From contig JACRHP010000053.1 of the NCBI GenBank assembly GCA_016212005.1, positions 2,402 to 66,401 of the forward strand: 64,000 nt of DNA. Reading direction: 5' to 3'. Source of the stretch: Candidatus Omnitrophota bacterium (GTDB lineage: Bacteria; Omnitrophota; Gorgyraeia; Zapsychrales; Zapsychraceae). The notes below the pieces were generated by a model. That model was not told where the DNA came from. It saw nothing but the letters and a program-made list of their open reading frames with translations, and made no database searches. Below, piece by piece: positions 1 through 64,000 of this stretch. The position numbers and the translations under genes are program-made. Position 1 is the stretch's first letter, and each line of letters starts with the position of its first letter.

Positions 1-195
1 AAAGTTTCGTTGCAGCGGTATGAAAAGGTATTGGCCCATAAAAACGGTCTGGCGATCGTCCCGGTTAAAGACAGTTCCTGCGGCGGCTGTTACATGAACG
101 TGAATCCCCAGACGATCAACGCCATCAAGATGCATGACCAGTTCGTCGTCTGCGAGATATGTCAGCGGATCCTGTATATCGAAGATGATCTTTGA
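1..195 (+). CDS. C4-type zinc-ribbon protein (COG1579/DUF164-like), C-terminal fragment; 5' end lies outside the window
   Basis: The frame is open from position 1. The C-terminus carries paired CxxC motifs (CGGCYMNV...CEICQRILY) typical of this family. Zinc-ribbon followed by RNase H is a known arrangement. Confidence 0.6.
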   Translation, partial: KVSLQRYEKVLAHKNGLAIVPVKDSSCGGCYMNVNPQTINAIKMHDQFVVCEICQRILYIEDDL

Positions 196-221
196 CCCTG
201 TGAAGCCACGGGTGGTGATCG

Positions 222-701
222 ATGAACACTGTGCTTGAGATATTTGTCGACGGCGCCTGCAGCGGCAATCCGGGGCCGGCGGGAATTGGTGTCGTGATCA
301 AACGCGGCGGCAAAACGATCGCCGAGATTTCCAAAGCGATCGGCGAAGCGACCAACAATATCGCCGAATATTCAGCGCTTATCTGCGCCTTGCAGGAAGC
401 ATTGGTCCTCAAAGCGGCAAGGGTGAAAATTTTTACGGATAGCGAACTGATGTTTCATCAGCTGACCGGAAGCTACAAGGTCAAGGACCAAAAGCTGAAA
501 TTTTTGCATGATCAGGCACAGCAACTTAAACGCGGGTTTGCAAACGTCGAACTGGTCCACGTTCCCCGCGAAAAAAATAAAGAAGCAGATAAGTTAGCTA
601 CCAGCTCTTTGAATCATATTAACAAAAAGCAGGCCAAGATGGTTGCCACGCTGTTTGACTCATTCGGCCCCGCACAGCGGGGCTCTCAGAGTCAACCCTG
701 A
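222..701 (+). CDS. rnhA: Ribonuclease HI family protein
   Basis: Translation has FVDGACSGNPGPAGIG, NNIAEYSALI, FTDSELM and REKNKEADKLA, the RNase H fold DEDD-type motifs. The last ~25 codons overlap the 5' part of rnpB, so the true stop or functional C-terminus is uncertain. Confidence 0.85.
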   Translation: MNTVLEIFVDGACSGNPGPAGIGVVIKRGGKTIAEISKAIGEATNNIAEYSALICALQEALVLKAARVKIFTDSELMFHQLTGSYKVKDQKLKFLHDQAQQLKRGFANVELVHVPREKNKEADKLATSSLNHINKKQAKMVATLFDSFGPAQRGSQSQP

Positions 702-1110
702 GCGAAAGCGAAGGGTCGACAACAGCGCGGAGGAAAGTCCGAGCTCCGAAGGATAATGCACTCTGTTAACGCAGAGTTCTTTCCCTTTTCCTTGATGGAA
801 GGTAAGGGAAAGAAGATTAGAGCTACAGAGACGAGTTGCCTATTGCCTTTACTTTGCTTCGCAAACTAAAGGCAAAGCATAAGCAGGCAAAGTGAAACGA
901 GCAATCTCTGCATGGAGCAAGGCCGCATAGGGGAAGAGTATTGACTGGCTTTTCGTTAAGTTTAGGTCAATACGCGAGGTGATCCGCTTCGTTCGCATTC
1001 CCGGGTAGGCCGCAAGAGTCCAAGGAGCAATCCTTGGAGTTAGTTGAATAACCATCACCCTGAAGGGTTCTCCCCTCGGGAGAACAGAACTCGGCTTATT
1101 GGCCTGCTTT
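626..1110 (+). ncRNA. rnpB: RNase P RNA, bacterial type A-like
   Basis: Conserved P4 strands are present: GGAGGAAAGTCCGAGCTCC (729-747) and ACAGAACTCGGCTTAT (1084-1099). A perfect 12-bp P1 pairs AAAGCAGGCCAA (626-637) with TTGGCCTGCTTT (1099-1110). Ends are inferred from P1. Confidence 0.85.
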
Positions 1111-1153
1111 AAATTTTAAATAAATCGTTAAATAGTAATGGAGGTATTTAGCA

Positions 1154-1909
1154 ATGTCAGGTCATTCAAAATGGGCAAAAATTAAGCATAAAAAAGGCGC
1201 GGAAGACGCCAAGCGCGGCGCGGCGTTCACCAAGATGATCCGCGAGATCACGGCGGCGGCAAAAGACGGCGGCGGAAATGTCGATACGAACGTGCGCTTA
1301 AGAGCGGCTATTGAGCGTGCCAAGGGCATTAACATGCAGAAGTCCAATATTGAGAACGCCATTAAAAAGGGCACGGGTGAGCTTCCGGGGATTGTCTATG
1401 AAAGCGCGACATTTGACGCATATGGTCCAGGTGGTGTGGCCATGCTTATCGATGCTCTGACGGATAACAAAAACAGGACCACAGCGGAAATTCGTAATAT
1501 CCTTTCTAAAAAAAGCGGCAGTTTGGCCGGGCCTGGTGCGACGTCATATCTGTTCAGTAAAAAAGGGTTTTTGGCCGTCGACAAAGACAAGGTCAACGAG
1601 GAAACGTTGATGGAGATCGCCCTTGACGCCGGGGCCGAGGACATCAAGTCCGAGGGACAGAGTTACGAGATCACTTGTGATATCGCCAGCTTTCAAAAGG
1701 TCAAGGACGCCATCACCGCGAAAAAGATCCCCATTGCTACGGCTGAAATGACTATGTTACCCAGTAATTATATCCGTATCATCGGTGAAGACGCCAAATC
1801 GCTGTTGTCGCTCATGGAGGCGCTGGAAGATCAGGAGGATGTCCAGAACGTGTACGCCAATTTTGACATCCCCGATGAGGAGATGGAGAAGATTACCCAG
1901 GAGAAATGA
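1154..1909 (+). CDS. YebC/PmpR family DNA-binding transcriptional regulator
   Basis: The N-terminus MSGHSKWAKIKHKKG is the family signature. Length is 251 aa, and a GGAGG-like RBS lies upstream. Confidence 0.9.
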   Translation: MSGHSKWAKIKHKKGAEDAKRGAAFTKMIREITAAAKDGGGNVDTNVRLRAAIERAKGINMQKSNIENAIKKGTGELPGIVYESATFDAYGPGGVAMLIDALTDNKNRTTAEIRNILSKKSGSLAGPGATSYLFSKKGFLAVDKDKVNEETLMEIALDAGAEDIKSEGQSYEITCDIASFQKVKDAITAKKIPIATAEMTMLPSNYIRIIGEDAKSLLSLMEALEDQEDVQNVYANFDIPDEEMEKITQEK

Positions 1910-2388
1910 GAATCCTCGGCGTTGACCCCGGCCTGAAGGCGACCGGCTATGGCGTGGTGGAATTTGAGGCCAACAGGATCAAACTGCTGGAGACCGGGAC
2001 CATCGAGCCCAGGCAAAAGGATTTTATCCAGAACCGTATCAAAACGATTTATGTCGCGCTCAGCGAGGTGGTGGACCAGCACCGCCCCGATGTCCTTGTC
2101 CTTGAAAAATTGTACGCGCATTATAACCATCCGACGACGGCCAGTATTCTGGGTCACGTGCGCGGCGTTATTTGTCTTGTGTGCGCCCAGAAAGATTTGG
2201 GCCTGGTTGAGCATAGCGTCAAGCGCATCCGCCAGGCCTTGACTGGAAACGGTAACGCTTCCAAGCTGCAGGTCCGGCGGGTGGTCGGCCAGGCGCTCGG
2301 CATTGACGAGAACAAATTGACTTTGGATGCCAGCGACGCCCTGGCACTGGCGTTGGGATATATTCATCTGCACTGCCGAAGGCTATGA
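1906..2388 (+). CDS. ruvC: Crossover junction endodeoxyribonuclease RuvC
   Basis: MRILGVDPGL start with a C-terminal DASDALALAL motif. The ATGA stop/start overlaps yebC. Confidence 0.9.
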   Translation: MRILGVDPGLKATGYGVVEFEANRIKLLETGTIEPRQKDFIQNRIKTIYVALSEVVDQHRPDVLVLEKLYAHYNHPTTASILGHVRGVICLVCAQKDLGLVEHSVKRIRQALTGNGNASKLQVRRVVGQALGIDENKLTLDASDALALALGYIHLHCRRL

Positions 2389-3062
2389 TCGCACGAATCA
2401 CGGGAAAACTCGTCGAAAAACAGGATCATTCGCTCATTGTCAATGTCCACGGCATTTGTTATGAGATCATGGTACCGGCCTTTGTCCTGGCAAGCGTGGA
2501 GGAGACCCAGGACGTCCTGGGAGATGTGCATCTGGTGATTTATCATTATATGCAGATCACTCCATCGTCAGGAGTCCCCACCTTGATCGGGTTTATCAAC
2601 GAGATCGAGAGGGATTTTTTCCTGCAGTTCATTAAAGTCTCGGGAATAGGCCCGCGCGCGGCGGTCAAAGCGCTCAATAAACCCATTTCGGAAATCACCC
2701 GCGCCATCCACGCGGGAGACATTGAATATCTCAAGACCCTTCCCGGGATCGGTGTCCAAAAAGCCAAAGAGGTCGTCGCCAAACTCCAGGGGAAGATCGG
2801 CAGATTCGGGCTGATCCAGGACAAAGAAAAAGTCCTGGCTTCTGTGAAAGAGACTTCCGGTTGGCAAGAGGAGGCGCTGGACGTCCTTTTGCAGCTTCAG
2901 TACAAGCGTCACGAGGCCAGGGAGATGATCCAGAAAACGTTGGACCGCGTCAAGGGGATACGCAGCGCTGAGGAATTGTTAAACGAAATTTATAACCAGA
3001 AAATCCGCCCCGGCGCTCCAACGGCTGGCGCGGGGGTAACCTTAAACGAAAGACGGACATGA
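2385..3062 (+). CDS. ruvA: Holliday junction branch migration protein RuvA
   Basis: MIARITGKLVEK N-terminus and the HhH motif region LKTLPGIGVQKAKEVV. Overlaps the ruvC stop. Confidence 0.85.
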   Translation: MIARITGKLVEKQDHSLIVNVHGICYEIMVPAFVLASVEETQDVLGDVHLVIYHYMQITPSSGVPTLIGFINEIERDFFLQFIKVSGIGPRAAVKALNKPISEITRAIHAGDIEYLKTLPGIGVQKAKEVVAKLQGKIGRFGLIQDKEKVLASVKETSGWQEEALDVLLQLQYKRHEAREMIQKTLDRVKGIRSAEELLNEIYNQKIRPGAPTAGAGVTLNERRT

Positions 3063-3763
3063 CAGACCAAACGCTCAACGAAATAGATTCGGAACAAAGC
3101 CGGCATGTCAAAGGCGTTGTGGAGGCATTGCTGTTTGTCAACGAGAAGCCGGTGACGCTCGATCAGATAAAACGCGTGCTGGGAACGCCGGGTGTCGCCG
3201 AGATCAAAAACATCATCCAGGCTTTAAGCGAGGAATACAAACAAAGGCAAAGCGGCATACGTATCGTCGAGATTGCCGGCGGCTACCAGATGCTCAGCAG
3301 CCCCGGTTACGCCTCCTATATCCGCGATTTCTACAAGACCAAACATAAGGAAAAATTGTCCAAGCCGGCGCTGGAGACACTGGCCATCGTCGCCTACAAA
3401 CAGCCCGTCACGCGCACGGACGTGGAACTCATCCGCGGGGTCAATTCCGACGGGGTTATCGCGCACCTTTTAAGCAAGGAGCTTATCAAACCCGTCGGAC
3501 GAAAAGACGTGCCCGGCAGGCCTTTTCTTTACGGCACGACCAAACAGTTCATGGAATATTTCGGGCTTAAATCTCTTGATGATTTGCCCAAGTTGGAAGA
3601 ATTCCCGACATTGACGCCGGCGGCTGAAATGGAAACCGGTGAATCCATCCCCGCGCCCGTGGAAGAACAACGATCCGCCGGGCAACAGGATGAAAGCGCG
3701 GCCGCAAGCGCCGGTCAACAGCTTCAGGAAGTTGAGGAAAACAATGCTCAACAGTCTGCGTAA
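3059..3763 (+). CDS. scpB: Segregation and condensation protein B (ScpB)
   Basis: VEALLFVNEKPVTLDQI, LETLAIVAYKQPVTRTDVELIRGV and GRPFLYGTTKQFMEYFGL match ScpB hallmark segments. The C-terminal tail is acidic. Confidence 0.85.
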   Translation: MTDQTLNEIDSEQSRHVKGVVEALLFVNEKPVTLDQIKRVLGTPGVAEIKNIIQALSEEYKQRQSGIRIVEIAGGYQMLSSPGYASYIRDFYKTKHKEKLSKPALETLAIVAYKQPVTRTDVELIRGVNSDGVIAHLLSKELIKPVGRKDVPGRPFLYGTTKQFMEYFGLKSLDDLPKLEEFPTLTPAAEMETGESIPAPVEEQRSAGQQDESAAASAGQQLQEVEENNAQQSA

Positions 3764-4805
3764 AAAAATTGACATTATCGACAGCCGGATGGTGGCCCTG
3801 CTCAACCAGCGGGCCAGGCTCAGCCTTGCCATCGGCAAGGAAAAAATTAAAAATAGCAAGGGCATTTACTCGCCCCACCGCGAGAAGCAAGTGCTCCAAC
3901 GCATCCGGGACCTCAATAAGGGGCCGATGAGCTATGAGGATTTTGAATCGATCTATCGTGAAATTATGTCGAGTTCGCTTGCCCTGGAGAAATCTTTGCG
4001 GATCGCGTATTTAGGCACGGAAGGGTCCCACACTCACCTGGCGGCAAATAAAAAATTCGGTTCGCGGGTGACGTATATTCCCTGTGAGAGTATTCCGGAG
4101 GTGTTCCAGAAAGTCGAGTACGGCGACTGTGATTACGGTGTGGTGCCTATCGAGAACTCCATCGAGGGGGCGGTGACCACGACGTTTGACCTTCTCGTCG
4201 ATTCCGAGTTGAAGGCCTGCGCCCAAATCCTGATGAAGATCTCGCATAACCTCTTGTCGCGTACGCGGGATATCAGGGATATCCGGCGTATTTATTCTAA
4301 CCCCCAGGTGTTTGGACAGTGCCGGAACTGGCTGTTGGAGAATGCGCCCCGGGCGGGGCATATTGGGGTGGCTTCAACGACCGAGGCGGCCAGGCGCGCC
4401 AAGAAGGAGAAGGGCGCCGCGGCCATTGCCTCGAGCCTGGCGGCCAAGATTTATGGAATCCCCACCGTCCGGACCAACATCCAGGATATCGCCCATAACA
4501 CGACGCGGTTTCTGGTTTTGGCAACACACGATGTCCCGCCGACGGGCCGCGACCGCACTACGATCCTGTTCTCGATCAAGGACAAGGTGGGGGCGTTGCA
4601 CGCGATGTTGACCCCGTTCGTTAAAAACAAGATCAACCTGACGAAGATCGAGTCGCGCCCGGCCAAGAAAAAGGCCTGGGATTACTATTTCTTCGTCGAT
4701 TTTGAGGGGCATCGGATGGACAAGAACGTCCAAAAGGCGCTGGGCCAGCTGGAGGGAATGTGCAAGTATTTGAAAGTGATCGGGTCTTACCCGGTCATGG
4801 ATTGA
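3744..4805 (+). CDS. pheA: Bifunctional chorismate mutase / prephenate dehydratase (P-protein)
   Basis: Chorismate mutase N-terminus (LRKKIDIIDSRMVALLNQRARL), prephenate dehydratase core (IAYLGTEGSHTH) and an ACT tail (INLTKIESRP). Start moved to ATG 3744, preceded by GAGGAAAACA. The longer ORF from 3639 overlaps scpB out of frame. Confidence 0.85.
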   Translation: MLNSLRKKIDIIDSRMVALLNQRARLSLAIGKEKIKNSKGIYSPHREKQVLQRIRDLNKGPMSYEDFESIYREIMSSSLALEKSLRIAYLGTEGSHTHLAANKKFGSRVTYIPCESIPEVFQKVEYGDCDYGVVPIENSIEGAVTTTFDLLVDSELKACAQILMKISHNLLSRTRDIRDIRRIYSNPQVFGQCRNWLLENAPRAGHIGVASTTEAARRAKKEKGAAAIASSLAAKIYGIPTVRTNIQDIAHNTTRFLVLATHDVPPTGRDRTTILFSIKDKVGALHAMLTPFVKNKINLTKIESRPAKKKAWDYYFFVDFEGHRMDKNVQKALGQLEGMCKYLKVIGSYPVMD

Positions 4806-4812
4806 CCGACTG

Positions 4813-5898
4813 ATGCGCCGCTTCGCCCAAAAGACGATTTTTAAAGTCCAACTTTATGTGCCGGGCAGGCCTATCGAGGAAGTCAAGCGGGAGCTGGGGT
4901 TAAAGGACGTTATCAAGCTCGCTTCCAACGAGAACCCTTGGGGCCCGTCCCCGAAGGCCGTCGCGGCCATCATGAAGGAAGCCAGGCAGGTCAACCGTTA
5001 TCCCGACGGCGACTGTTTTTACCTGCGTCAAGCACTCGCCAAACGTCTGCAAGTTTCCCCCCGGCAGCTTGTCTTCGGCAACGGTTCCGATGAGATCATC
5101 GTCCTGGCGGCGCGGACCTTCATCCGGCCCGGCGATGAGGTCATTATCGCGAAGCCTTCGTTTCTTATCTATGATATCGCCGCGACGATCGCCGGCGCCA
5201 GGGTGAAAGCCGTCCCCTTAAAGAATTTTCGTTACGACCTGGAAGGGATGAAAAAGGCCGTCAGCAAAAAGACGCGGATCATTTTTCTGGGTAACCCGGA
5301 CAACCCTTCGGGACAATACTTCACGCAGAAGCAGGTCGAGCGTTTCCTGGATGGGCTGCGCCGGGACATTTTGATCTTTATCGACGAGGCATACCATGAA
5401 TACGTCCAGGCCCCGGATTACGTCGATGCCATCGGTCTGTTAAAACGGCACAAGAATATCCTCGCCACCCGCACGTTCTCGAAAATGTACGGCCTGGCGG
5501 GACTGCGCGTCGGTTACGGGATCGGCGATGAAGAGACTGTCGATTGTCTCAACCGCGTCCGCGAGCCGTTCAATGTTAACTCGCTGGCACAGGCCGCGGC
5601 ACTGGCGTGCCTCAATGACCGCCCGTATTATCAGAAGCTGGCCGTTGAGATTGAGCGTCAGCGCAAGGCCATTTACGCGGGGCTGGGGAAATTGGGGGTA
5701 AAATATATTGAAAGTTGTACTAATTTTGTTCTAATGGATATGCGCCAGGATGCTTCCCGTATCGTCCGGGCGTTGTTGGCTAAAGGCGTCATTGTGCGGG
5801 ATATGCGTGCCTGGGGGTTGGAACGTTTTATCCGGGTCACCATCGGTACCGCGGTGGAAAATGAGCGGTTCCTGAACGCGCTTAAGGAAATCCTATGA
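4813..5898 (+). CDS. hisC: Histidinol-phosphate / aromatic aminotransferase (class II PLP enzyme)
   Basis: [13 protein letters not shown] and [16 protein letters not shown] (PLP-lysine motif). Sits inside the aromatic cluster. Confidence 0.8.
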
Positions 5899-6911
5899 TA
5901 GTTATTTTAAAATCGGACGTGACCGAGGATCAAATTAATCATATCCTTGAGAAAACCGGAAAACTTGGGTTAAAGGCCCATATTTCCCGGGGCGTGGAGA
6001 GGACGATCATCGGCCTCATTGGGCCGGAGGACGTCCTTCAGGTCACTCCGCTGGAAGTGTTCCCCGGCGTCGAGCGGGTGCTCCCCGTTTTGTCGCCTTA
6101 CCGGCTGGTATCGCGGGAGTTCAAGAAGGAAGATTCCATTGTCCCGATCAATGACCAGATCAAGATCGGCGGCAAATGCGTCCATGTGATGGCGGGTCCG
6201 TGTTCGATCGAAACCGCCGAGGGGATCCGCGCCATCGCCCAAAAGGTCAAAAAGGCCGGGGCGACGGTCCTGCGCGGCGGGGCATTCAAGCCGCGGACCT
6301 CTCCGTATGATTTTCAGGGTTTGGGCGAGGAGGGATTAAAATATCTTGCTGATGCGGGCCGGGAATGCGGCCTGGCGACGGTGACCGAAGTCATGGACCC
6401 GCGCGACGTGGGACTCATTTGCCGGTACACCGACATCTTGCAGATAGGCGCCCGGAACATGCAGAATTTTTCTTTACTGAAGGAAGTGGGCAAGGTGCAC
6501 AAACCAGTATTGCTCAAGCGCGGCATCGCCGCGACTATCAAGGAATGGCTCATGTCCGCCGAGTACATACTGGCCAACGGGAACTTTAACGTCATTTTAT
6601 GCGAACGCGGCATCCGGACTTTTGAGACGGCCACGCGCAACACTCTGGACATCAACGCGATCCCCGTGGTCAAACAACTGTCGCATCTGCCGGTCATCGT
6701 GGACCCGAGCCACGCGACGGGCAAGTGGGACCTGGTGGCCAGCGCGGCCAAGGCGGGGGTCGCCGCCGGCTGCGACGGGTTGATGATCGAGGTCCACGAG
6801 AACCCGGAGGAAGCGTTATCAGACGGGCCGCAGTCACTGAAGCCCGAAAAGTTCGAAGCTTTGATGAAAGATTTAAGAAAAATCGCCGCGGCAGTTTCCC
6901 GGGAAATCTAA
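5895..6911 (+). CDS. aroF: 3-deoxy-7-phosphoheptulonate (DAHP) synthase, type I-beta with N-terminal ferredoxin-like regulatory domain
   Basis: [32 protein letters not shown] and DPSHATG motifs. About 75 aa of N-terminal extension, as in Thermotoga-type enzymes. Confidence 0.85.
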
Positions 6912-6919
6912 GGAGCTCT

Positions 6920-7774
6920 ATGTTATCACGGACACATCTTTTCAGACAGGTGACAATTATCGGTGTCGGGTTGATGGGCGGATCCCTCGGCTTGGCTTTG
7001 AAAAAACGCGGGCTTGCCCAAGAGGTGGTCGGCGTTTCCCATCGGCAGGAATCGCTCGATAAGGCGATCAATGCCCAGGCCATCGATTCCGGTTCTCTGG
7101 ACCTGCAAAAAGGAATCGCCAACGCTGAACTTGTTGTCCTGGCTACGCCAGTCCAGACCATCATTCAGCACATTGCTTTGATTAACGCCCACCTTCGCCG
7201 GGGATGTCTTGTCACCGACTTGGGCAGCGCCAAGGAAGAGATCGTTTTAAGGGCAGAGAACACGCTGTCGGCGCCGGGACTTTTTGTCGGCTCGCATCCT
7301 TTGGCCGGTTCCGAGAAGACCGGGGCCGAGAACGCCAGCGCGGACCTATTTGAGAACACGCGCTGTATCATGACCCCGACGGAGAAAACAAGCCCCGTTG
7401 CCAAAGAGAAAATCAGATTTCTCTGGACCAAACTCGGCGCGCAGGTTGAGTTTTTATCTCCCGAAGACCACGACAAAATCTTGGCCCAAGTAAGCCACCT
7501 GCCGCATCTTCTGGCTTATGCCCTAATGGAATCCATCCCCGGGGAATCCCTGGGCTACGCGCTGCAGGGGCTTAAAGATTCGACCCGCATCGCCGCTTCC
7601 TCCCCCCAGATGTGGAACGACATTTGCCTGGCTAATTCCAAGAATGTCCTGCAGGCGCTGGACGCTTTGGTCAAGCAGTTGGCTTTCTTGCGCAAAACCA
7701 TCAGCCAGCGCGATCAAAAGAACCTGGTTCAATTCTTCAGCAGGGCCAAAGAAAAACGCGATTCCATTTTTTAA
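6920..7774 (+). CDS. tyrA: Prephenate dehydrogenase
   Basis: VTIIGVGLMGGSLGLAL Rossmann motif plus GSHPLAGSE. Start set at ATG 6920 behind AAGGAG. The ORF from 6725 is an out-of-frame overlap with aroF. Confidence 0.8.
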   Translation: MLSRTHLFRQVTIIGVGLMGGSLGLALKKRGLAQEVVGVSHRQESLDKAINAQAIDSGSLDLQKGIANAELVVLATPVQTIIQHIALINAHLRRGCLVTDLGSAKEEIVLRAENTLSAPGLFVGSHPLAGSEKTGAENASADLFENTRCIMTPTEKTSPVAKEKIRFLWTKLGAQVEFLSPEDHDKILAQVSHLPHLLAYALMESIPGESLGYALQGLKDSTRIAASSPQMWNDICLANSKNVLQALDALVKQLAFLRKTISQRDQKNLVQFFSRAKEKRDSIF

Positions 7775-7780
7775 ATCAGA

Positions 7781-8470
7781 ATGACACAAAAAACAAAGGC
7801 CGTGGCGCAGAAATTGGAAGTGATCACTATTGACGGCCCCGCGGGAGCGGGCAAAAGCACCGTTGCCAAGGAACTGGCCCGGCGGCTCGGCGTTTTTTAT
7901 CTGGACACGGGCGCGATGTACCGTGCGCTCACCCTTAAGGCGATCCGTCTGGGGTTGAACTTAGAGGACGCCGCGACGTTGGTCGAAGCGGCTCGCGACA
8001 CGAAGATCCGGCTGGAGAACCACAACAGCGGCACCAAAGTCCTCTTGGACGGCGAAGACGTCAGCGAAGCCATCCGTTCGCTGGAGGTGACCAATAAGAC
8101 CTTTTATATCGCTCGCACCGGCGGCGTGCGCGAGATCATGGTCGGCTGGCAGCGGGAGATTGGCGCGCGCCAGAGCGTCGTCATCGAAGGCCGCGACGTG
8201 GGCACCGTGGTCTTCCCGAAGGCCGCGCACAAATTTTATCTCGACGCCGACTTCGAGGAACGCGTCCGCCGCCGGGTCAAGGAACTCCGGGAAAAAGGCA
8301 AGCAGGTTGATGAAGACAGCCTCAAAAAGGAATTGCAGGAACGCGATCACAAGGATTTCACCCGCGCCGTGGGCCCCTTGAAGGTGGCCGAGGACGCGGT
8401 CGTCATCGATACCACTCACCTGACGGTCAACGGGACGGTGGATGAGATACTCAAGCATATTAACAAATGA
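7781..8470 (+). CDS. cmk: Cytidylate kinase
   Basis: ITIDGPAGAGKST P-loop, YLDTGAMYRA and GRDVGTVVFP. Confidence 0.9.
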   Translation: MTQKTKAVAQKLEVITIDGPAGAGKSTVAKELARRLGVFYLDTGAMYRALTLKAIRLGLNLEDAATLVEAARDTKIRLENHNSGTKVLLDGEDVSEAIRSLEVTNKTFYIARTGGVREIMVGWQREIGARQSVVIEGRDVGTVVFPKAAHKFYLDADFEERVRRRVKELREKGKQVDEDSLKKELQERDHKDFTRAVGPLKVAEDAVVIDTTHLTVNGTVDEILKHINK

Positions 8471-8480
8471 ATACGCAAGT

Positions 8481-8543
8481 GGTCACCCAGTCACCAGGTC
8501 ACCCGTCACACGTGTGACGTTGTGACTTGGTGACCTTGTGACG
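8481..8543. repeat. Intergenic modular palindrome, GTCAC type (4 x ~8-nt GTCAC units, then 4 x GTGAC units)
   Basis: Left arm is ggtcacc-cagtcacc-aggtcacc-cgtcaca. The centre is the perfect palindrome cgtcacacgtgtgacg. Right arm is tgtgacg-ttgtgac-ttggtgacc-ttgtgacg and runs into the lepA start. Confidence 0.8.
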
Positions 8544-8548
8544 TGTAT

Positions 8549-10339
8549 ATGGACAAACCCCTCATCCGCAATTTTTCCATTATCGCCCATATCGACCACG
8601 GGAAATCCACCCTGGCCGACCGGCTTTTGCTGCATGCGGGCGCCATCGATGAGCGCAAGTTCCGCAACCAGATGCTCGATGACATGGACTTAGAGCGCGA
8701 ACGCGGGATCACGATCAAAGCTTCAGCGGTCAAGCTCAACTATAAGGCCAAGGACGGCAAGACCTATGCGTTCAACCTGATCGACACCCCCGGCCACGTG
8801 GACTTCACGTACGAAGTGGAAAAATCCTTACGCGCCTGTGAAGGGGCGCTGTTGGTCGTTGACGTTTCCCAGGGCGTAGAATCGCAGACGGTCGCCAATT
8901 ATTATCTGGCCGTTGAGAATAATTTGGAGATTTTACCGGTTATCAACAAGATTGACATTGCCAACATCGACATCGACCACGCCAAGTTGCAGCTCATTGA
9001 AATTCTCAATTTCAAGGAAAAGGACATCCAGATGGTCTCGGCCAAAGAGGGGATCGGCATCCCCGAGCTTTTCGAGAAGATCGTCGAATTCATCCCCAAG
9101 CCGGAGGGCGACGATAATTTGCCCTTGCAGGCTTTGATTTTTGACATGAAGTATGATATTTACAAGGGGATCATCATTTACGTGCGCGTCGTCAACGGTG
9201 TCATCCGCGAGAATATGGCGATCAAGATGATGCACACGGCTAAGGAAGCGCATATCGAGGAGATCGGCGTCTTCGCCCCCGAAGCGGTACGGGTGAGGGA
9301 GTTAACGAGCGGCGAGGTCGGCTATATCACCTGCAACATCCACGAGCCGCGTGAGGTGAGCGTGGGCGATACCTTGACCGAGACGGCCAACCCTGCGGCC
9401 GAGCCGTTGCAAGGCTACCGTCAATTGAACCCGCTCGTTTTCTGCGGAGTGTATCCGGTCAACTCCAAGGATTTTTTGCAGCTGCGCGAGGCGATCGACA
9501 AGCTGCGCCTGAGCGACCCGAGCTTTGTGTTCGAACCCGAAAGTTCGCAGTCTTTCGGCAACGGTTTTCGCTGCGGCTTTCTGGGGCTGTTGCATATGGA
9601 TATTATCCAGGAGCGTTTGCAGCGTGAATACGACCTGAATCTTATCCTGACGACCCCGAACGTGCGCTACCGCGTGCACACCCGTGACGGCCAGGTCATC
9701 GACCTGGAGTGCCCGTCGGCCTTACCGGATGGCTCCAGCATCCAGAAGGTGGAGGAGCCTTATTTGACCGTGACGATCCTCACCCCCGTTGAACACATGG
9801 ACAACGTGATCCAAATAGCCAAGGACAAGCGCGGGATCTTCGTGCAGAGCGAGTACGTGTCGGACCGGATGCGGGTCGTCTTTGACATCCCGCTCTCGGA
9901 AGTGATCGTGGATTTCAACGACATGATCAAATCCGTCACGCGCGGGTATGGTTCCATCGATTACAAATTGAAAGGTTTCTTACCGGCGAAGATCACCAAG
10001 CTCGATATCCTGATCAACGATTCGGTCTGTGACGCGTTTTCCTGTCTGGTGCACAAGGAATCCGCGTATCAAAAAGGCCTGGCGCTGGTGACCAAGCTCA
10101 AGGAACTGATCCCGCGCCAGCTTTTCGAGGTGCGTGTCCAGGCGTCCTGCGACGGGCGCATCATCTCGAGCGCGAGCATTAAACCAATGGGTAAAAATGT
10201 GACGGCCAAATGTTACGGCGGGGACATCACGCGCAAGAAAAAACTTTGGGAGAAACAAAAAGAAGGCAAGAAACGCATGAAGCAGGTGGGCAACGTCGAG
10301 ATCCCGCAGGAAGCGTTTCGTGCAGCTTTAAAATTGTAA
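8549..10339 (+). CDS. lepA: Elongation factor 4 (LepA)
   Basis: IRNFSIIAHIDHGKSTLADR and DTPGHVDF G-domain motifs, with the LepA C-terminal domain GKKRMKQVGNVEIPQEAF. An alternative GTG start exists at 8543. Confidence 0.95.
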   Translation: MDKPLIRNFSIIAHIDHGKSTLADRLLLHAGAIDERKFRNQMLDDMDLERERGITIKASAVKLNYKAKDGKTYAFNLIDTPGHVDFTYEVEKSLRACEGALLVVDVSQGVESQTVANYYLAVENNLEILPVINKIDIANIDIDHAKLQLIEILNFKEKDIQMVSAKEGIGIPELFEKIVEFIPKPEGDDNLPLQALIFDMKYDIYKGIIIYVRVVNGVIRENMAIKMMHTAKEAHIEEIGVFAPEAVRVRELTSGEVGYITCNIHEPREVSVGDTLTETANPAAEPLQGYRQLNPLVFCGVYPVNSKDFLQLREAIDKLRLSDPSFVFEPESSQSFGNGFRCGFLGLLHMDIIQERLQREYDLNLILTTPNVRYRVHTRDGQVIDLECPSALPDGSSIQKVEEPYLTVTILTPVEHMDNVIQIAKDKRGIFVQSEYVSDRMRVVFDIPLSEVIVDFNDMIKSVTRGYGSIDYKLKGFLPAKITKLDILINDSVCDAFSCLVHKESAYQKGLALVTKLKELIPRQLFEVRVQASCDGRIISSASIKPMGKNVTAKCYGGDITRKKKLWEKQKEGKKRMKQVGNVEIPQEAFRAALKL

Positions 10340-10388
10340 GTGAGAACCAATGTTGAAATCCGAAATCTGAATTTTATGAAAGCGAACT

Positions 10389-11009
10389 ATGATGACCAGT
10401 AAGCCTCCAGTCCCAAAATCCGCGGCGCGTGAGTGGGTCGAATCGATCATTGTCGCGCTGCTGCTGGCCCTTTTTATCCGGGAATTTTTTATCCAGGCCT
10501 TCAAGATCCCCAGCGGGTCGATGATCCCCACGCTTCTCGTCGGTGACCGGTTGATGGTCAACAAACTCCGCTACGGGCCGAAGGTCCGTTTCACGGATAA
10601 ACGCCTGCCGGGCTTTTCCAAAGCTAAACGCGGGGATATTATTGTCTTTATTTTTCCCGATGACCCCAAGCGGGATTTCATCAAACGTCTGATCGCTTTT
10701 GGGGGCGAGACGGTTGAGATCAAGGACGGGGATATTTATATTAACGGCAAGCATGTCGAGGACCTGCCGATCGACAAAATTTATTATTATAACCGCGGAC
10801 AGTACGGGGAGGAAGGGCACCCTGTGACCGTGCCCAAGGGATACGTTTATGTGCTGGGAGATAACAGCGCTTCCAGCCATGACAGCCGGTTTTGGGGGGT
10901 TGTCCCCGACGCCAATATCATCGGCCGGGCGGAATTTATTTACTGGCCGCTTACCCGCTTGCGGTTTTTGGACGAGGCTCCGGGCGACCAAAATGGACGG
11001 AAAAAGTAG
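10389..11009 (+). CDS. lepB: Signal peptidase I
   Basis: SGSMIPTL catalytic Ser box, KRLIAFGGE Lys box and GDNSASSHDSRFWG. lepA-lepB synteny is conserved. Confidence 0.9.
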   Translation: MMTSKPPVPKSAAREWVESIIVALLLALFIREFFIQAFKIPSGSMIPTLLVGDRLMVNKLRYGPKVRFTDKRLPGFSKAKRGDIIVFIFPDDPKRDFIKRLIAFGGETVEIKDGDIYINGKHVEDLPIDKIYYYNRGQYGEEGHPVTVPKGYVYVLGDNSASSHDSRFWGVVPDANIIGRAEFIYWPLTRLRFLDEAPGDQNGRKK

Positions 11010-11373
11010 CCCGAGAGCGGCGGTGCCCGCCGTCATTCTTTTTCTGATAACAGCCGTTGGCTTGGGCGGCTGCCGGACATTGCCTTCTTCAAACCTGGAG
11101 CAGGAAACGCCGCGGGAGGTCAGGGACGCGGTGGTCTCCGTCTCGGGCGCGATGGCAGGGCATCCGTTAAGCGAAGAAGAAGCCCGTCGCCTGGAGCGGC
11201 AGGTGGTCACGGACCCCGGAGCGCAAAGCGCGATCAAGGCCATTACCTCTTCCGCCTCCGCTGGACCGGCGGAAGTGAAAGCGAAATACTGCCCCGTCGG
11301 CGGCGAACATTATGCCCCGAACCTGAAAGTTTGTCCCGTCCACAATGTCCCGCTAAAAGAGGTAGGTAAATAA
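10993..11373 (+). CDS. Hypothetical lipoprotein with C-terminal CPx..CPxH motif
   Basis: Signal peptide with lipobox (LITAVGLGGC). The C-terminus YCPVGGEHYAPNLKVCPVHNVPL resembles heavy-metal-binding-domain (CPMHP-type) motifs. Start trimmed from the 10849 ORF. Confidence 0.5.
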   Translation: MDGKSSPRAAVPAVILFLITAVGLGGCRTLPSSNLEQETPREVRDAVVSVSGAMAGHPLSEEEARRLERQVVTDPGAQSAIKAITSSASAGPAEVKAKYCPVGGEHYAPNLKVCPVHNVPLKEVGK

Positions 11374-11374
11374 T

Positions 11375-11953
11375 ATGGCACTTACTTTTGCAAACAAGAT
11401 CACCGTTTGCCGCATCCTCGCGGTACCATTTTTCATCGCGACGGTACTGTACTACACACCGCAGAACGATTATCTGCGCCTGGTCGCTTTAGGGATTTTT
11501 TTGTTCGCTGTTATCTCGGACGCCGTCGACGGCTACGTGGCCCGGCACTACCGCCAGCGCACCAAGGCCGGCGCCGTCCTCGACCCCGTGGCGGACAAAT
11601 TGCTTTTGATCAGCGCTTTTATCTGCCTGTATAAAGTCGGGGCGGTCGTGGGTGGAGGTGTCCGGTTTCCCGTCTGGCTGGTAGTCGGGGTTATCAGCCG
11701 CGACGTGATCCTGCTTGCGGGCGCGGCCATCATCCGTTTGTTCCACTCCGTGGAACACGGAGACTTTAACCTTGAACCGACTGTCTGGGGGAAGGCCACG
11801 ACGTTTTTTCAGGTCTTGTCGGTCTTGGGGATATTGCTGCGCTGGCCGGTTTTTTGCGTCTTCTGGTATCCGATGATTGTATTGACCGTCGTCTCGGGCG
11901 TGGATTATATCCGTAAGGGAATTAAGATCATCAATAACGGAGTCGTCTCGTGA
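11375..11953 (+). CDS. pgsA: CDP-alcohol phosphatidyltransferase (phosphatidylglycerophosphate synthase-like)
   Basis: DAVDGYVARHYRQRTKAGAVLDPVADK fits the DG(x2)AR(x8)G(x3)D(x3)D motif. The protein is polytopic. Confidence 0.8.
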   Translation: MALTFANKITVCRILAVPFFIATVLYYTPQNDYLRLVALGIFLFAVISDAVDGYVARHYRQRTKAGAVLDPVADKLLLISAFICLYKVGAVVGGGVRFPVWLVVGVISRDVILLAGAAIIRLFHSVEHGDFNLEPTVWGKATTFFQVLSVLGILLRWPVFCVFWYPMIVLTVVSGVDYIRKGIKIINNGVVS

Positions 11954-12576
11954 AATTTGTTCTGGGGCTCTGGGCCAGTTATTTTCTGGGGGCGGCCCCC
12001 ACCGCCTACATCTTCGGAAAACTCTACAAAGGCATCGACATCCGCCAGCACGGGTCTGGAAACGTCGGCGCGACCAACGTCTTCCGGGTCCTCGGCAAAG
12101 GCCCCGGCATTATCGTCCTTGTCCTGGACATCCTCAAAGGGACGTTGGCGGTGACCGTGGTTGCCGATTTCTTTGGGCTTGCGCAAGTGTTCCATCGGAT
12201 TATTCTCGGGCTGGTCGTCGTGAGCGGCCATAACTGGACGGTTTTCTTGAATTTTAAAGGAGGCAAAGGTATCGCCACCAGCCTCGGGGTTCTCATCGGG
12301 CTCACGCTCAAGATCGCCGCCATCCGCCCGGTACTTCTTGGGACCGTGGTCATCTGGCTGATTTCTTTTTTCGCGAGCGGCTTTGTTTCGCTTTCCTCGA
12401 TTATCGCCAGCGTGTTCCTTCCTCTTATTATGGTGTTGACCGGTCAAACCATTGAACTGGTCGTCCTGGGCATTGTCTTTTGCGTCTTTGTCGTTGTGCG
12501 CCACAGGCCTAACATCCGACGGCTCCTGCGCGGCCAGGAGCCGCGCGTCCCCTTGCCGTTTCATAAAAGCAAATAA
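11950..12576 (+). CDS. plsY: Glycerol-3-phosphate acyltransferase PlsY
   Basis: GSGNVGATNVFRVLGK and FKGGKGIAT motifs. The GTG start overlaps the pgsA stop. Confidence 0.9.
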   Translation: MKFVLGLWASYFLGAAPTAYIFGKLYKGIDIRQHGSGNVGATNVFRVLGKGPGIIVLVLDILKGTLAVTVVADFFGLAQVFHRIILGLVVVSGHNWTVFLNFKGGKGIATSLGVLIGLTLKIAAIRPVLLGTVVIWLISFFASGFVSLSSIIASVFLPLIMVLTGQTIELVVLGIVFCVFVVVRHRPNIRRLLRGQEPRVPLPFHKSK

Positions 12577-12742
12577 CCCTCCCCTGTGTATCCATAAAAA
12601 CCTTTGTTTTTATCGTAACTTCATGGAATCCTTCCATCAGCGACGGGGGAATTCCTGGAAAACGCTTTCCTATAGCAGTCCCTATCGTCTTGTTTGAAGC
12701 TCTTGGTGTGTTATACTCCCAGTGGTTAGGGAGGGGGGAGCC

Positions 12743-13093
12743 GTGAAAGAGTTACTCCACAAAAGACGCCGCGACGTCCATAAAGGTACCAAGCTTATCA
12801 CCATCAATTCCCGGATAGAAGACAAGGAAAGCCGCACCCGCGTGCGCAAGAGTTTCCTCTATCATGTCACCCGTGCCGAAAAGCCCGGTGCCGGCATGAC
12901 GTCCCCGGAGATCCATATCCGCAAGTCGTTCGACACGATCCATAAAATTGAGAAATTCTGTTTCCAGATCAAAGGAAGCTTTTACACGACCAACGGCGGT
13001 CTGGTCGCGAGGGTTTATTTCCATCATTGCCTCAATGTCCAGATATCCTGGAAAGATTTTTTTATTCCCCCAAAAACCAGCAGTTCTGGGTAG
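12743..13093 (+). CDS. Hypothetical small basic protein (strand assignment uncertain)
   Basis: Plus frame has GC-rich third positions like neighbouring genes and a GGGAGGGGGGAG SD before GTG 12743. A possible TTGTTT/TATACT promoter lies upstream, and a strong plus-strand terminator downstream. A mirror ORF on the minus strand (12752-13141) shares the same triplet phase. Confidence 0.35.
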   Translation: MKELLHKRRRDVHKGTKLITINSRIEDKESRTRVRKSFLYHVTRAEKPGAGMTSPEIHIRKSFDTIHKIEKFCFQIKGSFYTTNGGLVARVYFHHCLNVQISWKDFFIPPKTSSSG

Positions 13094-13115
13094 CCGGAAT
13101 ATCGGTGACCCAAGC

Positions 13116-13160
13116 AAAATAACGGATGGTTTAAAAGCCATCCGTTATTTTTTTGTTTTC
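13116..13160 (+). terminator. Rho-independent terminator (possibly bidirectional)
   Basis: A 14-bp stem pairs aaaataacggatgg with ccatccgttatttt around the loop tttaaaag. A T-run (tttttgtttt) follows, and an A-run upstream could serve the opposite strand. Confidence 0.6.
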
Positions 13161-13257
13161 CCCTTGCTGGACAATGCACCGGGAAGATGATATAAAAGCG
13201 GTGTCCGGGGTGGGTTCCCCGGGAGGAGTCCCTTAACGCAAGCACGGGCGCAAATCA

Positions 13258-13596
13258 ATGGTGGAATCGACAGTCAAGATGGGAAGTTATCCTTCCGGGT
13301 CGGGGCGCCGGTACCGCGACCTCCTTGCCGACCAGGGCGTAAGGGTTGAGATTGCGGATGCCTTGAACCCGGGGCAGGTGACGCTGCTGGTCGACGCGCG
13401 GGACCAGGCAAAGGCCCAAAAGATCATCGAGGAATTCCAGACCGCCGCCCTGGACCAGGCGATTTTAGAGAGAGACTTGAGAGGCCCGCTCCAGAATTTT
13501 ATTTCCTGGGTTATCTTTCTGGTTATCTTCGTAGGGCTGCTGGGGTTGTTGATTTTTTATCTGACGGGCGGCTTTTTCCCAGCGGAATCCCCGTAA
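13258..13596 (+). CDS. Hypothetical protein with C-terminal transmembrane helix
   Basis: 112-aa ORF. The soluble N-terminal part is followed by the hydrophobic segment FISWVIFLVIFVGLLGLLIFYL. No recognisable catalytic motif. Confidence 0.45.
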   Translation: MVESTVKMGSYPSGSGRRYRDLLADQGVRVEIADALNPGQVTLLVDARDQAKAQKIIEEFQTAALDQAILERDLRGPLQNFISWVIFLVIFVGLLGLLIFYLTGGFFPAESP

Positions 13597-13617
13597 CCAA
13601 TACCAGGGATTGGGAGT

Positions 13618-14973
13618 CTATTGGAATTTCAAAGGCAAGGTGAAATGAAAGGTCGCCCCGCGCGAGCCGTCGCTCTCCACCCATATCCGGCCGCCGTGCG
13701 CCTCCACCATTTTCTTCGAGATGGCCAGGCCCAGTCCGGTGCCGGACTCGCCGCCCGCGGAAGCCCCCGCGCCAAAGTAATCGAAGATCTTCGACAATTC
13801 CTCTTTTAAAATGCCCTGCCCCTGGTCCTGCAGGGAGATCTGGACGCGGTCATTGTATTTTTGGGCGGCTAATGTGACCTGTGTCTGCACCGGGGAATAT
13901 TTGACGGCGTTGGCGATCAGGTTGTTGAGGACCTGGTGGACGCGGTGCGGGTCCATTTCGACCGCCCCCAGGTCGTCGGCGCAATGAAACTCCAGCCGGA
14001 TCGACCTGGCCGCGGCCAGGTCGCGGTTGAACGCGACACATTCTTCCAGATACGGTTTCAAAGCGACCTTTTCGATTTTTAAATGGAGCTTGCCTGATTC
14101 AATGGCGCTGACATCGAGCAGATCTTCGACGAGATGCAGCATCCGCGCGCACCACTGCCGGATCCCTTTGAGCAATTCTTTTTGTTTGTCCGTCAGTTCC
14201 CCCAGATATCCGTCCATGATCAGGTCCAGCCGGCTGTTGATGAGCGATATGGGGCTGCGCAGGTCGTGGACGGCGAGGCCCAGGAACGTATTTTTCAGGT
14301 CGTTTAATTCCAGAAGCTGCTGGTAGAGGCGGCTTTTTTCGACGATCATCGAGAGCTGCCCGGCGATCTGGCTGAAGAGTTCCACGTGGGCGTCCCGGTA
14401 CGTATTGGGCCGCGTGCTGGAAAAAAATATAAATCCGATGGGTTTGCCCGCCGCGACCAGCGGGCACGTCAGGTTGGAACGGATCCCCTCGGCGACGATC
14501 TTTTGAGTGGACACCGACGTGGGATGTTCTTTCAGGTAGAGTTTCAGGTCGTTGATGATGCGCGGGCGCCCCGTCGTGATGATCTTCTGCAGACTGCTGC
14601 CCTTCATCGGGGCCGTGTAGCCTTTGTAGATCTGGACGTCTTTGGTGTCCGAACGGGCCCAGTGGGCGCGCAGCACCGTTCCTTCCTCCTCCAGAAGGGC
14701 GAAGCCGATCCGGTTGTAGGGGATAATGGGGCGAAACGATTCATAGGTGTAGTTCAAGACCTCTTCCAGGACAATGCCCGCGTTGATCTTTTCGGTGACT
14801 TTGGAAAGCGCGGTGATCTCCCGGAATTTTTTTTCGATTATATCCCCCAGCTGGTTCAATATCTCCCCGAGGCGGGCAAGTTCGTCGTGTCCGCTGACCG
14901 GAATGCGGACATGATATTCGCCTTTCGTCATCTCGACGGCGGCCTTGATGATCTGTTCGATCCTGCGCTGCAT
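13618..14973 (-). CDS. Cytoplasmic sensor histidine kinase (HAMP-like linker, GAF, HisKA, HATPase_c)
   Basis: H-box LAVHDLRSPIS, N-box NLIANAVKYS and G-boxes DQGQGI / GTGLGLAISK. The GAF-like middle region has no obvious TM segments. No adjacent response regulator. Confidence 0.85.
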   Translation of the reverse strand: MQRRIEQIIKAAVEMTKGEYHVRIPVSGHDELARLGEILNQLGDIIEKKFREITALSKVTEKINAGIVLEEVLNYTYESFRPIIPYNRIGFALLEEEGTVLRAHWARSDTKDVQIYKGYTAPMKGSSLQKIITTGRPRIINDLKLYLKEHPTSVSTQKIVAEGIRSNLTCPLVAAGKPIGFIFFSSTRPNTYRDAHVELFSQIAGQLSMIVEKSRLYQQLLELNDLKNTFLGLAVHDLRSPISLINSRLDLIMDGYLGELTDKQKELLKGIRQWCARMLHLVEDLLDVSAIESGKLHLKIEKVALKPYLEECVAFNRDLAAARSIRLEFHCADDLGAVEMDPHRVHQVLNNLIANAVKYSPVQTQVTLAAQKYNDRVQISLQDQGQGILKEELSKIFDYFGAGASAGGESGTGLGLAISKKMVEAHGGRIWVESDGSRGATFHFTLPLKFQ

Positions 14974-14994
14974 AGATAGAGAGAAGGGACTGCG

Positions 14995-16380
14995 TTAAAC
15001 GGATTTGAATTCGGCGATGAGCGCCTGCACGGTCTCTTTGGCGTCGCCGAAGACCATCCGGGTGTTGTCGTAATAGAACAGTTCGTTCTCGATGCCGGCG
15101 AATCCGGAGCGCATCGAGCGCTTCAGGACAAAGACAGTTTTTGCTTTATCGACGTTGATGATGGGCATGCCGTAGATGGGGCTGGACTTGTCGTGGCGCG
15201 CCGCGGGATTAACGACATCGTTGGCGCCGATGACGACCGCGACGTCAATGGTGTCGATAATGGGGTTGATCGCGTCCATTTCAAAAAGCTGGTCGTAAGG
15301 GACGTCGGCTTCCGCGAGTAGAACGTTCATGTGCCCGGGCATGCGCCCCGCCACGGGGTGGATCGCGTAACGCACCTCCGCGCCGTTATTCTCCAGAATT
15401 TTTCCCAGTTCGCGCACCGCGTGCTGGGCCTGCGCGACCGCCATTCCGTAGCCGGGGACAAAGACGACCGAGCGCGCCGCTTCCAGGACATAATAGGCGT
15501 CCTTGACGCTGATCGCTTTGGCCTCGCCCTTGACCTCGGAGGCCGCTTTTTTGGTAACGCTGCCAAATCCGCTAAATAAAACGTTGGTGAGCGAGCGGTT
15601 CATCGCCTTGCACATGATCCTGGTGAGGATGATCCCGCTGGCCCCGACCAATGATCCCGCCACAATGAGCATGCTGTTGATAATGACAAATCCCGTCGCG
15701 GCCCCGGCCATCCCCGAATAGCTGTTCAAGAGCGAGATCACCACCGGCATGTCCGCCCCGCCGATGGGGATCACGACCATCACCCCGAGAATGAGGGACA
15801 AGACCATAATGGCGACGAACAAAGGATAATTGTCCGCCGGATCCGGATGCAGGCAAAAGATGATCCCGCCGACAATCAGCGCCCCCAGCAAAAGTGAGTT
15901 GACGATCTTTTGTCCGGCAAAAAGGATCGGCTTGCCGGTGACGAATTTTTCTTCCAGCTTGGCCCAGGCGATAAAGCTTCCCGTGAAGGTGACCCCGCCG
16001 ATCAAGACCGCCAGGTACGTGCTGATTGTGGTTAACAAAGAAGACTCGGGTTGATAATGATACGCGGCCCAGCCGACAATAAAGCTCGCCAGCCCGCCGG
16101 AGCCGTTGAGCAACCCCACCATCTGCGGCATCGAGGTCATGGCCACCCGGGTGGCCGCCAGAATTCCGATCCCGGTACCGACGGCCAGGCCGAAAGCGAT
16201 CCATTGCCATTCCATCATGCCGCGCGTTAACAGGGTGGCGACGATGGCAATGAGCATCCCCACGGCGGAGAGCTGGTTGGCCTTGCGCGCCGAAACCGGC
16301 GAGCTCATCCGCTTGAGCCCGATCACGAACAAAACGGAGGAAATGATGTAACAAATTGTGATGAAGATCGTCAGGCTCAC
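14995..16380 (-). CDS. pntB: NAD(P) transhydrogenase subunit beta
   Basis: Polytopic N-terminus followed by the dIII NADP(H) domain (VPGYGMAVAQAQH, HPVAGRMPGHMNVLLAEA, GANDVVNP). Start set at GTG 16380, forming a GTGA overlap with the pntAB stop. The ORF's 39-aa N-terminal extension is rejected. Confidence 0.9.
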   Translation of the reverse strand: MSLTIFITICYIISSVLFVIGLKRMSSPVSARKANQLSAVGMLIAIVATLLTRGMMEWQWIAFGLAVGTGIGILAATRVAMTSMPQMVGLLNGSGGLASFIVGWAAYHYQPESSLLTTISTYLAVLIGGVTFTGSFIAWAKLEEKFVTGKPILFAGQKIVNSLLLGALIVGGIIFCLHPDPADNYPLFVAIMVLSLILGVMVVIPIGGADMPVVISLLNSYSGMAGAATGFVIINSMLIVAGSLVGASGIILTRIMCKAMNRSLTNVLFSGFGSVTKKAASEVKGEAKAISVKDAYYVLEAARSVVFVPGYGMAVAQAQHAVRELGKILENNGAEVRYAIHPVAGRMPGHMNVLLAEADVPYDQLFEMDAINPIIDTIDVAVVIGANDVVNPAARHDKSSPIYGMPIINVDKAKTVFVLKRSMRSGFAGIENELFYYDNTRMVFGDAKETVQALIAEFKSV

Positions 16381-16694
16381 TTTTTCTCTCCGGTCGGTTT
16401 GGCTTTGAACATGCGTAACATCCGGTCGGTCACCAGATACCCGCCGACCACGTTGACCGTCGCGAAAATGACCGCCAGTGTGCCCAACGCCGTGCACAGG
16501 GCGCTGCCGGGGGTCAGTCCGACGGCCAGAAGGGCGCCGACGATGGTGATCCCCGAAATGGCGTTGGAGCCCGACATCAAAGGCGTGTGCAGGATCGAAG
16601 GGACCTTGGAGATGAGCTCCACGCCTAAAAAGATCGCGATGACGAAAAGGAAGATCAGATTGATCAGCGAAATTGGGTCAAGGTGCGTTTCCAT
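16377..16694 (-). CDS. pntAB: NAD(P) transhydrogenase subunit alpha part 2 (membrane)
   Basis: 105-aa protein with three hydrophobic helices (HTPLMSGSNAISGI motif), immediately upstream of pntB. Confidence 0.85.
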   Translation of the reverse strand: METHLDPISLINLIFLFVIAIFLGVELISKVPSILHTPLMSGSNAISGITIVGALLAVGLTPGSALCTALGTLAVIFATVNVVGGYLVTDRMLRMFKAKPTGEKK

Positions 16695-17024
16695 AATTTT
16701 TCCTTATTTATGATAGTTAAAGGGATAACCTTTCCGGTGAATAAACCTTTGCGTCCAGATTCGCCATCGTTGTTGATGCCAATTCTTTCGTTCACAATCG
16801 CCCTTCCCCTCTGGGAAGGGCTCCAGTTCACTCCAGAATTGGCATCAACCAGTGACCTTTTCTTCGGGAAAGTTTGACTCACTGTGAGCAGGGCGTCATG
16901 AGGCCGAGCGGGCACGGTTCCCCCGCACTCTGACTTTCCGGGAGAGCGAGGCCGAAATGTCGAGTTTATTTTTCCACGCCGGGGAAAAATAAACGTCCCT
17001 GCGAACTGTGAGTCAAACGCCAAG
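16695..17024 (-). other. 330-nt highly structured non-coding insert between pntAA and pntAB
   Basis: Four structures were read. A perfect 15-bp inverted repeat pairs 16772-16786 with 16835-16849. It encloses a 9-bp hairpin (16800-16821). A 12-bp hairpin pairs 16964-16975 with 16983-16994. An 11-bp inverted repeat pairs gtttgactcac (16872-16882) with gtgagtcaaac (17008-17018). No credible ORF is present. Confidence 0.6.
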
Positions 17025-18155
17025 TTATTTACCTTTATTTTTAATCTGCTCGTTGACGATCGCCCCGTTATGCGTAATGAGGCAACCTTTAATGAGGTCG
17101 CTGGCCGTATCGAGCACGAACGCTTTTTGCTCCGCGTTCCAGAACGATTCAATCAGACTGACCAGGTTGCTGGAATACATCTGGCTGGCGTGGACAGCGA
17201 CGTGGCCGGGCAAATTTCCCAGGCCGATCACGCGTACGCCGTTGATCTCCACTTCTTCATCCAACCGGGAACCTTCCACGTTGCCGCCGCTTTCCACGGC
17301 CATGTCGACGATAATACTGCCCGGCTGCATCCGCGCAATCATATCTTTAGTAACAATGAGGGGCGCCTTGCGTCCGAACAACTGGGCCGTGGTGATGACA
17401 ATGTCGGCGGTGGAACAGATTTTGGCCATGCCTTCGCGCTGTTTCTGCAATTGTTCGGGGGTGAGCGCCCTGGCGTAGCCGTCTTTGGTCTGGCCGGTTT
17501 CCCCGAGGTCGATCTTGACGAATTTCGCGCCCAGCGACTGGACCTGTTCTTCCACAACGGGACGCGTGTCGAAAGCCTCCACGCGCGCGCCGAGGCGTCG
17601 GGCCGTCGCGATGGCCTGCAGGCCCGCGACCCCGGCGCCGATAATGAATACCCGTGCCGGCGCGATCGTGCCCGCCGGGGTGGTCATCATCGGGATTATT
17701 TTGGAGAGCCGTTCGGCGGCGAGAATTACGGAAACATAGCCGGCGAGGTTGGCCTGGGAACTCAACGCGTCCATTTTCTGGGCGATCGTGGTGCGCGGGA
17801 TCATTTCCATGCTGATCGAACTTACTCCCGCTTTGACGAAGACCTCGAGCAATTGGGGTTCGTTAAAAGGATCGAGAAAGCTGATGTGGACGACGCCTTT
17901 TTTCAGGCGCGAAATTTCTTCCAGCGGCGGTTTGCGCAGGCGAAGAACAATATCGGAAGAAGACAGGATCGCCGCACGATCGGTCACCTGCGCGCCGGCT
18001 TTTTTGTAGGCTTCGTCGCTCGCGTGGATGGAAGTGCCGAGGCCAGATTCAACGCTGACCGCGGCCCCTTTTTTGACGAGACGCTCGACGGAAGAGGGGA
18101 TAAGGGCGACACGTTTTTCGCCGGGATGCGTTTCTTTGGGGACCCCGATAATCAT
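17025..18155 (-). CDS. pntAA: NAD(P) transhydrogenase subunit alpha part 1 (AlaDH-like dI domain)
   Basis: MIIGVPKETHPGEKRVALIP N-terminus and VFIIGAGVAGLQAIATARRLGA Rossmann motif. Start set at ATG 18155. Confidence 0.9.
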   Translation of the reverse strand: MIIGVPKETHPGEKRVALIPSSVERLVKKGAAVSVESGLGTSIHASDEAYKKAGAQVTDRAAILSSSDIVLRLRKPPLEEISRLKKGVVHISFLDPFNEPQLLEVFVKAGVSSISMEMIPRTTIAQKMDALSSQANLAGYVSVILAAERLSKIIPMMTTPAGTIAPARVFIIGAGVAGLQAIATARRLGARVEAFDTRPVVEEQVQSLGAKFVKIDLGETGQTKDGYARALTPEQLQKQREGMAKICSTADIVITTAQLFGRKAPLIVTKDMIARMQPGSIIVDMAVESGGNVEGSRLDEEVEINGVRVIGLGNLPGHVAVHASQMYSSNLVSLIESFWNAEQKAFVLDTASDLIKGCLITHNGAIVNEQIKNKGK

Positions 18156-18277
18156 GTTGTTTAGATTAGCAAACCGTAAATCAAAGTCAAGGAAGAAATA
18201 ACATGTTTGCGGTCTTGACAAGGGTTTGAAGTGGTGTAAGGATAATCACATTAAAGATTGCAAGAAGCGATTTCTTA

Positions 18278-18408
18278 AATCCGAAGTACGAAATCCGAAA
18301 TACGAAATAAATCCAAAATTTAAAACATTTTAAATTCTAAACGGTCGGTTTTCGGGATTTGGATTTAAAAATTTTGATTTTGTTTCGTATTTCGTGCTTC
18401 GAATTTCG
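18278..18408. repeat. AT-rich modular palindrome, CGAAAT(A/C) type, in the divergent pntAA/fprA-like promoter region
   Basis: Left arm is aaatccgaagtacgaaatccgaaatacgaaataaatcc. Right arm is ggatttggattt...tttcgtatttcgtgcttcgaatttcg. The inner palindrome is aatttaaaa c attttaaatt. Confidence 0.65.
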
Positions 18409-18449
18409 TGTTTGGCATTAAATTGGCGCTGTGGAGAAGGAGTCAGTTT

Positions 18450-19856
18450 ATGGGAAGTGCTCTAGGTTCCCCCGAAAATCCCCTGCGCGTGGCGGTCGTC
18501 GGCGCCGGGCCCAGCGGTTTTTACGCGGCGGAGGCATTGCTGCATTCAGGGAAGAATGTCGTTGTGGATATGTTCGAGCGGCTTCCAGTTCCTTTTGGAC
18601 TTGTCCGTTACGGTGTCGCCCCGGACCATCCTAAAATCAGGAATGTTATCAAGATTTACGAGAAAATCGCGGAGATCCCCGGGTTTTCGTTTTTGGGCAA
18701 CGTGACGGTCGGCAGAGATATTAGTGTAGCTGAATTGAAGAATTTTTATGACGCCGTCCTTTTGACCTGCGGCGCCCAGAGCGACCGGCGGCTGGGCATC
18801 CCCGGCGAAGATTTGCCGGGAAGTCATACGGCCACGGAGTTCGTCGCCTGGTATAACGGCCACCCGGATTTTCGCGCGCGCGAATTCGACCTTTCCGGGC
18901 GGGCGGCGGTCGTCGTTGGCCAGGGGAACGTGGCCGCGGACGTCTGCCGTATCCTGTGCAAGACGCCGGACGAATTGAAAAATACCGATATCGCCGCTTG
19001 CGCGCTGGAGGCTCTGGCAGAGAGCAAGATTCAGGAGGTTCATATGATTGGACGCCGCGGCCCCGTGCAGGCCGCGTTCACGCCCGTTGAGATCAGGGAA
19101 TTCGGCGAACTGGCGGACTGCGACCCGGTCGTTAATCCTCAAGAACTTGCGTTGAACCCCGCCAGCCGGATTGAGCTGGAATCCGCGCAGGAGTTGCGTT
19201 ATAAGAAAAACATTGAAATCCTTCAGAAGTTTGCTGCGGCGGGCCCTTCCGGGAAAAGAAAGAAATTTTTTGTGCATTTTTTAAAAAGTCCTGTGGCATT
19301 GGTGGGCAAGGGGAAAGTGGAGAAGGTCGTTCTGGAGAAAAATGAACTCATCGGCGACCCCGGGAGACAATCCGCCCGAGGCACAGGGCAAAAAGAGGAG
19401 CTGGATTGTGGCCTGTTTTTTCGCAGCGTAGGGTATCGTGGCGTGCCCATGGGGGGTGTCCCGTTTGACGAGCGCCGCGGGGTTATCTCTAATAGAGAAG
19501 GCCGTGTTGCCCAGGGAGAACAAATTGTCCCCGGCCTTTACGTGGCCGGCTGGATCAAGAGAGGGCCCACGGGAGTGATCGGCACCAATAAGCCGGACAG
19601 CGAAGAGACGGCGCGGCATATCCTGGAAGATATCTCCGGGCTCACGCCGTGTCCGCAGCCCGAGACCGGTCTTTTGCTGGACCGGCTGAAGAAAAAAAAT
19701 ATTCGGGCGGTCAGTTTTGCGGACTGGAAGAAAATTGACGCCGCAGAGATCAGGCGCGGGGCAGCGGCCGGCAAGCCGCGCGAGAAGTTTGTCGTCGTGG
19801 CGGATATGCTGGATGCCCTGGGGCAGCCGTCATTTTCAAAAGGGAATAAATTTTAG
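18450..19856 (+). CDS. NADPH:ferredoxin(adrenodoxin) reductase-like FAD-dependent oxidoreductase (FprA type)
   Basis: LRVAVVGAGPSGFYAAEALL FAD motif, a second dinucleotide motif AAVVVGQGNVAADVCR, and GLYVAGWIKRGPTGVIGTNK. Start set at ATG 18450 behind GGAGAAGGAG. Confidence 0.75.
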   Translation: MGSALGSPENPLRVAVVGAGPSGFYAAEALLHSGKNVVVDMFERLPVPFGLVRYGVAPDHPKIRNVIKIYEKIAEIPGFSFLGNVTVGRDISVAELKNFYDAVLLTCGAQSDRRLGIPGEDLPGSHTATEFVAWYNGHPDFRAREFDLSGRAAVVVGQGNVAADVCRILCKTPDELKNTDIAACALEALAESKIQEVHMIGRRGPVQAAFTPVEIREFGELADCDPVVNPQELALNPASRIELESAQELRYKKNIEILQKFAAAGPSGKRKKFFVHFLKSPVALVGKGKVEKVVLEKNELIGDPGRQSARGTGQKEELDCGLFFRSVGYRGVPMGGVPFDERRGVISNREGRVAQGEQIVPGLYVAGWIKRGPTGVIGTNKPDSEETARHILEDISGLTPCPQPETGLLLDRLKKKNIRAVSFADWKKIDAAEIRRGAAAGKPREKFVVVADMLDALGQPSFSKGNKF

Positions 19857-19945
19857 GAAAAATTATAGACAAGGATAGGCATCTGTGTTAATTTCAAAAC
19901 AGTATCCAAAATAAAAATTGTTTAATAATATTTTTTTAAGGAAGG

Positions 19946-21226
19946 TTGATTGTGTCTGAACAAAAAGTTTTTTCCGGCAGTAGCAGGATAATCAGGATTT
20001 TGATGGTGTGTTCTTCGTTGCTGCTCCCAGGATTTTTGTGGGTGCTCCCGAGTTGCGCTGATGACAGCGAGCGGATGGAAAAGCTCGAGCGCGAGGTCCA
20101 GGAACTGAAGTCCGTTGTCAACCAGCTCGTTGAAGAAAACCGGTCCCTCAAGGCCTCCCAAGAGGCCTCTTCGGCCAAAGTCGAATCGTTCGCCGCTGTC
20201 CCTGTCCCCCTGCTTTCCTCCAAAGAAGGATTGGCTCCATCTCTGAATATCCGTGGGTTCGGCCACGCGCAGTATGATTTTTCGCGGAGTGACTACAGTG
20301 ACGACACCCAAGGCGATACCAATCATTTCACCAACGGCGGGGTTGATTTGTTCATAACTTCCAAAGTTGCGGAAAAGATCAGTTTTTTGAATGAAACGGT
20401 TTTTGAATTCGGGTCCAACGGAGCGAATGTCCTTGATGTGGAGCGGGTGTTGCTGAAGTATGATCTGCAGGAGTGGTTGAACATTGCCGTCGGGCGAGGA
20501 CACACCGCCATCGGATACTGGAATCAGAATTTTCATCACGGGACCTGGCTTCAGACGACAACGGCCAGGCCGTTGATCCACCGGTTTGAAGACGACGGCG
20601 GTATCTTGCCTGTCCATTATGTGGGATTGGAATTCAGCGGGACATTGGACGCGCCTGGAGGCTCGCTTTCTTATGCCTCCAACGTGGCCAACGGCCGGGG
20701 AACCATCACAGATGAGGTCCAGTTGATCGAAGATGACAATGATTCCAAGATGGCCGGCATTCAGTTGACCTATGAGCCGCAGGCGTTGGAAGGATTGGGT
20801 GTCGGTGCCAGTTATTTGCATGACGTGATCCCCGACAAGGCCGGCACAACGGATCGCGGCGCTGAAATTGATGAAGATATTTACGGGACGCACCTTTTTT
20901 ACACGTTGCTTCCTTATGAGTTGCTCGCGGAAGCGACATTTGTCGATCATTATAACCGCGACACCAGGCTCCGGAACGTGACGGCTGGCGGATACGTGCA
21001 GCTCGCTTACGCGATTAACAAGTACAAGCCGTATTTCCGTTACGATTGGCTGTGGCTGGACGACGCGGACCCCTTCTTTAGCGGCGTCCAGGATGAAGTT
21101 GGGTACACGACGGGGCTGCGGTATGAACTGTCGGCGTATAACGCGGTCAAAATGGAATACCGTTACGTTAATAAAGACGATGAATACAAAAATGAATTCA
21201 CACTGCAGTCGTCTTTTGCCTTTTAA
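19946..21226 (+). CDS. Putative outer-membrane porin with N-terminal coiled coil (OprO/P-like architecture), copy 1
   Basis: Signal peptide, then a heptad coiled coil (MEKLEREVQELKSVVNQLVEENRSLK). The remainder has alternating beta-strand-like sequence ending in FTLQSSFAF (aromatic C-terminus). Confidence 0.6.
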   Translation: MIVSEQKVFSGSSRIIRILMVCSSLLLPGFLWVLPSCADDSERMEKLEREVQELKSVVNQLVEENRSLKASQEASSAKVESFAAVPVPLLSSKEGLAPSLNIRGFGHAQYDFSRSDYSDDTQGDTNHFTNGGVDLFITSKVAEKISFLNETVFEFGSNGANVLDVERVLLKYDLQEWLNIAVGRGHTAIGYWNQNFHHGTWLQTTTARPLIHRFEDDGGILPVHYVGLEFSGTLDAPGGSLSYASNVANGRGTITDEVQLIEDDNDSKMAGIQLTYEPQALEGLGVGASYLHDVIPDKAGTTDRGAEIDEDIYGTHLFYTLLPYELLAEATFVDHYNRDTRLRNVTAGGYVQLAYAINKYKPYFRYDWLWLDDADPFFSGVQDEVGYTTGLRYELSAYNAVKMEYRYVNKDDEYKNEFTLQSSFAF

Positions 21227-21242
21227 GTTAAACAAGGTGCGG

Positions 21243-21710
21243 ATGTATTTTGATAAAAAAATACGTTTGGGGAACATAGCAAGGGCAGCCTTCCTTTGTG
21301 TCTTTCTTTTTCTTTCCTCTGGTTCCGCTTTTGGCGAGATCGTCGCGATCGTCCATCCCAGTAACGCGGTAACGGAGTTCTCAACGGATGAACTCAAGAA
21401 AATTTTTATGAACAACCGGAAAAACTGGCCGGACGGGACCGCCATCACCGTATGGCTGCCCGCGTGGGGAAGCGATGAAATGACCGCGCTGACGACCCGG
21501 ATTATCAAGTGCGGCAATGAGTCGAATTTGAAGAAGTATTATCTGACGGCCATTTTCCAGCAGAAGATCGTTGAGATCCCAACTTCAGTCCGGGACGAGC
21601 AGGAGGCGGTGAGGATGGTGGCCGCCAACGCCGGGAGTATCGCCATCGTCGATGAATCAAAAATTTTGGGAAGCACCGGAATAAAGATTGTGCGTATCAG
21701 TGGTCTTTAA
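21243..21710 (+). CDS. Small periplasmic PstS/PBP-like substrate-binding domain protein, copy 1
   Basis: Signal peptide, then IVAIVHPSNAVTEFSTDELKKIFMNNRKNWPDG, typical of the phosphate-binding-protein-like N-terminal lobe. About 155 aa. Start trimmed to ATG 21243. Confidence 0.6.
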   Translation: MYFDKKIRLGNIARAAFLCVFLFLSSGSAFGEIVAIVHPSNAVTEFSTDELKKIFMNNRKNWPDGTAITVWLPAWGSDEMTALTTRIIKCGNESNLKKYYLTAIFQQKIVEIPTSVRDEQEAVRMVAANAGSIAIVDESKILGSTGIKIVRISGL

Positions 21711-21740
21711 TTCTTTAAACAGCCGGCAGGGAGGAAAAAC

Positions 21741-22934
21741 GTGAAAATTTTAAAAAATTTTTTGGTAGTTTTTATGTTGGGGGCTGTCCTGGCGCCATCG
21801 GCCTTTGCCGATGAGGAAATCGACCGCCTGAAAAGCGAAATGCAGTCCATGCGCGATACAGTTACGCAGCTGCAGCAGACCATCGCCCAGATGCAGACCG
21901 TTATAGAAAGACATGAAGCGGCTTCGCCCGCGGCTGTTTCCGCCGCGCCGGCTCCAGGTCCTGGCGGGGACGTCGCGGACCTGCGTTCGGAAGTGGAAGA
22001 TCTCAAGGGGGATATCGCCCGGTTCCTGAAGATCAGCGGTTATTATGATTTCGAGTGGCTCATGGACGACAAGGAGGCCAGCCCCAACGAGTTCAAGCAG
22101 CATCACCTATCCTTTTTCTTTGACAAGAGGATTGAGGACTGGCATTTTTTTACGGAACTTGAGTTCGAATACGCCTTTGACTTCGCCGGGTCCGGGGGGG
22201 GTGTCACCGGTGGCGGTGAGGCCAAGGTGGAGACAACGTGGCTTGAATATAACCATAACGATCTTTTCAATATCCGCGGAGGGAAACTGCTGATGCCGCA
22301 GTATTGGACGACCAATCATTATCCTTCCCAAACTGTTTCCACGTCCCGTCCATTAATTGTCAAAAATGTTATCCCGTTTGACACAACGGGGGTCTCCGTT
22401 TACGGCACTAAGTATTTTAGAAACGAGTGGGGCGGGTCGTACAATTTGTTTGTCGGCAATGGTGAGGCGGCTGACCGTTCCAAGGACGACGCCAATGAGG
22501 ATAAGGTTTGGGGCGGCAAGTTGACCGCCCACATGCCGTTTTTTGACCGGTTTGACGTGGCCGGTTCCACTTACATCGGCTCAAACGCCAGCAGCAAAAG
22601 TGAGTGGATGTGGGGGGTGGAAACCCAGATCAATATCAAAGACTTTGAACTCCTCGCTGAACTCGCGCATAACAATAACGAGGGCCAGTTTGGATATTAC
22701 GTCCAGCCGAGCTACCGCTTCCTGCCCAAGTGGACAACTTTCTACCGTCTGGACACCCGCGATGACAATAATAAGATCGATGACCCGGATGATGCTCTCC
22801 GGCATATAGTAGGGTTACGTTATCAGCCGTTGACGGCTATTTCCTTGAAAGGGGAGTTGTACCAGGATACCCCTGATGACAGGACGAGAGAAAGAGCCAA
22901 CGGGTTTATTTCATCGGTTGTCATATTTTTCTAA
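21741..22934 (+). CDS. Putative outer-membrane porin with N-terminal coiled coil, copy 2
   Basis: Same architecture as 19946-21226: signal peptide (APSAFA), a coiled coil (IDRLKSEMQSMRDTVTQLQQTIAQMQ) and a beta-rich body ending in SSVVIFF. Confidence 0.6.
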   Translation: MKILKNFLVVFMLGAVLAPSAFADEEIDRLKSEMQSMRDTVTQLQQTIAQMQTVIERHEAASPAAVSAAPAPGPGGDVADLRSEVEDLKGDIARFLKISGYYDFEWLMDDKEASPNEFKQHHLSFFFDKRIEDWHFFTELEFEYAFDFAGSGGGVTGGGEAKVETTWLEYNHNDLFNIRGGKLLMPQYWTTNHYPSQTVSTSRPLIVKNVIPFDTTGVSVYGTKYFRNEWGGSYNLFVGNGEAADRSKDDANEDKVWGGKLTAHMPFFDRFDVAGSTYIGSNASSKSEWMWGVETQINIKDFELLAELAHNNNEGQFGYYVQPSYRFLPKWTTFYRLDTRDDNNKIDDPDDALRHIVGLRYQPLTAISLKGELYQDTPDDRTRERANGFISSVVIFF

Positions 22935-22969
22935 AACACTGGGCGTTTTAACGCATAAGGGGAAAAGGT

Positions 22970-23416
22970 ATGATGATAGACAGAAAAACTAGGGTTATTG
23001 TAATAGGGATACTGGCCATCGGCTTGTTCACAGCGCGTCCTTCTTTGGGTTTTAGCGACGTCGTTGTTATTGTGAACAAGGATAACCCGGTCCAGACCGT
23101 GAAAAAGAGCGCGCTGGTCAGGTATTTCATGAAAAAAACGACCCGCTGGGACAATGGCACGCGCGTGGTCCCGGTTGATTTGACGGTCAGCGATTCGGTC
23201 CGGCAGGAATTTTCTGAAGGAATTTTGAAAAAATCTCCCCACGAGGTTGAAGAATACTGGATCGCCGAGAGCCTGACTGGCGGGAAATCGGCGCCGGAGA
23301 TCGTCACCGATTCCGTCCTGGTGAAAAAGCGTGTCGCCGCGGACGCGGGCGCTTTGGGATACATTGACAGGACGCAGGCTGACGCAACCGTCAAGATCGT
23401 TGAGATCGTCGACTGA
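22970..23416 (+). CDS. Small periplasmic PstS/PBP-like substrate-binding domain protein, copy 2
   Basis: Signal peptide, then [33 protein letters not shown]. Paralogous in layout to 21243-21710. Confidence 0.6.
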
Positions 23417-23442
23417 CGATCCAGCTTTCCTGGAGACCCCCC

Positions 23443-24945
23443 ATGGTGCAAAAAAGTTCCCTTCTGATCAAGGTATTGTTTTGGCTGGGGACCTTGGTCT
23501 TTTTTATGGGCGTTATCGCTTACTCCTCGATCCGCAACGCCAGCGAAGTCGTGGGTGCTTCCAACAAAATTTTGTCCGTAACCTACCCTGAACTCCAAGC
23601 TACGGAACGCCTCAACAAGGCCATCGAAAATATCCAGCAGATCCTCATCGAGGGGATACGTTATAACGACGAAGAATACATCAAAGAAGTCGAAAAAGAA
23701 GCGGCCCTGTTTAATAATACGATCAAGGGGTTGCGGAAGGTCAGGGAAGACCCCGTCCTGATCCGTTTGCAAAAAACGTTTAATGACTACGTCCAGCGCG
23801 GCCAGAATATTTGCCAGTTATATCTCAAAAACCAGGATATCTCCGCCATCGGCAACGACCTCAAGGAGATGGGAGAAACAAGCAAGGGGATGCAGTCGGA
23901 AATTACCAGTTTTCGCGACATAAAAGTGCAGGAGTTCCAGGATTCCATCCACAGGATGTCGGTCTTGAGCGATAAGAATTCGAAAATATCCATGTTCAGC
24001 ATCCTGCCGACCGTTGTTGTGGGGTTTATAGTGGCGTTTATGATTTTAAAAATCGTTGTTATCCCTGTCCGGGAAATTGTGGAAAAGATCAAGGAAATCG
24101 CCGAGGAAGGGGACCTGCGCAAACGCGTGAAGGTGACCGGCAATGACGAGCTCACCGACCTGGCGAAGAGTTTTAATGACCTTATTTATCGTTTCGAAAA
24201 TATCGTGCGCAACATCCGGCAGGGGGCTTCGCATCTGATGGGGTCTTCGGAGGAAATCACCGCGGTCTCGGCGAGCATCTCCGACGGCGCCCAGCAGCAG
24301 ACCGCCACGTTCGAGGAACTCTCCAGCGCGGTCCAGTCCAACGCGCTCAACGCCCGTTCAGCCAATGAGATGTCGCAACAGGCCGCCAGCGGCATCGAGA
24401 AGGTCAATGAAGGGATGCAGAATACCATTGAGGCGATGACCGTCATCGAGCGTGGTTCCAAGCAGATCACGGAGGCGGTCCAGCTGATCACGGACATCGC
24501 GGACCAGACCAACCTGCTGGCGCTCAACGCTGCCATCGAAGCGGCGCGCGCCGGTGAACACGGCAAAGGGTTCGCGGTCGTGGCTGACGAGGTGCGCAAA
24601 CTTGCGGAACGAAGCGCCTCCTCCGCCAGTGAAATCTCGAAACTCATGACCGAAAGCGCAAAACAGGTCAAGGACGGGACGCAGCTTTCCTCCGAAGCCG
24701 GCAAGGATTTGAAGGAAATTGTGGGCCGGATCATGAAAATCGCCGAGCAGCTGGAATCCATATCAGACGCCACGCAAAAGCAGGCCACGGCCATGGAGGA
24801 GAGCACTTCCATCGTCGAGTCCAATGCCGCCTCCGCCGAAGAGATGTCCGCTTCATCCCTGGAGATGAACAAGCAGGTTGAGAGTCTCGAGGCCCTCGTG
24901 AATCAGTTCAAGATCAGCGAGATAAAAAAGACCGAAAAGGCGTGA
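23443..24945 (+). CDS. Methyl-accepting chemotaxis protein
   Basis: Two TM segments flank a ~170-aa periplasmic helical domain. A HAMP domain follows, then the conserved signalling hairpin [40 protein letters not shown]. Confidence 0.9.
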
Positions 24946-25011
24946 TCAGATTCCCGGCAATTTCTGAAGGGGGCCGATGGAGCCGACTTACCCCGGTAGA
25001 CAAAAAAGGAA

Positions 25012-25950
25012 ATGGTTATCAAAAAGGGCGCCCATAGCGATGTTTCTTCCCCTAAAGAGTCGGAGGAAATCAAGATCGTCGAGTTTTGCGTGGGGGAGAA
25101 GTTCTATGGCGTCGATGTCATGCAAATCCGCGAGATCCTGCGGGCCTCAACCGGTATCGTCCCGGTTGCCGGGACGCACCCTTCCGTCTGCGGGGTTATC
25201 AACTTACGCGGGAAGATAATCCCTGTTATCAATCTGGCTTTTCATCTCAACATCCCCGTCACGTACGATCCTGTCCAGAGCCGGGTCATTATTTCCGAAT
25301 TTAACCATCTCCGCGTCGGGTTCTGGGTGCATCGCGTTACGAGGATACACCGTATGTTCAAGTCGGCCATTGACCTGCCTTCCGACCTCGTGCAGTCGCG
25401 GGGGTATTACATCAACGGCGCTACCCGGCTGGAAGACCGGATCCTTTTTCTTCTGGACTTCGCGAGGATCACCCAGGACATCCATCCCGAAGATGATCTG
25501 CCCGAGGCAAAACCCGTTTCGCTTCCGATCCCGCGGGCGGATTTTGACCGTTCGACGAAGAAAATCCTCGTCGTGGAAGATTCCGCGTTCATCCGCAAGC
25601 TGGTGGCCCGTTACGCGCGTGACGCGGGGTACAACATCGCGACCGTCGCTAACGGCCATGAGGCTTGGCAGGTGCTGGAGGAAACGGTGCGTTCGCCGGG
25701 CTTTCAGGATATTTCCCGGCATTATCATCTGATCGTCACGGACCTTGAAATGCCTGTCATGGACGGGATCGGGTTGATCCGCAAGCTGCGCGCGCATCCT
25801 TTGTTGCAGAAATTGCCTTGCATTGTTTTTTCCGCATTTTTGACGGAAGAACGGATCAGGCAATGTCAGGCCGCGGGCGCCGATGCCGAAATAGCCAAGG
25901 ACGACGTTGAGCGTCTTATCAACCTTATCGACAGTAAAGTGATCAGATAA
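25012..25950 (+). CDS. cheV: Chemotaxis protein CheV (CheW domain + receiver domain)
   Basis: N-terminal CheW-like segment (VEFCVGEKFYGVDVMQIREIL). C-terminal REC domain (ILVVEDSAFIR...LIVTDLEMPVMDG). Confidence 0.85.
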   Translation: MVIKKGAHSDVSSPKESEEIKIVEFCVGEKFYGVDVMQIREILRASTGIVPVAGTHPSVCGVINLRGKIIPVINLAFHLNIPVTYDPVQSRVIISEFNHLRVGFWVHRVTRIHRMFKSAIDLPSDLVQSRGYYINGATRLEDRILFLLDFARITQDIHPEDDLPEAKPVSLPIPRADFDRSTKKILVVEDSAFIRKLVARYARDAGYNIATVANGHEAWQVLEETVRSPGFQDISRHYHLIVTDLEMPVMDGIGLIRKLRAHPLLQKLPCIVFSAFLTEERIRQCQAAGADAEIAKDDVERLINLIDSKVIR

Positions 25951-26366
25951 TGACGGATCCTTCTTCCCTTGAACGCAGACACTATGTCCGCCTGGACCGT
26001 CAGCACATGTTGCGGCACGAAAGGTATGACTTTCAGATGGTCGAGGAGCGGGAGGCGTTTGAAGAAGGCATGCTGAAGAACTACAGCCAGAACGGGGCCC
26101 TTTTTGAAGTCAGAACGAAATATCATGTCGGAGATATCGTGAAACTGGCCATTACGATCCCCGGATGGGAAAGATACAAGAATGAATTTTATAAAGAGGA
26201 TAAAACTTCGCGCGTTGAGCCTGTCGTCGTGCTGGCGTGTGTTATCCGGGTGGAGGCGTTGATCCTCAACGAGATCTATGATATCGGCGTCCAGTTTGTC
26301 AGCATTGACGAGGGTGACCGCTGGAGCCTTATGAGGCAGATCAAGGCGCAGTTGGAGGATGAATGA
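25950..26366 (+). CDS. PilZ domain protein
   Basis: RRHYVR (RxxxR-type) and NYSQNGALF (D/NxSxxG) c-di-GMP-binding motifs. 138 aa, overlapping the cheV stop and the cheW start. Confidence 0.7.
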   Translation: MTDPSSLERRHYVRLDRQHMLRHERYDFQMVEEREAFEEGMLKNYSQNGALFEVRTKYHVGDIVKLAITIPGWERYKNEFYKEDKTSRVEPVVVLACVIRVEALILNEIYDIGVQFVSIDEGDRWSLMRQIKAQLEDE

Positions 26367-26872
26367 TGGACGAAGACCAGTTTGCCCAGGGGCAACCGGG
26401 CGTCGCGATCCTTCAACTGGTCAGTTTCAAGTTCGCGGACGAGGAATACGCCCTGGATATCGCGCATATCCAGGAGGTTATCCATGTCCAGAAGATCACC
26501 TACGTGCCGCAGATGCCGGATTTCTCCCTGGGCGTTATCAATATCCGGGGGAACATCATCCCCGTTTTTGACCTGCGGCGCAAATTCGGCCTGCGGGAAA
26601 AAGCTTTTGATGAGAAATCAAAGATGGTCGTCGTCGGCGTGGACGGCACACAGATCTGTTTTGTGGTCGATGAGATGCTGGACCACATCAAGATAGAACT
26701 CGCTTCCCTGGCTCCGGCGCCCGCCGTCAAGATGAAGATTAAAAGAGAATGCATCGCCGGCATCGGGAGGCTGGATGAGCGCATGATCATCATCCTTGAT
26801 CTGGCAAGAATCCATGGGTCGATCCTGGAGGATATCCAGGGACTGATCTCCCGCGAGAAAGTTCAGCCGTGA
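26363..26872 (+). CDS. cheW: Chemotaxis coupling protein CheW
   Basis: LVSFKFADEEYALDIAHIQEV and GVINIRGNIIPVFDLRRKFG are typical CheW segments. Confidence 0.85.
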   Translation: MMDEDQFAQGQPGVAILQLVSFKFADEEYALDIAHIQEVIHVQKITYVPQMPDFSLGVINIRGNIIPVFDLRRKFGLREKAFDEKSKMVVVGVDGTQICFVVDEMLDHIKIELASLAPAPAVKMKIKRECIAGIGRLDERMIIILDLARIHGSILEDIQGLISREKVQP

Positions 26873-26894
26873 TACGGATAAGATACCTTAAGAT

Positions 26895-27737
26895 ATGCAT
26901 CTTTTGACGATCAGCGATAAGGAATTTCACGCCCTGCAGGAGATCATGTACAGGGTTTCGGGGGTCAGGCTGTTACCCACCAAGAAAGCTTTGATGGTCG
27001 CCCGTTTGCGCAAAAGGCTCAAGGAGCTCGGGCTTGGGTCTTTCGAGGAATACCTGGAGCTTATCCGCCAGCCCGCCAGCGGGGAACTGGAACTTTTCGT
27101 TAACGCGATCACGACGAATGAAACCTTTTTTTACCGTCACCCGGAACAGTTTTATTTTCTAATGAATAAGATTTTCCCTTACTGTCTGGAAAGGAAGAAA
27201 AACGACGCGTCGCCGGAATTGAGGGTCTGGTCGGCGGCCTGCGCCACGGGGGAGGAGCCATATTCCCTGGCGATCGCCTGCCAGGAATTCTTCAAGATGC
27301 ATCCGAAATGGAATATTATCATTTACGCCACCGATATCAACAGCGCCGTCCTGGATTTTGCCAAAGAGGCGGTTTACGCAGAACGCAGCATGGTCGGTTT
27401 GTCCCCCTATTTGAGGGGGGAATATTTTGAACGTCTGGCAGAGGAACCGGATTACAAAAGAGGCCGGTTCCGGCTGCGCAAAGAAAAGATCCCGCCGGTC
27501 ACCTTTTTGCACCATAATTTGCTTAATCCATTCCCGTATCTGGGCATGGACATTATTTTCCTGCGCAATGTCATGATCTATTACGACAAACCGGCGAAAC
27601 AGAAGGTGACCAGTCTGGTCGAGAAAAACCTGGTTCCCGGAGGGTTTCTTTTGATAAGCATGACGGAAACCCTGCAGGATATCCATACGAATCTGCGATA
27701 CATTCAAAGCGGCAGCGGCGTTTATCAAAAAGGATAA
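26895..27737 (+). CDS. cheR: Chemotaxis protein methyltransferase CheR
   Basis: ITTNETFFYRH, VWSAACATGEEPYSLA and IFLRNVMIYYD motifs. Confidence 0.9.
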   Translation: MHLLTISDKEFHALQEIMYRVSGVRLLPTKKALMVARLRKRLKELGLGSFEEYLELIRQPASGELELFVNAITTNETFFYRHPEQFYFLMNKIFPYCLERKKNDASPELRVWSAACATGEEPYSLAIACQEFFKMHPKWNIIIYATDINSAVLDFAKEAVYAERSMVGLSPYLRGEYFERLAEEPDYKRGRFRLRKEKIPPVTFLHHNLLNPFPYLGMDIIFLRNVMIYYDKPAKQKVTSLVEKNLVPGGFLLISMTETLQDIHTNLRYIQSGSGVYQKG

Positions 27738-27742
27738 GGGGA

Positions 27743-30445
27743 ATGGCATCCGACAAGCGGCAGGGAACGGTTAAAGAATTTCTCCAGGAAGCCGGCGACG
27801 CCATCAAAGGGCTTGGGCAGAAACTGCTGCAGGTCAAGATAAGCCTGCGCGAGGACCTGAGGATCACCGGTGAGGACCTCAGGGAACTGATCGAGGCCGC
27901 GGAAGTCATCGCCGCGGCCGCTTCTTCCAAGGGGATGAACAAAACACTCCGGTTGAGCCGGCAGCTCGCGGCATTTTTTACTTGTCTGAAAGAAAAACAG
28001 CCTCATTTCGACGCAAAGACATCGGTGTTGGCCAGCGTCGCCTTTGAGGCGTTACGCGCGCTCGTTAAAGACCTGCAGGGAAAAGGGAAGGAGCTCGTGG
28101 ATGTCACGGAGGCGGAAGAAAGTATAAAAGATTTTCTGCGCTCGCAAGGGGTCGCGGCCGAGGCCCCTGAAGGAAAGCCCTCCCTTAAAGGTCCTTCTCC
28201 AGGCGTGGAGATCGATGAGAAATATCTGGATATTTTCCTGGAGGATACAGAACAAAATATCGAACATTTTAACCAGGACCTCGTATCCCTGGAAAAAAAA
28301 CCGGCCGACCCGGAATTGATTAACAACCTTTTCAGGGTTATCCACACCATTAAAGGCTCCTCCGGTATGGTGCATGTGGCCAATGTGCATGAGGTGGCCC
28401 ATGCCATGGAGAGTATTCTCGCCCTCGCCAGGGAAAAGAAGGCGGCGTTTTCCGACATGTTCCCTTTGCTTTTTAGCGGCATCGATACCATCGGTGGCCT
28501 AGTCCTGTCGTTGCGGAGCAAGGAAGTTTCCAGGGCGGATATCGCGCCCTTGGTTGAGAGATTGAAGACCTACGCCCGGGAGCATTCCTCGCAGGAAAAG
28601 ACTGACAGGCGGGTCTCTGCGCCACTGGACTCCGGGGGAGATATAATGGGGAGAGCGGTCGTTTCCAGAGACGCCAGGGAACTGCTGGCGCGCGCCATCG
28701 CCCAGAAGAACGATGTTTACCGGATCGCCGTTTTCCTCGAGGAAAACGTCCCATTAAAGAGCATGAAGGCGTTGTTGATCGAAGAACGGCTCAAGAGCAA
28801 GGGGACGGTTATCCTGATGCACCCCGCCCCCGATGACATCGATGAACTCCACCGGGGCCCCGTTACCATCGGCATCCTTTTCAGCACCGTCGTCAAGGCG
28901 CAAGAAATAACTTCCCTGTTATCCGTAAGCGAAGTGAAAGTGACGGGGGTCGAACCGCTCAAGACCGGAGTTATACGGGAATTGCTGGAGAAACATCCGG
29001 ATTTTGTCGCCTTGCAACAGGGGCGCGAGAAGACCCCGCAGAAAAAAGAGCCGTCTTCGCAGCCCCAGGGCGTTTTGTCCCAGACGGTCTCCATCCGTAT
29101 CGACGCGCATAAACTCGATACTCTGATGAACCTTTCCGGTGAGCTGGTGACTGTCCGCGCCCAGTTTGAGCGTCTGGTTAATCTTCTGCACGGGGAGATA
29201 TTGTCCCACAGGGAATTCCTGCGTACGCTGGGCGCGGTCAAATCAAATTTTACCGTCTTGAGACGGGACCTTTTTCCCATCCTGGAAAAACGTGAAGGGC
29301 TGGAGGGCAACCGTATTTTAAGGCAGCTTGATTTTTTGAATACCCGTCTGGAGGAAGTGGCGCAAGGGACGGAACAGAGCAACCTGGGCAACGAGATCCA
29401 TCTTATTGACGAGACCACGGGGATGCTGGGGAAGATCGCTTCCTATATCCAGGCCGCCGTGATGCAGGCGCGCATGGTGCCTATCAAAGGGGTCTTCAGC
29501 CGTTTTAACCGTATCGTGCGGGACATCGCCAAAGACCTCGGGAAAGACGTCGCTTTAATCCTGGAGGGGGAAGAAACCGATCTGGACAAAAATCTCGTCG
29601 ACGCCCTGGGGGAACCTTTGATCCATCTGGTCCGCAACGCCATCGATCACGGCCTTGAAGACGGGCCGACACGTAAAAAAGCGGGGAAACCGGAACGCGG
29701 CACCGTCGCCCTCAAGGCGTTTCACGAGGGGAATAACGTCTGCGTCCAGATCAGCGACGACGGCCGTGGCGTTGATGGAGACATGCTGGTTTATACCGCG
29801 CTTAAAAAGAAACTGATCGGTGAAGAACAGGCCGGGCGGTTGAGCGAACGCGAGAAACTGGACTTGATGTTTCTTCCGGGGTTCAGCACCGCAGCCCGCG
29901 TTACGGGGCTCTCGGGCCGGGGGGTCGGTATGGACGCCGTGCGCAGCATGATCACCTCCCTGAACGGGGCTATCGATATCAAGTCCCAGGTCGGCCAGGG
30001 GACAACTTTTATTTTAAAGATCCCTCTTACCCTGGCTATCATCCAGGCGTTATTGGTCGCTATTGACGGAGAGACCTATGCCGTACCCCTGGAAGCCGTC
30101 ACGGAAATCATCAAGGTCACGGGTGAGATGATCCAGCCGGTCGATGGGAACGCCACGGTACGGCTGCGGGAAGAAGTTTTGAGCTTGATCGAATTAAGGG
30201 ATGTGATCCTCACCCGCGGGACACGGCGTCCCGAGGACGGAATCAAGAGGGTCGTCGTCATATCCGATGGGGAAAGTGAGGTCGGCATTTTCGTCGACAG
30301 GATGATCGGGGAAACGGAGATCGTCATCAAAGCCCTGTCGCATCATTTTTTTCATGTCAAGGGGATCTCGGGGGTCACGATCCTGGGGGATGGCCAGGTG
30401 GCCTTGATCCTGGATCCGAAACTGATTATTATGGCGTCAAGGTAA
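27743..30445 (+). CDS. cheA: Chemotaxis histidine kinase CheA (long N-terminal extension)
   Basis: Hpt His box FRVIHTIKGSSGM, HATPase boxes HLVRNAIDHG, DDGRGV and GRGVGMDAV, and a C-terminal CheW-like domain. About 170 aa precede the Hpt box. Confidence 0.9.
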   Translation: MASDKRQGTVKEFLQEAGDAIKGLGQKLLQVKISLREDLRITGEDLRELIEAAEVIAAAASSKGMNKTLRLSRQLAAFFTCLKEKQPHFDAKTSVLASVAFEALRALVKDLQGKGKELVDVTEAEESIKDFLRSQGVAAEAPEGKPSLKGPSPGVEIDEKYLDIFLEDTEQNIEHFNQDLVSLEKKPADPELINNLFRVIHTIKGSSGMVHVANVHEVAHAMESILALAREKKAAFSDMFPLLFSGIDTIGGLVLSLRSKEVSRADIAPLVERLKTYAREHSSQEKTDRRVSAPLDSGGDIMGRAVVSRDARELLARAIAQKNDVYRIAVFLEENVPLKSMKALLIEERLKSKGTVILMHPAPDDIDELHRGPVTIGILFSTVVKAQEITSLLSVSEVKVTGVEPLKTGVIRELLEKHPDFVALQQGREKTPQKKEPSSQPQGVLSQTVSIRIDAHKLDTLMNLSGELVTVRAQFERLVNLLHGEILSHREFLRTLGAVKSNFTVLRRDLFPILEKREGLEGNRILRQLDFLNTRLEEVAQGTEQSNLGNEIHLIDETTGMLGKIASYIQAAVMQARMVPIKGVFSRFNRIVRDIAKDLGKDVALILEGEETDLDKNLVDALGEPLIHLVRNAIDHGLEDGPTRKKAGKPERGTVALKAFHEGNNVCVQISDDGRGVDGDMLVYTALKKKLIGEEQAGRLSEREKLDLMFLPGFSTAARVTGLSGRGVGMDAVRSMITSLNGAIDIKSQVGQGTTFILKIPLTLAIIQALLVAIDGETYAVPLEAVTEIIKVTGEMIQPVDGNATVRLREEVLSLIELRDVILTRGTRRPEDGIKRVVVISDGESEVGIFVDRMIGETEIVIKALSHHFFHVKGISGVTILGDGQVALILDPKLIIMASR

Positions 30446-30452
30446 AAGATTT

Positions 30453-30938
30453 ATGCCTATTGAAAACAAAGTCCTGGTCGGAGTCGGGGATATCAAGATC
30501 GACAAGGCCCCCGCGGTCCTTAGTACTTTTCTTGGGTCCTGTGTCGCCGTTTGCCTGTATTCCCCTTCCCGTAAAGTAGGCGGTATGGTCCATTACCTGT
30601 TGCCCAAGGCGAAGGAGATGCAAGAAGGAAAAATCCCTAAAAAAGAGAAGTACGCGGACACGGGGATCCCGGAATTGTTGCGCCGGTTAAAAAATGTTTT
30701 TAATATAGAAAAAGACGATTTTGTTGCTAAAATATTCGGTGGAGCTAATGTCCTCAGGATGGTCAACCGCCGTGTCGGCGAGGAGAATGTGGCAGCGGCC
30801 CGAGCCATACTCAGGGAACTGAAAATTGTGGTCGTCAGTGCCAGCACGGGCGGAGAAAAGGGATATAAACTCGATTTCAACCTGGCTACAGGCAAGGTAT
30901 CCTGCCAGATTTTTAACGAGGAAATCAAGGAGTATTAA
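30453..30938 (+). CDS. cheD: Chemoreceptor glutamine deamidase CheD
   Basis: LGSCVAVCLY catalytic Cys region, AKIFGGANV and GGEKGYKLDFNLATGKV. Confidence 0.85.
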   Translation: MPIENKVLVGVGDIKIDKAPAVLSTFLGSCVAVCLYSPSRKVGGMVHYLLPKAKEMQEGKIPKKEKYADTGIPELLRRLKNVFNIEKDDFVAKIFGGANVLRMVNRRVGEENVAAARAILRELKIVVVSASTGGEKGYKLDFNLATGKVSCQIFNEEIKEY

Positions 30939-30943
30939 AGCAT

Positions 30944-31567
30944 ATGCAAACGCCAGGTTTCCGGCCGGAAAAGGCCGTTGAATTGATCGCCCAGTTAAGC
31001 ATTGACCGCGCCTCCCAGCTTTTGTCCAAACTGGTCAAGACGGGGGCCAGGATCTCCCTGGAGAAGGCGTACGTCACCGACCTTTCCGAAACGACGGCGC
31101 GCATCAACGGGGAAGAGGTGCAGGGTGAGGTGATCGGCGCGATCATCGATGTCACGGGGGATGCGCCGTTCAAGTTTTTATTCTACGCGGAGGCTTCCAG
31201 CTGCCTTCTTTTGACGGACCTTATCCTTCAACGGAAAGTAGGCACGGCGAAGGAATGTGATATTTATGTCCAAAGCAGCGTCCAGGAGATCGGGAACATC
31301 CTGGCCAGCGGCGTGTGCGGTGTTTTCGCGGCGGACTTCGATATCCGGATGAGGCCCACACCGCCCAAAGTGGTCCATGACTTCTTGGGCACGGTATTCC
31401 AGGAGTTCGTCATGGAGACGGCCGCGGAAACCGACCAGGTATTGATCATCGAGAGCCGGTTCCATCTCGATCGTTACAACCTTTCCTGCAACATGTTCAT
31501 TCTGCCATTGCCGGGGACCGAAGAGGTCATCAACAATATTTGCAAGACCAAATTTAAAGGAGAATAG
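30944..31567 (+). CDS. CheC/CheX family CheY-P phosphatase-like protein
   Basis: Size and position after cheD fit the family. One clear ExxN-type motif (VQEIGNILASG). The first CheC repeat motif is not evident. Confidence 0.6.
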   Translation: MQTPGFRPEKAVELIAQLSIDRASQLLSKLVKTGARISLEKAYVTDLSETTARINGEEVQGEVIGAIIDVTGDAPFKFLFYAEASSCLLLTDLILQRKVGTAKECDIYVQSSVQEIGNILASGVCGVFAADFDIRMRPTPPKVVHDFLGTVFQEFVMETAAETDQVLIIESRFHLDRYNLSCNMFILPLPGTEEVINNICKTKFKGE

Positions 31568-31571
31568 CGCC

Positions 31572-31940
31572 ATGGCCCATAGAATATTGATCGTGGACGA
31601 CGCACCAATCATCCGTTTGATGCTCAAGGATATTTTGACGGTCAACGGTTATTCGGTGATCGGGGAGGGGAATGACGGCAATGAAGGCATCGAAAAATTC
31701 AAGGAGTTGTCCCCCGACCTTGTGACCATGGATATTACCATGCCGGAGAAAGACGGTATCCGGGCCTTGCAGGATATCCTTGCCATCGACCAGAACGCGA
31801 AAGTCATCGTCATCACGGCCATCGACCAGAGAGACTCTTTGATGGAAGCGATCCGGGCCGGCGCGACGGATTACATCATCAAGCCCTTCGAAACAGACCG
31901 CGTTCTCTCTGCCGTACGGCGCGCCTTCGGCGAAGAATAG
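31572..31940 (+). CDS. cheY: Chemotaxis response regulator CheY
   Basis: Stand-alone 122-aa receiver domain: ILIVDDAPIIR, LVTMDITMPEKDG, VIVITA and IIKPF. Confidence 0.85.
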   Translation: MAHRILIVDDAPIIRLMLKDILTVNGYSVIGEGNDGNEGIEKFKELSPDLVTMDITMPEKDGIRALQDILAIDQNAKVIVITAIDQRDSLMEAIRAGATDYIIKPFETDRVLSAVRRAFGEE

Positions 31941-31981
31941 AAGGCATTCCGCTTCCTATCAATAATCTTAATAATCCCGGA

Positions 31982-33799
31982 TTATTCCAACACACAATCA
32001 GTCGGGGCGGGCTTTTCCATGAGCGCCTTGGTGGCGTCATTTTCCTGCAGGTGGCGGATGATGCCGTCGGCTCCGACGCGCCGGTGAAACGTGCCAAGAC
32101 CTTCGTTGGCCTGGCGGTTTTGTTTGTAGAATTTTAATAGCGTATCGATGACAACAGGCACTTGTTCGCGCGGCACGGAGCGCAAATACATTTTCTCACC
32201 GTCGGAGGGAATAAGGGGTTTCCCCTGGAAGCGGCCGGTCTCATCACCGAATAATTTAAACTGATAGCGGTCCATGCCGGAACCCACGAGGCCGATCGTC
32301 TTTGTCGCCGGACGAAAGCACTGGCGTTCACAGCCGGTGATGCCGATCGATTCCTTCATATCTCCCCAGCCAAGTTTTTCCAGATCATCGATCAAAAAGG
32401 GTTCGAACTTTTCCGAGTCGGTGTATGTCAGGCGGCAGGTGTCGCGGCCCACGCACGCGCCGGAATGAAGCCGCAACTCGGAATAAGCATTACCGTTACG
32501 CGCGCCGTAGCCGTATTTTTTAAGTTCAGCTTCGAAATCTTTCATCGAGGCCTTGGGGATGTTGGTAAAAAGAACGTCCTGGTTGGGCGTGATCATGAAT
32601 TCAACCCGGTATTTATTCATGATATCGCGCACCATGGATTTTAATCGGCCGTTGGGGCTGTTATCCGCAAGCCGCCCGTTCTCGATGAAGACACCATAAG
32701 CGAGAAGACCATTCGATGGTTGTTCCTGCCAGCCGAAATGAAGATGTCGATTCCCGTAATCGTGCGTGGGTTCTGGCAGAGGAAGTTTGAATCCGACCTG
32801 CGCGCTGACTTTGTCACGGAAGGCGTCAACACCATCTTTGAGGATGACATATTTTAAGCGCGCCCAGAAACGGTTCTGGCGGTCGCCGTATTTTTGGTGG
32901 ACGGCCACGACACCATCGAGGACCTTCATCAATTGATCCTCGGAGACAATGGTCAAGGGTTTGCCCAGTGTCGCGGTCGATGGTTTGCCGTTACGTTCGC
33001 CCTGGCCGCCGCCGACGTATATCTGGAACGCGCTGACCTCGCCGTTGGCGATGACCGGCGCCACGGACATATCGTGCGTGAGCAGTTCCACGCAGTTGTC
33101 CGGAACAAGTTTTCCTGTTTTGGCGTCGCGGTGGAGGGTGGAGAAGGCGATCTTAAATTTGCGGTTCAATAAATTGGGGCCGTAAGCGAACGATTCGCCG
33201 GGTTTACGCAAATATTTCGGGTCGATCGCGAAGATCTCGATAAAAGGTTCCACCGGCAGACGGAAATATTCCGCCGTTTTATGGGCCCAGGCGCGGGCGT
33301 TGAAGAGATCGGAATAATGCGACAGCGGACAGGCCATCACGTTACGCGTGTTGTCGCCGCAGCCGTTAAGCGAATACAGTCCTTTTTCGGCGAGGCCTTT
33401 GACGATGGGAATAACACCGGGTTTTTTGACCCAGTGGAACTGGATATTCTGGCGGTTGGTCAGGCGCAACGACGTGTGTCCCTGCGGGTCAATCGTGTAT
33501 TTTTCGGAAAGTTCGTCCACGACACGCCATTGTTCGCGGGTGATCGGCCCTCCGCCGGGGACGCCGATACGGATCAGGTACATCCACTCTTTGGGGTCGC
33601 CGGTGGCCGCGCGGTTGAATTCCAGATAGATGCCGTGCGATTTCGCCAGCGCTTCGGCTTCCCAGGCGATATCCGGCGCGTCGTTGCGGAATTCCTGGGC
33701 GAGGTTGCCGCGGATGCCGTTGGAGGCGAGTTTGTTGAGCTCTTCCTTGGACAGGTCCTGCTGGGGTGTATTGAAATTGGGTGAAAATGGTTTTTTCAT
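31982..33799 (-). CDS. Sulfite/nitrite reductase family hemoprotein (siroheme-[4Fe-4S] type)
   Basis: Cluster cysteines fit the CxxxxxC...CxxxC spacing: CVGRDTC ... TGCERQC. A pseudo-repeat half-domain carries CGDNTRNVMACP. Start set at ATG 33799; the 70-codon N-terminal extension runs through a palindromic repeat and is rejected. Confidence 0.8.
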   Translation of the reverse strand: MKKPFSPNFNTPQQDLSKEELNKLASNGIRGNLAQEFRNDAPDIAWEAEALAKSHGIYLEFNRAATGDPKEWMYLIRIGVPGGGPITREQWRVVDELSEKYTIDPQGHTSLRLTNRQNIQFHWVKKPGVIPIVKGLAEKGLYSLNGCGDNTRNVMACPLSHYSDLFNARAWAHKTAEYFRLPVEPFIEIFAIDPKYLRKPGESFAYGPNLLNRKFKIAFSTLHRDAKTGKLVPDNCVELLTHDMSVAPVIANGEVSAFQIYVGGGQGERNGKPSTATLGKPLTIVSEDQLMKVLDGVVAVHQKYGDRQNRFWARLKYVILKDGVDAFRDKVSAQVGFKLPLPEPTHDYGNRHLHFGWQEQPSNGLLAYGVFIENGRLADNSPNGRLKSMVRDIMNKYRVEFMITPNQDVLFTNIPKASMKDFEAELKKYGYGARNGNAYSELRLHSGACVGRDTCRLTYTDSEKFEPFLIDDLEKLGWGDMKESIGITGCERQCFRPATKTIGLVGSGMDRYQFKLFGDETGRFQGKPLIPSDGEKMYLRSVPREQVPVVIDTLLKFYKQNRQANEGLGTFHRRVGADGIIRHLQENDATKALMEKPAPTDCVLE

Positions 33800-33843
33800 T
33801 TTATTTAATATTACCGTAGCATGAATGAAAGTCAAACGATTTT

Positions 33844-33916
33844 CGTGTCTAGTATCTCGTCGTTCGTACTCGTAGAGGATTAATCCGAGATACGAGGTGC
33901 GAGATACGAGATACGG
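33844..33916. repeat. Intergenic modular palindrome, CGAGATA heptamer type
   Basis: Left arm is cgtgtct-agtatctcgt-cgttcgtactcgta. Loop is gaggattaatc. Right arm is cgagatacgag-gtgcgagatacgagatacgg. Lies between divergent genes. Confidence 0.75.
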
Positions 33917-33967
33917 CCACAATTTTCCCTTGCCTGCTTTCCGGCCTTTCGTTATACTTTCTTTGTC

Positions 33968-34879
33968 ATGGACTTCACGCAAGAACAATTGAAGCGTTAT
34001 AGCCGCCATATCCTTTTGCCGGACGTCGGCCGGGAAGGCCAGGAGAAGATCCGCCAGGGCAAGGTGCTTATTATCGGGATCGGCGGGCTGGGTTCGCCGG
34101 CGGCGCTTTATCTGGCCGCCGCGGGAGTGGGCACCCTCGGCCTCGTGGACGGGGACGCGGTTGAACTAAGCAACCTGCAGCGGCAGGTCATCCATTTTAC
34201 GCCGGACCTCAAGAAACCCAAGGTCGTTTCCGCTAAAGAAAAGATCGCGGCCATGAACCCGGACGTGGCAGTGGTCACGTATCCGGAGAAAGTAACGGCC
34301 GCCAATATCCTGCGGATCATCAGTGATCGCGACTACGATTTTATTATCGACGGCACGGACAATTTTCCGGCGAAATTTCTTATCAACGACGCTTGCGTGC
34401 TGGCCCAGAAGCCATTTTCGCACGGCGGCATCTTGCGCTTTGAAGGCCAGACCATGACCTATGTCCCGGGGCATGCCTGTTACCGGTGCCTTTTTGATGC
34501 CCCCCCGCCGTTAAACGCGGTCCCTTCCTGCGCCGAGGCGGGGGTTTTAGGCGCGGTCGCCGGAATGCTGGGGACCATCCAGGCGACCGAGGCCCTGAAA
34601 TATCTGATCGCCAAAGGCGAACTCCTTGCCGACCGGCTTTTGATCTTTAACGCGCTGAACATGTATTTCCGCACCGTTACTTTGAAACGCAATCCCGCGT
34701 GCCCCGTCTGTGGCGACAATCCCACGATCACCAAACCTTTTGATGAAAAACAGAAGTTTTGTGAGGTGAAAAAGCAAGCGTTGCTCTACCAGAATCCCAA
34801 GGATTTGGCCAGTGTCAAGCGGGGATTAAAGGATGCCGCGCAAGGTAAAACGTTCGATTTTGATCCGGACAAGGAATAA
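33968..34879 (+). CDS. moeB: ThiF/MoeB/HesA family E1-like adenylyltransferase
   Basis: YSRHILLPDVGREGQEKI, VLIIGIGGLGSPAALYLAAAGVG, and CYRC...CPVC zinc motifs. A ~55-aa C-terminal tail has no rhodanese domain. Confidence 0.8.
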   Translation: MDFTQEQLKRYSRHILLPDVGREGQEKIRQGKVLIIGIGGLGSPAALYLAAAGVGTLGLVDGDAVELSNLQRQVIHFTPDLKKPKVVSAKEKIAAMNPDVAVVTYPEKVTAANILRIISDRDYDFIIDGTDNFPAKFLINDACVLAQKPFSHGGILRFEGQTMTYVPGHACYRCLFDAPPPLNAVPSCAEAGVLGAVAGMLGTIQATEALKYLIAKGELLADRLLIFNALNMYFRTVTLKRNPACPVCGDNPTITKPFDEKQKFCEVKKQALLYQNPKDLASVKRGLKDAAQGKTFDFDPDKE

Positions 34880-34912
34880 GGAGGATGTCCTTAAGCAAAG
34901 GGAGAACGAATA

Positions 34913-35302
34913 ATGTCAGAAGCGAAAAATGTTTTAGGCACAAAATTGCAACCCTGTTGCAAATTCCCGATGACGGGGTTTTACCGTGACGGGTACTGCC
35001 ACACGGGCCCTGAAGATGTTGGACAGCACACCGTGTGCATCCGGGCGACGGAGGAATTCCTGGAATTTTCCAGGGAAGCGGGCAATGACCTTTCTACACC
35101 CAGACCTGATCTGGATTTCCCGGGGTTGATCGCCGGCGACCAGTGGTGTCTGTGCGCCCCGCGCTGGCAGGAGGCGTTTGAGGCCGATGCCGCCCCGCAG
35201 GTCATTTTATCCGCGACGGAGGAGTCCGCGCTGGAAGTAATTAACCTGGAGGACTTGAAAAAACACGCGGCCGATGAAAAGCAGCAGGTTTGGCTGGACT
35301 AA
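34913..35302 (+). CDS. DUF2237 family protein
   Basis: NVLGTKLQPCC..PMTGFYRDGYCHTGPEDVGQHTVC matches my recollection of the DUF2237 N-terminal signature. Confidence 0.65.
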   Translation: MSEAKNVLGTKLQPCCKFPMTGFYRDGYCHTGPEDVGQHTVCIRATEEFLEFSREAGNDLSTPRPDLDFPGLIAGDQWCLCAPRWQEAFEADAAPQVILSATEESALEVINLEDLKKHAADEKQQVWLD

Positions 35303-35303
35303 C

Positions 35304-35378
35304 AAAGTCACAAGGTCGCAAAGTCACAACGTCACCTGAAAATTTATATGTGATGTGGTAACGGGTGACCTGGTGACC
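35304..35378. repeat. Intergenic modular palindrome, GTCAC type
   Basis: Left arm is aaagtcac-aaggtcgc-aaagtcac-aacgtcacc. Loop is tgaaaatttata. Right arm is tgtgatg-tggtaac-gggtgacc-tggtgacc. Starts 2 nt after the stop codon. Confidence 0.8.
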
Positions 35379-35404
35379 AAATGCTAGATGAAAGGGAAAA
35401 TGCT

Positions 35405-36199
35405 ATGCGTAAGATTGTGATGTTCGCAGGGATATTGATGGTTTCGCTATGCGCTTCTTCGGCGTTTGCCGCGGTGCAGGGTAAAGAAGTTGATTACAGC
35501 GCGCAGGGTGTGACGCTCAAAGGTTATCTCGCGTATGACGACGCGGTTCAAGGCAAGCGGCCGGGGATACTGGTCGTCCACGAATGGTGGGGGCACAACG
35601 AGTACGCCCGCAAACGCGCCCGGATGCTGGCGGAACTCGGTTACACGGCGCTTGCCGTTGATATGTATGGCGACGGTAAACAAGCCAGCCACCCGGATGA
35701 CGCGGGCAAGTTCGCCGGTGAAGTTTCACAAAATATACCGGTCGCCAGAGCGAGGTTTCTGGCGGCGCTCAATTTTTTGAAAAGCGATCCGACCGTGGCC
35801 GCGGATAAAATCGCCGCCATCGGCTATTGTTTTGGCGGAGGGGTCGTCCTGAACATGGCGCGTATGGGTGTAGATTTGAAAGGGGTGGTCAGTTTCCACG
35901 GGAGTTTGGGCGCCGCAAACCCCGCCTGGCCCGGAGCAGGTAAGACGCGCATTCTGGTCTGTCACGGCGCGGCGGATCAATTTGTCACGCCCCAGCAGAT
36001 CGACGATTTTAAGAAAGAAATGGAATCCGCCGGCGTCGATTACAAATTTATCGCTTACGAAGGAGCGATGCACGCTTTCACCAATCCCGACGCTGACCGT
36101 TACGCCAGGGAATTCGGCCTGCCTTTGGCGTATCATCAGCAGGCGGACCAGCGATCCTGGAGCGATATGCGGACATTTTTTATCCGCATTTTCCAATAG
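35405..36199 (+). CDS. Dienelactone hydrolase family protein (secreted)
   Basis: Signal peptide MRKIVMFAGILMVSLCASSAFA. GILVVHEWWG, GYCFGG (nucleophile elbow) and HGAADQFV motifs. Confidence 0.8.
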   Translation: MRKIVMFAGILMVSLCASSAFAAVQGKEVDYSAQGVTLKGYLAYDDAVQGKRPGILVVHEWWGHNEYARKRARMLAELGYTALAVDMYGDGKQASHPDDAGKFAGEVSQNIPVARARFLAALNFLKSDPTVAADKIAAIGYCFGGGVVLNMARMGVDLKGVVSFHGSLGAANPAWPGAGKTRILVCHGAADQFVTPQQIDDFKKEMESAGVDYKFIAYEGAMHAFTNPDADRYAREFGLPLAYHQQADQRSWSDMRTFFIRIFQ

Positions 36200-36251
36200 C
36201 AAAATTCGGGGCCAGGATTTGTTTTAGCAAAAATATTAGCAAAAATATTAT

Positions 36252-36280
36252 TTGACAAATAAGGTAAATTCAGGCATATT
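36252..36280 (+). promoter_or_regulatory. Putative sigma70-type promoter of cspA
   Basis: TTGACA (36252-36257), a 17-nt spacer, then CATATT (36275-36280). It is preceded by the duplicated gcaaaaatatta A/T tract. This would give a ~170-nt 5' UTR, as is common for cold-shock genes. Confidence 0.35.
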
Positions 36281-36456
36281 TATTAACGTCAGATTGCAGT
36301 AAATAAACAGGGTGAAGAATCATAAGACCGCAAAGTTGGAGATTGTCAACCTTGCGGTTTTTGTTTTTGTGCCCGAGCACTCCGACGCCACGATGTATGG
36401 CCAGGATTCACCGTTATTTACGCAATACTAGCTTGAATGAAAGGAGGTTGTGCATT

Positions 36457-36657
36457 ATGGCTAAAGGAACTGTAAAGTGGTTCAACAACCAAAAGGGTTA
36501 TGGATTCATTTCCACCGACTCCGGCAAGGATGTCTTCGTGCATCACACCGCGATCCAGGGGAATGGATACAAAACGTTGGAGGAAGGTCAAACGGTCGAA
36601 TTTGAAATAACGACCGGCCCGAAAGGCGACCAGGCTGTCAACGTTGTGAAAGCATAA
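36457..36657 (+). CDS. cspA: Cold-shock protein (CspA family)
   Basis: [18 protein letters not shown] (RNP1) and VFVHHTAI (RNP2). 66 aa, with an AGGAGG RBS. Confidence 0.95.
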
Positions 36658-36711
36658 CCAGAATAAGAATAGAGGAAGCTTTTATTTTAAGGAGTTTTCG
36701 CTATCCAGAGG

Positions 36712-36752
36712 ACCCGGCCGTTTTAAAAAAGGTGGCTGGGTTCTTTGGTTTT
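36712..36752 (+). terminator. Putative Rho-independent terminator after cspA
   Basis: Stem pairs acccggcc with ggctgggt (one G-U), followed by tctttggtttt. Confidence 0.4.
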
Positions 36753-36772
36753 AAAAGGTACAGGGGGTCGCC

Positions 36773-37099
36773 ATGACGTTAAGTGAAATTATCGAACAAT
36801 TCAGCCAGCTGCGGGTATACGAGACGCGGGACACAGAGCAGGATTACCAGGAGCGGGTGATCTACAACGAGGATTTTTCCGCCTGGTATGCGATGCTGCA
36901 GAAAGTTTTCGGCCCACCGCTCAAGCCGGCCGGGTCCGCGCCCAGCCCGCGGGATCTGGCTCTGTCCCAGCAGTACGGCGGCGTTTTTGATAACCAGGTC
37001 TTGTTCTCGAAAGAATCCGAAGACGGTACGCTCATCGCCATGTTCTGGCCTTGGATGGACGGCCAGCATACGACCTTCAAGCTCTGTCGTGTGTTCTAG
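36773..37099 (+). CDS. Hypothetical protein
   Basis: 108-aa ORF with reasonable composition and no motif I recognise. Confidence 0.4.
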   Translation: MTLSEIIEQFSQLRVYETRDTEQDYQERVIYNEDFSAWYAMLQKVFGPPLKPAGSAPSPRDLALSQQYGGVFDNQVLFSKESEDGTLIAMFWPWMDGQHTTFKLCRVF

Positions 37100-37155
37100 C
37101 CCTTCGACTACGCTCAGGGCTAGTGGTGAGCGAAGTCGAACTACTAGCAAAAACA

Positions 37156-37775
37156 ATGGCCATTCCTATCCGCAATCCGGCCCCGGGAAAAGACCGCTCA
37201 ATCGTTGCCTTTGGGCCGGGACGGACCCGCTGTACGTCGCTTATCACGACCAGGAATGGGGCGTACCGGTGCACGATGACCGGCGGCTCTTTGAGTTTCT
37301 GATCCTCGAGGGCGCGCAGGCGGGGTTGAGCTGGATCACTATTTTGCGCAAGCGCGAGAATTACCGCCGCGCCTTCGACCGTTTCGACCCGATGAAAATC
37401 GCCCGTTACGATCCCGCGAAAACCCGCGCGCTTCTGGCCGACGAAGGTATTGTCCGCAACCGTTTGAAGATCGAATCGGCCGTCAGGAACGCGGCCACGT
37501 TCCTCAAAGTCCAGAAAGAGTTCGGCACTTTTGAGCGCTACCTTTGGGCATTTGTCGGTCATAAGCCTGTCTGCAACCGGTTCCGGAGCTTTAAAGAACT
37601 TCCCGCCAAAACCGAAAAATCCGATATAATAAGCAAAGACCTTAAGGAGCGCGGGTTCAATTTTGTTGGTTCCACGATTACTTACGCGTTCATGCAGGCG
37701 GTGGGGATGGTCAACGACCACACGACCGATTGTTTCCGGCATACACAGTTGCGAAGAATGTCCGCGGCCCCCTGA
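37156..37775 (+). CDS. tag: DNA-3-methyladenine glycosylase I (Tag); 5' end requires a frame change or an unusual start
   Basis: RCLWAGTDPLYVAYHDQEWGVP, EGAQAGLSWITILRKRENYR and GSTITYAFMQAVGMVNDH align with the Tag family from its very N-terminus. No ATG/GTG/TTG lies in frame near RCLW. ATG 37156 is in the other frame, with GGGAAAA at 37185-37191. Confidence 0.7.
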
Positions 37776-37806
37776 CGGGGGATAAAGCGGTTTAGCCAGG
37801 CCGCAG

Positions 37807-38901
37807 ATGCGCCAAGCCAATCATTTCTTAGAACCCTACGTCGGCCGTTATTGGAAAAAGCTGGAAGACGGCCGGATCCTTTGTGAATTATGCCCCCGCT
37901 ATTGTCATTTGGCCGAAGGCCAGCGGGGGTTTTGTTTTGTCCGCCAGAACGTCGGCGGGCAGATGATTTTAACCACCTACGGACGCAGCAGCGGCTTCTG
38001 CATCGACCCCGTTGAGAAAAAACCGCTGAACCATTTCTATCCCGGCAGCAGTATCCTTTCCTTCGGCACGGCCGGATGCAATTTAGGATGCAAATTCTGC
38101 CAGAACTGGGACATCAGCAAGTCCCGCGAGTTCGACCGGCTGACCGACCAGGCGTCCCCTGAAAAAATCGCCCGCGCCGCGAAAGCGTTGAAATGCAAAA
38201 GCGTCGCCTTCACTTATAATGATCCGGTCATCTTCGCCGAATACGCCATCGACATCGCCAAAGAATGCCACAAGCTTGGCGTCAAGACCGTGGCTGTCAC
38301 GGCCGGATATATGACGGACAAATCCCGCCCGGAATTTTATAAATACATGGACGCGGCCAACGTGGATCTCAAAGGATTCACCGAGGAATTTTATCGGGAC
38401 ATCACCCTCGGCGCGCTGCAGCCGGTATTGGATACCTTGGTTTATCTCAAGCGCGAGACGAACGTGTGGTTTGAGATCACGACGCTCCTCATCCCCGGGC
38501 TTAATGACAGCGACCAGGAGATCCACGCCATGAGCGAGTGGATCGCCCGGGAGATCGGGGTGGACGTGCCGCTGCATTTTACCGCGTTTCATCCGGACTT
38601 TCGGATGTTGGATAAACCTAACACGCCGCCCGCGACGTTAAAACGCGCCCGCAAGATCGCTTTGTCCAAAGGACTGCGCTACGTGTACACCGGCAACGTC
38701 CACGACCCCGAAGGCTCCAACACCTATTGCCACAGCTGCGGGAAACTTTTGATTGAACGGGACTGGTACCAGCTTGGTGCTTACAATCTGAAAAATAAAA
38801 ACCAATGCGCGCATTGTGGTGCCGTTTGCCAGGGGCATTTCGACGAACGCCCGGGCACGTGGGGTCCGCGCCGGCAACCGGTGCGGCTTGCGGATTTTTA
38901 A
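37807..38901 (+). CDS. AmmeMemoRadiSam-system-type radical SAM enzyme (PflA-like activase fold)
   Basis: N-terminal CELCPRYC...GFCFVR auxiliary Cys motif. Radical SAM box CNLGCKFCQNW. C-terminal CHSCG...CAHCG. This matches my recollection of the family layout. Confidence 0.75.
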   Translation: MRQANHFLEPYVGRYWKKLEDGRILCELCPRYCHLAEGQRGFCFVRQNVGGQMILTTYGRSSGFCIDPVEKKPLNHFYPGSSILSFGTAGCNLGCKFCQNWDISKSREFDRLTDQASPEKIARAAKALKCKSVAFTYNDPVIFAEYAIDIAKECHKLGVKTVAVTAGYMTDKSRPEFYKYMDAANVDLKGFTEEFYRDITLGALQPVLDTLVYLKRETNVWFEITTLLIPGLNDSDQEIHAMSEWIAREIGVDVPLHFTAFHPDFRMLDKPNTPPATLKRARKIALSKGLRYVYTGNVHDPEGSNTYCHSCGKLLIERDWYQLGAYNLKNKNQCAHCGAVCQGHFDERPGTWGPRRQPVRLADF

Positions 38902-39055
38902 GAGACGTTACCCGAAAGACGGAGGCCGATTCGAGCCGCGTAACCGCAACCATTCGGTTCGGATTTTGGCTGAGGAGACACGTTCCAAATTTCTGAGACT
39001 TTGTTGGACAATTATAATAAGTAGTTCGTAGATATATATGTATAACAAATAATTA

Positions 39056-39083
39056 TTGACATACTTTAATTATATAGTATACT
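39056..39083 (+). promoter_or_regulatory. Putative promoter of the vapBC module
   Basis: TTGACA (39056-39061), a 16-nt spacer, then TATACT (39078-39083), set in an AT-rich patch. AAAGGAGGA RBS at 39092. Confidence 0.4.
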
Positions 39084-39107
39084 TATTTCAGAAAGGAGGA
39101 TATTATT

Positions 39108-39362
39108 ATGGTCACGACAATCGTAACTACGAAAGGGCAAATCGTTATTCCTTCCCGAATCCGTCGGAAACTCAACATCAAGAAGGGGACCCGGTTTTCT
39201 ATTGAAGAGAAAGGGGATCAGCTTGTTCTTCAGCCATTGACAGCGGAATATTTTCAGAGGATAGCTGGAATTGCCGGCACAAAAGGAAAAGGGGTCGCTG
39301 CTCTTTTGGAAGAGCGCGCCAAGGATAAGGAAAACGAGGATAAAAAATGGTCAAAATCCTAG
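39108..39362 (+). CDS. vapB: AbrB/MazE/SpoVT-type antitoxin (VapB-like)
   Basis: TKGQIVIPSRIRRKLNIKKGTRF is a swapped-hairpin motif. 84 aa, overlapping the downstream PIN gene. Confidence 0.75.
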   Translation: MVTTIVTTKGQIVIPSRIRRKLNIKKGTRFSIEEKGDQLVLQPLTAEYFQRIAGIAGTKGKGVAALLEERAKDKENEDKKWSKS

Positions 39363-39745
39363 ACGCATCCGCTTTGGTGGCCTATCTATGGAAGCAATCC
39401 GGCTACGAAAAAGTACAGGATTTTCTCACGAAGGCCACCGATGGTCAAAAGAGACTGCTGATGACAACGGTGAATTTGGGGGAGGTCTATTATCTGCTTC
39501 TTCGAGATCATGGTCCGGAGGACGCTGATAAAATTTTAAAAGTCATCGAAACCTTGCCGATTGATTTTACAGAGGTTGATATGAAGTTAGCGAAGCAGGC
39601 CGCTCTTTATAAGGCCGCCAAGAAACTTCCTTATGCCGATTGTTTCGCTGCCGCCCTGGCCAAACTTCAAAAAGGCGAGGTTATAACGGGAGACAAAGAG
39701 TTCAAGGCGGTAGAAAATGATGTCAAGATCGCCTGGATTACGTAA
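39347..39745 (+). CDS. vapC: PIN-domain toxin (VapC-like)
   Basis: MVKILDASALVAYL (first acidic residue), later LPYADCFAAALA and GDKEF. 132 aa. Confidence 0.8.
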   Translation: MVKILDASALVAYLWKQSGYEKVQDFLTKATDGQKRLLMTTVNLGEVYYLLLRDHGPEDADKILKVIETLPIDFTEVDMKLAKQAALYKAAKKLPYADCFAAALAKLQKGEVITGDKEFKAVENDVKIAWIT

Positions 39746-39848
39746 TGGTCAGAAAAAAGGACCTATAAATGGACCAACTGAACAAGCAGGAAGAAAAATC
39801 AACAGATGTTCAAACAATCAAATCCTAAACTTTTAGCATATGCCCTCT

Positions 39849-40227
39849 TTAACAAGAGAAATCTCTGTCTAGCGAGCGGTACTGTATCGCCTCCGCTAAG
39901 TGTTCCGTTTTAATCTGCTCAGACCCCTCCCAATCTGCAATTGTTCGCGAAACTTTTAAAATTTTATCGTAAACTCTTGCGCTGAGGTTCAGTTCGGTCA
40001 GCGCCAGTTTCCGGGGGCTGAATATTGGTTAAATTTTGATAATTCACCGCCGGGACATCCAAATGGATATCAATCCTGTCCAGCAGCGGGCCGGAGATTT
40101 TTGAGCGGTATTTGGCGATCTGGGCGCTGCTGCAGCGGCAGACCTGCCTACCGGACAGGCAGGGGTTCTTATGCTGGCAAAGTGTCCCGCACGGACAAGC
40201 GTTCAACGACAGGGCAGAAAAGACTTT
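39849..40227 (-). pseudogene. comM: Remnant of a comM/yifB (Mg-chelatase-like AAA ATPase) gene: 5'-truncated, internally deleted, frameshifted
   Basis: Frame A reads NACPCG...AQIAKYRSKISGPLLDRIDIHLDVP. Frame B reads [39 protein letters not shown], then stop. Both are ComM C-terminal signatures. The ~330 N-terminal residues are absent, and the segment between the two blocks is missing. Confidence 0.75.
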
Positions 40228-40310
40228 TCAAATTATTAAAAGTGTATATACTGAAAAATATTAATGGCAAGACAGACAGGTTTTGTTAATTAAAGAACCG
40301 GAGGAAAGAG

Positions 40311-40847
40311 ATGAGAAAAACGTTTATGTGGGGCGTGGGGCTCGTCGTGTGTTTATGGTGTATGACATCTTCGACTTATGCGGGAACGGAGGGGACAACG
40401 GCCAAGGCCGTTATCACGGCGACCGATACGGGGGCCGCGGTTTTGGGGGAAATCAGTTTTGTGGAAAGAGGAGTCGGCGTTGAAGCGACCGCGCATTTGG
40501 CCGGCGTGCCGGCCGGCACGCACGGATTTCATGTCCATGAAAACGGCAGTTGCGCGGACGCCGGAGCGGCCGCGGGCGGGCATTTTAATCCTGATCATCG
40601 GGAACACGGTCTTTTACCCAAAGACGGATTAGAAGGCGCCCATGCGGGTGATTTGGGCAATATCACTATTGACACCGACGGCAGCGGTGATTATTCCGCC
40701 TTCCTGAAGGGCTTGAGCCTTTCTGAAGGCAAATATAATATCGCGGGCAAAACCGTCATCCTGCACGAGAAAGCCGATAATTTCGGCCAGCCAGTTGGTA
40801 ATGCCGGCGGGCGGATCGGCTGCGGGATTATTGAAATTATTGAATAG
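40311..40847 (+). CDS. sodC: Cu/Zn superoxide dismutase (periplasmic)
   Basis: Signal peptide. HGFHVHENGSC, GGHFNP, HAGDLGN and GGRIGCGII motifs. Confidence 0.9.
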   Translation: MRKTFMWGVGLVVCLWCMTSSTYAGTEGTTAKAVITATDTGAAVLGEISFVERGVGVEATAHLAGVPAGTHGFHVHENGSCADAGAAAGGHFNPDHREHGLLPKDGLEGAHAGDLGNITIDTDGSGDYSAFLKGLSLSEGKYNIAGKTVILHEKADNFGQPVGNAGGRIGCGIIEIIE

Positions 40848-40913
40848 TCGTCAGTCATCAGACTTCAGTCGTCAGATCGCTGTCTGAAGTCTGAAAGCTG
40901 ATGACTGAAGTCT
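40846..40913. repeat. Intergenic modular palindrome, NNNTCAG heptamer type
   Basis: Left arm is agtcgTCAG-tcaTCAG-actTCAG-tcgTCAG. Right arm is CTGAagt-CTGAaag-CTGAtga-CTGAagt. Begins at the sodC stop codon. Confidence 0.75.
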
Positions 40914-40920
40914 TAATATT

Positions 40921-41460
40921 ATGTTCTCCCCTGAAAAAAGCGTGTTACTCGTCATCGACGTCCAGGAAAAGCTCACTCCCCTGATGCACGAGAAGGATAC
41001 TCTTCTTAAGAATATCCGGATATTGATCCAGGCGGCGCAGATTTTAGGTATCCCCATCCTCTGGAGCGAGCATGTCCCGGAGAAGATCGGCGCGACCGTC
41101 GAACCCATCCGTCGGCTTTTGTCCACCGAGAAGCCCATTGTCAAAACGAGTTTCGGTTGCGGCGGTGAGCCGAATTTTACCAAAGCACTGGCCGCTCTTT
41201 ACCGGAAGCAGATCATTGTCGCCGGCATCGAAACTCATGTCTGCGTTTACCAGACGACCGCCCAATTGCTGGGATCAAGCTATAAGGTACAGGTGGTTGC
41301 CGACGCTGTTTCTTCCCGCACGCCGGAAAATAAAGAGATCGGCCTGGCGAGAATACAGTCGGAGGGCGGCGTCATCACCTCCACGGAAATGGTCCTTTTC
41401 GAGCTTCTCAAAACGGCCGAGCACGGCCAATTCAGGAACATACTGGACCTCGTGCGGTAA
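40921..41460 (+). CDS. Isochorismatase-family cysteine hydrolase
   Basis: LLVIDVQEK, and the GIETHVCVYQT catalytic Cys region. Confidence 0.8.
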   Translation: MFSPEKSVLLVIDVQEKLTPLMHEKDTLLKNIRILIQAAQILGIPILWSEHVPEKIGATVEPIRRLLSTEKPIVKTSFGCGGEPNFTKALAALYRKQIIVAGIETHVCVYQTTAQLLGSSYKVQVVADAVSSRTPENKEIGLARIQSEGGVITSTEMVLFELLKTAEHGQFRNILDLVR

Positions 41461-41493
41461 ATCTTGTCGGAACAATCTCAGGGAGGAATAGAC

Positions 41494-43455
41494 ATGACGA
41501 AGCAAGCGAACCAGACCAAACGCGAAACGGTCAATGTGCTCTTGGAAGAGAACCGTCTTTTTGTCCCCAGCGATGAATTCAAGCGTAACGCCCTGATCCG
41601 CGACGAATCCATTTATGAAGAGGCAGCTCAAAACCGCGAGGCCTTCTGGGCCAAGTGGGCAAGCGAGTTGGATTGGTTCCAGAAATGGGACAAGGTCCTC
41701 GACTGGCAGCTGCCGTTCGCGAAATGGTTCGTCGGCGGCAAGTTAAACGCCAGCTACAACTGCCTTGACCGGCACATCAAAAAAGGCCTCGGCAACAAGA
41801 CGGCGATCCTCTGGGAAGGCGAGCCCGGGGATTCCAGAAAGTTGACTTACGAGGACGTTTATAGATCCGTCAATAAGCTGGCGAACGTCCTCAAAGGGCT
41901 CGGCGTTGCGAAAGGCGACCGCGTGGCGATCTATTTGCCGATGATCCCCGAAGCGGTTTTCGCGATGCTCGCCTGCGCGCGCATCGGCGCGGTGCACACG
42001 GTCGTCTTCGGTGGGTTCAGCGCGGATTCTTTGAAAGAGCGCGTCCGCGACGCCCAGGCCAAATTGATCATCACCGCTGACGGGGGATACCGGCGCGGCA
42101 AAGTTCTTCCTTTAAAAGAAACCGCGGACCAGGCGGCCGCCGAGTGCCCAACCATCAAGCACATCCTGGTTGTCCGGCGCACGGGGCAGAACATTCCGAT
42201 GCAAAGCGGCCGTGACCTCTGGTACCACGAGTTCGTGGACAAGGCTCAGGATTACTGTGAGCCGGAACCAATGGACGCCGAGGACATGCTCTACATTTTG
42301 TACACCTCCGGCACGACGGGAAAACCTAAAGGTATTGTCCACACCACCGGCGGCTACATGACGGGTGTTTACGCGACGACCCGCTGGGTCTTTGATATCA
42401 AGCCGGAAGATATTTTCTGGTGCACGGCGGATATCGGCTGGGTGACCGGCCACAGTTACATCGTCTACGGGCCCATGGCCAACGCCGCGACCCAGATCAT
42501 GTACGAAGGTTCGCCGGATTATCCCGAGCGCGACCGTTTCTGGAAAATCATCGAAAAATATAAAGTGACGATTTTTTATACCGCCCCGACGGCGATCCGC
42601 ACCTTCATGCGCTGGGGGACGCAGTGGCCCGACGGCTGCGACCTTTCGAGCCTGCGGCTGTTGGGAAGTGTCGGCGAGCCGATCAACCCCGAGGCGTGGG
42701 TCTGGTATCATAAACATATCGGCAAAGACCGCTGTCCCGTGGTCGACACCTGGTGGCAGACGGAAACGGGTTGTATTTTGATCTCACCGCTGCCGGGGGT
42801 GACGGCGCTTAAACCGGGTTCCGCGACGAAGCCTTTGCCGGGCGTCGAAGCCGTGGTCGTGACCGAGGAAGGCAAGACGATTAAGGAAGGCGGCGGGTAT
42901 CTGGCCATCAAAAGCCCGTGGCCGTCGATGCTGCGCGGGATCTACGGTGATGATGAACGCTACAAAAAGACCTACTGGAGTCGCTTTAAGGACGCGTATT
43001 TTACCGGCGACGGGGCCAAGATCGACGCGGACGGTTATCTCTGGCTGTTAGGCCGTGTCGATGACATCATGCTCGTGGCCGGACACAACATCAGCACCAT
43101 GGAAGTCGAAAGTGCCTTGGTGGACAATCCCAGCGTGGCGGAATCGGCGGTCGTTGGGATCACCGATGAGATCAAGGGTCAGGCCATCGCCGCGTTTGTC
43201 ATCCTCAAAGAAGGCAACAAGCCCGGTGAAAAGATGGACGAGACGCTCAAAGGGCATGTCGCCAAAAAGATCGGGGCGATCGCCCGTCCGCAGAAGATTA
43301 TTTTTACGGCGGAGCTGCCCAAAACGAGAAGCGGGAAGATCATGCGAAGACTTCTGCGTGACATCGCCGAGGGCCGCGCGCTCGGAGACGTGACCACACT
43401 CGCCGACGCGCACGTGATCGAGGCGCTGAAAGAGAAATATCAAGAGGAAGCGTAA
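41494..43455 (+). CDS. acs: Acetyl-CoA synthetase
   Basis: [22 protein letters not shown]-binding motif, WWQTETG and the acetylatable-lysine motif [11 protein letters not shown]. Start at ATG 41494 behind GGGAGGAA. Confidence 0.95.
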
Positions 43456-43460
43456 GTGCA

Positions 43461-43538
43461 TGTCTCGTATCTCGTCGTTCGTCGCTCGTATCTCGAAGAT
43501 GTTTTTACGAGATACGAAACACGAGATACGAGATACGA
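43461..43538. repeat. Intergenic modular palindrome, CGAGATA heptamer type
   Basis: Left arm is tgtctcg-tatctcg-tcgttcg-tcgctcg-tatctcg. Right arm is acgagat-acgaaac-acgagat-acgagat-acga. Fills the acs-cobB spacer. Confidence 0.8.
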
Positions 43539-43545
43539 TTGAGTC

Positions 43546-44274
43546 ATGAATGATCCCGTCTCCCACTGCGTCCGGCTGATCCAGGAAGCGAAGACGATCG
43601 CCGCTCTGACCGGTGCCGGGATCTCCACCAAGGCCGGCATTCCGGATTTCCGCGGGCCAAAAGGTTTGTATGTCACCCGCCGCTACGACCCGGACACAGT
43701 TTTTGACATTGATTGCTTTCACCAAGACCCCGCGCCGTTTTTTCAATTCGCGCGGGACTTCATCCTTTTGGAAGAAAAGATCAGGCCGACCACCGCCCAT
43801 CAATTCTTAAGTGACCTTGAAAAACAAGGGAAACTTAAAGGGGTCATCACCCAGAACATCGATTCACTGCACCAGATGGCCGGGTCGAAAAAGGTCTATG
43901 AGATGCACGGAAGTTTCTGGGTCAGCCGGTGCCTTAAATGCGGCAAGGAATTTTCGTTCACGCAGATGAAAGAAAAGATCGTCCGGGAAGATATTCCGCA
44001 TTGTCCCTGCGGCGGGGTGATCAAACCCGACGTGGTCTTCTTCGGCGAGAACGTCAAATATCTGGCGGAGTCCGAGGATCTGGCCGCCCGCGCGGATCTG
44101 TTTTTCGTGATCGGGACATCGTGCGTCGTTTACCCGGCGGCGATGATCCCGCAGTACGCGCGAGGGAAGATCGTTGTCGTCAACCAAACACCGGTCGACC
44201 TTCCCAATGTTGTTTTAACCGTCAGTGAGGATATTGACACGTTTTTTACGAAAGTAGCAAAAGGACTTAAATGA
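43546..44274 (+). CDS. cobB: NAD-dependent protein deacylase, Sir2 family
   Basis: LTGAGISTKAGIPDFRG, TQNIDSLH, the CxxC...CPCG zinc motif and VIGTSCVVYPAA. Confidence 0.85.
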   Translation: MNDPVSHCVRLIQEAKTIAALTGAGISTKAGIPDFRGPKGLYVTRRYDPDTVFDIDCFHQDPAPFFQFARDFILLEEKIRPTTAHQFLSDLEKQGKLKGVITQNIDSLHQMAGSKKVYEMHGSFWVSRCLKCGKEFSFTQMKEKIVREDIPHCPCGGVIKPDVVFFGENVKYLAESEDLAARADLFFVIGTSCVVYPAAMIPQYARGKIVVVNQTPVDLPNVVLTVSEDIDTFFTKVAKGLK

Positions 44275-44275
44275 T

Positions 44276-44335
44276 CGTATCTCGTATCTAGTATCTCGCA
44301 TCTCGTTTTGCTGGACAACGAGATACGAAATACGA
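44276..44335. repeat. Intergenic modular palindrome, CGAGATA heptamer type
   Basis: Left arm is cgtatct-cgtatct-agtatct-cgcatct-cgtt. Right arm is acgagat-acgaaat-acga, running directly into AGGAGG of the next gene. Confidence 0.8.
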
Positions 44336-44346
44336 AGGAGGTTGCT

Positions 44347-44784
44347 ATGAAAGTTACTAGTCCTGCTTTTAACCATAACCAGCCGATCCCCAGGAAATAT
44401 ACCTGCCAGGGAGAGGACGTCAACCCGCCGCTGGCGATTGCCGGGATCCCAGCGGGGACCAAAAGTCTTGCCTTGATCATGGATGATCCCGACGCGCCCG
44501 GCGGAAACTGGGACCACTGGCTGGTCTATAACATCACGCCGACGCCGGAAATTAAGGAAAATAGCATCCCCGGCGCCGAGACCCGCAATGACTTTGGCCG
44601 CGTTCACTACGGCGGCCCGTGCCCGCCCTCGGGCACGCACCGGTATTTTTTCAAGCTGTACGCGCTGGATACCCAGATGGTTTTCAAAGGGATGCCTTCG
44701 AAGCAAGCGCTGGAACAGGCGATGCAGGGCCATATCCTGGAGAAGGCCGAACTGATCGGCCTTTATCAAAAGACGCGCTCATGA
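44347..44784 (+). CDS. YbhB/YbcL family Raf-kinase-inhibitor-like (PEBP) protein
   Basis: DPDAPGG.WDHW and GPCPPSGTHRYFFKLYALD are family signatures. Start at ATG 44347 behind GAAGGAGG. Confidence 0.8.
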   Translation: MKVTSPAFNHNQPIPRKYTCQGEDVNPPLAIAGIPAGTKSLALIMDDPDAPGGNWDHWLVYNITPTPEIKENSIPGAETRNDFGRVHYGGPCPPSGTHRYFFKLYALDTQMVFKGMPSKQALEQAMQGHILEKAELIGLYQKTRS

Positions 44785-45902
44785 TCCCGACGCGACGTGT
44801 TCTTGCTTTTTCTTTTTTTTATCTTGTTCTCTTATGCGCACCGGGGCAAGCGCAGCAGCCCCTGCCCATTGAGTCCATCAATCTTCCGCCGGGATTTAAG
44901 ATCGCAATTTACGCCAACCGTGTCCCCAATGCCCGGTCGATGGCGTTAAGCCCTGAGGGGACGTTATTTGTCGGCTCGCGCACGGCCGGGAACGTCTACG
45001 CCCTGCGCGATGAAGACCACGACAACCGGGCCGACAAAGGATATGTCCTCGCGCAAGGATTGAACATGCCTAACGGCGTCGCCTTTAAAGACGGCGCGCT
45101 TTATGTCGCGGAAGTTAATCGCGTGTTACGCTTTGACAATATCGAGAAGAATTTGGAGCACCCGCCGAACCCCGCGGTCGTTAACGACACTTTCTCCAAA
45201 GATACCTGGCACGGTTGGAAATTCATCCGTTTCGGTCCCGGTGGAAAACTCTACGTGCCTGTCGGCATGCCATGCAACGTCTGCGAGCGTTTAGACGACC
45301 CGCGCTATGGCTCCATTATGCGGATGAATCTCGACGGCAGCGGGCTGGAAGTTTTCGCGCAGGGGATCCGCAACAGTGTGGGCTTCGACTGGGACCCGCC
45401 AACGGGTGAGCTTTGGTTCACGGACAACGGCCGCGACATGCTCGGCGACGATTTGCCTCCGGATGAGCTCAACCACGCGCCGCAGTCCGGCATGCACTTC
45501 GGCTTTCCGTATTGCCACGGCAAAAATATTGCCGACCCCGAATTCGGCAAAAAACACAGCTGCGCCGAGTTCAACCCCGCCGCGCAGGAACTGGGGGCGC
45601 ACGTGGCGGCCCTGGGGATGCGATTTTACACCGGGGACATGTTTCCGGCCGAGTACCATAACCAGATATTTATCGCCCAGCACGGGTCGTGGAACAGAAG
45701 TAAAAAGGTCGGTTATCGCATCATGCTGGTACGTCTGAAGGACAACAAACCGGTCAGTTACGAAGTTTTTGCCGAAGGTTGGAACCAGGGGGAGGACGTC
45801 TGGGGCCGGCCAGTCGACATCCAGCAGATGCCGGACGGATCGCTGCTTGTTTCGGACGACCACGCGGGCGCGATTTACCGGATCACGTACCGTCCTGATT
45901 AA
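44781..45902 (+). CDS. PQQ-dependent sugar (sorbosone/glucose) dehydrogenase-like beta-propeller, secreted
   Basis: Signal peptide. PPGFKIAIYA..PNARSMALSPEGTLFVG, LWFTDNGRD and DELNH..G.HFGFPYCHG motifs. ATGA overlap with the upstream stop. Confidence 0.8.
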   Translation: MIPTRRVLAFSFFYLVLLCAPGQAQQPLPIESINLPPGFKIAIYANRVPNARSMALSPEGTLFVGSRTAGNVYALRDEDHDNRADKGYVLAQGLNMPNGVAFKDGALYVAEVNRVLRFDNIEKNLEHPPNPAVVNDTFSKDTWHGWKFIRFGPGGKLYVPVGMPCNVCERLDDPRYGSIMRMNLDGSGLEVFAQGIRNSVGFDWDPPTGELWFTDNGRDMLGDDLPPDELNHAPQSGMHFGFPYCHGKNIADPEFGKKHSCAEFNPAAQELGAHVAALGMRFYTGDMFPAEYHNQIFIAQHGSWNRSKKVGYRIMLVRLKDNKPVSYEVFAEGWNQGEDVWGRPVDIQQMPDGSLLVSDDHAGAIYRITYRPD

Positions 45903-45936
45903 TTCTTAGTTTATTAATCCCAAATCTTTTTGGGTG

Positions 45937-45945
45937 TGATATAAT
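45937..45945 (+). promoter_or_regulatory. Possible extended -10 element (TGATATAAT) upstream of sdhC
   Basis: A TGnTATAAT match lies 29 nt before the sdhC ATG. No good -35. A short hairpin (cccaaa-tctt-tttggg) lies just upstream. Confidence 0.3.
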
Positions 45946-45973
45946 CACCACGAAATCGTAAAGCAAACATCCT

Positions 45974-46693
45974 ATGAACGGGTCTTCTTCCCATAGCCGG
46001 TCTTCCATCGGTAAAAAACAGCTCGTCGCCGCCACAGGGTTGTTCCTGATCCTGTTCGTCGTGGCCCACCTCGCGGGGAACTTGTTCATTTACGGCGGCC
46101 CCGAGGCCTTCAACGGTTACGCCAAAAAGCTCGTGGGCCTGCGCCCGGGGCTTTATTTTCTTGAGGCGGCGCTTCTGGTCGTGTTTCTGATCCATCTGGA
46201 CGCTACCGCGCGGCTTGTGCTTGAGAACCTCCGGGCCCGGCCAACCGGATATCGGCAGGGTGCCCCGGCCGGAGACCGGCAGGGGCACAGCGCCGCCGGG
46301 GGCTCGTTCGCCTCGCGGCTGATGCCCTGGACAGGCGCGGTGATCGTTGCCTTTGTCATCTGGCATCTGCTGGATTTTACGTTCGTCGACCGCGACGGCC
46401 CGGCCGGCATCCTGCCCGACGGCCGCAGTTACGGTTTGTTCGGCGTGGTGTACAATTCCCTCGGGAACCCGGTCCATTGCGTTTTATATATCGCCGCGAT
46501 GCTGTGCGTCGGCACGCATTTGAGCCACGGTATCCAGAGCTTTATCCAGACCTTTGGGCTCGTCGGCGAACGCCGCCTGCCGGCCGTGCGCCGGATCAGT
46601 AACGCCCTGGGAATTGCCATCGCGCTGGCGTACAGTTCGATCCCGATTTACGTGCAGTTATCGTTCTGGGTCTTTAGCAGAAGAGGCGTCTAG
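45974..46693 (+). CDS. sdhC: Succinate dehydrogenase/fumarate reductase cytochrome b subunit (single-subunit b558 type)
   Basis: Five hydrophobic helices with conserved His ([28 protein letters not shown]), immediately upstream of sdhA. Confidence 0.75.
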
Positions 46694-46706
46694 CAGAACA
46701 TTAAAA

Positions 46707-48623
46707 ATGGAAACCCTTAACGCGAAAATTCCGGCAGGTCCTCTTAAAGACAAGTGGATCAGTCACAAAGATAAAATCAAGCTGGTCAACCCGGCTAACA
46801 AGCGCAAGTACCGCGTGATCGTCGTCGGCACCGGCCTCGCCGGCGCCTCGGCGGCCGCCTCGCTCGCCGAGCTCGGGTATAACGTCGAGGCCTTCTGTTT
46901 CCAGGACAGCCCGCGCCGGGCCCACAGCATCGCGGCCCAGGGGGGGATCAACGCGGCCAAGAATTATCCCAACGACGGCGACAGTGTTTACCGTCTGTTC
47001 TACGACACGATCAAGGGCGGGGATTTCCGTTCGCGCGAGGCCAACGTCTATCGTCTCGCGGAAGTCAGCAACGGCATCATCGACCAGTGTGTCGCCCAGG
47101 GCGTGCCCTTCGCCCGCGAATATTCCGGGTATCTGGACAACCGTTCCTTCGGCGGGGCGCAGGTCTCGCGCACCTTTTACGCGCGCGGACAGACCGGCCA
47201 GCAGCTTCTCCTGGGCGCGTACAGCGCTTTAATGAAGGAAGCCGGCAAGGGGACGCTCAAGATACATCCGCGCACGGAAATGCTCGACCTCGTCGTTGTT
47301 GACGGCAAGGCGACGGGGATCATCGCACGGTGTCTGTTGACCGGCAAGACCAGCGCGCACGCGGCCGACGCGGTTGTCCTGGCGACCGGCGGTTACGCCA
47401 ACGTCTTTTATCTTTCCACCAACGCCAAGGCGAGCAACGTGACCGCGATCTGGCGCGCGCACAAAAAAGGGGCCTTTTTCGCCAACCCCTGTTACACGCA
47501 GATCCACCCCACCTGCATCCCGGTGCACGGGGATTACCAGTCGAAGCTGACCCTGATGAGCGAGAGCCTGCGTAATGACGGCCGTGTCTGGGTGCCGAAA
47601 AACAAGGGCGACAGCCGTCCGCCTTCCGCGGTCCCGGAGAGTGATCGCGATTATTTTCTGGAACGCAAATACCCGGGTTTCGGCAACCTTGTCCCGCGCG
47701 ATCTGGCCTCGCGCAACGCCAAAGAACAGTGCGACGAAGGCAAGGGGGTTGGCCCGACGGGCCAGGCGGTCTATCTAGACCTGGGCGAATCCATCGGGCG
47801 CCTGGGCCGGGACGTTATCCGCGAGCGCTACGACAATTTGTTTGAAATGTATGAACGCATCACGGGTGTCGACACTTACAAGGAGCCGATGATGATCTAC
47901 CCGGCGCCCCATTACACGATGGGCGGGCTGTGGGTCGATTACAATTTGATGAGCAACCTCCCGGGACTTTTCGTCGTCGGTGAGGCGAATTTTTCCGACC
48001 ACGGCGCCAACCGCCTGGGCGCGAGCGCCCTGATGCAGGGGCTTGCCGACGGGTATTTTATCCTGCCGTACACGATCGGCGATTATCTGGCGATCCAGCC
48101 GCCGGGAAAAGCGGACACGGAGCACCCGGCGTTCGCGCAGGCCCGCGAGGCCGCGGCCCGGCGCACGGGGGACCTTTTGCAGATCAACGGCAAGAGAACG
48201 CCGGATGAATTCCACCGCGAGCTGGGCCGGCTGTTATGGGACAAGTGCGGGATGTCCCGGCGCGAGGACGGATTAAAGGAAGCCCTGAAAAAGATCCCCG
48301 CGGTCCGCGAGGAGTTCTGGAAGGACCTGCGTGTCCCCGGCAGCGGCGAGGAGCTCAACCAGGCCCTTGAGCGCGCGGGGCGCGTGGCGGATTTTCTCGA
48401 GTTCGCCGAGCTGATGGTTCGCGACGCCCTGCACCGGCGAGAATCCTGCGGCGGGCATTTCCGCGAGGAGTCCCGGACCTCCGAGGGCGAGGCCCTGCGC
48501 GACGACGAAAATTTTTCCTACGTCGCGGCCTGGGAGTTCAAGGGCGCGGGCAGGGATCCGGTGTTGCACAAAGAACCGCTCGCGTTTGAAGAAGTCCATT
48601 TGGCAACGAGAAATTACAAATAG
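46707..48623 (+). CDS. sdhA: Succinate dehydrogenase/fumarate reductase flavoprotein subunit
   Basis: [17 protein letters not shown] motif, [14 protein letters not shown] (covalent-FAD His region), HYTMGGL and [11 protein letters not shown]. Confidence 0.9.
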
Positions 48624-48710
48624 GTCACAACGACACAAAGTCACAAAGTCACAAGGTCACAAGGTCACCAGGAAAAACCGGGTGACGTGGTGACTGGTGA
48701 CATGGTGACC
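48622..48710. repeat. Modular palindrome, GTCAC type, between sdhA and sdhB
   Basis: Left arm has six units: aggtcac-aacgacac-aaagtcac-aaagtcac-aaggtcac-aaggtcacc. Loop is aggaaaaacc. Right arm has four units: gggtgac-gtggtgac-tggtgac-atggtgacc. The sdhB RBS tcaggag follows. Confidence 0.85.
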
Positions 48711-48720
48711 TCAGGAGAAT

Positions 48721-49491
48721 ATGGCTAAAACAATCAACCTCATTCTTAATGTCTGGCGCCAGAAAGGCGCGCAAGATAAAGGCCGCTTCGAGGTTTACAA
48801 GGCCGACGGGATCGACACGGACATGTCGTTTCTCGAGATGCTGGATGTCGTCAACGAGCGTCTTATGAAGGAAGGCAAGGAGCCCATCGCCTTTGACCAT
48901 GATTGCCGGGAAGGGATCTGCGGCGCGTGCGGGGCGGTCGTCAACGGCCGGCCCCACGGGCCGATGGCCAAGACGACGCTCTGCCAGCTGCACATGCGCC
49001 GTTTCAAGGACAACGACACGGTCACCATCGAACCCTGGCGCGCGCGGGGGTTCCCCATCGTCAAAGATCTGGTGGTGGACCGTTCGGCCTTCGACCGGAT
49101 CATGGCTTCGGGCGGGTTTATATCGGTGAAGACCGGGTCGGCGCCGGAGGCCAACGCGGTCCCCGTCCGGCGCCGGGACGCGGAGACGGCGATGGACGCC
49201 GCGGCCTGCATCGGCTGCGGGGCGTGCGTGGCCGCCTGCCCCAACGCATCGGCGATGCTTTTTGTCGGCGCGAAGGTCAGTCACTTCGGCCTCCTGCCCC
49301 AGGGCCGGGTCGAGGCGAAAGAACGCGTGCGCGGGATGGTCGCCCGGATGGACGCCGAGGGCTTCGGCAACTGCTCCAACCATTACGAATGCGAGGCCGC
49401 CTGCCCCAAAGGGATCAGTGTCTCGACTATCGCCCGGATGAACCGGGAATACCTTTCTTCCCAGGAGATGATATGGACAAAAGAATCGTGA
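48721..49491 (+). CDS. sdhB: Succinate dehydrogenase/fumarate reductase iron-sulfur subunit
   Basis: CREGICGAC (2Fe-2S), [12 protein letters not shown] (4Fe-4S) and [12 protein letters not shown] (3Fe-4S) motifs. Confidence 0.9.
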
Positions 49492-49856
49492 AGGCCAAGG
49501 GCGCGCCGGCGCCGGTGGGGCCCTATAACCAGGCCGTTGTCGTGGGCAATCTCGTTTATACGGCGGGGCAGATTCCGCTTGACCCGGCAACGGGACAGAT
49601 GGTGGGGGCGGACGCCGGAGAACAGGCGCAGCAGGTCTTGAAGAACCTGAAGGCGGTCCTGGATGCCGCGGGGTCGTCGTTTTCCAAAGTGGTGAAGACC
49701 ACGGTCTTTCTGAAAGACCTCAACGATTTTAACGCGATGAACGAGGTGTACGCCAGGCATTTTGACAGCGCCGGCGCGCCGGCGCGCTCGACAGTCCAGG
49801 TGGCCCGGTTGCCCAAAGATTCCCTGGTCGAGATCGAAGCCGTGGCGACGTTGTAA
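49473..49856 (+). CDS. ridA: RidA/YjgF family reactive-intermediate deaminase
   Basis: [33 protein letters not shown] and [23 protein letters not shown]. Start at ATG 49473; the longer ORF from 48903 is an out-of-frame overlap of sdhB. Confidence 0.85.
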
Positions 49857-49915
49857 GGCAGGTCCTTAAAAATCAATACGCCAGGCGGGCAATGATGTCC
49901 GCGGGAAGGAGAACC

Positions 49916-50209
49916 ATGGAACCAAAAACGAAAGATTTTCTCAAGAAGGTCAAGGTCAACACGTACATCTACACCCTGACGTTCACGCTGGTGGCGCTGT
50001 TGTATACGATGAAGCACGCCCTGGGCGCCGAGGTCTCGATGCTTTTACTGGCCGCCTTCGCCTTTTACACCCTCGGCCGGCAGATAAGCCTGCTCGCGGA
50101 CCTGGAAGCGGGCAAGTCGGTCGACACCCAGCCCAGGGTCTCCCCGATCATCCGCGGCGTCGTGTATCTGGTTGTGATCCTGATGGTCTTGAGCGTTATT
50201 ATCAGTTAA
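49916..50209 (+). CDS. Hypothetical small membrane protein
   Basis: 97 aa with three hydrophobic segments. AAGGAGAACC RBS before ATG 49916. Confidence 0.45.
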   Translation: MEPKTKDFLKKVKVNTYIYTLTFTLVALLYTMKHALGAEVSMLLLAAFAFYTLGRQISLLADLEAGKSVDTQPRVSPIIRGVVYLVVILMVLSVIIS

Positions 50210-50226
50210 ACACGCTGGTGTATTCT

Positions 50227-50265
50227 GAAACGGCCGATTCCCAAAAGTCGGCCGTTTCTTATATT
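50227..50265 (+). terminator. Putative Rho-independent terminator
   Basis: An 11-bp stem pairs gaaacggccga with tcggccgtttc around the loop ttcccaaaag, followed by ttatatt. It separates the sdh/ridA unit from the 50277 locus. Confidence 0.5.
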
Positions 50266-50276
50266 AGGGAAAGACA

Positions 50277-51593
50277 ATGACGACCATGTCGTATAATTTA
50301 TTGTTCATCTATGTTTTTCCGTTGTTGTTTGTGAGTGTCGTCTACGCGCTGTACCGACGGCAACGTGAACAAAAAAATCTGGCGCTTCAAAAAGATGAAT
50401 TTGACGCCGGATTGATTGAGCCTCCCTCCCTGCATCCCCGGATCGACCCGGCCAAATGCCTCGGCTGCGGGGCCTGTGTTACGGCCTGCCCGGAACAGAC
50501 CGTCCTGGGACTGATCGACGGCAAGGCCCAGTTGATCGCCCCGACCCGCTGCATCGGACACGGCGCGTGCAAGACGGCGTGTCCGTTTGACGCCATCTCG
50601 CTTGTTTTCGGCACGGAAAAAAGAGGGATGGATATCCCTTTTGTCCAGCCGAATTTTGAAACCAACGTCCCCGGCATTTTTATCGCCGGTGAGCTGGGCG
50701 GCATGGGACTTATCCGTAACGCTGTTGAGCAGGGGCGTCAGGCCATGGATGCTATCAGCGGAAAACTGCGGCAGGCGCTCAAAGCGGAAGGGATCTACGA
50801 TGTGGTGATTATCGGCGCCGGCCCGGCCGGGTTTTCCGCTTCGCTGGCGGCGATCGCCCATAAACTGAATTATCTGACGCTGGAACAGGAAAGTTTCGGC
50901 GGGATGGTGGCCCATTATCCACGCGGCAAAGTTGTTATGACCCAGCCTGCGGAGTTACCTCTTATCGGCAAGATGGACTTCAGGGAAATCAGCAAGGAAG
51001 GATTGCTGGAATTCTGGCAAAAGGCCAGGGCGCGCGCGGGCGTGCGGATCAGCTTTAATGAGCAGGTCGAGAGAATTTTCAAGGAAGACGACCATTGGGT
51101 AATCAAAACATTTAAAGGGGAATACAAGGCGCGCGCGGTATTGCTCGCCATCGGCCGCCGGGGAACGCCGCGAAAGCTCGGAGTCCCGGGTGAGGAAAAA
51201 TCAAAGGTCGTTTACCGGCTGATCGATCCGCAGCAGTATCGCTCCATGCAGGTGCTGGTCGTCGGCGGCGGCGACAGCGCCCTGGAGGCGGCCGCCTCGC
51301 TGGTTGATGTCGAGAAAACGACAGTCACGCTTTCTTATCGGGGCGACGCCTTCGGCCGCGCCCGGCAGAAAAACCGCGAAAAAGTGCAGGCCGCCAGCCG
51401 GGACGGACGTTTGAAGAGCATCCTTAGATCCAACGTCAAGGAGATCCGCGACCGGGAAGTTGTTCTCGAGCAGGAAGGCCGGGAACTGATAGTTCCCAAC
51501 GATGCCGTGATCGTCTGCGCCGGCGGTATTTTACCCGCCGTATTCTTAAAGGAAACAGGTGTCGAGGTTGAGACGAAATATGGGACGGCATAA
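50277..51593 (+). CDS. Membrane-anchored 2x[4Fe-4S] ferredoxin-domain / FAD-NAD(P)-binding oxidoreductase (thioredoxin-reductase-like fold)
   Basis: N-terminal TM helix (LLFIYVFPLLFVSVVYALY). CLGCGACVTACP and CIGHGACKTACP ferredoxin motifs. DVVIIGAGPAGFSA and VLVVGGGDSALEAA dinucleotide motifs. Confidence 0.75.
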   Translation: MTTMSYNLLFIYVFPLLFVSVVYALYRRQREQKNLALQKDEFDAGLIEPPSLHPRIDPAKCLGCGACVTACPEQTVLGLIDGKAQLIAPTRCIGHGACKTACPFDAISLVFGTEKRGMDIPFVQPNFETNVPGIFIAGELGGMGLIRNAVEQGRQAMDAISGKLRQALKAEGIYDVVIIGAGPAGFSASLAAIAHKLNYLTLEQESFGGMVAHYPRGKVVMTQPAELPLIGKMDFREISKEGLLEFWQKARARAGVRISFNEQVERIFKEDDHWVIKTFKGEYKARAVLLAIGRRGTPRKLGVPGEEKSKVVYRLIDPQQYRSMQVLVVGGGDSALEAAASLVDVEKTTVTLSYRGDAFGRARQKNREKVQAASRDGRLKSILRSNVKEIRDREVVLEQEGRELIVPNDAVIVCAGGILPAVFLKETGVEVETKYGTA

Positions 51594-53592
51594 AAAATTG
51601 CGACGTAATTTTTTTTTGATTTTGATCATTATGACGACGGCCGTGACGACGGCAATGGCGGGGGAGAATGTTCCGGAAGAAGCAAAACGGGCCGTTCGCA
51701 TGCGTGAATATACGAAAGCTGCCGGGTTGTTCCAGGGGCTGGCAGAACAGGGCGACGCGGACGCGCAGTATCAGCTGGGAATTCTTTATCAGCAAGGCAA
51801 AGGGGTTCCCAAAGACCACGAACAGGCGTTCCAATGGTTTCAAAAGGCGGCGGAAAGCGGACACGTGAAAGCTCAATACAGTTTGGCTACCATGTACGAA
51901 AACGGTTGGGGTGTTACCGCTGACGAACAATACGCTGCCAGCTGGTATCAGAAGGCGGCTGACCAGGGATATCCGCAGGCCATCGCCAGAGTCAAGGAAA
52001 TCCAGGTTAAGGGTTTCGTGAGTGAGCGCAAGGCGAACTTTTCCCGGGAAGAATTATTTTTGCTGGCCGCGGGAGACGGCGATATCCCCGGCCTTGGACG
52101 GTCGATAGATGGCGGGGTTGATATTAATACGCGCGATCGTTTCGGCCGCACGGCGCTGATGGAGGCGGTCCGGAATGGCTATGGGGAAGTTGTTCGTTTT
52201 TTGATCCAAAAAGGCGCTGATCCGGAAATATTTAATAGTGAAGGGGACAACGCGCTTTTGATCGCCGCCGGCAAGGGATCGGATGAGCTGGCGCGCGTGC
52301 TGGTGGACGCCGGCGCCGGGATCGACGCGGCCAACCGCTACGGGTATACGCCGTTGATGCTGGCGGTCCAGCGCGATGATCTCGCGCTGGTCGAATTTTT
52401 CCTCGGGCACGGCTGCGACGTGGCCAGGGAAAATGTCGAGGGACAAAATGCCTTGCATATCGCCCGGGTTAAAGGATATGAGGATATAGTACAGCGGTTA
52501 CTGGCGACGGGGAAGGTCGCGCTGGTCTCCCCAAAGCAGAAGGAAGATTCCCTGGCGGCGGTCGTAGCGAAACTCAAGACCGCCAAGGAGCTCAATGAGA
52601 ATGCGCCCTTTGGAAAATGGCCGCCGTTATCCCTGGCGGCCTGGCGCGGGGAAACGGAACTTGTCCGCCATCTTCTGGCCGGCGGTGTCGACGTCAACGC
52701 GGTATCGACGGATGGTTACACGGCCTTGAGCCTGGCCTCCTGGAAAGGGCATGATGAGGCGGTGGAGATCCTTCTTGACGCCAAGGCTAAAATGTTTCCG
52801 GCCGCCGATGAAAATATCTCCGCGCTTGTCCTGGCGGCCCAAAACGGCCATGATGGAGTGGTGCGTCGTTTGCTGGAGGGATATCCGGCGGTCATCCAGG
52901 ACGCGCCGGGCATTGTCGACAAGGCCATGCACGCGGCCATTGAAGATGGCCACGGGAAAGTAGTGCAGGCGATCCTGCGGCAGGGTGTTCTGTTGAGCAT
53001 CCCCGAATCAAAAAAGGCGCCATATCTTTTGTCCGCGGCGAAAAAAGGCGACGTCGCCATGATCGATATATTTCTTGATTACGGGGTGGATATCAATACA
53101 ATCGATGAGGACGGGAAAACGGCCCTCATACTGGCCGCGGAGGCGGGGCAAGGCGATGTCGTCCAATATTTGCTTGAGAAAAAAGGCGTTGCGCTGGATT
53201 TGCGGGACCATCAGGGGCATACGGCGCTTTTGGCCGCGGCGGCTACCGGCCGGGAGGATATCGTTTCCCTGCTTGTGAAAACGGGCAGTGCTATTGATAT
53301 CCCGGATGCGGGCGGGAATACGCCCTTATTGCTGGCGGCCGGAGCGGGGCATTCCGCCATCGTCGAAGAATTGATCCGAAAAGGCGCCCGCGTTGACGCG
53401 ACCAACGCCGCGGGCAACAGCGCCCTGGTGGCCGCGATCAAACGCGAAGATAAAGTTGTCGCCAAAATATTGCTGGATCACGGCGCCAACCCGTATCTTC
53501 CCTTAAAGAAGCTCGACCATATCAGTGAAGAGATGAAAGAGTTGTTGGGACAATACCGGAGCACAAAAAAATGGCTCAAGGAAATATTCTGA
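51580..53592 (+). CDS. Secreted Sel1-repeat + ankyrin-repeat protein
   Basis: Signal peptide (FFLILIIMTTAVTTAMA). Three Sel1-like repeats (DADAQYQLGILYQQGKGVPKD...). Then roughly a dozen or more ankyrin repeats (G.TALM.A...G....V..L...GAD pattern). Confidence 0.8.
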   Translation: MGRHKKLRRNFFLILIIMTTAVTTAMAGENVPEEAKRAVRMREYTKAAGLFQGLAEQGDADAQYQLGILYQQGKGVPKDHEQAFQWFQKAAESGHVKAQYSLATMYENGWGVTADEQYAASWYQKAADQGYPQAIARVKEIQVKGFVSERKANFSREELFLLAAGDGDIPGLGRSIDGGVDINTRDRFGRTALMEAVRNGYGEVVRFLIQKGADPEIFNSEGDNALLIAAGKGSDELARVLVDAGAGIDAANRYGYTPLMLAVQRDDLALVEFFLGHGCDVARENVEGQNALHIARVKGYEDIVQRLLATGKVALVSPKQKEDSLAAVVAKLKTAKELNENAPFGKWPPLSLAAWRGETELVRHLLAGGVDVNAVSTDGYTALSLASWKGHDEAVEILLDAKAKMFPAADENISALVLAAQNGHDGVVRRLLEGYPAVIQDAPGIVDKAMHAAIEDGHGKVVQAILRQGVLLSIPESKKAPYLLSAAKKGDVAMIDIFLDYGVDINTIDEDGKTALILAAEAGQGDVVQYLLEKKGVALDLRDHQGHTALLAAAATGREDIVSLLVKTGSAIDIPDAGGNTPLLLAAGAGHSAIVEELIRKGARVDATNAAGNSALVAAIKREDKVVAKILLDHGANPYLPLKKLDHISEEMKELLGQYRSTKKWLKEIF

Positions 53593-54485
53593 CACACCCT
53601 TCTTCCCGCGGTGAGGCGTCATCATTTTTTCATGTCTTCTTGAAACACCTCAGCGATTCGGCGTCGTTTTTGTTTTCTCTGGTCATTATTTTTATCCTTT
53701 TCGTCGGATGGCGCTTGCGGTCGTATCATCTGATTACGGCCGAGCACGGCGTTGGCTACGCATTGGGGGTCATTGGCGTTCTCATGATGCTCGCCCTTTT
53801 AATTTATCCTTTGCGCAAAAGATATCCCTCTTTGCGTTTTCTGGGGGGCGTGAAGATGTGGTTCCGCGTCCACATGGTGCTGGGCATCCTCGGGCCGGTA
53901 TGCATTTTATTCCACGCCAATTTCCAATTGGGGTCGCTTAACAGCAACGTGGCCCTGTTCTCGATGCTGATCGTGGCCACCAGCGGCCTCATCGGACGGT
54001 ATATTTATACCAAAATCCATTACGGGTTGTACGGACAGCGCGCGACACTGCTTGAGCTGCAGAAAAATTTTGGTCTTCAAAAAGATGAATTGAGCCCGCA
54101 GTTCGCGCTTGTTCCCGGCGTTCAGGAAATACTTTTCCCCTTCGCCCAGGAACTGTTGACGCCGTCGGGATCCCTTTCCCTCAGCATCCGGCGTGTTTTG
54201 AGCACGGGCTGGCGCGCCAGGCTGTTGCGCTGGAATATCCGCGGCATCGTCCACGCTTATCTGCGGCAACACACCCGGGACCACAAGTGGAGCTGGTCCC
54301 GGCAGCGCGGCATGCAGCGCCAGATGCAGCGTAAAGTCTCCCAATTCCTCACCCAGACCGCGAGGGTCAGCCAGTTCGGTTTCTATGAGCGGCTGTTTTC
54401 GCTTTGGCACGTTCTGCATTTGCCGCTCGCCTGCGTGATGGCGGTCGCGGTCGTGATCCACGTTATCGCGGTCCATCTTTATTAG
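53571..54485 (+). CDS. Hypothetical polytopic membrane protein with conserved intramembrane histidines (possible b-haem carrier)
   Basis: About five predicted TM helices. His pairs lie in helices (FRVHMVLGILGPVCILFHANF; WHVLHLPLACVMAVAVVIHVIAVH). A long basic cytoplasmic loop is present. No family recognised. Confidence 0.5.
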   Translation: MAQGNILTHPSSRGEASSFFHVFLKHLSDSASFLFSLVIIFILFVGWRLRSYHLITAEHGVGYALGVIGVLMMLALLIYPLRKRYPSLRFLGGVKMWFRVHMVLGILGPVCILFHANFQLGSLNSNVALFSMLIVATSGLIGRYIYTKIHYGLYGQRATLLELQKNFGLQKDELSPQFALVPGVQEILFPFAQELLTPSGSLSLSIRRVLSTGWRARLLRWNIRGIVHAYLRQHTRDHKWSWSRQRGMQRQMQRKVSQFLTQTARVSQFGFYERLFSLWHVLHLPLACVMAVAVVIHVIAVHLY

Positions 54486-54539
54486 TCCCGTTACCACGAA
54501 AAAAATATTGCCGGAATGCGAGAAAATTATTGCTTCTGC

Positions 54540-54568
54540 TTGACACAAGAAGAATGAGGCGATAATCT
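54540..54568 (+). promoter_or_regulatory. Putative sigma70-type promoter upstream of the cytochrome genes
   Basis: TTGACA (54540-54545), a 17-nt spacer, then TAATCT (54563-54568), within the 138-nt gap before ATG 54624. Confidence 0.4.
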
Positions 54569-54623
54569 ATTTTCAGAAAACGAGTATTTCCCCCGGGGGC
54601 AGTGCCCTGTTTGGATGTTTTAA

Positions 54624-56327
54624 ATGGCAAGATGGATCATTTATTGGGTGGTGGTGGCAACCGCAGGGGTGTTCGCCTTTAAGGTTTTTCAAAGAGATTC
54701 CCTCCAGACATTGGTCACACCCGGGGCTTTGACCAAAGCGCACGCCCAATACGAAAAAAAATGTGACGCGTGTCACGCGCCTTTTAGCAAGGAAACCCAG
54801 AACAATTTGTGCGTTGAGTGTCACAAGACAATCGGGGAAGAGATGAAAAACAGTCTGGGGCTTCATGGGCGGCTGGCGGCGGTAAAGGAAGGTAAATGCA
54901 CCCGTTGTCATACTGATCACCGGGGGCGGGATTTTGATATTGTCGGCCTGGTGAAGGAGGGCTTCACCCATCAGTTCACCGATTTCACGCTGGCCGGCGC
55001 CCATACCCGTCCGGGTATCGGCTGTGACGCCTGCCACGCACCGGGGAAGAAGTTCCGTGAGGCGCCGGTGGATTGTTTCAGCTGTCATCAGAAAGATGAC
55101 GCCCATCAGGGAAAGTTGGGCGCGCAATGTTCCCAGTGCCACAACGAAACCTCGTGGCAGAAGACCTATTTTGACCACCGCCAGACGCGTTTCCCGTTAA
55201 AAGGCAAACATGAGCAATTAGCTTGTGACGCGTGCCATGCCGACCGGACGTACAAAAACGCGCCCGTTGAATGCGCGGGGTGTCATTTGATCAACGATAT
55301 CCATGACAGTCCCCTGGATGAAAAATGTTCCCGGTGCCATGTGGAAGATGACTGGAAAAAGGTTTCTTTCGATCATAACAAGGAGACAAAATTTGTTCTG
55401 GAAGGAGCGCATACCCAAACGGCCTGTGACGCCTGCCACACAGGGTTTTCTTTTAAGGGAAATAAGCCGGGAGCGCAATGTATTGACTGCCATCAGGGGG
55501 ATGATATCCATAAGGGCCGCTATGCTACCCGCTGTGATCAATGTCACGTTCTGGCGTCATGGAAAGAAGTCCGTTTTGATCACGCCAGGGACACAAAATT
55601 TCAGCTTAAAGGCGCGCACAGCCAGGTGAAATGTGAAGCGTGCCACCAAGAGGCCGCTTCCGGGATAAAACTTGAGACCTCCTGCGCGAGTTGTCATCAA
55701 GGGGACGACATCCATAAAGGGGAACTGGGGGCACAATGTTCCCAGTGTCACAACGAGAATGGCTGGGGGGAGCGGATAGTTTTTGACCATGATCTGACGA
55801 AGTTTCCTTTGATCGGATTGCACGCGGTCACTTCGTGTGATGAATGTCATCTTTCCCCGACGTTCAAGGATGTCAGGACCGATTGCCTTTCTTGCCATCG
55901 GGACGACGATGAACATCGCGGGACGCTCGGGAGCGGTTGCGGCCAGTGCCATAATCCCAACGGCTGGCGGTTGTGGGAATTCGACCATGATAACCAGACG
56001 AAATTCAAGCTGGAGGGAGCCCACGCGGGGCTAAAGTGTCAGGAATGTCACACCCGGCCCATGGACGGGCAGGTGGTCAAACAAAAATCGGACTGTTTGG
56101 AATGTCACGCGAAAGATGATGCGCATCAGGGACGTTTTGGTGTACAATGTGCTCTGTGCCATTTTGCCGATTCATTTAAAAGGATCAAAGAGTTCCACAA
56201 TGTGCCGGAAACAAAAAATTGTTTCAGCTGTCATGAGCAAGACGATGTCCATGACGGGCATTTCGGCCGGCAGTGCGGCCAGTGCCATACTGTCGAATCC
56301 TTTAAAAAGATCATTATGAGCAACTGA
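54624..56327 (+). CDS. Multihaem c-type cytochrome, 23 CxxCH motifs, repeated c7/c3-like trihaem modules
   Basis: I counted 23 CxxCH motifs in the translation. A recurring module CxxCH...CxxCH(x)DD(x)H.G..G..CxxCH...FDH occurs about seven times. The N-terminal hydrophobic segment MARWIIYWVVVATAGVFAF has no obvious cleavage site. Confidence 0.9.
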   Translation: MARWIIYWVVVATAGVFAFKVFQRDSLQTLVTPGALTKAHAQYEKKCDACHAPFSKETQNNLCVECHKTIGEEMKNSLGLHGRLAAVKEGKCTRCHTDHRGRDFDIVGLVKEGFTHQFTDFTLAGAHTRPGIGCDACHAPGKKFREAPVDCFSCHQKDDAHQGKLGAQCSQCHNETSWQKTYFDHRQTRFPLKGKHEQLACDACHADRTYKNAPVECAGCHLINDIHDSPLDEKCSRCHVEDDWKKVSFDHNKETKFVLEGAHTQTACDACHTGFSFKGNKPGAQCIDCHQGDDIHKGRYATRCDQCHVLASWKEVRFDHARDTKFQLKGAHSQVKCEACHQEAASGIKLETSCASCHQGDDIHKGELGAQCSQCHNENGWGERIVFDHDLTKFPLIGLHAVTSCDECHLSPTFKDVRTDCLSCHRDDDEHRGTLGSGCGQCHNPNGWRLWEFDHDNQTKFKLEGAHAGLKCQECHTRPMDGQVVKQKSDCLECHAKDDAHQGRFGVQCALCHFADSFKRIKEFHNVPETKNCFSCHEQDDVHDGHFGRQCGQCHTVESFKKIIMSN

Positions 56328-58213
56328 TGTTTGTGCCGGGGCAGTTATTGCAGATGTCAAAAAGGATCATTTTCGTTTTGTTGTTCGTTTTTTTGTGGGT
56401 TCCGCGGGCTGACGCGCAGCGCATTGACTTTGACCATTTTGCCGCGGGATTCCCTTTGACGGGAGCCCACGCTGGACTTGACTGCGAAAGCTGTCATGTC
56501 CGCGGTATTTTTAAAGGAACACCCACGCAGTGCGCTTCCTGTCATAAGCAGGGAGGGAACGTTTCCGCCACCCCGACGCCCGCCAACCATATCAACACCA
56601 CCAATGAATGCGAGGCTTGCCATACGACCGAGAGCATGAGCACGGTCACCCGCCTGGACCATTCGGCCGTTCTGGGAACTTGCGTCAGTTGTCACAATGG
56701 CGTCAAGGCAGCCGGAAAATCAGCGACCCATATTATGAGTTCAAAGGATTGCGCCCAGTGCCATACGACCATGAACTGGGGTTCGGCCCGTTTCGATCAC
56801 GCGGCGGTCACTGGAAAATGCAGCAGTTGCCATAACGGCACCAGTGCCACGGGCAAATCGGCCAGACATATTCCCAGTTCCAATAATTGCGATGATTGTC
56901 ACACGACGACGAGCTGGAGCGGCGCGCGGTTCGATCACAGTTCAGCAACCGGGACATGCAGCAGTTGTCATAACGGGACGATGGCAACGGGCAAATCGCC
57001 GACGCATATCCCCAGTTCGAACAATTGCGGGGATTGTCACACGACGACAAGCTGGAGCTCGGCGCGTTTTGACCACGGTGCGGTGACGGGAAGCTGCTCC
57101 AGTTGCCACAATGGAACAACGGCCACAGGTAAATCGGCCCGGCACATGAGTACGACCAACGCGTGCGCGGATTGCCATAGTACCAGTACCTGGATACCGG
57201 TCGTACGGGTGGACCATGCGTCAGTCAACGGGACCTGTTACAGCTGCCACAACGGGACGACGGCTCCGGGCAAGATCCCGACGCACATCGCGAGTTCGAA
57301 TAACTGCGATGATTGTCACACGACAACAAGCTGGAGCGGCGCGCGGTTCGACCACGGCGCGGTGACGGGAAGTTGCAGCAGCTGCCATAACGGGACGAGC
57401 GCGACCGGCAAATCGCCAACGCATATGAATACGGCCAACACGTGTGAGGATTGCCACAGCGTGAACACGTGGTCTCCGGTCATGCGGGTGGACCACTCCG
57501 CGGTCAACGGGACCTGTTACGGTTGTCACAGCGGGACAACGGCCACGGGTAAAACTCCGACGCACATCGCGAGTTCGAATAACTGCGATGATTGTCACAC
57601 GACCAACGCGTGGACGCCTGCGGTCTTTGACCATGGTTCGACAACAGGGACGTGTTTCAGTTGCCACAACGGAACGACGGCCACGGGTAAAACTCCGACG
57701 CACATCGCGAGCTCCAATACGTGCGACGATTGCCACACGACGGTCGCCTGGATCCCGGCCAATTTTGACCACGGGTCGGTAACGGGAAGCTGCAGCAGCT
57801 GTCATAACGGGACAATGGCGACCGGAAAACCAGGCAACCATTTTGTGACCACTCTGCAATGCGATGAGTGTCACACCGTGTCCGCATGGTTGCCGACGCG
57901 TCCCTATAATCATTCCTCCGGTGAGTATCCGGGAGACCACCGCTCCAGCGTCACCTGTCTGGATTGTCACAAATCCAATAGCCAGGCGGCAACATGGACC
58001 TACGCCAGTTACCGGCCGGACTGCGCGGGCTGTCATGCCGGAAGATATAAGCAGGATGCGCACAAGAAATATGAAACCCCGACGACGGCCTTTTACACGG
58101 TGAGCGAACTGCGGGATTGCGCCGGTTCCTGCCACCTGTACACCGACAGCGGTATGACGACGGTCAAGAAATCCAGGACGGGAGAGCATCGCGTTTCAAA
58201 CGGCGACTTCTGA
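56327..58213 (+). CDS. Multihaem c-type cytochrome, 23 CxxCH + 1 CxxxCH, doubled-CXXCH tandem repeats
   Basis: Signal peptide (alternative start M10: MSKRIIFVLLFVFLWVPRADA). Nine ~46-aa units follow the pattern FDH-x6-CSSCHNGTxATGKxxxHIxSSNNCDDCHTTxxW. The terminal motif is CAGSCH. Confidence 0.9.
   Translation: MFVPGQLLQMSKRIIFVLLFVFLWVPRADAQRIDFDHFAAGFPLTGAHAGLDCESCHVRGIFKGTPTQCASCHKQGGNVSATPTPANHINTTNECEACHTTESMSTVTRLDHSAVLGTCVSCHNGVKAAGKSATHIMSSKDCAQCHTTMNWGSARFDHAAVTGKCSSCHNGTSATGKSARHIPSSNNCDDCHTTTSWSGARFDHSSATGTCSSCHNGTMATGKSPTHIPSSNNCGDCHTTTSWSSARFDHGAVTGSCSSCHNGTTATGKSARHMSTTNACADCHSTSTWIPVVRVDHASVNGTCYSCHNGTTAPGKIPTHIASSNNCDDCHTTTSWSGARFDHGAVTGSCSSCHNGTSATGKSPTHMNTANTCEDCHSVNTWSPVMRVDHSAVNGTCYGCHSGTTATGKTPTHIASSNNCDDCHTTNAWTPAVFDHGSTTGTCFSCHNGTTATGKTPTHIASSNTCDDCHTTVAWIPANFDHGSVTGSCSSCHNGTMATGKPGNHFVTTLQCDECHTVSAWLPTRPYNHSSGEYPGDHRSSVTCLDCHKSNSQAATWTYASYRPDCAGCHAGRYKQDAHKKYETPTTAFYTVSELRDCAGSCHLYTDSGMTTVKKSRTGEHRVSNGDF
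56645..57887 (+). repeat. Intragenic tandem repeat, ~138 nt x ~9 (one di-haem unit each)
   Basis: Long near-identical DNA stretches recur. For example, aataattgcgatgattgtcacacgacgacgagctggagcggcgcgcggttcga at ~56880 matches aataactgcgatgattgtcacacgacaacaagctggagcggcgcgcggttcga at ~57297, with another copy at ~57577. Confidence 0.85.
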
Positions 58214-58265
58214 TATTATTCAATTTTAAAAATTACAAAATCTTTTAGTTAGAAGGGGCAATATC

Positions 58266-60392
58266 ATGAATGGTTTTTCGCGGGTCAGAAAATCAGCAAT
58301 TCCCGGGACGTGTCTTTGGGCTATCTTGTTTTTTTCAGCGAGCGTGGCGCGTGCCGGCTTGATCGAGGAGACGCAGGTCGCTCCCCAGCCGGACGGCTAT
58401 CGGGTGGATATCCATTTTCTTCTTTCCATCCGTTACCAGAGCCACACGCCCACCGGGAAAGGCAAGGTGTTCCGGGTGCAGCTGCGCGCGACCAATTACA
58501 AGAGCCTGACTGACGAGGAAGTGGCGCTTTTGCGCGACCGCGTCAGCTTGAGCTGGGACCAGGCGATCGGAATCCCGGTTGGCGAGATTACTTACGAGGG
58601 CGGTGACCCGGAACGCCCCGAGATGACCTTTATTTTTACGGAGGATGTGGATATCGAGTTCCAGGGCAGCGGCGACTCGCGCACGTTGAGCGCCATCGTA
58701 AAAACTGCCGTGAAACCACCCTCTATGCCGGAAGAGGTCCCGTTTGCTGGAGAAATTCCCTCGGGTGAAGGAGATTCTGGGTTGATGAGGGAGGCCAGCG
58801 TATCTATGGCGCTGGGAGAGTATACCCGCGCCATTCAGATTTATACCAAAATCTTGCGTACTGCCGAGGGAGACACCAAAAAGAAAGCCCAGGAATTTTT
58901 GGGCCTGGCGCGGGAACGTAACGGCCAGCTGGCGCACGCCAAGGCGGAGTATGAAAAATATCTCGCGGAGTTTCCCGAAGGCGCGGACGCGGAGCGGGTA
59001 CGCCAGCGTCTGGCAGGGCTGGTTACCGCGGCCAAAGCGCCCAAAGAACCGCTCAAGGAAGCCAAGCGCGCTGAACGGGCCCCATCCCGCGCGAGCAAAT
59101 GGGACAAGCAGATGTACGGGAACTTCTCTCAGTTCTATTTCCGGGACCAAACAGTGCCGGAAGCGGGTGAAACACAGGTTAACCGTGATGACCTTACTTC
59201 AGACTTGGACCTCAACAGCCGCTGGCGCAATGAGAAGCTGGACCTTCGCGGCAAATTTACGACAAGCTATCAGAATAATTTTGTGACCGGAGAGCAGGAC
59301 GAAGACTCCATCAGTGCCTTGTTCTTTGAAGGGAAGATCAAGAAATACGGACTTCTGGGCCGCTTTGGGCGCCAGTCGCGCACGACGGGCGGCGTCCTGG
59401 GCCGGTTCGACGGCGCGCACCTCGCGCTGGATATCGCCCCGAAACTCACGTTCAATACCGTTTGCGGTTTTCCCGTGGACAGTTCCCAGAACACGTATGT
59501 CGAGTATGCCCGGAGGTTCTGCGGGGTCAGCGCCGATCTGGGGACGTTCCGGGAGCACTGGGACTTGAGCACCTTTTTCATCGATCAGGGTAATAAAGGG
59601 CTGGTTGACCGCCGGGCCATCGGGACGGAACTCCGTTATTTTGACGACGTCAAAGGGTTCTTTAACCTGTTTGATTACGACGTGTTCTACGAGCGGCTGA
59701 ATATTTTTCTTTTTAACGGCCACTGGAAGGCGTTATCGGCCACGGATATTAACTTCGTCCTGGATTACCGCAAGAGCCCGTTACTGACGACCAATAACGC
59801 TATCCAGGGGCAGGGGGTCAACAAGATCGCCCAGTTGTTCGACAATTTTTCGGATGATGAACTATACGCCCTGGCCGAAGACCGCACGGCCGTCAGCAAG
59901 TCGATGACTGTCGGTGTGACGCAAGACGTGAAAAAGGATGTCCAGCTGACCGGGGAAATGACCGTCTCCGAGACCGAGGGCACGGTCGCCTCCGGCGGCG
60001 TTGACGCCGTTCCCGGCACCGGCAAGGAATATTCCTATTCAACGCAGCTGATCACCAATAACGTCCTCGTGGAAAATGACGTTATTATTACGGGGTTACG
60101 TTATTCGGACGCCCAGACAAACCATACCACTTCGTTTACGATCAACGCGAGATATCCGTATCTCACCAAACTCCGGTTTATCCCGAAACTCCGTCTGGAC
60201 TTCCGCGAAGACAAGGGAAGCGATGACAACCGGTTCCTGGCGCGCCCCACGATGCGCATCGATTACAATTTCAAGAAATGGATGCGTTTTGAAGTCGAGG
60301 GCGGGTTCGAATGGGTGGATGAGGTTTCTTCCGGCGTTTCGCAAACATCTACGGAGCAATTTATTTCCGCGGGGTATCGTCTTACCTTTTAG
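58266..60392 (+). CDS. Outer-membrane protein: signal peptide, N-terminal soluble region with TPR-like helices, C-terminal ~430-aa predicted beta-barrel
   Basis: Signal peptide (ILFFSASVARA). TPR-like segment (ALGEYTRAIQIYTKIL...AKAEYEKYLAEFPEG). The C-terminal half has alternating beta-strand pattern and ends in SAGYRLTF, an OMP-type terminal Phe. Confidence 0.65.
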   Translation: MNGFSRVRKSAIPGTCLWAILFFSASVARAGLIEETQVAPQPDGYRVDIHFLLSIRYQSHTPTGKGKVFRVQLRATNYKSLTDEEVALLRDRVSLSWDQAIGIPVGEITYEGGDPERPEMTFIFTEDVDIEFQGSGDSRTLSAIVKTAVKPPSMPEEVPFAGEIPSGEGDSGLMREASVSMALGEYTRAIQIYTKILRTAEGDTKKKAQEFLGLARERNGQLAHAKAEYEKYLAEFPEGADAERVRQRLAGLVTAAKAPKEPLKEAKRAERAPSRASKWDKQMYGNFSQFYFRDQTVPEAGETQVNRDDLTSDLDLNSRWRNEKLDLRGKFTTSYQNNFVTGEQDEDSISALFFEGKIKKYGLLGRFGRQSRTTGGVLGRFDGAHLALDIAPKLTFNTVCGFPVDSSQNTYVEYARRFCGVSADLGTFREHWDLSTFFIDQGNKGLVDRRAIGTELRYFDDVKGFFNLFDYDVFYERLNIFLFNGHWKALSATDINFVLDYRKSPLLTTNNAIQGQGVNKIAQLFDNFSDDELYALAEDRTAVSKSMTVGVTQDVKKDVQLTGEMTVSETEGTVASGGVDAVPGTGKEYSYSTQLITNNVLVENDVIITGLRYSDAQTNHTTSFTINARYPYLTKLRFIPKLRLDFREDKGSDDNRFLARPTMRIDYNFKKWMRFEVEGGFEWVDEVSSGVSQTSTEQFISAGYRLTF

Positions 60393-60471
60393 CCCGGCAA
60401 CCGCCCTCTTGCGCCGGGGGCTGAATTTTCCTGTTGCAATCTCCTCCAGGTTTGGTATTCTAACCGTATCT

Positions 60472-61848
60472 ATGAGCCTCACCATTGACCGGGAAACCGT
60501 TGCCAAATTCGACGTCCCGGGCCCGCGGTACACGAGTTACCCCACCGCGCCGGTCTGGTCGACGGATGTCAACGCCGCCGTTTACGCCGAGAAACTCGCC
60601 GCCTTCGGCCGCAGCAACAAGACGCTTTCCTTGTATATCCATATCCCGTTTTGCCAGTCGCTGTGCACGTACTGTGGCTGCAACGTCGTCATCCGCAAAC
60701 AGGACGAACGTTTCGGCGACGAATACATTGAATATCTTTTCCGGGAAATGGAACTGGTGCACCGCGCCATCGGCAACCGTCCGAGGGTCCGCCAGCTGCA
60801 CTGGGGCGGGGGCACGCCGACGTTCTTGAACGAATCCCAGATCGAGCGGCTGTATAAAGGCACGCTAAAATATTTTGACGTCGACCCCGCCGGCGAGATC
60901 GCCATCGAGATCGACCCGCGCACCATCGACAAGTCCAAAGTCCGGAAATTGCGCGCGCTGGGGTTCAACCGTGTTTCGATGGGCGTGCAGGATTTCAGCG
61001 AAGACGTGCAGAAAGAGGTCAACCGCTGGCAGCCCTATCCAATTGTGAAAGAATTTAATGACTGGTGCCGGGAGCTTAAATTCGCCTCGGTCAATTTTGA
61101 CCTGATCTACGGCCTGCCGAGACAAACGCCGGAAAGTTTCTCCGCGACCGTCGAGAAGGTGGTCGCCCTGGCGCCCGAGCGCGTCGCGCTCTACAGCTTC
61201 GCCTACGTCCCGTGGCTGAAGCGGCACCAGCGCAAGATCGACGAATCTCTTTTGCCCTCCGCTGACGCGAAGCTGGATATTTTCCTGCGCGCCCGCGAGC
61301 GGTTCCTGGAAAGCGGCTACCAGGCGATCGCGATGGACCATTTCGCGCTCGCGGACGACGATTTGGCCAAGGCCTTTGAGGCCGGCACGCTCTACCGGAA
61401 CTTCATGGGCTACACGGTCAAGCCGGCCGACGAATATATCGGCCTGGGGGTCACCTCGATCGGTTTTCTGGAAAACACCTACGCGCAGAACGAGAAGGCC
61501 CTCCCGGCGTATTACGCCGCGCTGGACGCCGGCCGCCTGCCGGTGGAGCGCGGCAAGGTCCTCACCGACGACGACCGCGCGCGCCGGTGGGCAATAAATT
61601 CCCTGATGTGCCGGTTCCGGATCGACAAGCGGGATTTTCAAAAGGAATTTCATGCCGACTTTGACCGGTATTTCCAGGACGAACAGGCGCATATCCGCCG
61701 GTGCGTCCAGGACGGCCTCTTGCGGGTGGAAAACGGTTCGCTCGAAGTTTGCGGGCCGGGGAAACTGTTTGTCCGTAACGTATGCATGGGGTTCGACCAC
61801 TATTTGCAGCAAAAGGACGCGCCGGCGCGTTTTTCAAGGACCGTCTGA
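60472..61848 (+). CDS. hemN: Oxygen-independent coproporphyrinogen III oxidase (radical SAM)
   Basis: PRYTSYPTA motif, radical SAM box HIPFCQSLCTYCGC and GGGTPTFL. Start at ATG 60472; the ORF from 60076 overlaps the upstream gene out of frame. Confidence 0.9.
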   Translation: MSLTIDRETVAKFDVPGPRYTSYPTAPVWSTDVNAAVYAEKLAAFGRSNKTLSLYIHIPFCQSLCTYCGCNVVIRKQDERFGDEYIEYLFREMELVHRAIGNRPRVRQLHWGGGTPTFLNESQIERLYKGTLKYFDVDPAGEIAIEIDPRTIDKSKVRKLRALGFNRVSMGVQDFSEDVQKEVNRWQPYPIVKEFNDWCRELKFASVNFDLIYGLPRQTPESFSATVEKVVALAPERVALYSFAYVPWLKRHQRKIDESLLPSADAKLDIFLRARERFLESGYQAIAMDHFALADDDLAKAFEAGTLYRNFMGYTVKPADEYIGLGVTSIGFLENTYAQNEKALPAYYAALDAGRLPVERGKVLTDDDRARRWAINSLMCRFRIDKRDFQKEFHADFDRYFQDEQAHIRRCVQDGLLRVENGSLEVCGPGKLFVRNVCMGFDHYLQQKDAPARFSRTV

Positions 61849-62204
61849 TGGCCGCGCAGAAAAAAAATAATCCGGGAAAAGAGCGCAGGACGAGCAAACG
61901 TTCCGCCATTGAGCTCGCCGCCTCCTTCGGGATCGACGAAGACCCCCGCCCCGAGCGCGAGGCGAAGATCAACGATGTCTCCGGGGGCGGATTTTGTTTC
62001 ACCTCGGACCACAAGCTCGAGGAGGACGAAGAGCTCCAGCTGGCGGTGGACCTGGACGTGCTCGAACAGGTCGTCATCAACGTCCGGGTGGTGTGGGTCG
62101 AGAAGGTCAAGGGGAGGAAGGGATACCGCGTCGGGGTGCGGCTGATCGAATCCGACGGCCCCGAGTTCGAGAGGTTCATGGAGTTTTATAGAAAACAAAT
62201 TTGA
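61848..62204 (+). CDS. PilZ domain protein
   Basis: ERRTSKRSAI (RxxxR) and DVSGGGFCF (DxSxxG) motifs. 118 aa. ATG overlaps the hemN stop (TGATG). Confidence 0.7.
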   Translation: MAAQKKNNPGKERRTSKRSAIELAASFGIDEDPRPEREAKINDVSGGGFCFTSDHKLEEDEELQLAVDLDVLEQVVINVRVVWVEKVKGRKGYRVGVRLIESDGPEFERFMEFYRKQI

Positions 62205-62206
62205 GC

Positions 62207-62280
62207 CGTGAAGCGTCGCTCGTGAAGAGTATCTCGTAAAACTTTTCTCACGCTTCACTCTTCACGTTCCACGAGATACG
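62207..62280. repeat. Intergenic modular palindrome, mixed CGTGAAG / CGAGATA heptamers
   Basis: Left arm is cgtgaag-cgtcgct-cgtgaag-agtatct-cgt. Right arm is cacgcttcac-tcttcacg-ttcc-acgagatacg and ends exactly at the hemE ATG. Confidence 0.75.
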
Positions 62281-63297
62281 ATGAAAGAGTCATCATTCCT
62301 CCAGGCCTTCCAGGGCACCAACAAGCAGATCCCCGTCTGGTTCATGCGCCAGGCCGGGCGGTATCTTCCCGAATATCAGGCCCTGAAGAAAAAGCATTCC
62401 CTGCAGAAAATGTTTGACACGCCGGAGTTGGCCGCGGAAATCACCTGTCTTCCTGTCGATATTTTGGGCGTCGACGCCGCGATTTTATTCGCCGATATCC
62501 TGACGCTGCCCAAACAAATGGGCTTTGATATCCGCTTTGATGACCGCCACGGGCCGGTCATCGGGGGTACGGTCGCCGGCGACCTGCACCACCGTGAAGA
62601 CATCCATGACGCGGACGATTTTTCCGGCCTGACGAAAACGATCCGTTTGGTCAACGAACAGCTTGACGGCCGGGTCCCCTTGATCGGCTTTGCCGGATCG
62701 CCTTTTACGGTGTTGACGTATTTGATCGAAGGCGGTTCCTCCGTCAACTTCACCCGGACGTTCCGGTTCATCAACGAACATCCCGTGCATTTTCAGGCGT
62801 GGATGGAATTGTTGACGCAAAACACGGTCCGTTACCTGACCGCGCAGAAAGAGGCGGGCATCAAGGCCTTTCAACTGTTCGACAGCTGGGCGGGGATCCT
62901 GCGGCCGGCGGATTTCGCCCGCTGGGTTTTGCCTTTCGCGCGCCGGATCTTCGCGGAGGTCGATCTGCCGTCGATCTATTTTGTGCGCAACTGCGCGCAT
63001 CTGCTGGCGCTGATGGACCAATCGGAAGCCGATTTCTTATCCGTCGACCACACGGTTGTCCTCGGGCACCACACGGTCATCGAGAAAACGAAAAAAGGCA
63101 TTCAGGGGAATCTGTTCAACGGCCTTTTGTACGCGGACGACGCCACGCTAGCCAGGGAAGTGCGCGATGTTTTAGTCGGCGGCGTCAAACACGGCCGGTA
63201 CATCTTCAATCTAAGCCACGGCGTTTTCCCCGATACGGACCCCGACAAGCTCAAGTTCATCGTGGAGCAGGTGCATTCGTTTAAGAAGAAAACTTAA
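62281..63297 (+). CDS. hemE: Uroporphyrinogen decarboxylase
   Basis: PVWFMRQAGRYLPEY signature, FADILT and FDSWAG. Confidence 0.9.
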   Translation: MKESSFLQAFQGTNKQIPVWFMRQAGRYLPEYQALKKKHSLQKMFDTPELAAEITCLPVDILGVDAAILFADILTLPKQMGFDIRFDDRHGPVIGGTVAGDLHHREDIHDADDFSGLTKTIRLVNEQLDGRVPLIGFAGSPFTVLTYLIEGGSSVNFTRTFRFINEHPVHFQAWMELLTQNTVRYLTAQKEAGIKAFQLFDSWAGILRPADFARWVLPFARRIFAEVDLPSIYFVRNCAHLLALMDQSEADFLSVDHTVVLGHHTVIEKTKKGIQGNLFNGLLYADDATLAREVRDVLVGGVKHGRYIFNLSHGVFPDTDPDKLKFIVEQVHSFKKKT

Positions 63298-63298
63298 T

Positions 63299-63372
63299 CG
63301 TATTTCGTATCTCGTATCTCGTATTTCGCTGGAAGGCGACACGAGCGACGAGATACGAGCGACGAGATACGA
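63299..63372. repeat. Intergenic modular palindrome, CGAGATA heptamer type
   Basis: Left arm is cgtattt-cgtatct-cgtatct-cgtattt-cg. Right arm is acgagcg-acgagat-acgagcg-acgagat-acga, followed by aggttATG. Confidence 0.8.
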
Positions 63373-63377
63373 AGGTT

Positions 63378-64000
63378 ATGTCTAAGAACATTCATATTGT
63401 CGGCGCCGGGATCAGCGGTCTGGCAACGCTCCATTATCTTAAGAAAAAATACGCCGCGCGGCCTGACGTCGCCATATCCCTTCTGGAGCAAAGCTCCGCA
63501 CCCGGCGGGACGATCCAGTCAGTCGTCCGCGGTAATTGTCTTTTCGAGACCGGCCCCAACGGGTTTCTCGATTCAAAACCGCGCACGCTGGAGCTTGTCG
63601 CCGATCTTGGCCTCGCCGGCGAGCTGGTCAAGGCCGGCCGCGGCGTCCAGACCCGCTACCTTTGTTTAAATAACACTTTGCATCCTTTCCCGATGAGCCC
63701 GGGCGGTTTCTTCGGCTTCCGCCCGATGCGCCTGCGCGAGAAATTGCGTGTTTTCGCGGAGCCCTTTGTGGCGCGCGGCACGGACCCCGGGGAGAGCGTT
63801 TATGATTTCGGCGCGCGGCGGCTGGGGAAACGGTTTGCCGAATTTTTTCTGGATCCGATGGTCAGCGGTATTTACGGCGGGGACGCGCGCGCGACGGTCC
63901 TCAAGGCTGCCTTCGGCCGGATCCATGAGATGGAACAGCAATACGGGTCATTGTTCAAAGCCATGATAAAATTGCGCAAGGGAGGAATGCCGAAGGGGAC
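63378..64000 (+). CDS. hemY: Protoporphyrinogen/coproporphyrinogen oxidase (HemY-type FAD oxidase), 5' part; continues beyond the window
   Basis: My own translation from ATG 63378 reads MSKNIHIVGAGISGLATLHYL...LLEQSSAPGGTIQS...FETGPNGF...FLDPMVSGIYGGD. The frame is open to the window end. Confidence 0.8.
   Translation, partial: MSKNIHIVGAGISGLATLHYLKKKYAARPDVAISLLEQSSAPGGTIQSVVRGNCLFETGPNGFLDSKPRTLELVADLGLAGELVKAGRGVQTRYLCLNNTLHPFPMSPGGFFGFRPMRLREKLRVFAEPFVARGTDPGESVYDFGARRLGKRFAEFFLDPMVSGIYGGDARATVLKAAFGRIHEMEQQYGSLFKAMIKLRKGGMPKG

What the first reader, a model, noticed from the sequence alone, without database searches (positions are those of the whole stretch)
8481..63372. Window-wide class of intergenic 'modular palindromes': hairpin arms made of tandem 7-8-nt units, with conserved architecture but different cores
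**Seen in sequence:** at least ten elements of 60-130 nt. They lie at 8481, 18278, 33844, 35304, 40846, 43461, 44276, 48622, 62207 and 63299.
- Each has a left arm of 4-6 tandem short units and a right arm of the reverse-complement units around a short loop.
- Three core types occur: nnGGTCAC/GTGACCnn (8-nt period), CGTATCT/ACGAGAT with AT-rich variants CGAAATA (7-nt period), and nnnTCAG/CTGAnnn (7-nt period).
- Eight of the ten sit between co-directional genes. They begin 0-11 nt after a stop codon and end at, or inside, the next gene's Shine-Dalgarno or start codon. Examples: ...acgaAGGAGG before 44347, ...gatacgATG at hemE, ...ggtgacctcaGGAG before sdhB.
- They also create spurious ORF extensions, for example the 70-codon N-terminal extension of the 31982 ORF.

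**Inference:**
- The same architecture with unrelated cores suggests either a generating mechanism (slippage plus palindromisation) or a structure-recognising system, rather than one mobile sequence family.
- Their position suggests roles in mRNA 3'-end protection, operon-internal processing, or occlusion of the downstream RBS.
Basis: partly seen in the sequence, partly recalled or inferred. Interest (0 to 1): 0.65.

Follow-up and report, generated by a model that had tools for sequence, protein, structure and literature searches.

The report
Foldback tandem-heptamer repeats between operon genes
An uncultured Omnitrophota genome has most of its short gene-to-gene spacers filled by 55-140-nt hairpin repeats whose arms are strings of 7- or 8-nt units, a little-studied repeat type already seen in Xanthomonas and Geobacter, which here turns over fast between close relatives and shares its units across phyla.

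Summary
All ten elements are at the stated coordinates. They are far beyond chance: 7 periodic-arm hairpins against 0 in 20 shuffles. Nine of ten fold strongly (z -4.2 to -6.0). Eight of them fill 8 of the 11 co-directional spacers of 40-110 nt, running from stop codon to RBS or start codon. None looks like a terminator and none matches Rfam.

The window is from a Candidatus Omnitrophota bacterium. Close relatives carry different fillers at the same junctions: at least 6 states at hemE-hemY. Arms gain or lose whole units (21 nt = 3 units). Near-identical copies sit at non-orthologous sites, and one sits in a distant relative. The CGT-heptamer unit set (CGTATCT, CGTGAAG, CGTCGTT and others) recurs in many phyla.

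The cores are therefore several dispersed repeat families, not purely local inventions. The architecture itself is published but unexplained: convergent GGGAATC array pairs in Xanthomonas, and paired hepta/octamer sites of classes 1-3 in Geobacter metallireducens.

Best reading: non-autonomous foldback repeats that spread, slip, and are tolerated or conserved because the hairpin keeps the stop and start codons adjacent. An RNA-level function is inferred, not shown; I found no sense-strand bias. Interest is moderate.

The parts
8471..8548 (+). GTCAC-octamer foldback between cmk (7781-8470) and lepA (ATG 8549). Arms are 8481-8512 and 8513-8544. The outer stem 8471-8476/8543-8548 fills the whole 78-nt spacer.
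   Evidence: RNA fold -41.7 kcal/mol, z -5.25.
18272..18416 (+). Long AT-rich CGT-heptamer foldback in the opposite arm order (ACGAAAT... then ...ATTTCGT). It lies between the divergent genes pntA (17025-18221, -) and an FAD oxidoreductase (18450, +).
   Evidence: Fold -45.0 kcal/mol, z -5.97. Its right arm is near-identical to the L127 pilZ-hemE element.
33843..33916 (+). CGT-heptamer foldback between the divergent genes for sulfite/nitrite reductase (31982-33799, -) and thiF/moeB (33968, +). It lies between the two promoter-like sites.
   Evidence: Fold -35.6 kcal/mol, z -5.37. Promoter-like hexamers at 33835-33808 (-) and 33930-33958 (+).
35304..35378 (+). GTCAC-octamer foldback between DUF2237 (stop 35302) and the dienelactone hydrolase gene (ATG 35381 or 35405).
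   Evidence: Fold -28.8 kcal/mol, z -4.18.
40846..40913 (+). TCAG/CTGA-heptamer foldback that overlaps the sodC stop codon (40845-40847) and ends 7 nt before the isochorismatase ATG (40921).
   Evidence: Fold -33.4 kcal/mol, z -5.81.
43461..43540 (+). CGT-heptamer foldback (units ATCT, CGTT, CGCT) between acs (stop 43455) and sir2 (ATG 43546).
   Evidence: Fold -38.9 kcal/mol, z -4.73. A homologous copy, including the loop, is at L121 13510-13590.
44275..44336 (+). CGT-heptamer foldback that starts at the first base after the sir2 stop (44274). AGGAGG follows at 44335-44340 and the PEBP ATG at 44347.
   Evidence: Fold -24.3 kcal/mol, z -4.19.
48622..48712 (+). GTCAC-octamer foldback that overlaps the sdhA stop (48621-48623). 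AGGAG follows directly and the sdhB ATG is at 48721.
   Evidence: Fold -41.1 kcal/mol, z -5.31.
62207..62280 (+). Inverted pair of CGT-heptamer arrays (units GAAG, CGCT, ATCT) between pilZ (stop 62204) and hemE (ATG 62281). The arms are only partly mirror-ordered. The 3' arm abuts the start codon.
   Evidence: Fold -21.1 kcal/mol, z -2.10. 97% identical to the L134 copy.
63298..63373 (+). CGT-heptamer foldback from the first base after the hemE stop (63297) to GAAGG just before the hemY ATG (63378).
   Evidence: Fold -40.2 kcal/mol, z -5.58. Orthologous copies are in L126, L127 and L130.

Best explanation
**What the elements are.** They are non-coding foldback repeats. Each is an inverted pair of short tandem arrays. 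The units are 7 or 8 nt long, with 3-5 conserved core positions and variable remaining positions. They belong to several dispersed repeat families:
- in this window: CGT heptamers, GTCAC octamers and CTGA heptamers;
- in close relatives: also CCGG, CCAGT, GTAC and A-rich units.

**Shown.**
- The families colonise the few non-coding bases between genes, mostly inside operons.
- The arrays grow and shrink by whole units.
- The elements are replaced quickly at orthologous junctions.
- Copies appear at non-orthologous junctions and in distant relatives.
- The CGT unit repertoire is shared with many other phyla.

**Inferred.**
- Spread depends on some host or trans-acting activity that I could not identify. 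Slippage and strand-switching remodel the arms after arrival.
- On the polycistronic mRNA each element folds into a -21 to -45 kcal/mol hairpin. Its base joins the upstream stop codon to the downstream RBS or start codon.
- The insertion therefore adds almost no effective distance between the two cistrons. A terminating ribosome melts the 5' arm and so frees the 3' arm and the RBS.
- This would explain why foldbacks in particular are tolerated at these tightly packed junctions, and why they are conserved once present. It may also give 3'-end protection or processing sites.
- They are not terminators.
For: **Real and non-random.**

**Placement.** Only intergenic. They fill 8 of 11 co-directional gaps of 40-110 nt, from stop to start. 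No U-tract or terminator call coincides with them. No Rfam family matches.

**Turnover at orthologous junctions.**
- hemE-hemY carries a CGTATC foldback in the window, L126, L127 and L130. It carries a CCAGT foldback in L120, a GTAC foldback in L123, a GAAGCAA array in L125/L128 and a CGTGAAG foldback in L134. It carries nothing in L121 and L124.
- pilZ-hemE has at least 4 fillers (same calls).

**Whole-unit change.** A 21-nt, 3-unit difference in one arm. CCGG arrays of 2-5 units.

**Dispersal.**

**Lateral exchange or conversion.** 97% identity over about 110 nt, against about 70% in the flanking coding sequence.

**Cross-phylum repertoire.**
- TRF extends the hits into arrays (143 arrays).
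- CGTGAAG lies within 100 nt in 33 of 119 loci, against 5 of 119 control segments.
- Of neighbouring CGT arrays, 43 of 50 pairs are inverted.
- 118 of 424 arrays have an inverted partner, against 12 in the control.

**Dispensable.** Relative L124 has none in 21 kb, and its genes overlap.

**Conserved when retained.** 91% identity, against 69-71% at hemE third codon positions, P about 1e-5. After losing 3 left units, L127 still pairs the outermost bases at -19.3 kcal/mol.

**Published precedent.** Xanthomonas has 70-75 convergent pairs of about 4-unit (GGGANTN) arrays. They are 89-93% intergenic and lie mostly between co-directional ORFs, near the upstream ORF (PMC4692102). G. metallireducens has paired tandem hepta/octamer sites on opposite strands, for example between proB and proA (PMC2700814).
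Against: - No transposase, RAYT or other candidate mobilising gene is in the window; 40 ORFs were scanned.
- I saw no target-site duplications at filled versus empty junctions.
- There is no sense-strand advantage in folding energy overall: window 8 of 10, relatives 6 of 14.
- Window versus L130 shows no compensatory changes. Two substitutions break pairs, one repairs a wobble and one creates a wobble.
- Two of the ten lie between divergent genes. One of these sits between promoter-like sites and may not be transcribed at all.
- Some inverted array pairs (62207; L034 and L040 in other phyla) have poor complementarity. That is not what a hairpin-based rationale predicts.
- The conservation could reflect recent spread rather than constraint.
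Confidence: 0.5

Rival explanations
1. The elements are purpose-built cis-regulatory RNA hairpins that evolved in place. They would act as intercistronic stem-loops that set subunit stoichiometry, by blocking 3'-5' exonucleases, by offering RNase III sites (selective RNA processing and stabilisation), or by occluding the next RBS. On this view the tandem units are only the easiest mutational route to a long stem.
For: - Stop-to-RBS geometry and strong folds.
- Location inside plausible operons: sdhAB, acs-sir2, hemN-pilZ-hemE-hemY.
- Conservation above third-codon-position level when retained.
- No terminator features.
- SRPS stem-loops are an established mechanism in Clostridia. I saw only the titles and abstracts of PMC4423207 and PMC8219983.
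Against: - The same junction carries unrelated fillers, or none, in close relatives. L124 has overlapping genes instead.
- Identical copies occur at unrelated junctions.
- The unit repertoire is shared across phyla.
- There is no sense-strand G-U bias.
- Two elements lie in divergent promoter regions.
Confidence: 0.2
2. The elements are DNA-level binding platforms. The tandem units would be iterated sites for a DNA-binding protein: a nucleoid-associated or global regulator, as proposed for Geobacter, or a recombinase or transposase that also moves them. What matters on this view is the inverted orientation of the arrays, not base-pairing.
For: - Inverted orientation is kept even where the variable positions do not match (62207; L034 and L040).
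- Folding is strand-symmetric.
- One element lies between divergent promoter-like sites.
- The conserved-core-plus-variable-positions pattern looks like a recognition motif.
- The IHF/HU hypothesis appears in PMC2700814.
Against: - No candidate protein was identified.
- Units of 7-8 nt with 3-5 fixed bases are short for a specific DNA site.
- At least seven different cores in one lineage would need as many binding specificities.
- Most pairs are highly complementary, which a binding-site model does not require.
- Placement inside operons from stop to start is unusual for regulator sites.
Confidence: 0.15
3. The elements are a pure mutational by-product. Replication slippage of heptamers or octamers, followed by template-switch palindromisation, would create them in situ wherever spacer DNA is unconstrained. 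On this view there is no mobility and no function.
For: - Whole-unit indels.
- Unequal arm copy numbers.
- A 2.4-unit proto-array or remnant at the L120 X-resB junction, where L121 has a full foldback and L123 has none.
- Heptamers are the most abundant long SSR class in most prokaryotic genomes with 5-11-nt repeats, which has been attributed to polymerase slippage (Mrazek 2007, as summarised in PMC4679880).
Against: - It cannot explain near-identical copies, loops included, at non-orthologous sites.
- It cannot explain the 97% identical copy in a distant relative.
- It cannot explain the shared multi-unit repertoire across phyla.
- It cannot explain conservation well above third-codon positions.
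Confidence: 0.1
4. The elements are assembly or adapter artefacts. The heptamer ATCTCGT shares 9 nt with an Illumina adapter segment; that resemblance is recalled from memory.
For: - Contigs of relatives often end inside arrays.
- The resemblance of ATCTCGTAT to adapter sequence, from memory.
Against: - There are ten elements with three cores, each set precisely between a stop and a start codon.
- Orthologous copies occur in independent assemblies from JGI, ENA, Logan and NCBI.
- They are present in the closed Ca. Nitrospira defluvii chromosome and in cultured Vibrio, Photobacterium and Pseudoalteromonas.
Confidence: 0.01

Closest known systems
Xanthomonas GGGAATC / (GGGANTN)n heptamer repeats with convergent pairs (Rehm et al. 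2015, PMC4692102)
   Same: - Arrays of mostly about 4 tandem heptamers with fixed and variable positions.
- 70-75 cases per genome of two arrays in convergent orientation on opposite strands, able to form stem-loops.
- 89-93% are intergenic, mostly between co-directional ORFs and close to the upstream ORF's end.
   Different: - One G-rich core, interpreted as G-quadruplex-forming. The cores here are not G-rich, and several coexist.
- In Xanthomonas the average distance is 28 nt from the upstream ORF and 160 nt to the downstream one. Here the hairpin spans the whole spacer up to the RBS.
- 90% of the Xanthomonas repeats lie between the same ORFs in two species. The junctions here turn over among close relatives.
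Geobacter metallireducens 'global regulator binding sites' classes 1-3 (Aklujkar et al. 2009, PMC2700814)
   Same: - Pairs of sites on opposite strands at variable distance. Each site has 3-5 tandem octa-, nona- or heptanucleotides (GTTGCTYN, TCTCCGTS[Y], MTYCTGA).
- Several classes occur in one genome.
- One pair lies between proB and proA, inside an operon.
- The class 3 unit ATTCTGA is identical to a foldback in relative L130 (5272-5304). It shares the CTGA core with window element 40846.
   Different: - They were interpreted as IHF/HU sites on DNA without a test.
- The unit sequences of classes 1 and 2 are not seen here.
- There is no comparative evidence on turnover, and no cross-phylum link was made.
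TAACTGA direct heptamer repeats of marine Beggiatoaceae, Cyanobacteria and Bacteroidetes (MacGregor 2015, PMC4679880)
   Same: - Tandem heptamers with a CTGA core, 2-6 copies.
- Intergenic, within a few nucleotides upstream of start codons and overlapping the RBS position.
- Patchy cross-phylum distribution suggesting horizontal spread with no evident mechanism.
   Different: - Almost all are direct arrays: 169 direct sets against one indirect repeat. They are not foldbacks.
- A single unit sequence.
- The proposed role is as a binding site for S1, Csp or CsrA-like proteins.
REP/BIME/REPIN elements of Proteobacteria
   Same: - Abundant extragenic palindromes, often in transcribed spacers after genes.
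- Known from E. coli work (recalled from memory) to stabilise upstream mRNA and to affect translation when they lie within about 15 nt of a stop codon.
- Non-autonomous and dispersed.
   Different: - REPs are 20-40-nt single palindromes with a GTAG or CGTC end tag (PMC3733652 abstract) and are linked to RAYT transposases.
- The elements here are 55-140 nt with arms built of tandem 7-8-nt units.
- They have no end tag.
- No RAYT was seen in the window.
Cyanobacterial STRR heptamers (Calothrix/Anabaena) and eukaryotic Foldback (FB) transposons
   Same: - STRR: tandem heptanucleotides in intergenic DNA of operons (mentioned in PMC4692102; unit sequences recalled from memory only).
- FB elements: inverted arms made of tandem short repeats (from memory).
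   Different: - STRR are described as direct arrays.
- FB elements are kilobase-scale eukaryotic transposons.
- Neither comparison was tested here. Both are leads only.

Membership tests
Paired inverted tandem-heptamer/octamer arrays (Xanthomonas GGGAATC pairs; Geobacter classes 1-3) | Arrays of about 3-6 tandem units of 7-9 nt, with conserved core positions and variable other positions | tested here: met
   TRF periods of 7 or 8 with 2.7-5.6 copies per arm; sequences.
Paired inverted tandem-heptamer/octamer arrays (Xanthomonas GGGAATC pairs; Geobacter classes 1-3) | Two arrays in inverted (convergent) orientation on opposite strands within about 100 nt | tested here: met
   Ten of ten elements in the window. 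Across loci, 43 of 50 neighbouring CGT-array pairs are inverted.
Paired inverted tandem-heptamer/octamer arrays (Xanthomonas GGGAATC pairs; Geobacter classes 1-3) | Intergenic, mostly between co-directional ORFs and near the end of the upstream ORF | tested here: met
   Eight of ten are co-directional and start 0-5 nt from the stop codon.
Paired inverted tandem-heptamer/octamer arrays (Xanthomonas GGGAATC pairs; Geobacter classes 1-3) | Unit sequence identical to a published class (GGGAATC; GTTGCTYN; TCTCCGTS; MTYCTGA) | tested here: inconclusive
   None of the window units equals a published consensus. Element 40846 (AGTCTGA, AAGCTGA, TGACTGA) shares only the CTGA core. Relative L130 5272-5304 has ATTCTGA, identical to Geobacter class 3 units.
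REP / BIME (RAYT-associated) | Single imperfect palindrome of 20-40 nt | tested here: not met
   The elements are 55-140 nt and their arms are tandem sub-repeats.
REP / BIME (RAYT-associated) | GTAG or CGTC tetranucleotide tag at one end of the palindrome | tested here: not met
   By inspection of the ten sequences, no consistent terminal GTAG or CGTC is present. CGTC occurs only inside some units (CGTCGTT, CGTCGCT). The criterion comes from the PMC3733652 abstract.
REP / BIME (RAYT-associated) | A RAYT (IS200/IS605-like Y1 transposase) gene in the genome, flanked by the repeats | tested here: inconclusive
   No transposase family appears among 40 window ORFs scanned with Pfam. Only 64 kb of the genome is available.
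MITE | Terminal inverted repeats plus a target-site duplication, and a related autonomous IS | tested here: not met
   No direct duplication flanks the elements. Filled versus empty junctions show none. No parent IS was seen. Presence of a parent IS elsewhere in the genome cannot be tested.
Intrinsic (Rho-independent) terminator | GC-rich stem-loop followed directly by a U-run | tested here: not met
   None of the 31 terminator-like calls in 33000-49500 coincides with an element. The 3' arms are followed by an SD or ATG, not by T-runs.
Rfam RNA families | Match to a curated covariance model at or above its gathering score | tested here: not met
   Only RNase P at 705-1114 passes the gathering score. 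Permissive searches give only sub-threshold miRNA-hairpin noise.
CRISPR array | Direct repeats of 23-50 nt separated by unique spacers of similar length | tested here: not met
   The units are 7-8 nt, head to tail, with no spacers.
TAACTGA-type direct heptamer repeats | Direct arrays of TAACTGA immediately upstream of start codons | tested here: not met
   Different units and an inverted-pair architecture. Only the position next to the start codon and the CTGA core of 40846 are shared.

The most novel reading that the evidence does not exclude
The elements could be the visible product of an undescribed, widely distributed mechanism that writes or propagates inverted tandem-heptamer/octamer arrays into intergenic DNA. 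That would amount to a prokaryotic 'foldback' mobile-element class. Its recognition would rest on unit cores such as CGT, CTGA, CCGG and GTCAC. It would be shared across Omnitrophota, Nitrospirota, Planctomycetota, Atribacterota, Desulfobacterota, Chloroflexota, Xanthomonas and Geobacter. It would unify the scattered reports of unexplained heptamer repeats (STRR, TAACTGA, GGGAATC, Geobacter classes 1-3).
Probability: 0.2. Interest if true: 0.8.

Novelty: new member of a known kind. Interest (0 to 1): 0.5.

Why it matters
Heptamer repeats are the most over-represented long simple repeats in many bacterial genomes. Their origin and role have stayed unexplained since they were catalogued (PMC4679880, PMC4692102).

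This lineage offers an unusually clear natural experiment:
- Elements fill most mid-sized operon spacers.
- The same junction carries six different states in close relatives.
- Single-arm unit losses are visible.
- A copy has been exchanged between distant lineages.

This makes three questions directly testable with metatranscriptomes and simple two-cistron reporters:
- how the repeats spread;
- whether they act as RNA hairpins or as DNA sites;
- whether a foldback is a 'distance-neutral' insertion between translationally coupled genes.

There are also practical consequences. The arrays break short-read assemblies. They lack stop codons, so gene callers extend ORFs through them: HemE homologues are annotated 8-18 residues too long, and one window ORF is 70 codons too long.

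Tried and rejected
- **Exact-protein look-up.** The window's HemE is not on record. I identified the organism from homologue names instead.
- **First periodic-array detector.** It was too strict, finding only 5 arrays. I replaced it with a hairpin-first scan.
- **Chirality rule** (pyrimidine-rich 5' arm, purine-rich 3' arm). It holds for 5 of 6 CGT elements in the window. Across 59 pairs the left-arm purine fraction is above 0.55 in 37 and below 0.45 in 15. One Promineifilum locus (L084) has five elements of the opposite order. There is no universal rule.
- **Sense-strand RNA selection via G-U asymmetry.** The window gives 8 of 10 and the relatives 6 of 14. Not significant.
- **Compensatory substitutions.** Comparing window, L130 and L127, I found none.
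- **sdhA-sdhB empty-site comparison.** The sdhAB genes of L120 and L124 are not alignable at the junction and are probably paralogues, so it was uninformative.
- **Target-site duplications.** None seen.
- **Literature.** The literal sequence search gave no hit. STRR plus heptanucleotide gave no hit. An Omnitrophota plus repeats search gave nothing specific.
- **Phage and plasmid carriers.**
  - No phage match.
  - The only 'plasmid' matches are plain direct arrays on Vibrio and Pseudoalteromonas chromids.
- **CCTAACGG hairpin module.** It occurs in relatives but not in the window's intergenic DNA.
- **Start- and stop-codon-free units.** By inspection this is true for CGTATCT but false for CGTGAAG, which contains GTG and TGA. 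I dropped it as an explanation.

Full report

Yes.
- Tandem Repeats Finder reports period 7, 8, 14 or 16 arrays on both arms of every element. Almost no other arrays of those periods occur in the 64 kb.
- The inverted-repeat finder pairs the arms at 76-89% complementarity.
- My own gapless hairpin scan found 11 hairpins, 7 of them with arms periodic at 7 or 8 nt. Twenty dinucleotide-preserving shuffles gave a mean of 0.8 hairpins and none periodic. The three weaker elements (33844, 35304, 62207) fall below that threshold because of indels or imperfect mirroring.
- Folded as RNA, nine elements have z-scores of -4.2 to -6.0 at -24 to -45 kcal/mol. Element 62207 is weaker (-21 kcal/mol, z -2.1), because its two arms carry CGT-type units in an order that is not a mirror image.

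**2. Context.**

HemE homologues that carry a source name are named as Candidatus Omnitrophica/Omnitrophota, and the closest is 93% identical. The window is therefore from an uncultured Omnitrophota bacterium.

Pfam fixes the flanking genes.
- Eight elements lie between co-directional genes: cmk>lepA, DUF2237>dienelactone hydrolase, sodC>isochorismatase, acs>sir2, sir2>PEBP, sdhA>sdhB, pilZ>hemE and hemE>hemY.
- Two lie between divergent genes (18278, 33844).

With a curated ORF map, the window has eleven co-directional gaps of 40-110 nt. Eight of them are entirely these elements. No other gap contains one.

The hairpin base begins 0-5 nt after the stop codon, or overlaps it. It ends 0-18 nt before the next start codon, with AGGAGG, AGGAG or GAAGG at or just after the 3' arm in three cases.

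No terminator-like site coincides with an element, and none is followed by a T-run. Rfam gives nothing at gathering thresholds except RNase P at 705-1114. Permissive searches return only sub-threshold miRNA-hairpin noise.

The spurious 70-codon extension of ORF 31982-34009 is confirmed.

**3. Comparison with relatives: turnover, slippage, dispersal.**

I fetched the hemE neighbourhood from relatives with 73-94% HemE identity. The same two junctions are strikingly variable.

The hemE-hemY junction carries:
- the CGTATC foldback in the window, L126, L127 and L130;
- a CCAGT-heptamer foldback in L120;
- a GTAC-heptamer foldback in L123;
- a GAAGCAA array in L125/L128;
- a CGTGAAG foldback in L134;
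- a plain 40-nt spacer in L121;
- overlapping genes in L124.

The pilZ-hemE junction carries:
- the CGTGAAG-type element in the window and L134;
- TTATCCGG octamer arrays of 2-5 units in L120-L123 and L125;
- a 170-nt A-rich heptamer foldback in L126 and L130;
- in L127, a long AT-rich CGT foldback whose right arm is nearly identical to the window's element at 18278, a non-orthologous site.

Other points follow.
- The window's 43461 element has a homologue, loop included, at a different junction in L121.
- L127's hemE-hemY element lacks exactly 21 nt, three units, of the left arm only.
- The X-resB junction shows a graded series: overlapping genes in L123 and L124, a 2.4-unit array in L120 and a full foldback in L121.
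- L124 has no element in 21 kb. The elements are therefore dispensable.
- The window's pilZ-hemE element, plus 24 nt of pilZ and about 10 nt of hemE, is 97% identical to L134. The coding DNA just upstream is about 70% identical, and HemE itself is 73% identical. This looks like a short recombination tract.

**4. Constraint.**

Where an element is retained, it is more conserved than neighbouring synonymous-rich sites.
- Window versus L130: 73 of 80 positions identical (91%), against 71% at hemE third codon positions.
- Window versus L127: 54 of 59 (92%), against 69%.
- Both give a binomial P of about 1e-5.

This indicates either purifying selection on the structure or a more recent common origin of the element than of the gene. 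The L134 case shows that the second is possible.

I found no evidence that selection acts specifically on the sense-strand RNA.
- Folding energy favours the sense strand in 8 of 10 window elements but only 6 of 14 elements in relatives.
- The four stem substitutions between the window and L130 comprise two disruptions, one wobble repair and one new wobble. None is compensatory.

After losing three left units, L127 still pairs its outermost bases at -19.3 kcal/mol. The base of the hairpin, which joins stop and start, is therefore preserved.

**5. Beyond the lineage.**

By my arithmetic about 70 hits are expected by chance.
- The hits are real arrays: TRF extends them into 143 arrays.
- They are flanked by the same companion units as in the window. 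CGTGAAG lies within 100 nt in 33 of 119 loci, against 5 of 119 control segments. The pattern is similar for CGTGAAT, CGTATTT and CGTCGTT.
- The genomes include Omnitrophota, Nitrospira (among them the closed Ca. N. defluvii chromosome), Pirellulales and other Planctomycetota, Atribacterota, Smithellaceae, Chloroflexota, Latescibacterota and some cultured Vibrionaceae.
- Across all fetched loci, 118 of 424 period-7/8 arrays have an inverted partner nearby, against 12 in a control.
- Of neighbouring CGT arrays, 43 of 50 pairs are inverted: 33 as CGT...ACG and 10 in the opposite order.
- Arrays with different cores often sit side by side (36 of 109).
- Some inverted pairs (62207; L034, L040) have matching cores but mismatched variable positions. 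Inverted orientation is therefore not always accompanied by good pairing.

**6. What is already known.**

The architecture is published, though unexplained.
- Rehm et al. 2015 describe about 185 (GGGANTN)n heptamer arrays per Xanthomonas genome, mostly of four units. They are 89-93% intergenic and lie mainly between co-directional ORFs, close to the upstream ORF. There are 70-75 convergent pairs on opposite strands that could form stem-loops (PMC4692102).
- Aklujkar et al. 2009 list three classes of paired sites on opposite strands in Geobacter metallireducens. Each site has 3-5 tandem octa-, nona- or heptanucleotides. One pair lies between proB and proA. The authors guessed these are IHF/HU sites (PMC2700814). 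The supplementary alignment shows ATTCTGA/CTCCTGA units. ATTCTGA is identical to a foldback in relative L130.
- MacGregor 2015 describes TAACTGA direct heptamers next to start codons in Beggiatoaceae, Cyanobacteria and Bacteroidetes. The paper notes a patchy distribution without a known transfer mechanism. It also summarises Mrazek's finding that heptamers dominate long simple repeats (PMC4679880).

The elements fail the tests for REP/BIME (size, end tag), MITE (no target duplication), terminator, CRISPR and Rfam families.

**7. Most likely explanation.**

*Shown:*
- They are several dispersed families of foldback repeats built from tandem 7-8-nt units.
- They occupy the spacers of operons, change by whole units, are replaced rapidly, are copied to other junctions and are exchanged between lineages.

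*Inferred:*
- Their spread needs a trans-acting or host activity that I could not identify.
- On the mRNA they form long hairpins whose base joins the upstream stop codon to the downstream RBS.
- A foldback is therefore a nearly 'distance-neutral' insertion between tightly packed, probably translationally coupled genes. Relatives without elements have overlapping stop and start codons.
- A terminating ribosome would open the 5' arm and free the RBS.
- This would explain both the tolerance of foldbacks at these sites and their conservation once present. Stabilisation of the upstream cistron or RNase III processing may follow.

I put about 0.5 on this composite. Most of the uncertainty lies in the functional half.

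*Rivals:*
- purpose-built regulatory RNA hairpins evolved in place (0.2);
- DNA-level binding arrays (0.15);
- pure slippage/template-switch by-product (0.1);
- artefact (0.01).

**8. Verdict.**
'Not one family' and 'slippage' are right. 'Unrelated cores imply no mobile families' is not, because each core is a dispersed family that reaches across phyla.
- The kind is already known from Xanthomonas and Geobacter, so this is a new member, or set of members, of a known but unexplained kind.
- Three things are new here: the density and stop-to-start packing, the junction-level turnover series, and the cross-phylum unit repertoire.
- Interest is moderate (0.5).

Noticed in passing
window 705-1114 (+): Bacterial RNase P RNA class A, at 114.8 bits against a gathering score of 100. 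This is a fairly low score, consistent with a divergent lineage.
   Followed up: no
window 56776-57813, inside ORF 56327-58213 (+): Tandem repeats of 138/279 nt (7.5 and 2.7 copies) lie inside a multihaem cytochrome gene (Cytochrome_C7, c3 and MtrC-like domains). The upstream gene 54624-56327 is a paralogue.
   Followed up: partly
window 16772-16849 and 16872-17018: Two long hairpins without unit periodicity: 37-nt arms with a 4-nt gap, and 22-nt arms 103 nt apart. They lie in the 527-nt gap between the minus-strand ORF 14995-16497 and pntA (17025-18221). A 105-aa minus-strand ORF (16377-16694) overlaps this gap.
   Followed up: no
window 39108-39745 and 39964-40206: A MazE-antitoxin/PIN-toxin pair and an 80-aa fragment of a Mg-chelatase ChlI-like gene lie in the lowest-GC stretch of the window (0.487). 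This may be a small mobile or decayed island.
   Followed up: partly
L134 2900-3010 versus window 62180-62290: A tract of about 110 nt (the last 24 nt of pilZ, the element, and the first codons of hemE) is 97% identical between two lineages. Their HemE proteins are 73% identical and the coding DNA just upstream of the tract is about 70% identical. This looks like a short recombination or conversion tract.
   Followed up: partly
L126 870-890, L127 2800-2845, L121 3640-3680: A small GC-rich hairpin module ending in CCTAACGG is nested inside the long AT-rich foldbacks of relatives, and stands alone in L121. The only match in the window (45069) lies inside the ORF 44619-45902.
   Followed up: partly
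L125, L126 and other hemE contigs of close relatives: The closest HemE homologues sit on contigs of only 1.1-2.5 kb. The L126 contig ends inside the CGTATC array, so short-read assemblies break at these repeats.
   Followed up: partly
P0004, P0010, P0013 (hemE homologues); window ORF 31982-34009: Gene callers extend ORFs through the stop-free arrays. HemE homologues are annotated at 346-356 aa instead of 338, and one window ORF is 70 codons too long.
   Followed up: yes
L001, L013, L014, L077, L080, L088, L111 (other phyla): Arrays with different cores sit directly next to CGTATCT arrays. Examples are (AGGGTGAC)n in a Caldilineaceae MAG and CCGG-type octamers in Atribacterota. In all, 36 of 109 CGTATCT arrays have a different array within 60 nt.
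   Followed up: partly
L136 1485-1535 (Vibrio sp. THAF190c chromid NZ_CP045339.1): A cultured Vibrio carries a plain direct (GATACGA)x7 array just after a terminator-like hairpin, with no inverted partner. This could serve as an experimental handle for the CGT heptamer.
   Followed up: partly
window 36343-36657 (+): A cold-shock-domain protein gene. Csp proteins are among the candidate heptamer-binding proteins proposed for TAACTGA repeats. The family is ubiquitous, so this is no evidence of a link.
   Followed up: no

Follow-up and report, generated by a model that had tools for sequence, protein, structure and literature searches.

Nine old di-haem units with patches of excess DNA identity in a long PCC3 cytochrome gene, and in-register variation of haem number across its family

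Introduction

The described systems closest to the locus presented here are the PCC3 gene clusters, for which it has been hypothesised that the long cytochrome lies at the cell surface and takes part in extracellular electron transfer (He et al., 2017, PMC5566968; Hoover et al., 2023, PMC9900912). In Sideroxydans lithotrophicus ES-1, the genes Slit_1446-1449 encode, in this order, an inner-membrane protein, a periplasmic and an extracellular cytochrome, and a porin, and proteomic detection of PCC3 in Sideroxydans is low (PMC5566968; PMC9900912). The PCC3 inner-membrane protein comprises about 300 aa and five TM helices, with an SGxxG motif in helix 4 and WX3HX13H motifs in helices 3 and 5, and the supplement of the same study gives repeats of ~47 aa in the extracellular and ~66 aa in the periplasmic cytochrome (He et al., 2017, PMC5566968). 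Haem numbers range from 10-35 in Gallionellaceae up to 85 in the compilation of He et al. (PMC5566968; PMC9900912), who also list the Riftia endosymbiont as PCC3-bearing (PMC5566968).

MtrCAB and MtoAB follow the same logic, in which multihaem cytochromes in the periplasm and at the surface are combined with an outer-membrane barrel. These systems differ from the locus described here in their porin and inner-membrane partner, and in having 10 haems where the present cytochrome has 24 in a modular array. A further point of comparison is offered by tandem-repeat surface protein genes, in which concerted evolution is established. A literature search on gene conversion, tandem repeats, concerted evolution or duplication in multihaem cytochromes found work on spider silk genes but nothing relevant beyond He et al. 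(2017), and the DNA-level picture developed below, with conversion tracts, two-unit indels and units clustering by genome, was not found in the PCC3 literature searched.

A PCC3 gene cluster in the window

The window, that is, the whole stretch of 64,000 nucleotides from a Candidatus Omnitrophota bacterium that was analysed, contains four adjacent, co-directional genes in PCC3 order:

53571..54485, + strand: PCC3 inner-membrane protein, putative di-haem b protein, 304 aa, assigned on five hydrophobic segments and motifs
54624..56327, + strand: multihaem cytochrome of the PCC3 periplasmic type, 567 aa with 23 CxxCH in tri-haem repeats of ~67 aa
56327..58213, + strand: long PCC3 "extracellular" multihaem cytochrome gene, an ORF of 628 aa, 24 haem sites as 3 + 18 + 3
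58266..60392, + strand: PCC3 outer-membrane protein, 708 aa, with a presumed beta-barrel behind an N-terminal TPR region

The first three products carry the features described for their PCC3 counterparts. In the inner-membrane protein, which has the segments and motifs given by He et al., WX3HX13H occurs at aa 97 (W97...H115, segment 3) and aa 279 (W279...H297, segment 5), while segment 4 carries SGLIG (aa 138); its homologues are found at the corresponding place in the loci collected. The periplasmic cytochrome, whose gene ends in a TGA that shares one base with the ATG of the long cytochrome gene, falls within the PCC3 range of about 21-27 haems and ~66-aa repeats with its 23 CxxCH and three-haem period of ~67 aa, although the usual PCC3 numbers are 21, 24 or 27. 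In its gene, exact DNA repeats do not exceed 17 nt. The long cytochrome combines its 24 haem sites with only 26.2 aa per haem (~26 in PCC3), haem-bearing repeats of ~46 aa and a high content of T, S, A and G (43% of residues). The 708-aa protein has a signal-like N-terminus, weak Pfam TPR matches and the C-terminal sequence ...GYRLTF, and its homologues lie directly 3' of the cytochrome gene in nearly all loci.

This synteny of four genes recurs in almost all of the 80 orthologous loci collected from genomes, where the contig allows, and these include loci in tubeworm endosymbionts (L035, L053 and L076), which we take to be of one group with the Riftia endosymbiont. The reference PCC3 proteins of ES-1 and of L. 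cholodnii SP-6 lie outside the loci collected, and the link to them by sequence homology would be an indirect one, via the tubeworm endosymbiont loci. The locus is one more member of the known PCC3 family and no new kind of system.

The genome itself is absent from the collections searched, a point in which the window differs from described PCC3 clusters. The 628-aa protein is without an exact record in the assembly collection, a metagenome scan with its C-terminal 150 aa gave best matches of 62-69% identity and no same-species relative, and no relative of the same species or genus was found in the collections searched. The best relatives of the cluster lie in MAGs labelled Alphaproteobacteria, Nitrospirae, Thermodesulfobacteriota and Planctomycetales.

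Pfam matches of the long cytochrome are to Cytochrome_C7, Cytochrom_c3_2 and Paired_CXXCH_1; the di-haem unit scores 47.9 bits with the last of these (PF09699), above its gathering threshold of 20.6, and falls just below the cutoff of the doubled-CXXCH model TIGR01905 (23.7 versus 25.2 bits), both models being domain labels that are uninformative on the system. Membership in the MtrA/DmsE decahaem family (TIGR03508) was rejected because the score of 95.6 bits lies far below the family cutoff of 192.2. Against solved structures, a single sequence gave only a marginal match to 6f0k_A, the family profile gave weak matches to MtrC domain II, 6r2q_A and MtrF (E 1e-10 to 8e-8) and to Hmc, and neither search found a solved close relative of the 628-aa cytochrome.

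Anatomy of the long cytochrome gene

The gene is divided as follows:

56327..56416, + strand: putative signal peptide, cleavage probably after ADA, read by eye as MFVPGQLLQMSKRIIFVLLFVFLWVPRADA followed by Q
56417..56650, + strand: N-terminal tri-haem domain, with its three sites at aa 53, 69 and 95
56651..57898, + strand: array of nine di-haem units, u1-u9, of 46 aa each except u4 and u6 (47 aa)
57899..58210, + strand: C-terminal tri-haem domain, ending in a conserved CxxxCH site
58118-58135, + strand: CxxxCH haem site CAGSCH (aa 598), assigned by motif

The signal peptide contains a second in-frame ATG (Met10) as an alternative start, and inspection of its sequence revealed no lipobox cysteine. 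A scan for promoters and terminators returned signals that were not above shuffled expectation. The N-terminal tri-haem domain is kept among family members. At the other end, C598, C602 and H603 of the CxxxCH site are invariant in 32 family members and also in a 17-sequence alignment (A1), and nearly all orthologues have one CxxxCH motif.

Between these domains the units start at 56651, 56789, 56927, 57065, 57206, 57344, 57485, 57623 and 57761. Seven of the nine are 138 nt long, u4 and u6 being 141 nt, and Tandem Repeats Finder reports a period of 138 (7.5 copies, 66% matches) together with a higher-order period of 279 (2.7 copies, 76%). In every unit, two CxxCH motifs are accompanied by two more His, those of the FDH and xxHI motifs, and both extra His are invariant in the units that can be aligned across 32 family members. 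Pairwise identity among the nine units is 54-80% for DNA and 41-80% for protein.

An earlier note, made from the sequence alone, had described this gene in much the same terms. Its 24 haem sites ending in CAGSCH agree with our count of 23 CxxCH plus one CxxxCH; its nine head-to-tail units of ~138 nt were found as nine units of 46/47 codons, with the consensus FDH...CSSCHNGT... borne out by the unit alignment; and its span of 56645-57887 starts within a few bases of the array and ends 11 bases short of it. The shared runs that it placed at ~56880, ~57297 and ~57577 are real: 56874-56933 and 57291-57350 agree at 55 of 60 positions, as do the 60 positions from 57267 and 57546, and a 20-nt exact string is common to 56888, 57305 and 57584. 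Its phrase "near-identical DNA copies" holds for short patches (47 and 35 nt exact) but not for whole units.

Haem number and unit dynamics in the family

In the orthologous loci collected, haem counts were taken from 50 complete genes and internal repeats from 77 genes. The orthologues do not share one fixed unit count: haem number runs from 14 to 74, with 24 as the modal value (9 of the 50). Partner cytochromes in the periplasm span a narrower range, from 12 to 29 haems and mostly 18-27. The closest full-length orthologue in the collections searched, L007 (65% aa identity), has a haem-spacing pattern identical to that of the window, including the 47-aa units at positions 4 and 6, and its periplasmic partner likewise has 23 haems. 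As 24 is the modal count, the shared number could in part reflect convergence; the identical 46/47-aa pattern argues against this.

Where counts differ between close relatives, they differ in steps. Single indels of 92-93 aa, corresponding to two units, separate L071 from L078 (92.5% identical), L009 from L014 (88.5%) and L015 from L020 (78%), and in each of the seven close comparisons whose counts are unequal, these differ by a multiple of 4 haems. Most of the closest pairs, with C-terminal domains ~93% identical or more, have equal counts. That haem number is a recombination-variable trait, as the earlier note had held, is supported at the level of the family, and these pairs gave no evidence of variation between strains. 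Exact in-frame internal repeats of at least 40 nt occur in 41 of 77 genes and of at least 100 nt in 14 of 77. Among the 30 genes whose repeats are longest, the copies are offset by whole units, in most cases by one or two.

In a tree of individual units from four genomes, the last unit (u9) groups by position and the interior units group by genome, the pattern of concerted evolution, for which the earlier note had proposed such a tree as a test. The units u4-u6 of L007, for instance, are mutually 98% identical in protein and 91% in DNA, versus 62% protein identity to u4 and u6 of the window. Birth and death of interior units, in place of conversion, can produce such clustering as well.

Short identical patches among old units

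In the window's own array, the longest exact repeats measure 47 nt (57278 = 57557), 35 nt (57539 = 57677) and 23 nt (56912 = 57329). The two longest define four tracts:

57278..57324, + strand: tract in u5, 47 nt identical to 57557-57603 in u7
57557..57603, + strand: tract in u7 that pairs with the one in u5
57539..57573, + strand: second tract in u7, 35 nt identical to 57677-57711 in u8, overlapping the first u7 tract
57677..57711, + strand: tract in u8, partner of 57539-57573 in u7

Taken as wholes, the units are old. Synonymous codons match at chance level in most of the 36 unit pairs, which indicates that the units were not recently duplicated; a clear excess is confined to u5-u7 (z=4.6) and u2-u3 (z=3.7), with six other pairs at only z=2.1-2.6. 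Resampling of synonymous codons under an unchanged protein sequence, with the codon usage of the gene itself or of its neighbours, gave longest exact runs of 18 nt on average and never of more than 29 nt over 300 trials, versus 47 nt observed. A Sawyer-type permutation test (5000 permutations), applied to the 93 columns that are polymorphic in the alignment of the nine units, identified a u5-u7 run of 33 sites that was reached in none of the permutations (global P<0.0002) and a u7-u8 run of 23 sites (P=0.004); the u5-u7 fragment is still significant on third codon positions alone (P=0.007). Since u7 matches both u5 and u8 in significant fragments, it is a mosaic. In the stretch of the 47-nt tract L007 uses other synonymous codons, so that conservation at the nucleotide level does not account for the identity of u5 and u7. 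Because both patches far exceed these two nulls, they point to short gene-conversion tracts. The exchange of short DNA patches between interior units, already suspected in the earlier note, is therefore supported, with gene conversion as the probable mechanism; such swapping is a typical trait of the family.

Alternative explanations

Of the other explanations, recent tandem duplication survives best, improbable though it is. A block such as u4u5 would have been copied to u6u7, and the patches would be stretches that have not yet diverged. The 279-nt higher-order period fits this proposal, as do the best pairs, which lie at that offset (u5-u7 with 80% and u4-u6 with 72% DNA identity), and very recent block duplications are seen in relatives as exact repeats of 233-615 nt. 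Divergence across the 279-nt block is uneven, however: u4-u6 match at chance (z=0.9), and the excess of u5-u7 is concentrated in the single 47-nt run. Furthermore, u7 switches from a match with u8 to a match with u5 between neighbouring stretches, and the nine-unit layout is also present in L007 despite the distance between the proteins. Recent whole-unit duplication was rejected on these grounds as the source of the similar units; the earlier note had named it as an alternative to gene conversion, and the chance-level codon matches of most pairs and the layout of L007 both speak against it.

Very improbable is an assembly artefact, in which the array would have been collapsed, expanded or made chimeric and neither unit number nor mosaic would be biological. 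The window probably comes from a metagenome assembly; repeat arrays are a recognised source of assembly error, and exact repeats of several hundred nt are present in some relatives. A stretch of 47 nt, the longest exact repeat here, is exceeded by the usual read length and by the larger k-mers used in assembly. No break in the reading frame occurs over the 628 codons, and the same haem-spacing pattern is found in L007, an independent assembly. The hazard raised in the earlier note is low at this array, because its exact repeats are short and its layout is reproduced independently; it does apply to some relatives, e.g., L010 with an exact repeat of 615 nt.

Least probable, and rejected, is identity through protein constraint with codon bias, mRNA selection or chance and without recombination: the tracts do span the most conserved part of the unit, with the distal His and the second CxxCH, but the resampling ceiling of 29 nt, the third-position signal and the different codons used for the same residues in L007 and in other units of the gene all stand against it.

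Proposed explanation and significance

We consider it probable, with good though not full confidence, that the array represents the central modules of a long PCC3 cytochrome, old paralogues that exchange patches within a family whose module number changes in register. The haems would be bis-His ligated and stacked as a roughly linear electron wire, to which each module would add two haems of length. This geometry we infer, because the AlphaFold2 model built on a 32-sequence family alignment was unusable (mean pLDDT 48.5, pTM 0.22). Interior modules would swap patches of 35-47 nt by non-reciprocal homologous recombination, i.e., gene conversion, and as a consequence evolve in concert, the last module retaining its positional orthology in all four genomes compared. 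Family-wide, modules are gained or lost in register, mostly two at a time (92-93 aa, four haems), and the nine-module layout appears to have been fixed in the window's lineage since its split from the nearest available relative.

The likeness to tandem-repeat genes with concerted evolution lies in homogenised interior repeats, a positionally orthologous edge repeat and in-register indels that alter repeat number. The difference is that each cytochrome repeat is expected to bear two redox cofactors, so that repeat number would set the number of electron-transfer centres.

For the PCC3 family, a rule of length change is thereby suggested: the N- and C-terminal tri-haem domains stay, and the di-haem modules between them come and go in register, by multiples of four haems in the close pairs examined, with the interior modules kept alike by gene conversion. 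Such gain and loss would explain the wide haem counts reported for PCC3. It also follows that haem counts from short-read assemblies may be in error for those relatives that carry exact repeats of several hundred nt. The window adds to the family a PCC3 cluster from a genome that the collections searched do not contain. More speculatively, and with doubt outweighing confidence, the extracellular PCC3 cytochrome gene may be a length-tunable locus, in which preferential two-module recombination adjusts wire length on an ecologically fast scale and conversion keeps the interior modules interchangeable. If true, the PCC3 family would provide a natural series of 14 to 74 haems, built from one module type, in which conduction could be related to haem number.

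A porin-cytochrome cluster of the PCC3 type

The long cytochrome gene stands in a block of four co-directional genes, listed here in window coordinates:

53571-54485, + strand: membrane protein of 304 aa, the predicted PCC3 inner-membrane protein
54624-56327, + strand: periplasmic cytochrome of 567 aa with 23 CxxCH motifs, whose TGA stop overlaps the ATG of the long cytochrome
56327-58213, + strand: long ('extracellular') cytochrome of 628 aa
58266-60392, + strand: porin candidate of 708 aa with weak TPR matches, following the long cytochrome

Judged by its sequence, this block is a PCC3 porin-cytochrome cluster, a type that He et al. (2017; PMC5566968) put forward; Hoover et al. (2023; PMC9900912) surveyed it in Gallionellaceae. 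The diagnostic features described in these papers are found in the window, and the gene order is that of Slit_1446-1449 of Sideroxydans lithotrophicus ES-1. The 304-aa membrane protein has five hydrophobic segments, with WX3HX13H in segments 3 and 5 and SGxxG in segment 4. The tri-haem period of the periplasmic cytochrome is ~67 aa, compared with 66-aa repeats in He et al. (PMC5566968), and the long-cytochrome repeats measure ~46 aa, compared with repeats 44 aa long at a 47-aa spacing in Leptothrix cholodnii (PMC5566968). The same authors already noted repeats and widely differing haem numbers, up to 85, and haem numbers of 10-35 are given by Hoover et al. (PMC9900912).

Architecture of the repeat array

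The long cytochrome contains 23 CxxCH motifs and one CxxxCH (CAGSCH, aa 598, nt 58118, + strand), that is, 24 putative haem sites, of which three are N-terminal, 18 are spread across nine head-to-tail units (u1-u9) and three are C-terminal. On the + strand the units start at 56651, 56789, 56927, 57065, 57206, 57344, 57485, 57623 and 57761, with 57898 as the last base of the array; all have 46 codons except u4 and u6, which have 47. The earlier note, which had placed the array at 56645-57887, is borne out in its coordinates, in the number of units, in the consensus motif and in the CxxxCH site. With Tandem Repeats Finder, a 138-nt period is detected in 7.5 copies with 66% matches, and a higher-order one of 279 nt in 2.7 copies with 76%. 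Each unit carries two CxxCH motifs and two extra His, sited in FDH and xxHI motifs, and these His are invariant in the units alignable among 32 family members. The protein has 26 aa per haem and a T+S+A+G content of 43%, and the unit matches Pfam Paired_CXXCH_1 (47.9 bits, cutoff 20.6).

Membership of the MtrA/DmsE family was rejected at 95.6 bits, far under the cutoff of 192.2, leaving a resemblance only. Searches of solved structures with the single sequence and with the family profile returned no close relative, and the AlphaFold2 model of the long cytochrome is unreliable (pLDDT 48.5). One family-profile match, PDB chain 6r2q_A, carries the label "Cystathionine beta-synthase" in the PDB copy searched; 6R2Q is the Shewanella baltica MtrCAB complex with MtrA as chain A, so that the label looks wrong. 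An antisense ORF of 322 aa (57221-58189, - strand), rich in arginine, proline and valine, crosses the array and seems to arise from the repeated sense-strand T/S/G/C/H codons rather than to be a gene.

Patches of identity between old units

The units had been described as near-identical copies arising from recent duplication or gene conversion. Whole units do not fit that description, since any two of them are 54-80% identical as DNA and 41-80% as protein, the most similar pairs being u5-u7 (80% nt) and u2-u3 (78% nt). The fraction of shared codons at same-amino-acid positions was compared with the expectation from the codon usage of the gene, and it lies at the expected level in most of the 36 unit pairs, so that synonymous sites are saturated and the units old; recent duplication in this gene is accordingly unsupported. 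A clear excess is confined to u5-u7 (z=4.6) and u2-u3 (z=3.7), with six more pairs, u3-u5 among them, at z=2.1-2.6.

Identity is instead concentrated in short patches. In the runs compared by the earlier note, 60-nt windows match at 55 of 60 positions, and self-comparison gives the following exact repeats:

57278-57324 = 57557-57603, + strand: 47 nt, u5/u7
57539-57573 = 57677-57711, + strand: 35 nt, u7/u8
56912 = 57329, + strand: 23 nt, u2/u5

When synonymous codons were resampled with the protein kept fixed (300 trials), the longest exact run averaged 18 nt and never exceeded 29 nt, against the 47 nt observed. A Sawyer-type permutation over the 93 polymorphic columns of the unit alignment gave global P<0.0002 for u5-u7 and P=0.004 for u7-u8, and P=0.007 for u5-u7 at third codon positions only. 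Nucleotide-level conservation does not account for the identity, since L007, an orthologous locus from a MAG labelled Alphaproteobacteria, encodes the same residues with different synonymous codons. Unit u7 is a mosaic, equal to u8 over one stretch and to u5 over the next, which overlaps the first. The patches are therefore best read as short gene-conversion tracts between old units, and this half of the earlier proposal is supported.

Probable concerted evolution or turnover of interior units

Across the cluster, no full-length relative is nearer than L007, with aa identities of 65% for the long cytochrome, 53% for the porin candidate, 51% for the periplasmic cytochrome and 49% for the inner-membrane protein. 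Its haem-spacing vector equals that of the window through the entire array, and in both arrays the units 47 aa long are the fourth and the sixth. L007 also shares the 23-haem periplasmic partner, and the nine-unit layout is therefore older than their split. Units are nevertheless often closer to neighbours in the same genome than to positional counterparts: u4 and u6 of L007 share 98% aa and 91% nt with each other and 62% aa with u4 and u6 of the window, and u5-u7 of the window share 78% aa, compared with 65% between the two u7 units. In a neighbour-joining tree of the units of four 24-haem genes, u9 clusters by position in all four genomes, u8 of the window pairs with u8 of L007, and interior units cluster by genome. 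This pattern is a signature of concerted evolution or of interior-unit turnover, with positional orthology retained by the last unit.

Haem number across the family

A database look-up recorded no protein identical or near-identical to the long cytochrome. Relatives were found by scanning one genome per species for the conserved C-terminal domain, which yielded at least 567 loci; 80 were fetched, with hosts labelled Alpha- and Gammaproteobacteria, Thermodesulfobacteriota, Nitrospirae, Nitrospinaceae and tubeworm endosymbionts, and with the same four-gene order wherever the contig allows. Complete long-cytochrome genes carry 13 to 73 CxxCH and, in nearly all, one CxxxCH. Haem totals in the 50 complete genes with a standard N-terminal domain range from 14 to 74 (mode 24) and are even in all but two.

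The earlier note had regarded haem number as a recombination-variable trait, which holds in the family over moderate divergence and is putative at strain level. Loci L071 and L078 are 92.5% identical with a single clean gap of 92 aa, exactly two units; L009 and L014 (88.5%) differ by a 93-aa gap, and L015 and L020 (78%) by 92 aa. Count differences are multiples of four haems in the seven close comparisons with unequal counts. Counts are equal in most of the closest pairs, those whose C-terminal domains are ~93% identical or more; the exception is L071 compared with L073 and L078 (96%).

Exact internal repeats, patchy or long, are the norm among these genes: in-frame repeats of at least 40 nt occur in 41 of 77 genes and of at least 100 nt in 14, up to 615 nt (L010), and the 30 genes with the longest ones all show offsets of whole units, mostly one or two. 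The 47 nt at offset 279 in the window is an ordinary value. The suspected assembly hazard is low for the array of the window, in which no exact repeat exceeds 47 nt and whose layout recurs in L007; it applies to several relatives. In L010, L020, L038 and L048 the long-cytochrome gene has internal repeats that are exact over 229-615 nt, and the haem counts of these loci could well be collapsed or expanded. MAG MFD04651.bin.1.233 holds three PCC3 loci (L015, L016, L020), two with 20-haem long cytochromes of identical C-terminal domain and a third with 24 haems and an internal repeat exact over 247 nt; the three may represent paralogous clusters or a strain-mixing bin.

The periplasmic partner is far less variable: 26 of 48 loci have 21 haems, 24, 18 and 27 come next, and five outliers lie in the range 12-29. 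In most relatives the number is a multiple of three; 23 CxxCH occur only in the window and L007, as if one haem site had been lost from the last tri-haem repeat.

Genes flanking the cluster

50277-51593, + strand: flavoprotein of 438 aa with a ferredoxin domain and an FAD/NAD(P) disulfide-reductase-like domain, upstream
51559-53592, + strand: ankyrin and Sel1/TPR repeat protein of 677 aa, upstream
60490-61848, + strand: hemN, oxygen-independent coproporphyrinogen III oxidase (539 bits)
62281-63297, + strand: hemE, uroporphyrinogen decarboxylase (338 bits)

Among the 31 loci with enough upstream sequence, each of the two upstream genes adjoins the cluster in 17 and both together in 16, co-directional or divergent (L004, L007, L008, L012, L021, L028, L041, L043, L046, L059, L066, L077, L079 and others). 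The flavoprotein is 55-68% identical, exceeding the conservation of the PCC3 proteins themselves. The words ferredoxin, FAD and ankyrin are absent from the main text of He et al. (2017; PMC5566968), who compare the inner-membrane protein with the membrane domain of ferric reductases and NADPH oxidases. This likeness makes a cytoplasmic flavoprotein partner an attractive idea, and we speculate that the 438-aa protein may fill that role. The genes hemN and hemE lie directly downstream of an operon requiring 47 c-type haems per cytochrome set; a tblastn search of the fetched loci with both proteins gave no alignment above 120 aa, and the linkage was not seen there.

Implications for the putative wire

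The location, function and wire geometry of the long cytochrome are putative. Two CxxCH and two extra His per unit would provide bis-His low-spin haems, one pair per unit, and this pattern, with the low residue-per-haem ratio, would fit the stacked-haem wire proposed by He et al. (PMC5566968) and Hoover et al. (PMC9900912). Wire length would then be set by unit number, and the similarity between units would offer a substrate on which both non-reciprocal patch transfer and unequal exchange in register could act.

The PCC3 system and its repeat nature are already published. The literature searched holds no description, for these cytochromes, of conversion tracts, two-unit indels, concerted evolution, a conserved terminal CxxxCH, or a variable outer as opposed to a constrained periplasmic cytochrome. 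The DNA-level description is an incremental addition, in which the long cytochrome follows the standard behaviour of repeat genes.

Follow-up and report, generated by a model that had tools for sequence, protein, structure and literature searches.

What does an outer-membrane protein that joins a tetratricopeptide repeat (TPR) module to a C-terminal beta-barrel do when its gene lies immediately downstream of genes for two giant multihaem cytochromes: does it sheathe a cytochrome, or does it export something? The question is raised by a 708-aa protein encoded in the window (by which we mean the whole stretch of DNA analysed, 64,000 nucleotides from a Candidatus Omnitrophota metagenome-assembled genome, MAG). 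Its reading frame is not a chance one, because its relatives form 1,237 clusters (at 50% identity) with E<=1e-30, drawn from 1.84 billion representatives, and occur in at least 492 species genomes; it is preceded, 7 nt 5' of the start, by the Shine-Dalgarno sequence GAAGGGG. We consider that the protein is, with a probability of roughly 0.7, the outer-membrane component of a predicted porin-cytochrome conduit of the PCC3 type, a gene cluster described in 2017 (He et al., 2017, Front Microbiol 8:1584; PMC5566968).

From N- to C-terminus, the protein consists of a signal peptide, an AMIN-like domain, a TPR module, a linker and a 22-strand barrel, with coordinates as follows.

58266..60392, + strand: gene for the predicted PCC3-type outer-membrane protein (708 aa, ATG start)
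58266..58355, + strand: Sec signal peptide, residues 1-30, read from the sequence (cleavage between ARA and G; helix at 4-23 in the model)
58362..58703, + strand: N-terminal periplasmic beta-sandwich, residues 33-146, with an AMIN-like fold (model, Foldseek)
58776..59033, + strand: five-helix TPR module, residues 171-256 (model, Pfam, profile and structure matches)
59034..59102, + strand: flexible K/P/A-rich linker, residues 257-279 (pLDDT 35-57)
59103..60389, + strand: predicted 22-strand outer-membrane beta-barrel, residues 280-708 (DSSP strand count on the model)
59778..59888, + strand: helical insert of 37 residues (505-541) between strands 13 and 14 (model, conservation)

A preliminary description, made from the sequence alone, had already picked out the signal peptide, a beta-rich N-terminal module of about 120 aa, a TPR-like helical stretch and a Lys/Pro/Ala-rich linker, and each of these was recovered at the positions given above, the linker being a region of low pLDDT. 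Inspection of the sequence revealed no lipobox in the signal peptide, so the protein is not a lipoprotein. The N-terminal module has eight strands and one short helix in the model (pLDDT 75-87 in the full-length model, above 90 in a model of the N-terminal part). The earlier suggestion that it loosely resembles AMIN domains found weak support in structure: the module matches the B2 domain of PilQ (4aqz; E=1.4e-3, TM 0.47 on the target) and AmiC (4bin; E=1.8e-3), whose AMIN domains were the sole non-TPR domains among the top Foldseek matches of the N-terminal model, but the Pfam AMIN family (PF11741) matched neither the window protein nor any of 46 homologues. Many of the longer homologues have, at the position equivalent to the AMIN-like domain, a SPOR domain scoring above the gathering cut-off, and in one longer homologue SH3b also exceeds it. 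AMIN and SPOR domains both bind peptidoglycan, and the N-terminal modules of this family (AMIN-like here, SPOR or SH3b in relatives) are, to judge from these matches, of putatively peptidoglycan-binding kinds.

The TPR module is only about 2.5 repeats long. In the window protein, all the Pfam TPR matches fall below the gathering score (best E=1.7e-4), and TPR_9 is matched by 31 of the 46 homologues. The five helices rank with the best-conserved parts of the protein (G213, A225, Y229 and R248 are invariant), and both structure and profile matches place them nearest to the TPRs of BamD and CpoB/YbgF (Foldseek rmsd of 1.4-1.6 A over 84-91 columns for YbgF and BamD).

The C-terminal 429 residues are predicted from the model to form a 22-strand outer-membrane barrel (pLDDT about 85-95); this is the region of about 430 aa in which an alternating hydrophobic pattern ending in YRLTF had been noticed, and whose strands the preliminary description had proposed to count. 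The terminal residue, F708, is invariant in the 46 homologues. [quoted passage not shown] The invariant or near-invariant residues of this loop are P505, L507, N511, A512, G515, Q516, A537, D539 and R540, and a conserved loop of 37 residues could plug the barrel. By a geometric estimate, 22 strands give a C-alpha radius of about 20 A, whereas a barrel of MtrB's size, with 26 strands, would have one of about 23.5 A.

To what family might such a barrel belong? Full-length Foldseek searches of the PDB found generic outer-membrane barrels only (TM about 0.2-0.32), which are uninformative on this point; the best structural matches were the general porins MOMP, OmpF and OmpK36, and the usher barrels of FimD and PapC were also matched. 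Sequence and profile searches of the PDB gave matches confined to the TPR part, and the MtrB chain was absent both from these and from the top 50 Foldseek matches. Comparison with the HMMs of the BcsC, PgaA and MtrB families had been suggested earlier; none of them, MtrB_PioB (PF11854) included, matched the window protein (E<=1) or the 46 homologues (E<=0.01). Nor did any further exporter model match at these thresholds, and NCBIfam likewise gave no match to a polysaccharide-export family. Membership of the MtrB family was rejected on these HMM results, on the count of 22, not 26, strands and on gene context.

The neighbouring genes are more telling, and those relevant here are the following, all on the same strand.

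50277..51593, + strand: membrane-anchored flavoprotein, 438 aa, with 2x[4Fe-4S] and FAD/NAD(P), thioredoxin-reductase/YpdA-like
51559..53592, + strand: secreted Sel1 and ankyrin repeat protein, 677 aa, a conserved neighbour in the cluster
53571..54485, + strand: predicted PCC3 inner-membrane protein, 304 aa, with about five TM segments and characteristic motifs
54624..56327, + strand: first multihaem cytochrome, 567 aa, 23 CXXCH, corresponding to the PCC3 'periplasmic' cytochrome
56327..58213, + strand: second multihaem cytochrome, 628 aa, 23 CXXCH and one CX3CH, corresponding to the PCC3 'extracellular' cytochrome
60403..60421, + strand: weak terminator-like hairpin, 11 nt 3' of the barrel gene's stop codon (consensus scan only)
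60472..61848, + strand: hemN, for oxygen-independent coproporphyrinogen III oxidase (542.8 bits against a cut-off of 325)

The two cytochrome genes that had been reported directly upstream are thus as described, and the barrel gene begins 52 nt downstream of them. The hairpin is a probable end of the operon, although the scan for promoters and terminators found no more sites than in shuffled sequence and carries little weight. The hemN gene beyond it is noted as context only, in relation to haem supply.

In the published description, PCC3 clusters comprise an inner-membrane protein of about 300 aa whose five TM helices include two that bear WX3HX13H (TM3 and TM5) and one that bears SGXXG (TM4); a 'periplasmic' cytochrome of about 21 haem motifs, with very few amino acids per haem; an 'extracellular' cytochrome, its location being a prediction, that is repetitive, rich in T, S, A and G and endowed with many haems in variable number; and a porin (PMC5566968). 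In Sideroxydans the genes run in the order Slit_1446 (inner-membrane protein), 1447 (periplasmic cytochrome), 1448 (extracellular cytochrome) and 1449 (porin) (PMC12016527). We assigned the window cluster by comparing its components, motifs, haem counts and gene order with this description. The 304-aa protein, which matches no Pfam or NCBIfam family, has WX3HX13H at residues 97 and 279 and SGLIG at 138, with hydrophobic segments in matching positions. The first cytochrome has only 24.7 aa per haem, behind an N-terminal hydrophobic segment resembling an anchor. The second is 43% T+S+A+G, with visible repeats of about 45 aa and a cleavable signal peptide but no lipobox, and corresponds to the 'extracellular' cytochrome in motifs and composition, the location being that predicted in the literature; its top NCBIfam similarity, at 95.6 bits and below the cut-off, is to the DmsE/MtrA decahaem family. 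The starts at 53571, 54624, 56327 and 58266, all on the + strand, reproduce the order of Slit_1446-1449. No named Sideroxydans protein was among the matches listed when the window protein or a longer SPOR-type homologue (P0110) served as query. Other PCC3 clusters are Slit_0867-0870 of Sideroxydans lithotrophicus ES-1 and that of Leptothrix cholodnii SP-6, and the porin of the latter has 22 strands by PRED-TMBB. Because the four genes fit the PCC3 description feature by feature, the earlier proposal of a new type of cytochrome-associated barrel is not supported.

Is the association with cytochromes a general one? The preliminary description had argued from genomic context for a role with the cytochromes, and relatives agree. 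Of 42 loci with at least 5 kb of upstream flank (long-flank loci), 38 have haem-rich ORFs ahead of the barrel gene and on its strand, as do 33 of the 36 loci with shorter flanks; control regions taken downstream show such ORFs in 2 of 54 cases. The barrel gene closes a conserved series of genes running in one direction, in which it is preceded by those for an inner-membrane dihaem-b-like protein, a cytochrome of about 21 haems and a variable cytochrome of 15-89 haems; by hand tabulation, at least 26 of the 31 complete related loci encode a first cytochrome with 21 CXXCH, and the second has a median of 31 haem motifs. In genomes of tubeworm endosymbionts, relatives of the barrel gene adjoin genes for 21- and 47-haem cytochromes, and homologue clusters from tubeworm endosymbionts and Sedimenticolaceae combine a 21-haem cytochrome with a second having 19-73 haem motifs. 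Neighbours in the loci examined include cytochromes and genes for cytochrome maturation and haem synthesis. The idea that homologues might always adjoin multihaem cytochromes holds for the great majority of long-flank loci, but two of the 42 (L017 and L038) have none within 10 kb. At L017, the barrel gene is truncated at its N-terminal end and follows directly on a fragment of the flavoprotein gene, so we regard this locus as a decayed cluster and not as an independent use of the barrel.

Might the barrel nevertheless serve to export or assemble a cytochrome without being part of the wire? The TPR module could capture the second cytochrome, unfolded or folded, for passage through the barrel. 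That cytochrome has a plain signal peptide without a lipobox, so it must cross the outer membrane by some route, and a T2SS operon was found nearby in one neighbourhood only (L085). A TPR module followed by a barrel is the layout of Slam, transport of the usher or TpsB type offers a model (usher barrels being among the Foldseek matches), and BamD-type TPRs are known to bind client proteins; BamD (YfiO) TPR matches were found in 14 of the 46 homologues and a weak match to TPR_Slam in one. However, models of Slam (DUF560, 14 strands) and of TpsB/BamA (16 strands, POTRA) went unmatched, and the structural matches are generic, with TM no higher than 0.32. The conserved one-to-one pairing with a set of cytochromes and the peptidoglycan-binding types of module would suit a fixed structural complex better, and in MtrCAB, the one solved system of such a kind, the barrel stays in place as a sheath. 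We therefore think an export or assembly factor unlikely; Slam in particular was rejected because the HMMs, the number of strands and the gene context all speak against it.

A general diffusion porin, or an envelope tether like OmpA or Pal, linked to the cytochromes by co-transcription only, would explain why the top structural matches are to MOMP, OmpF and OmpK36, why modules typical of envelope tethers are present, and why L017 and L038 lack cytochromes, but the synteny is too strict and extends too widely across phyla, the TM-scores against porins are low (0.2-0.3) and L017 looks like a decayed cluster, so that we give this explanation very little credence. The possibility, raised in the preliminary description, of a polysaccharide-export porin of the BcsC/PgaA/AlgK-AlgE kind that merely happens to lie beside cytochrome genes has the TPR-then-barrel layout as its sole argument and can be dismissed on HMM results (alginate-export models were unmatched at the same thresholds as those of BcsC and PgaA), on strand number (22, not 16-18), on its having about 2.5 TPRs where BcsC and PgaA carry long arrays, and on context, with cytochromes upstream in nearly all long-flank loci and no polysaccharide or glycosyltransferase genes seen in six annotated neighbourhoods.

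How might a PCC3-type conduit work? The barrel would sheathe and insulate a thin haem wire, in the manner of MtrB around MtrA; the likeliest candidate for the wire is the second, MtrA/DmsE-like cytochrome, whose gene adjoins that of the barrel. Through the wire, the inner-membrane protein and the first cytochrome, which would span the periplasm, would be connected with a donor or acceptor of electrons outside the cell. The groove of the strongly conserved TPR module may dock a conserved partner, most plausibly the first cytochrome, while the AMIN-like domain, whose place is taken or shared by SPOR or SH3b domains in relatives, would tether the complex to peptidoglycan, so keeping the inner- and outer-membrane ends in register. 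In Sideroxydans ES-1, Fe(II) did not induce the PCC3 clusters, and the proteins of one set went largely undetected.

The flavoprotein and the Sel1/ankyrin protein appear from their genes' co-occurrence with the barrel gene (seen among the best 80 matches) to be conserved as well, giving a predicted six-gene module; homologues of the flavoprotein are 55-68% identical across phyla, compared with 35-55% for the barrel in the same comparison. It is conceivable, although we hold it only tentatively and think it rather doubtful, that PCC3 is a six-gene, peptidoglycan-anchored trans-envelope machine for quinone-independent extracellular electron transfer. The Fe-S/FAD flavoprotein and the NOX/FRD-like dihaem-b inner-membrane protein would then make up a split 'NADPH-oxidase-like' module through which the haem wire exchanged electrons with NAD(P)H or ferredoxin in the cytoplasm, bypassing the quinone pool. 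The outer docking station, fixed in place, would be the AMIN/SPOR-TPR-barrel protein, and the Sel1/ankyrin protein would serve as a periplasmic scaffold. If so, such a route would exist in at least eight named lineages, Omnitrophota included. Were the flavoprotein and ankyrin genes to belong to the system, they would bear on how electrons enter or leave on the cytoplasmic side, a matter of consequence for how iron oxidation and reverse electron flow are modelled.

Few predicted porin-cytochrome systems are as widespread as PCC3. The hosts named by He et al. (2017) were confined to Alpha-, Beta- and Gammaproteobacteria, tubeworm symbionts among them (PMC5566968). The barrel family also occurs in Planctomycetota, Verrucomicrobiota, Nitrospirota, Nitrospinaceae and MAGs of the Desulfobacterota type, and placing the window in PCC3 would extend the predicted system to Omnitrophota and other non-proteobacterial phyla, which are seldom counted as capable of extracellular electron transfer (a literature search on Omnitrophota and multihaem extracellular electron transfer returned nothing relevant). 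The combination of a 22-strand barrel, a conserved TPR and modules of peptidoglycan-binding type offers testable ideas on how a wire of more than 40 haems might be held across the envelope. It also bears on the PCC3 pore, described as having 'up to 42 transmembrane regions' and as a 'large pore' (PMC5566968). An 839-aa homologue from a tubeworm symbiont aligns to residues 142-708 of the window protein without large insertions and has SPOR and TPR modules in front; because the same barrel region lies behind these, the published figure has probably been inflated by periplasmic domains, and the domain anatomy suggests that very large PCC3 pores have been overestimated.

Finally, how does the system compare with those already known? 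It resembles PCC3 as described by He et al. (2017) in its four components, their order and motifs, about 25 aa per haem and 22 strands, but differs in its host, an Omnitrophota MAG outside the Proteobacteria, and in features that He et al. do not mention, namely the AMIN-like/SPOR plus TPR module, the Fe-S flavoprotein and the Sel1/ankyrin protein. No mention of a TPR or N-terminal module was found in a limited set of PCC3 papers, and a literature search on PCC3 and tetratricopeptide returned nothing relevant; the periplasmic AMIN-like and TPR anatomy does add to the published picture. The AMIN-like fold here and SPOR in the longer relatives recall PilQ secretins, AmiC amidases and SPOR proteins, although, compared with PilQ and AmiC, the window domain has no Pfam AMIN match and a weak structural likeness. 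BcsC and PgaA (16-strand) and Slam (14-strand DUF560) share the order of periplasmic TPR and C-terminal barrel, but the window protein differs from them in family, strand number, gene context and a far shorter TPR array. With MtrCAB, MtoAB and PioAB it shares a working model, in which the barrel gene adjoins that of the multihaem cytochrome to be sheathed. MtrB, however, has 26 strands and no periplasmic TPR or AMIN module, whereas the window protein has a narrower barrel of 22 strands behind a TPR module and an AMIN-like one; and where the cytochromes of MtrCAB have 10 haems and are served by CymA, those of PCC3 have 21-89, with an inner-membrane dihaem-b-like protein in CymA's place.

The barrel gene (58266–60392, forward strand) is an uninterrupted ORF of 708 codons with a ribosome-binding site, GAAGGGG, a short way 5′ of it, and its product is 100% identical to a Candidatus Omnitrophica MAG protein annotated solely as 'tetratricopeptide repeat protein'. 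An AlphaFold2 model based on an alignment of 46 homologues (mean pLDDT 81.9) and a separate model of residues 31–262 (pLDDT 87.1) give the following anatomy:

Residues 1–30: signal peptide
Residues 33–146: beta-sandwich (structure models)
Residues 171–256: five TPR-type helices (structure models)
Residues 257–279: disordered K/P/A-rich linker (structure models)
Residues 280–707: 22 beta-strands (structure model)

By models and sequence, every element listed in the preliminary description (signal peptide, beta-rich module, TPR, linker and barrel) is real, and the strand count, which it had left to modelling, is 22. All of the longer connections in the barrel (7, 12, 37 and 15 residues, the 37-residue one being a helical insert between strands 13 and 14) follow odd-numbered strands, which matches expectation for an outer-membrane barrel whose N-terminus lies in the periplasm; the last residue, Phe, is the same in every sequence of the homologue alignment. 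Conservation within the barrel peaks in two segments, each containing several invariant positions: residues 368–383 (nt 59367–59414; GRQSRxxGGVLGRFDG), around the inferred extracellular loop 3, and residues 505–541 (nt 59778–59888; SPLLTTxNAIQGQGV...LAxDR), the helical loop 7.

The family is large, with 1,481 matches among 8,000 scored candidates in a 90%-clustered database, 1,237 representatives (E<=1e-30) in a 50%-clustered library, and relatives in at least 492 species genomes. Synteny was surveyed in the best 80 genomic loci, with flanks of up to 10 kb, by counting CXXCH motifs in ORFs. At least 10 such motifs lay directly upstream of the barrel gene, on the same strand, at 38 of the 42 loci whose upstream sequence extended for 5 kb or more, and a haem-rich ORF reached the contig end at 33 of 36 short-contig loci, whereas haem-rich genes were found in only two of 54 control regions downstream of the barrel gene (one of them, L006, being a permuted cluster). 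The association with cytochromes proposed from the window alone is therefore borne out. The order is stereotyped: a first cytochrome of about 520–590 aa, whose CXXCH count is exactly 21 in no fewer than 26 of the 31 loci that are complete, then a second of very variable length (15–89 motifs, median 31), then the barrel gene. The second cytochrome reaches 2,148 aa and 89 CXXCH in an Omnitrophota MAG (L001/L004, 3476–9922), and 1,825 aa and 73 CXXCH in a Sedimenticolaceae MAG (L052, 2673–8150); the count of 89 lies above the maximum of 85 haems noted for the PCC3 cluster by He et al. (2017; PMC5566968). Exceptions to the order are a locus with a single small 7-haem protein upstream (L009), an orphan paralogue of 971 aa (L038), and a Planctomycetales locus (L017, 9487–11683) with no cytochromes, where the barrel gene is N-terminally truncated, lacks the AMIN-like domain and comes straight after a 140-aa fragment with 71% identity to the cluster's flavoprotein. 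From its sequence, this last looks like a deletion remnant, the ankyrin, inner-membrane-protein and cytochrome genes having been lost internally.

The cluster in the window, with the genes adjoining it, is as follows:

50277–51593: flavoprotein, 438 aa, with an N-terminal TM helix and two [4Fe-4S] motifs
51559–53592: Sel1/ankyrin repeat protein, 677 aa, secreted
53571–54485: inner-membrane protein, 304 aa, with WX3HX13H at residues 97 and 279 and SGLIG at 138
54624–56327: first cytochrome
56327–58213: second cytochrome
58266–60392 (forward strand): barrel protein

On the published cluster description, gene order and strand number, the barrel protein is most probably a PCC3 porin, and the idea of a new type of cytochrome-associated barrel must therefore be given up. 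PCC3 is a putative porin–cytochrome cluster of four parts: the predicted porin, an 'extracellular' cytochrome (median 34 haems, repetitive, T/S/A/G-rich), a 'periplasmic' cytochrome (median 21 haems) and an inner-membrane protein of ~300 aa and five TM helices, with WX3HX13H on TM3 and TM5 and SGXXG on TM4 (He et al., 2017; PMC5566968). The inner-membrane protein of the window, for which no Pfam or NCBIfam family was found, has these motifs in hydrophobic segments at matching positions. The cytochromes immediately upstream of the barrel gene carry 23 and 23+1 haem-binding motifs, the first with 24.7 aa per haem and the second with a T+S+A+G content of 43%, and the order inner-membrane protein, first cytochrome, second cytochrome, barrel is that of Slit_1446–1449 in Sideroxydans lithotrophicus ES-1. 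PRED-TMBB predicted 22 strands in the PCC3 porin of Leptothrix cholodnii, and in genomes of tubeworm endosymbionts, which are among the PCC3 hosts named by He et al. (PMC5566968), barrel homologues adjoin 21- and 47-haem cytochromes. PCC3 was still 'functionally unverified' as of 2025; in ES-1 it was not induced by Fe(II), and one copy was barely detectable in proteomes. New here are the domain anatomy of the porin, the apparent occurrence of PCC3 in Omnitrophota and other non-proteobacterial lineages, and a wider, six-gene module. Judging by this anatomy, periplasmic domains have probably inflated the strand counts, as high as 42, given in the literature.

When neighbouring window proteins were compared with 86 loci by tblastn, genes for the flavoprotein (which has a thioredoxin-reductase/YpdA-like FAD/NAD(P) domain) and the Sel1/ankyrin protein were found adjoining the inner-membrane-protein gene, co-directionally or divergently, in about 30 loci (L006–L086). 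Flavoprotein identity across phyla is 55–68%, against 35–55% for the barrel. Neither gene is mentioned by He et al. (2017), and with them PCC3 would be a six-gene module. He et al. (2017; PMC5566968) compared the inner-membrane protein with the ferric-reductase domain of the NOX/FRE kind; taken with the conserved flavoprotein, this likeness suggests a split NOX-like entry point, though we regard this as doubtful.

Downstream of the barrel gene, Omnitrophota and Planctomycetales loci have genes for haem supply or cytochrome maturation: hemN and hemE in the window (60472–61848, 62281–63297), ResB, CcsA, thioredoxin and glutamyl-tRNA reductase in L001 (12141–16831), and ResB/CcsA in L017 (12987–15778). 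L084 (12230–15217) likewise has ResB/CcsA. A DUF6502 and DUF5666 gene pair, which may be a further accessory, lies directly downstream in a Halioglobus MAG (L003, 5847–8305) and beyond the ResB/CcsA gene in L084 (15242–17293). In L085 (12890–22109) a complete type II secretion operon (GspD–N) adjoins PCC3 on the opposite strand, a single case that may be coincidence; in Shewanella, MtrC/OmcA are exported by this route. A few kb upstream of the window's cluster are a glucose/sorbosone-dehydrogenase-like beta-propeller with an NHL repeat (44619–45902) and a succinate dehydrogenase/fumarate reductase set (cytochrome b, flavoprotein and Fe-S subunit; 45974–49491), the latter indicating a quinone-linked respiratory chain in this genome.

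Few stretches of the barrel protein are as well conserved as the TPR (G213, A225, Y229 and R248 are invariant), which superposes on those of YbgF/CpoB and BamD at 1.4–1.6 Å. The TPR is conserved to the same degree as the first (21-haem) cytochrome, whereas the second is highly variable; we therefore infer that the TPR may dock the first, or the point where the two cytochromes meet. The only non-TPR structural matches of the N-terminal beta-sandwich are weak (E about 1e-3), to a pair of independent AMIN domains (PilQ B2 and AmiC), a reading for which the sequence offered no support. In a large sub-family of 800–1,000-aa homologues, including the tubeworm-symbiont protein, the TPR is immediately preceded by a SPOR domain whose score exceeds the Pfam gathering threshold, and one homologue also has SH3b domains. 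Modules of the AMIN, SPOR and SH3b types all bind peptidoglycan, and the convergence of three of them on one position points to a barrel tethered to the cell wall.

In sum, the protein is exported to form a barrel in the outer membrane, and its gene is tightly linked to those of two cytochromes and a dihaem-b-like protein of the inner membrane. The main rival to a sheath is that the protein exports the outer cytochrome in the manner of Slam or an usher, which we consider unlikely. The MtrB_PioB, BcsC, PgaA, alginate-export and Slam barrel models had no match in the window protein (E<=1) or in 46 homologues (E<=0.01), PDB sequence and profile searches returned TPR proteins only, and Foldseek with the full model found generic outer-membrane barrels (TM 0.2–0.3). 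Export of polysaccharide, the alternative first entertained, is refuted by the HMM results and by context as far as present evidence allows, no polysaccharide genes being found in the six neighbourhoods whose Pfam annotation was precomputed. As a sheath, the barrel would more probably be occupied by the second cytochrome than by the first, because the gene for the second abuts its own and the best family similarity of that cytochrome, although sub-threshold, is to DmsE/MtrA. The first, which has an N-terminal hydrophobic segment resembling a membrane anchor, could bridge the periplasm, a suggestion already made by others. The C-alpha radius calculated by formula is about 20 Å for 22 strands, against about 23.5 Å for 26, and, provided that loop L7 leaves the lumen open, a haem chain of the minimal c7/MtrA type would fit inside 22 strands. 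The barrel probably ensheathes a haem wire through the outer membrane, much as MtrB surrounds MtrA.
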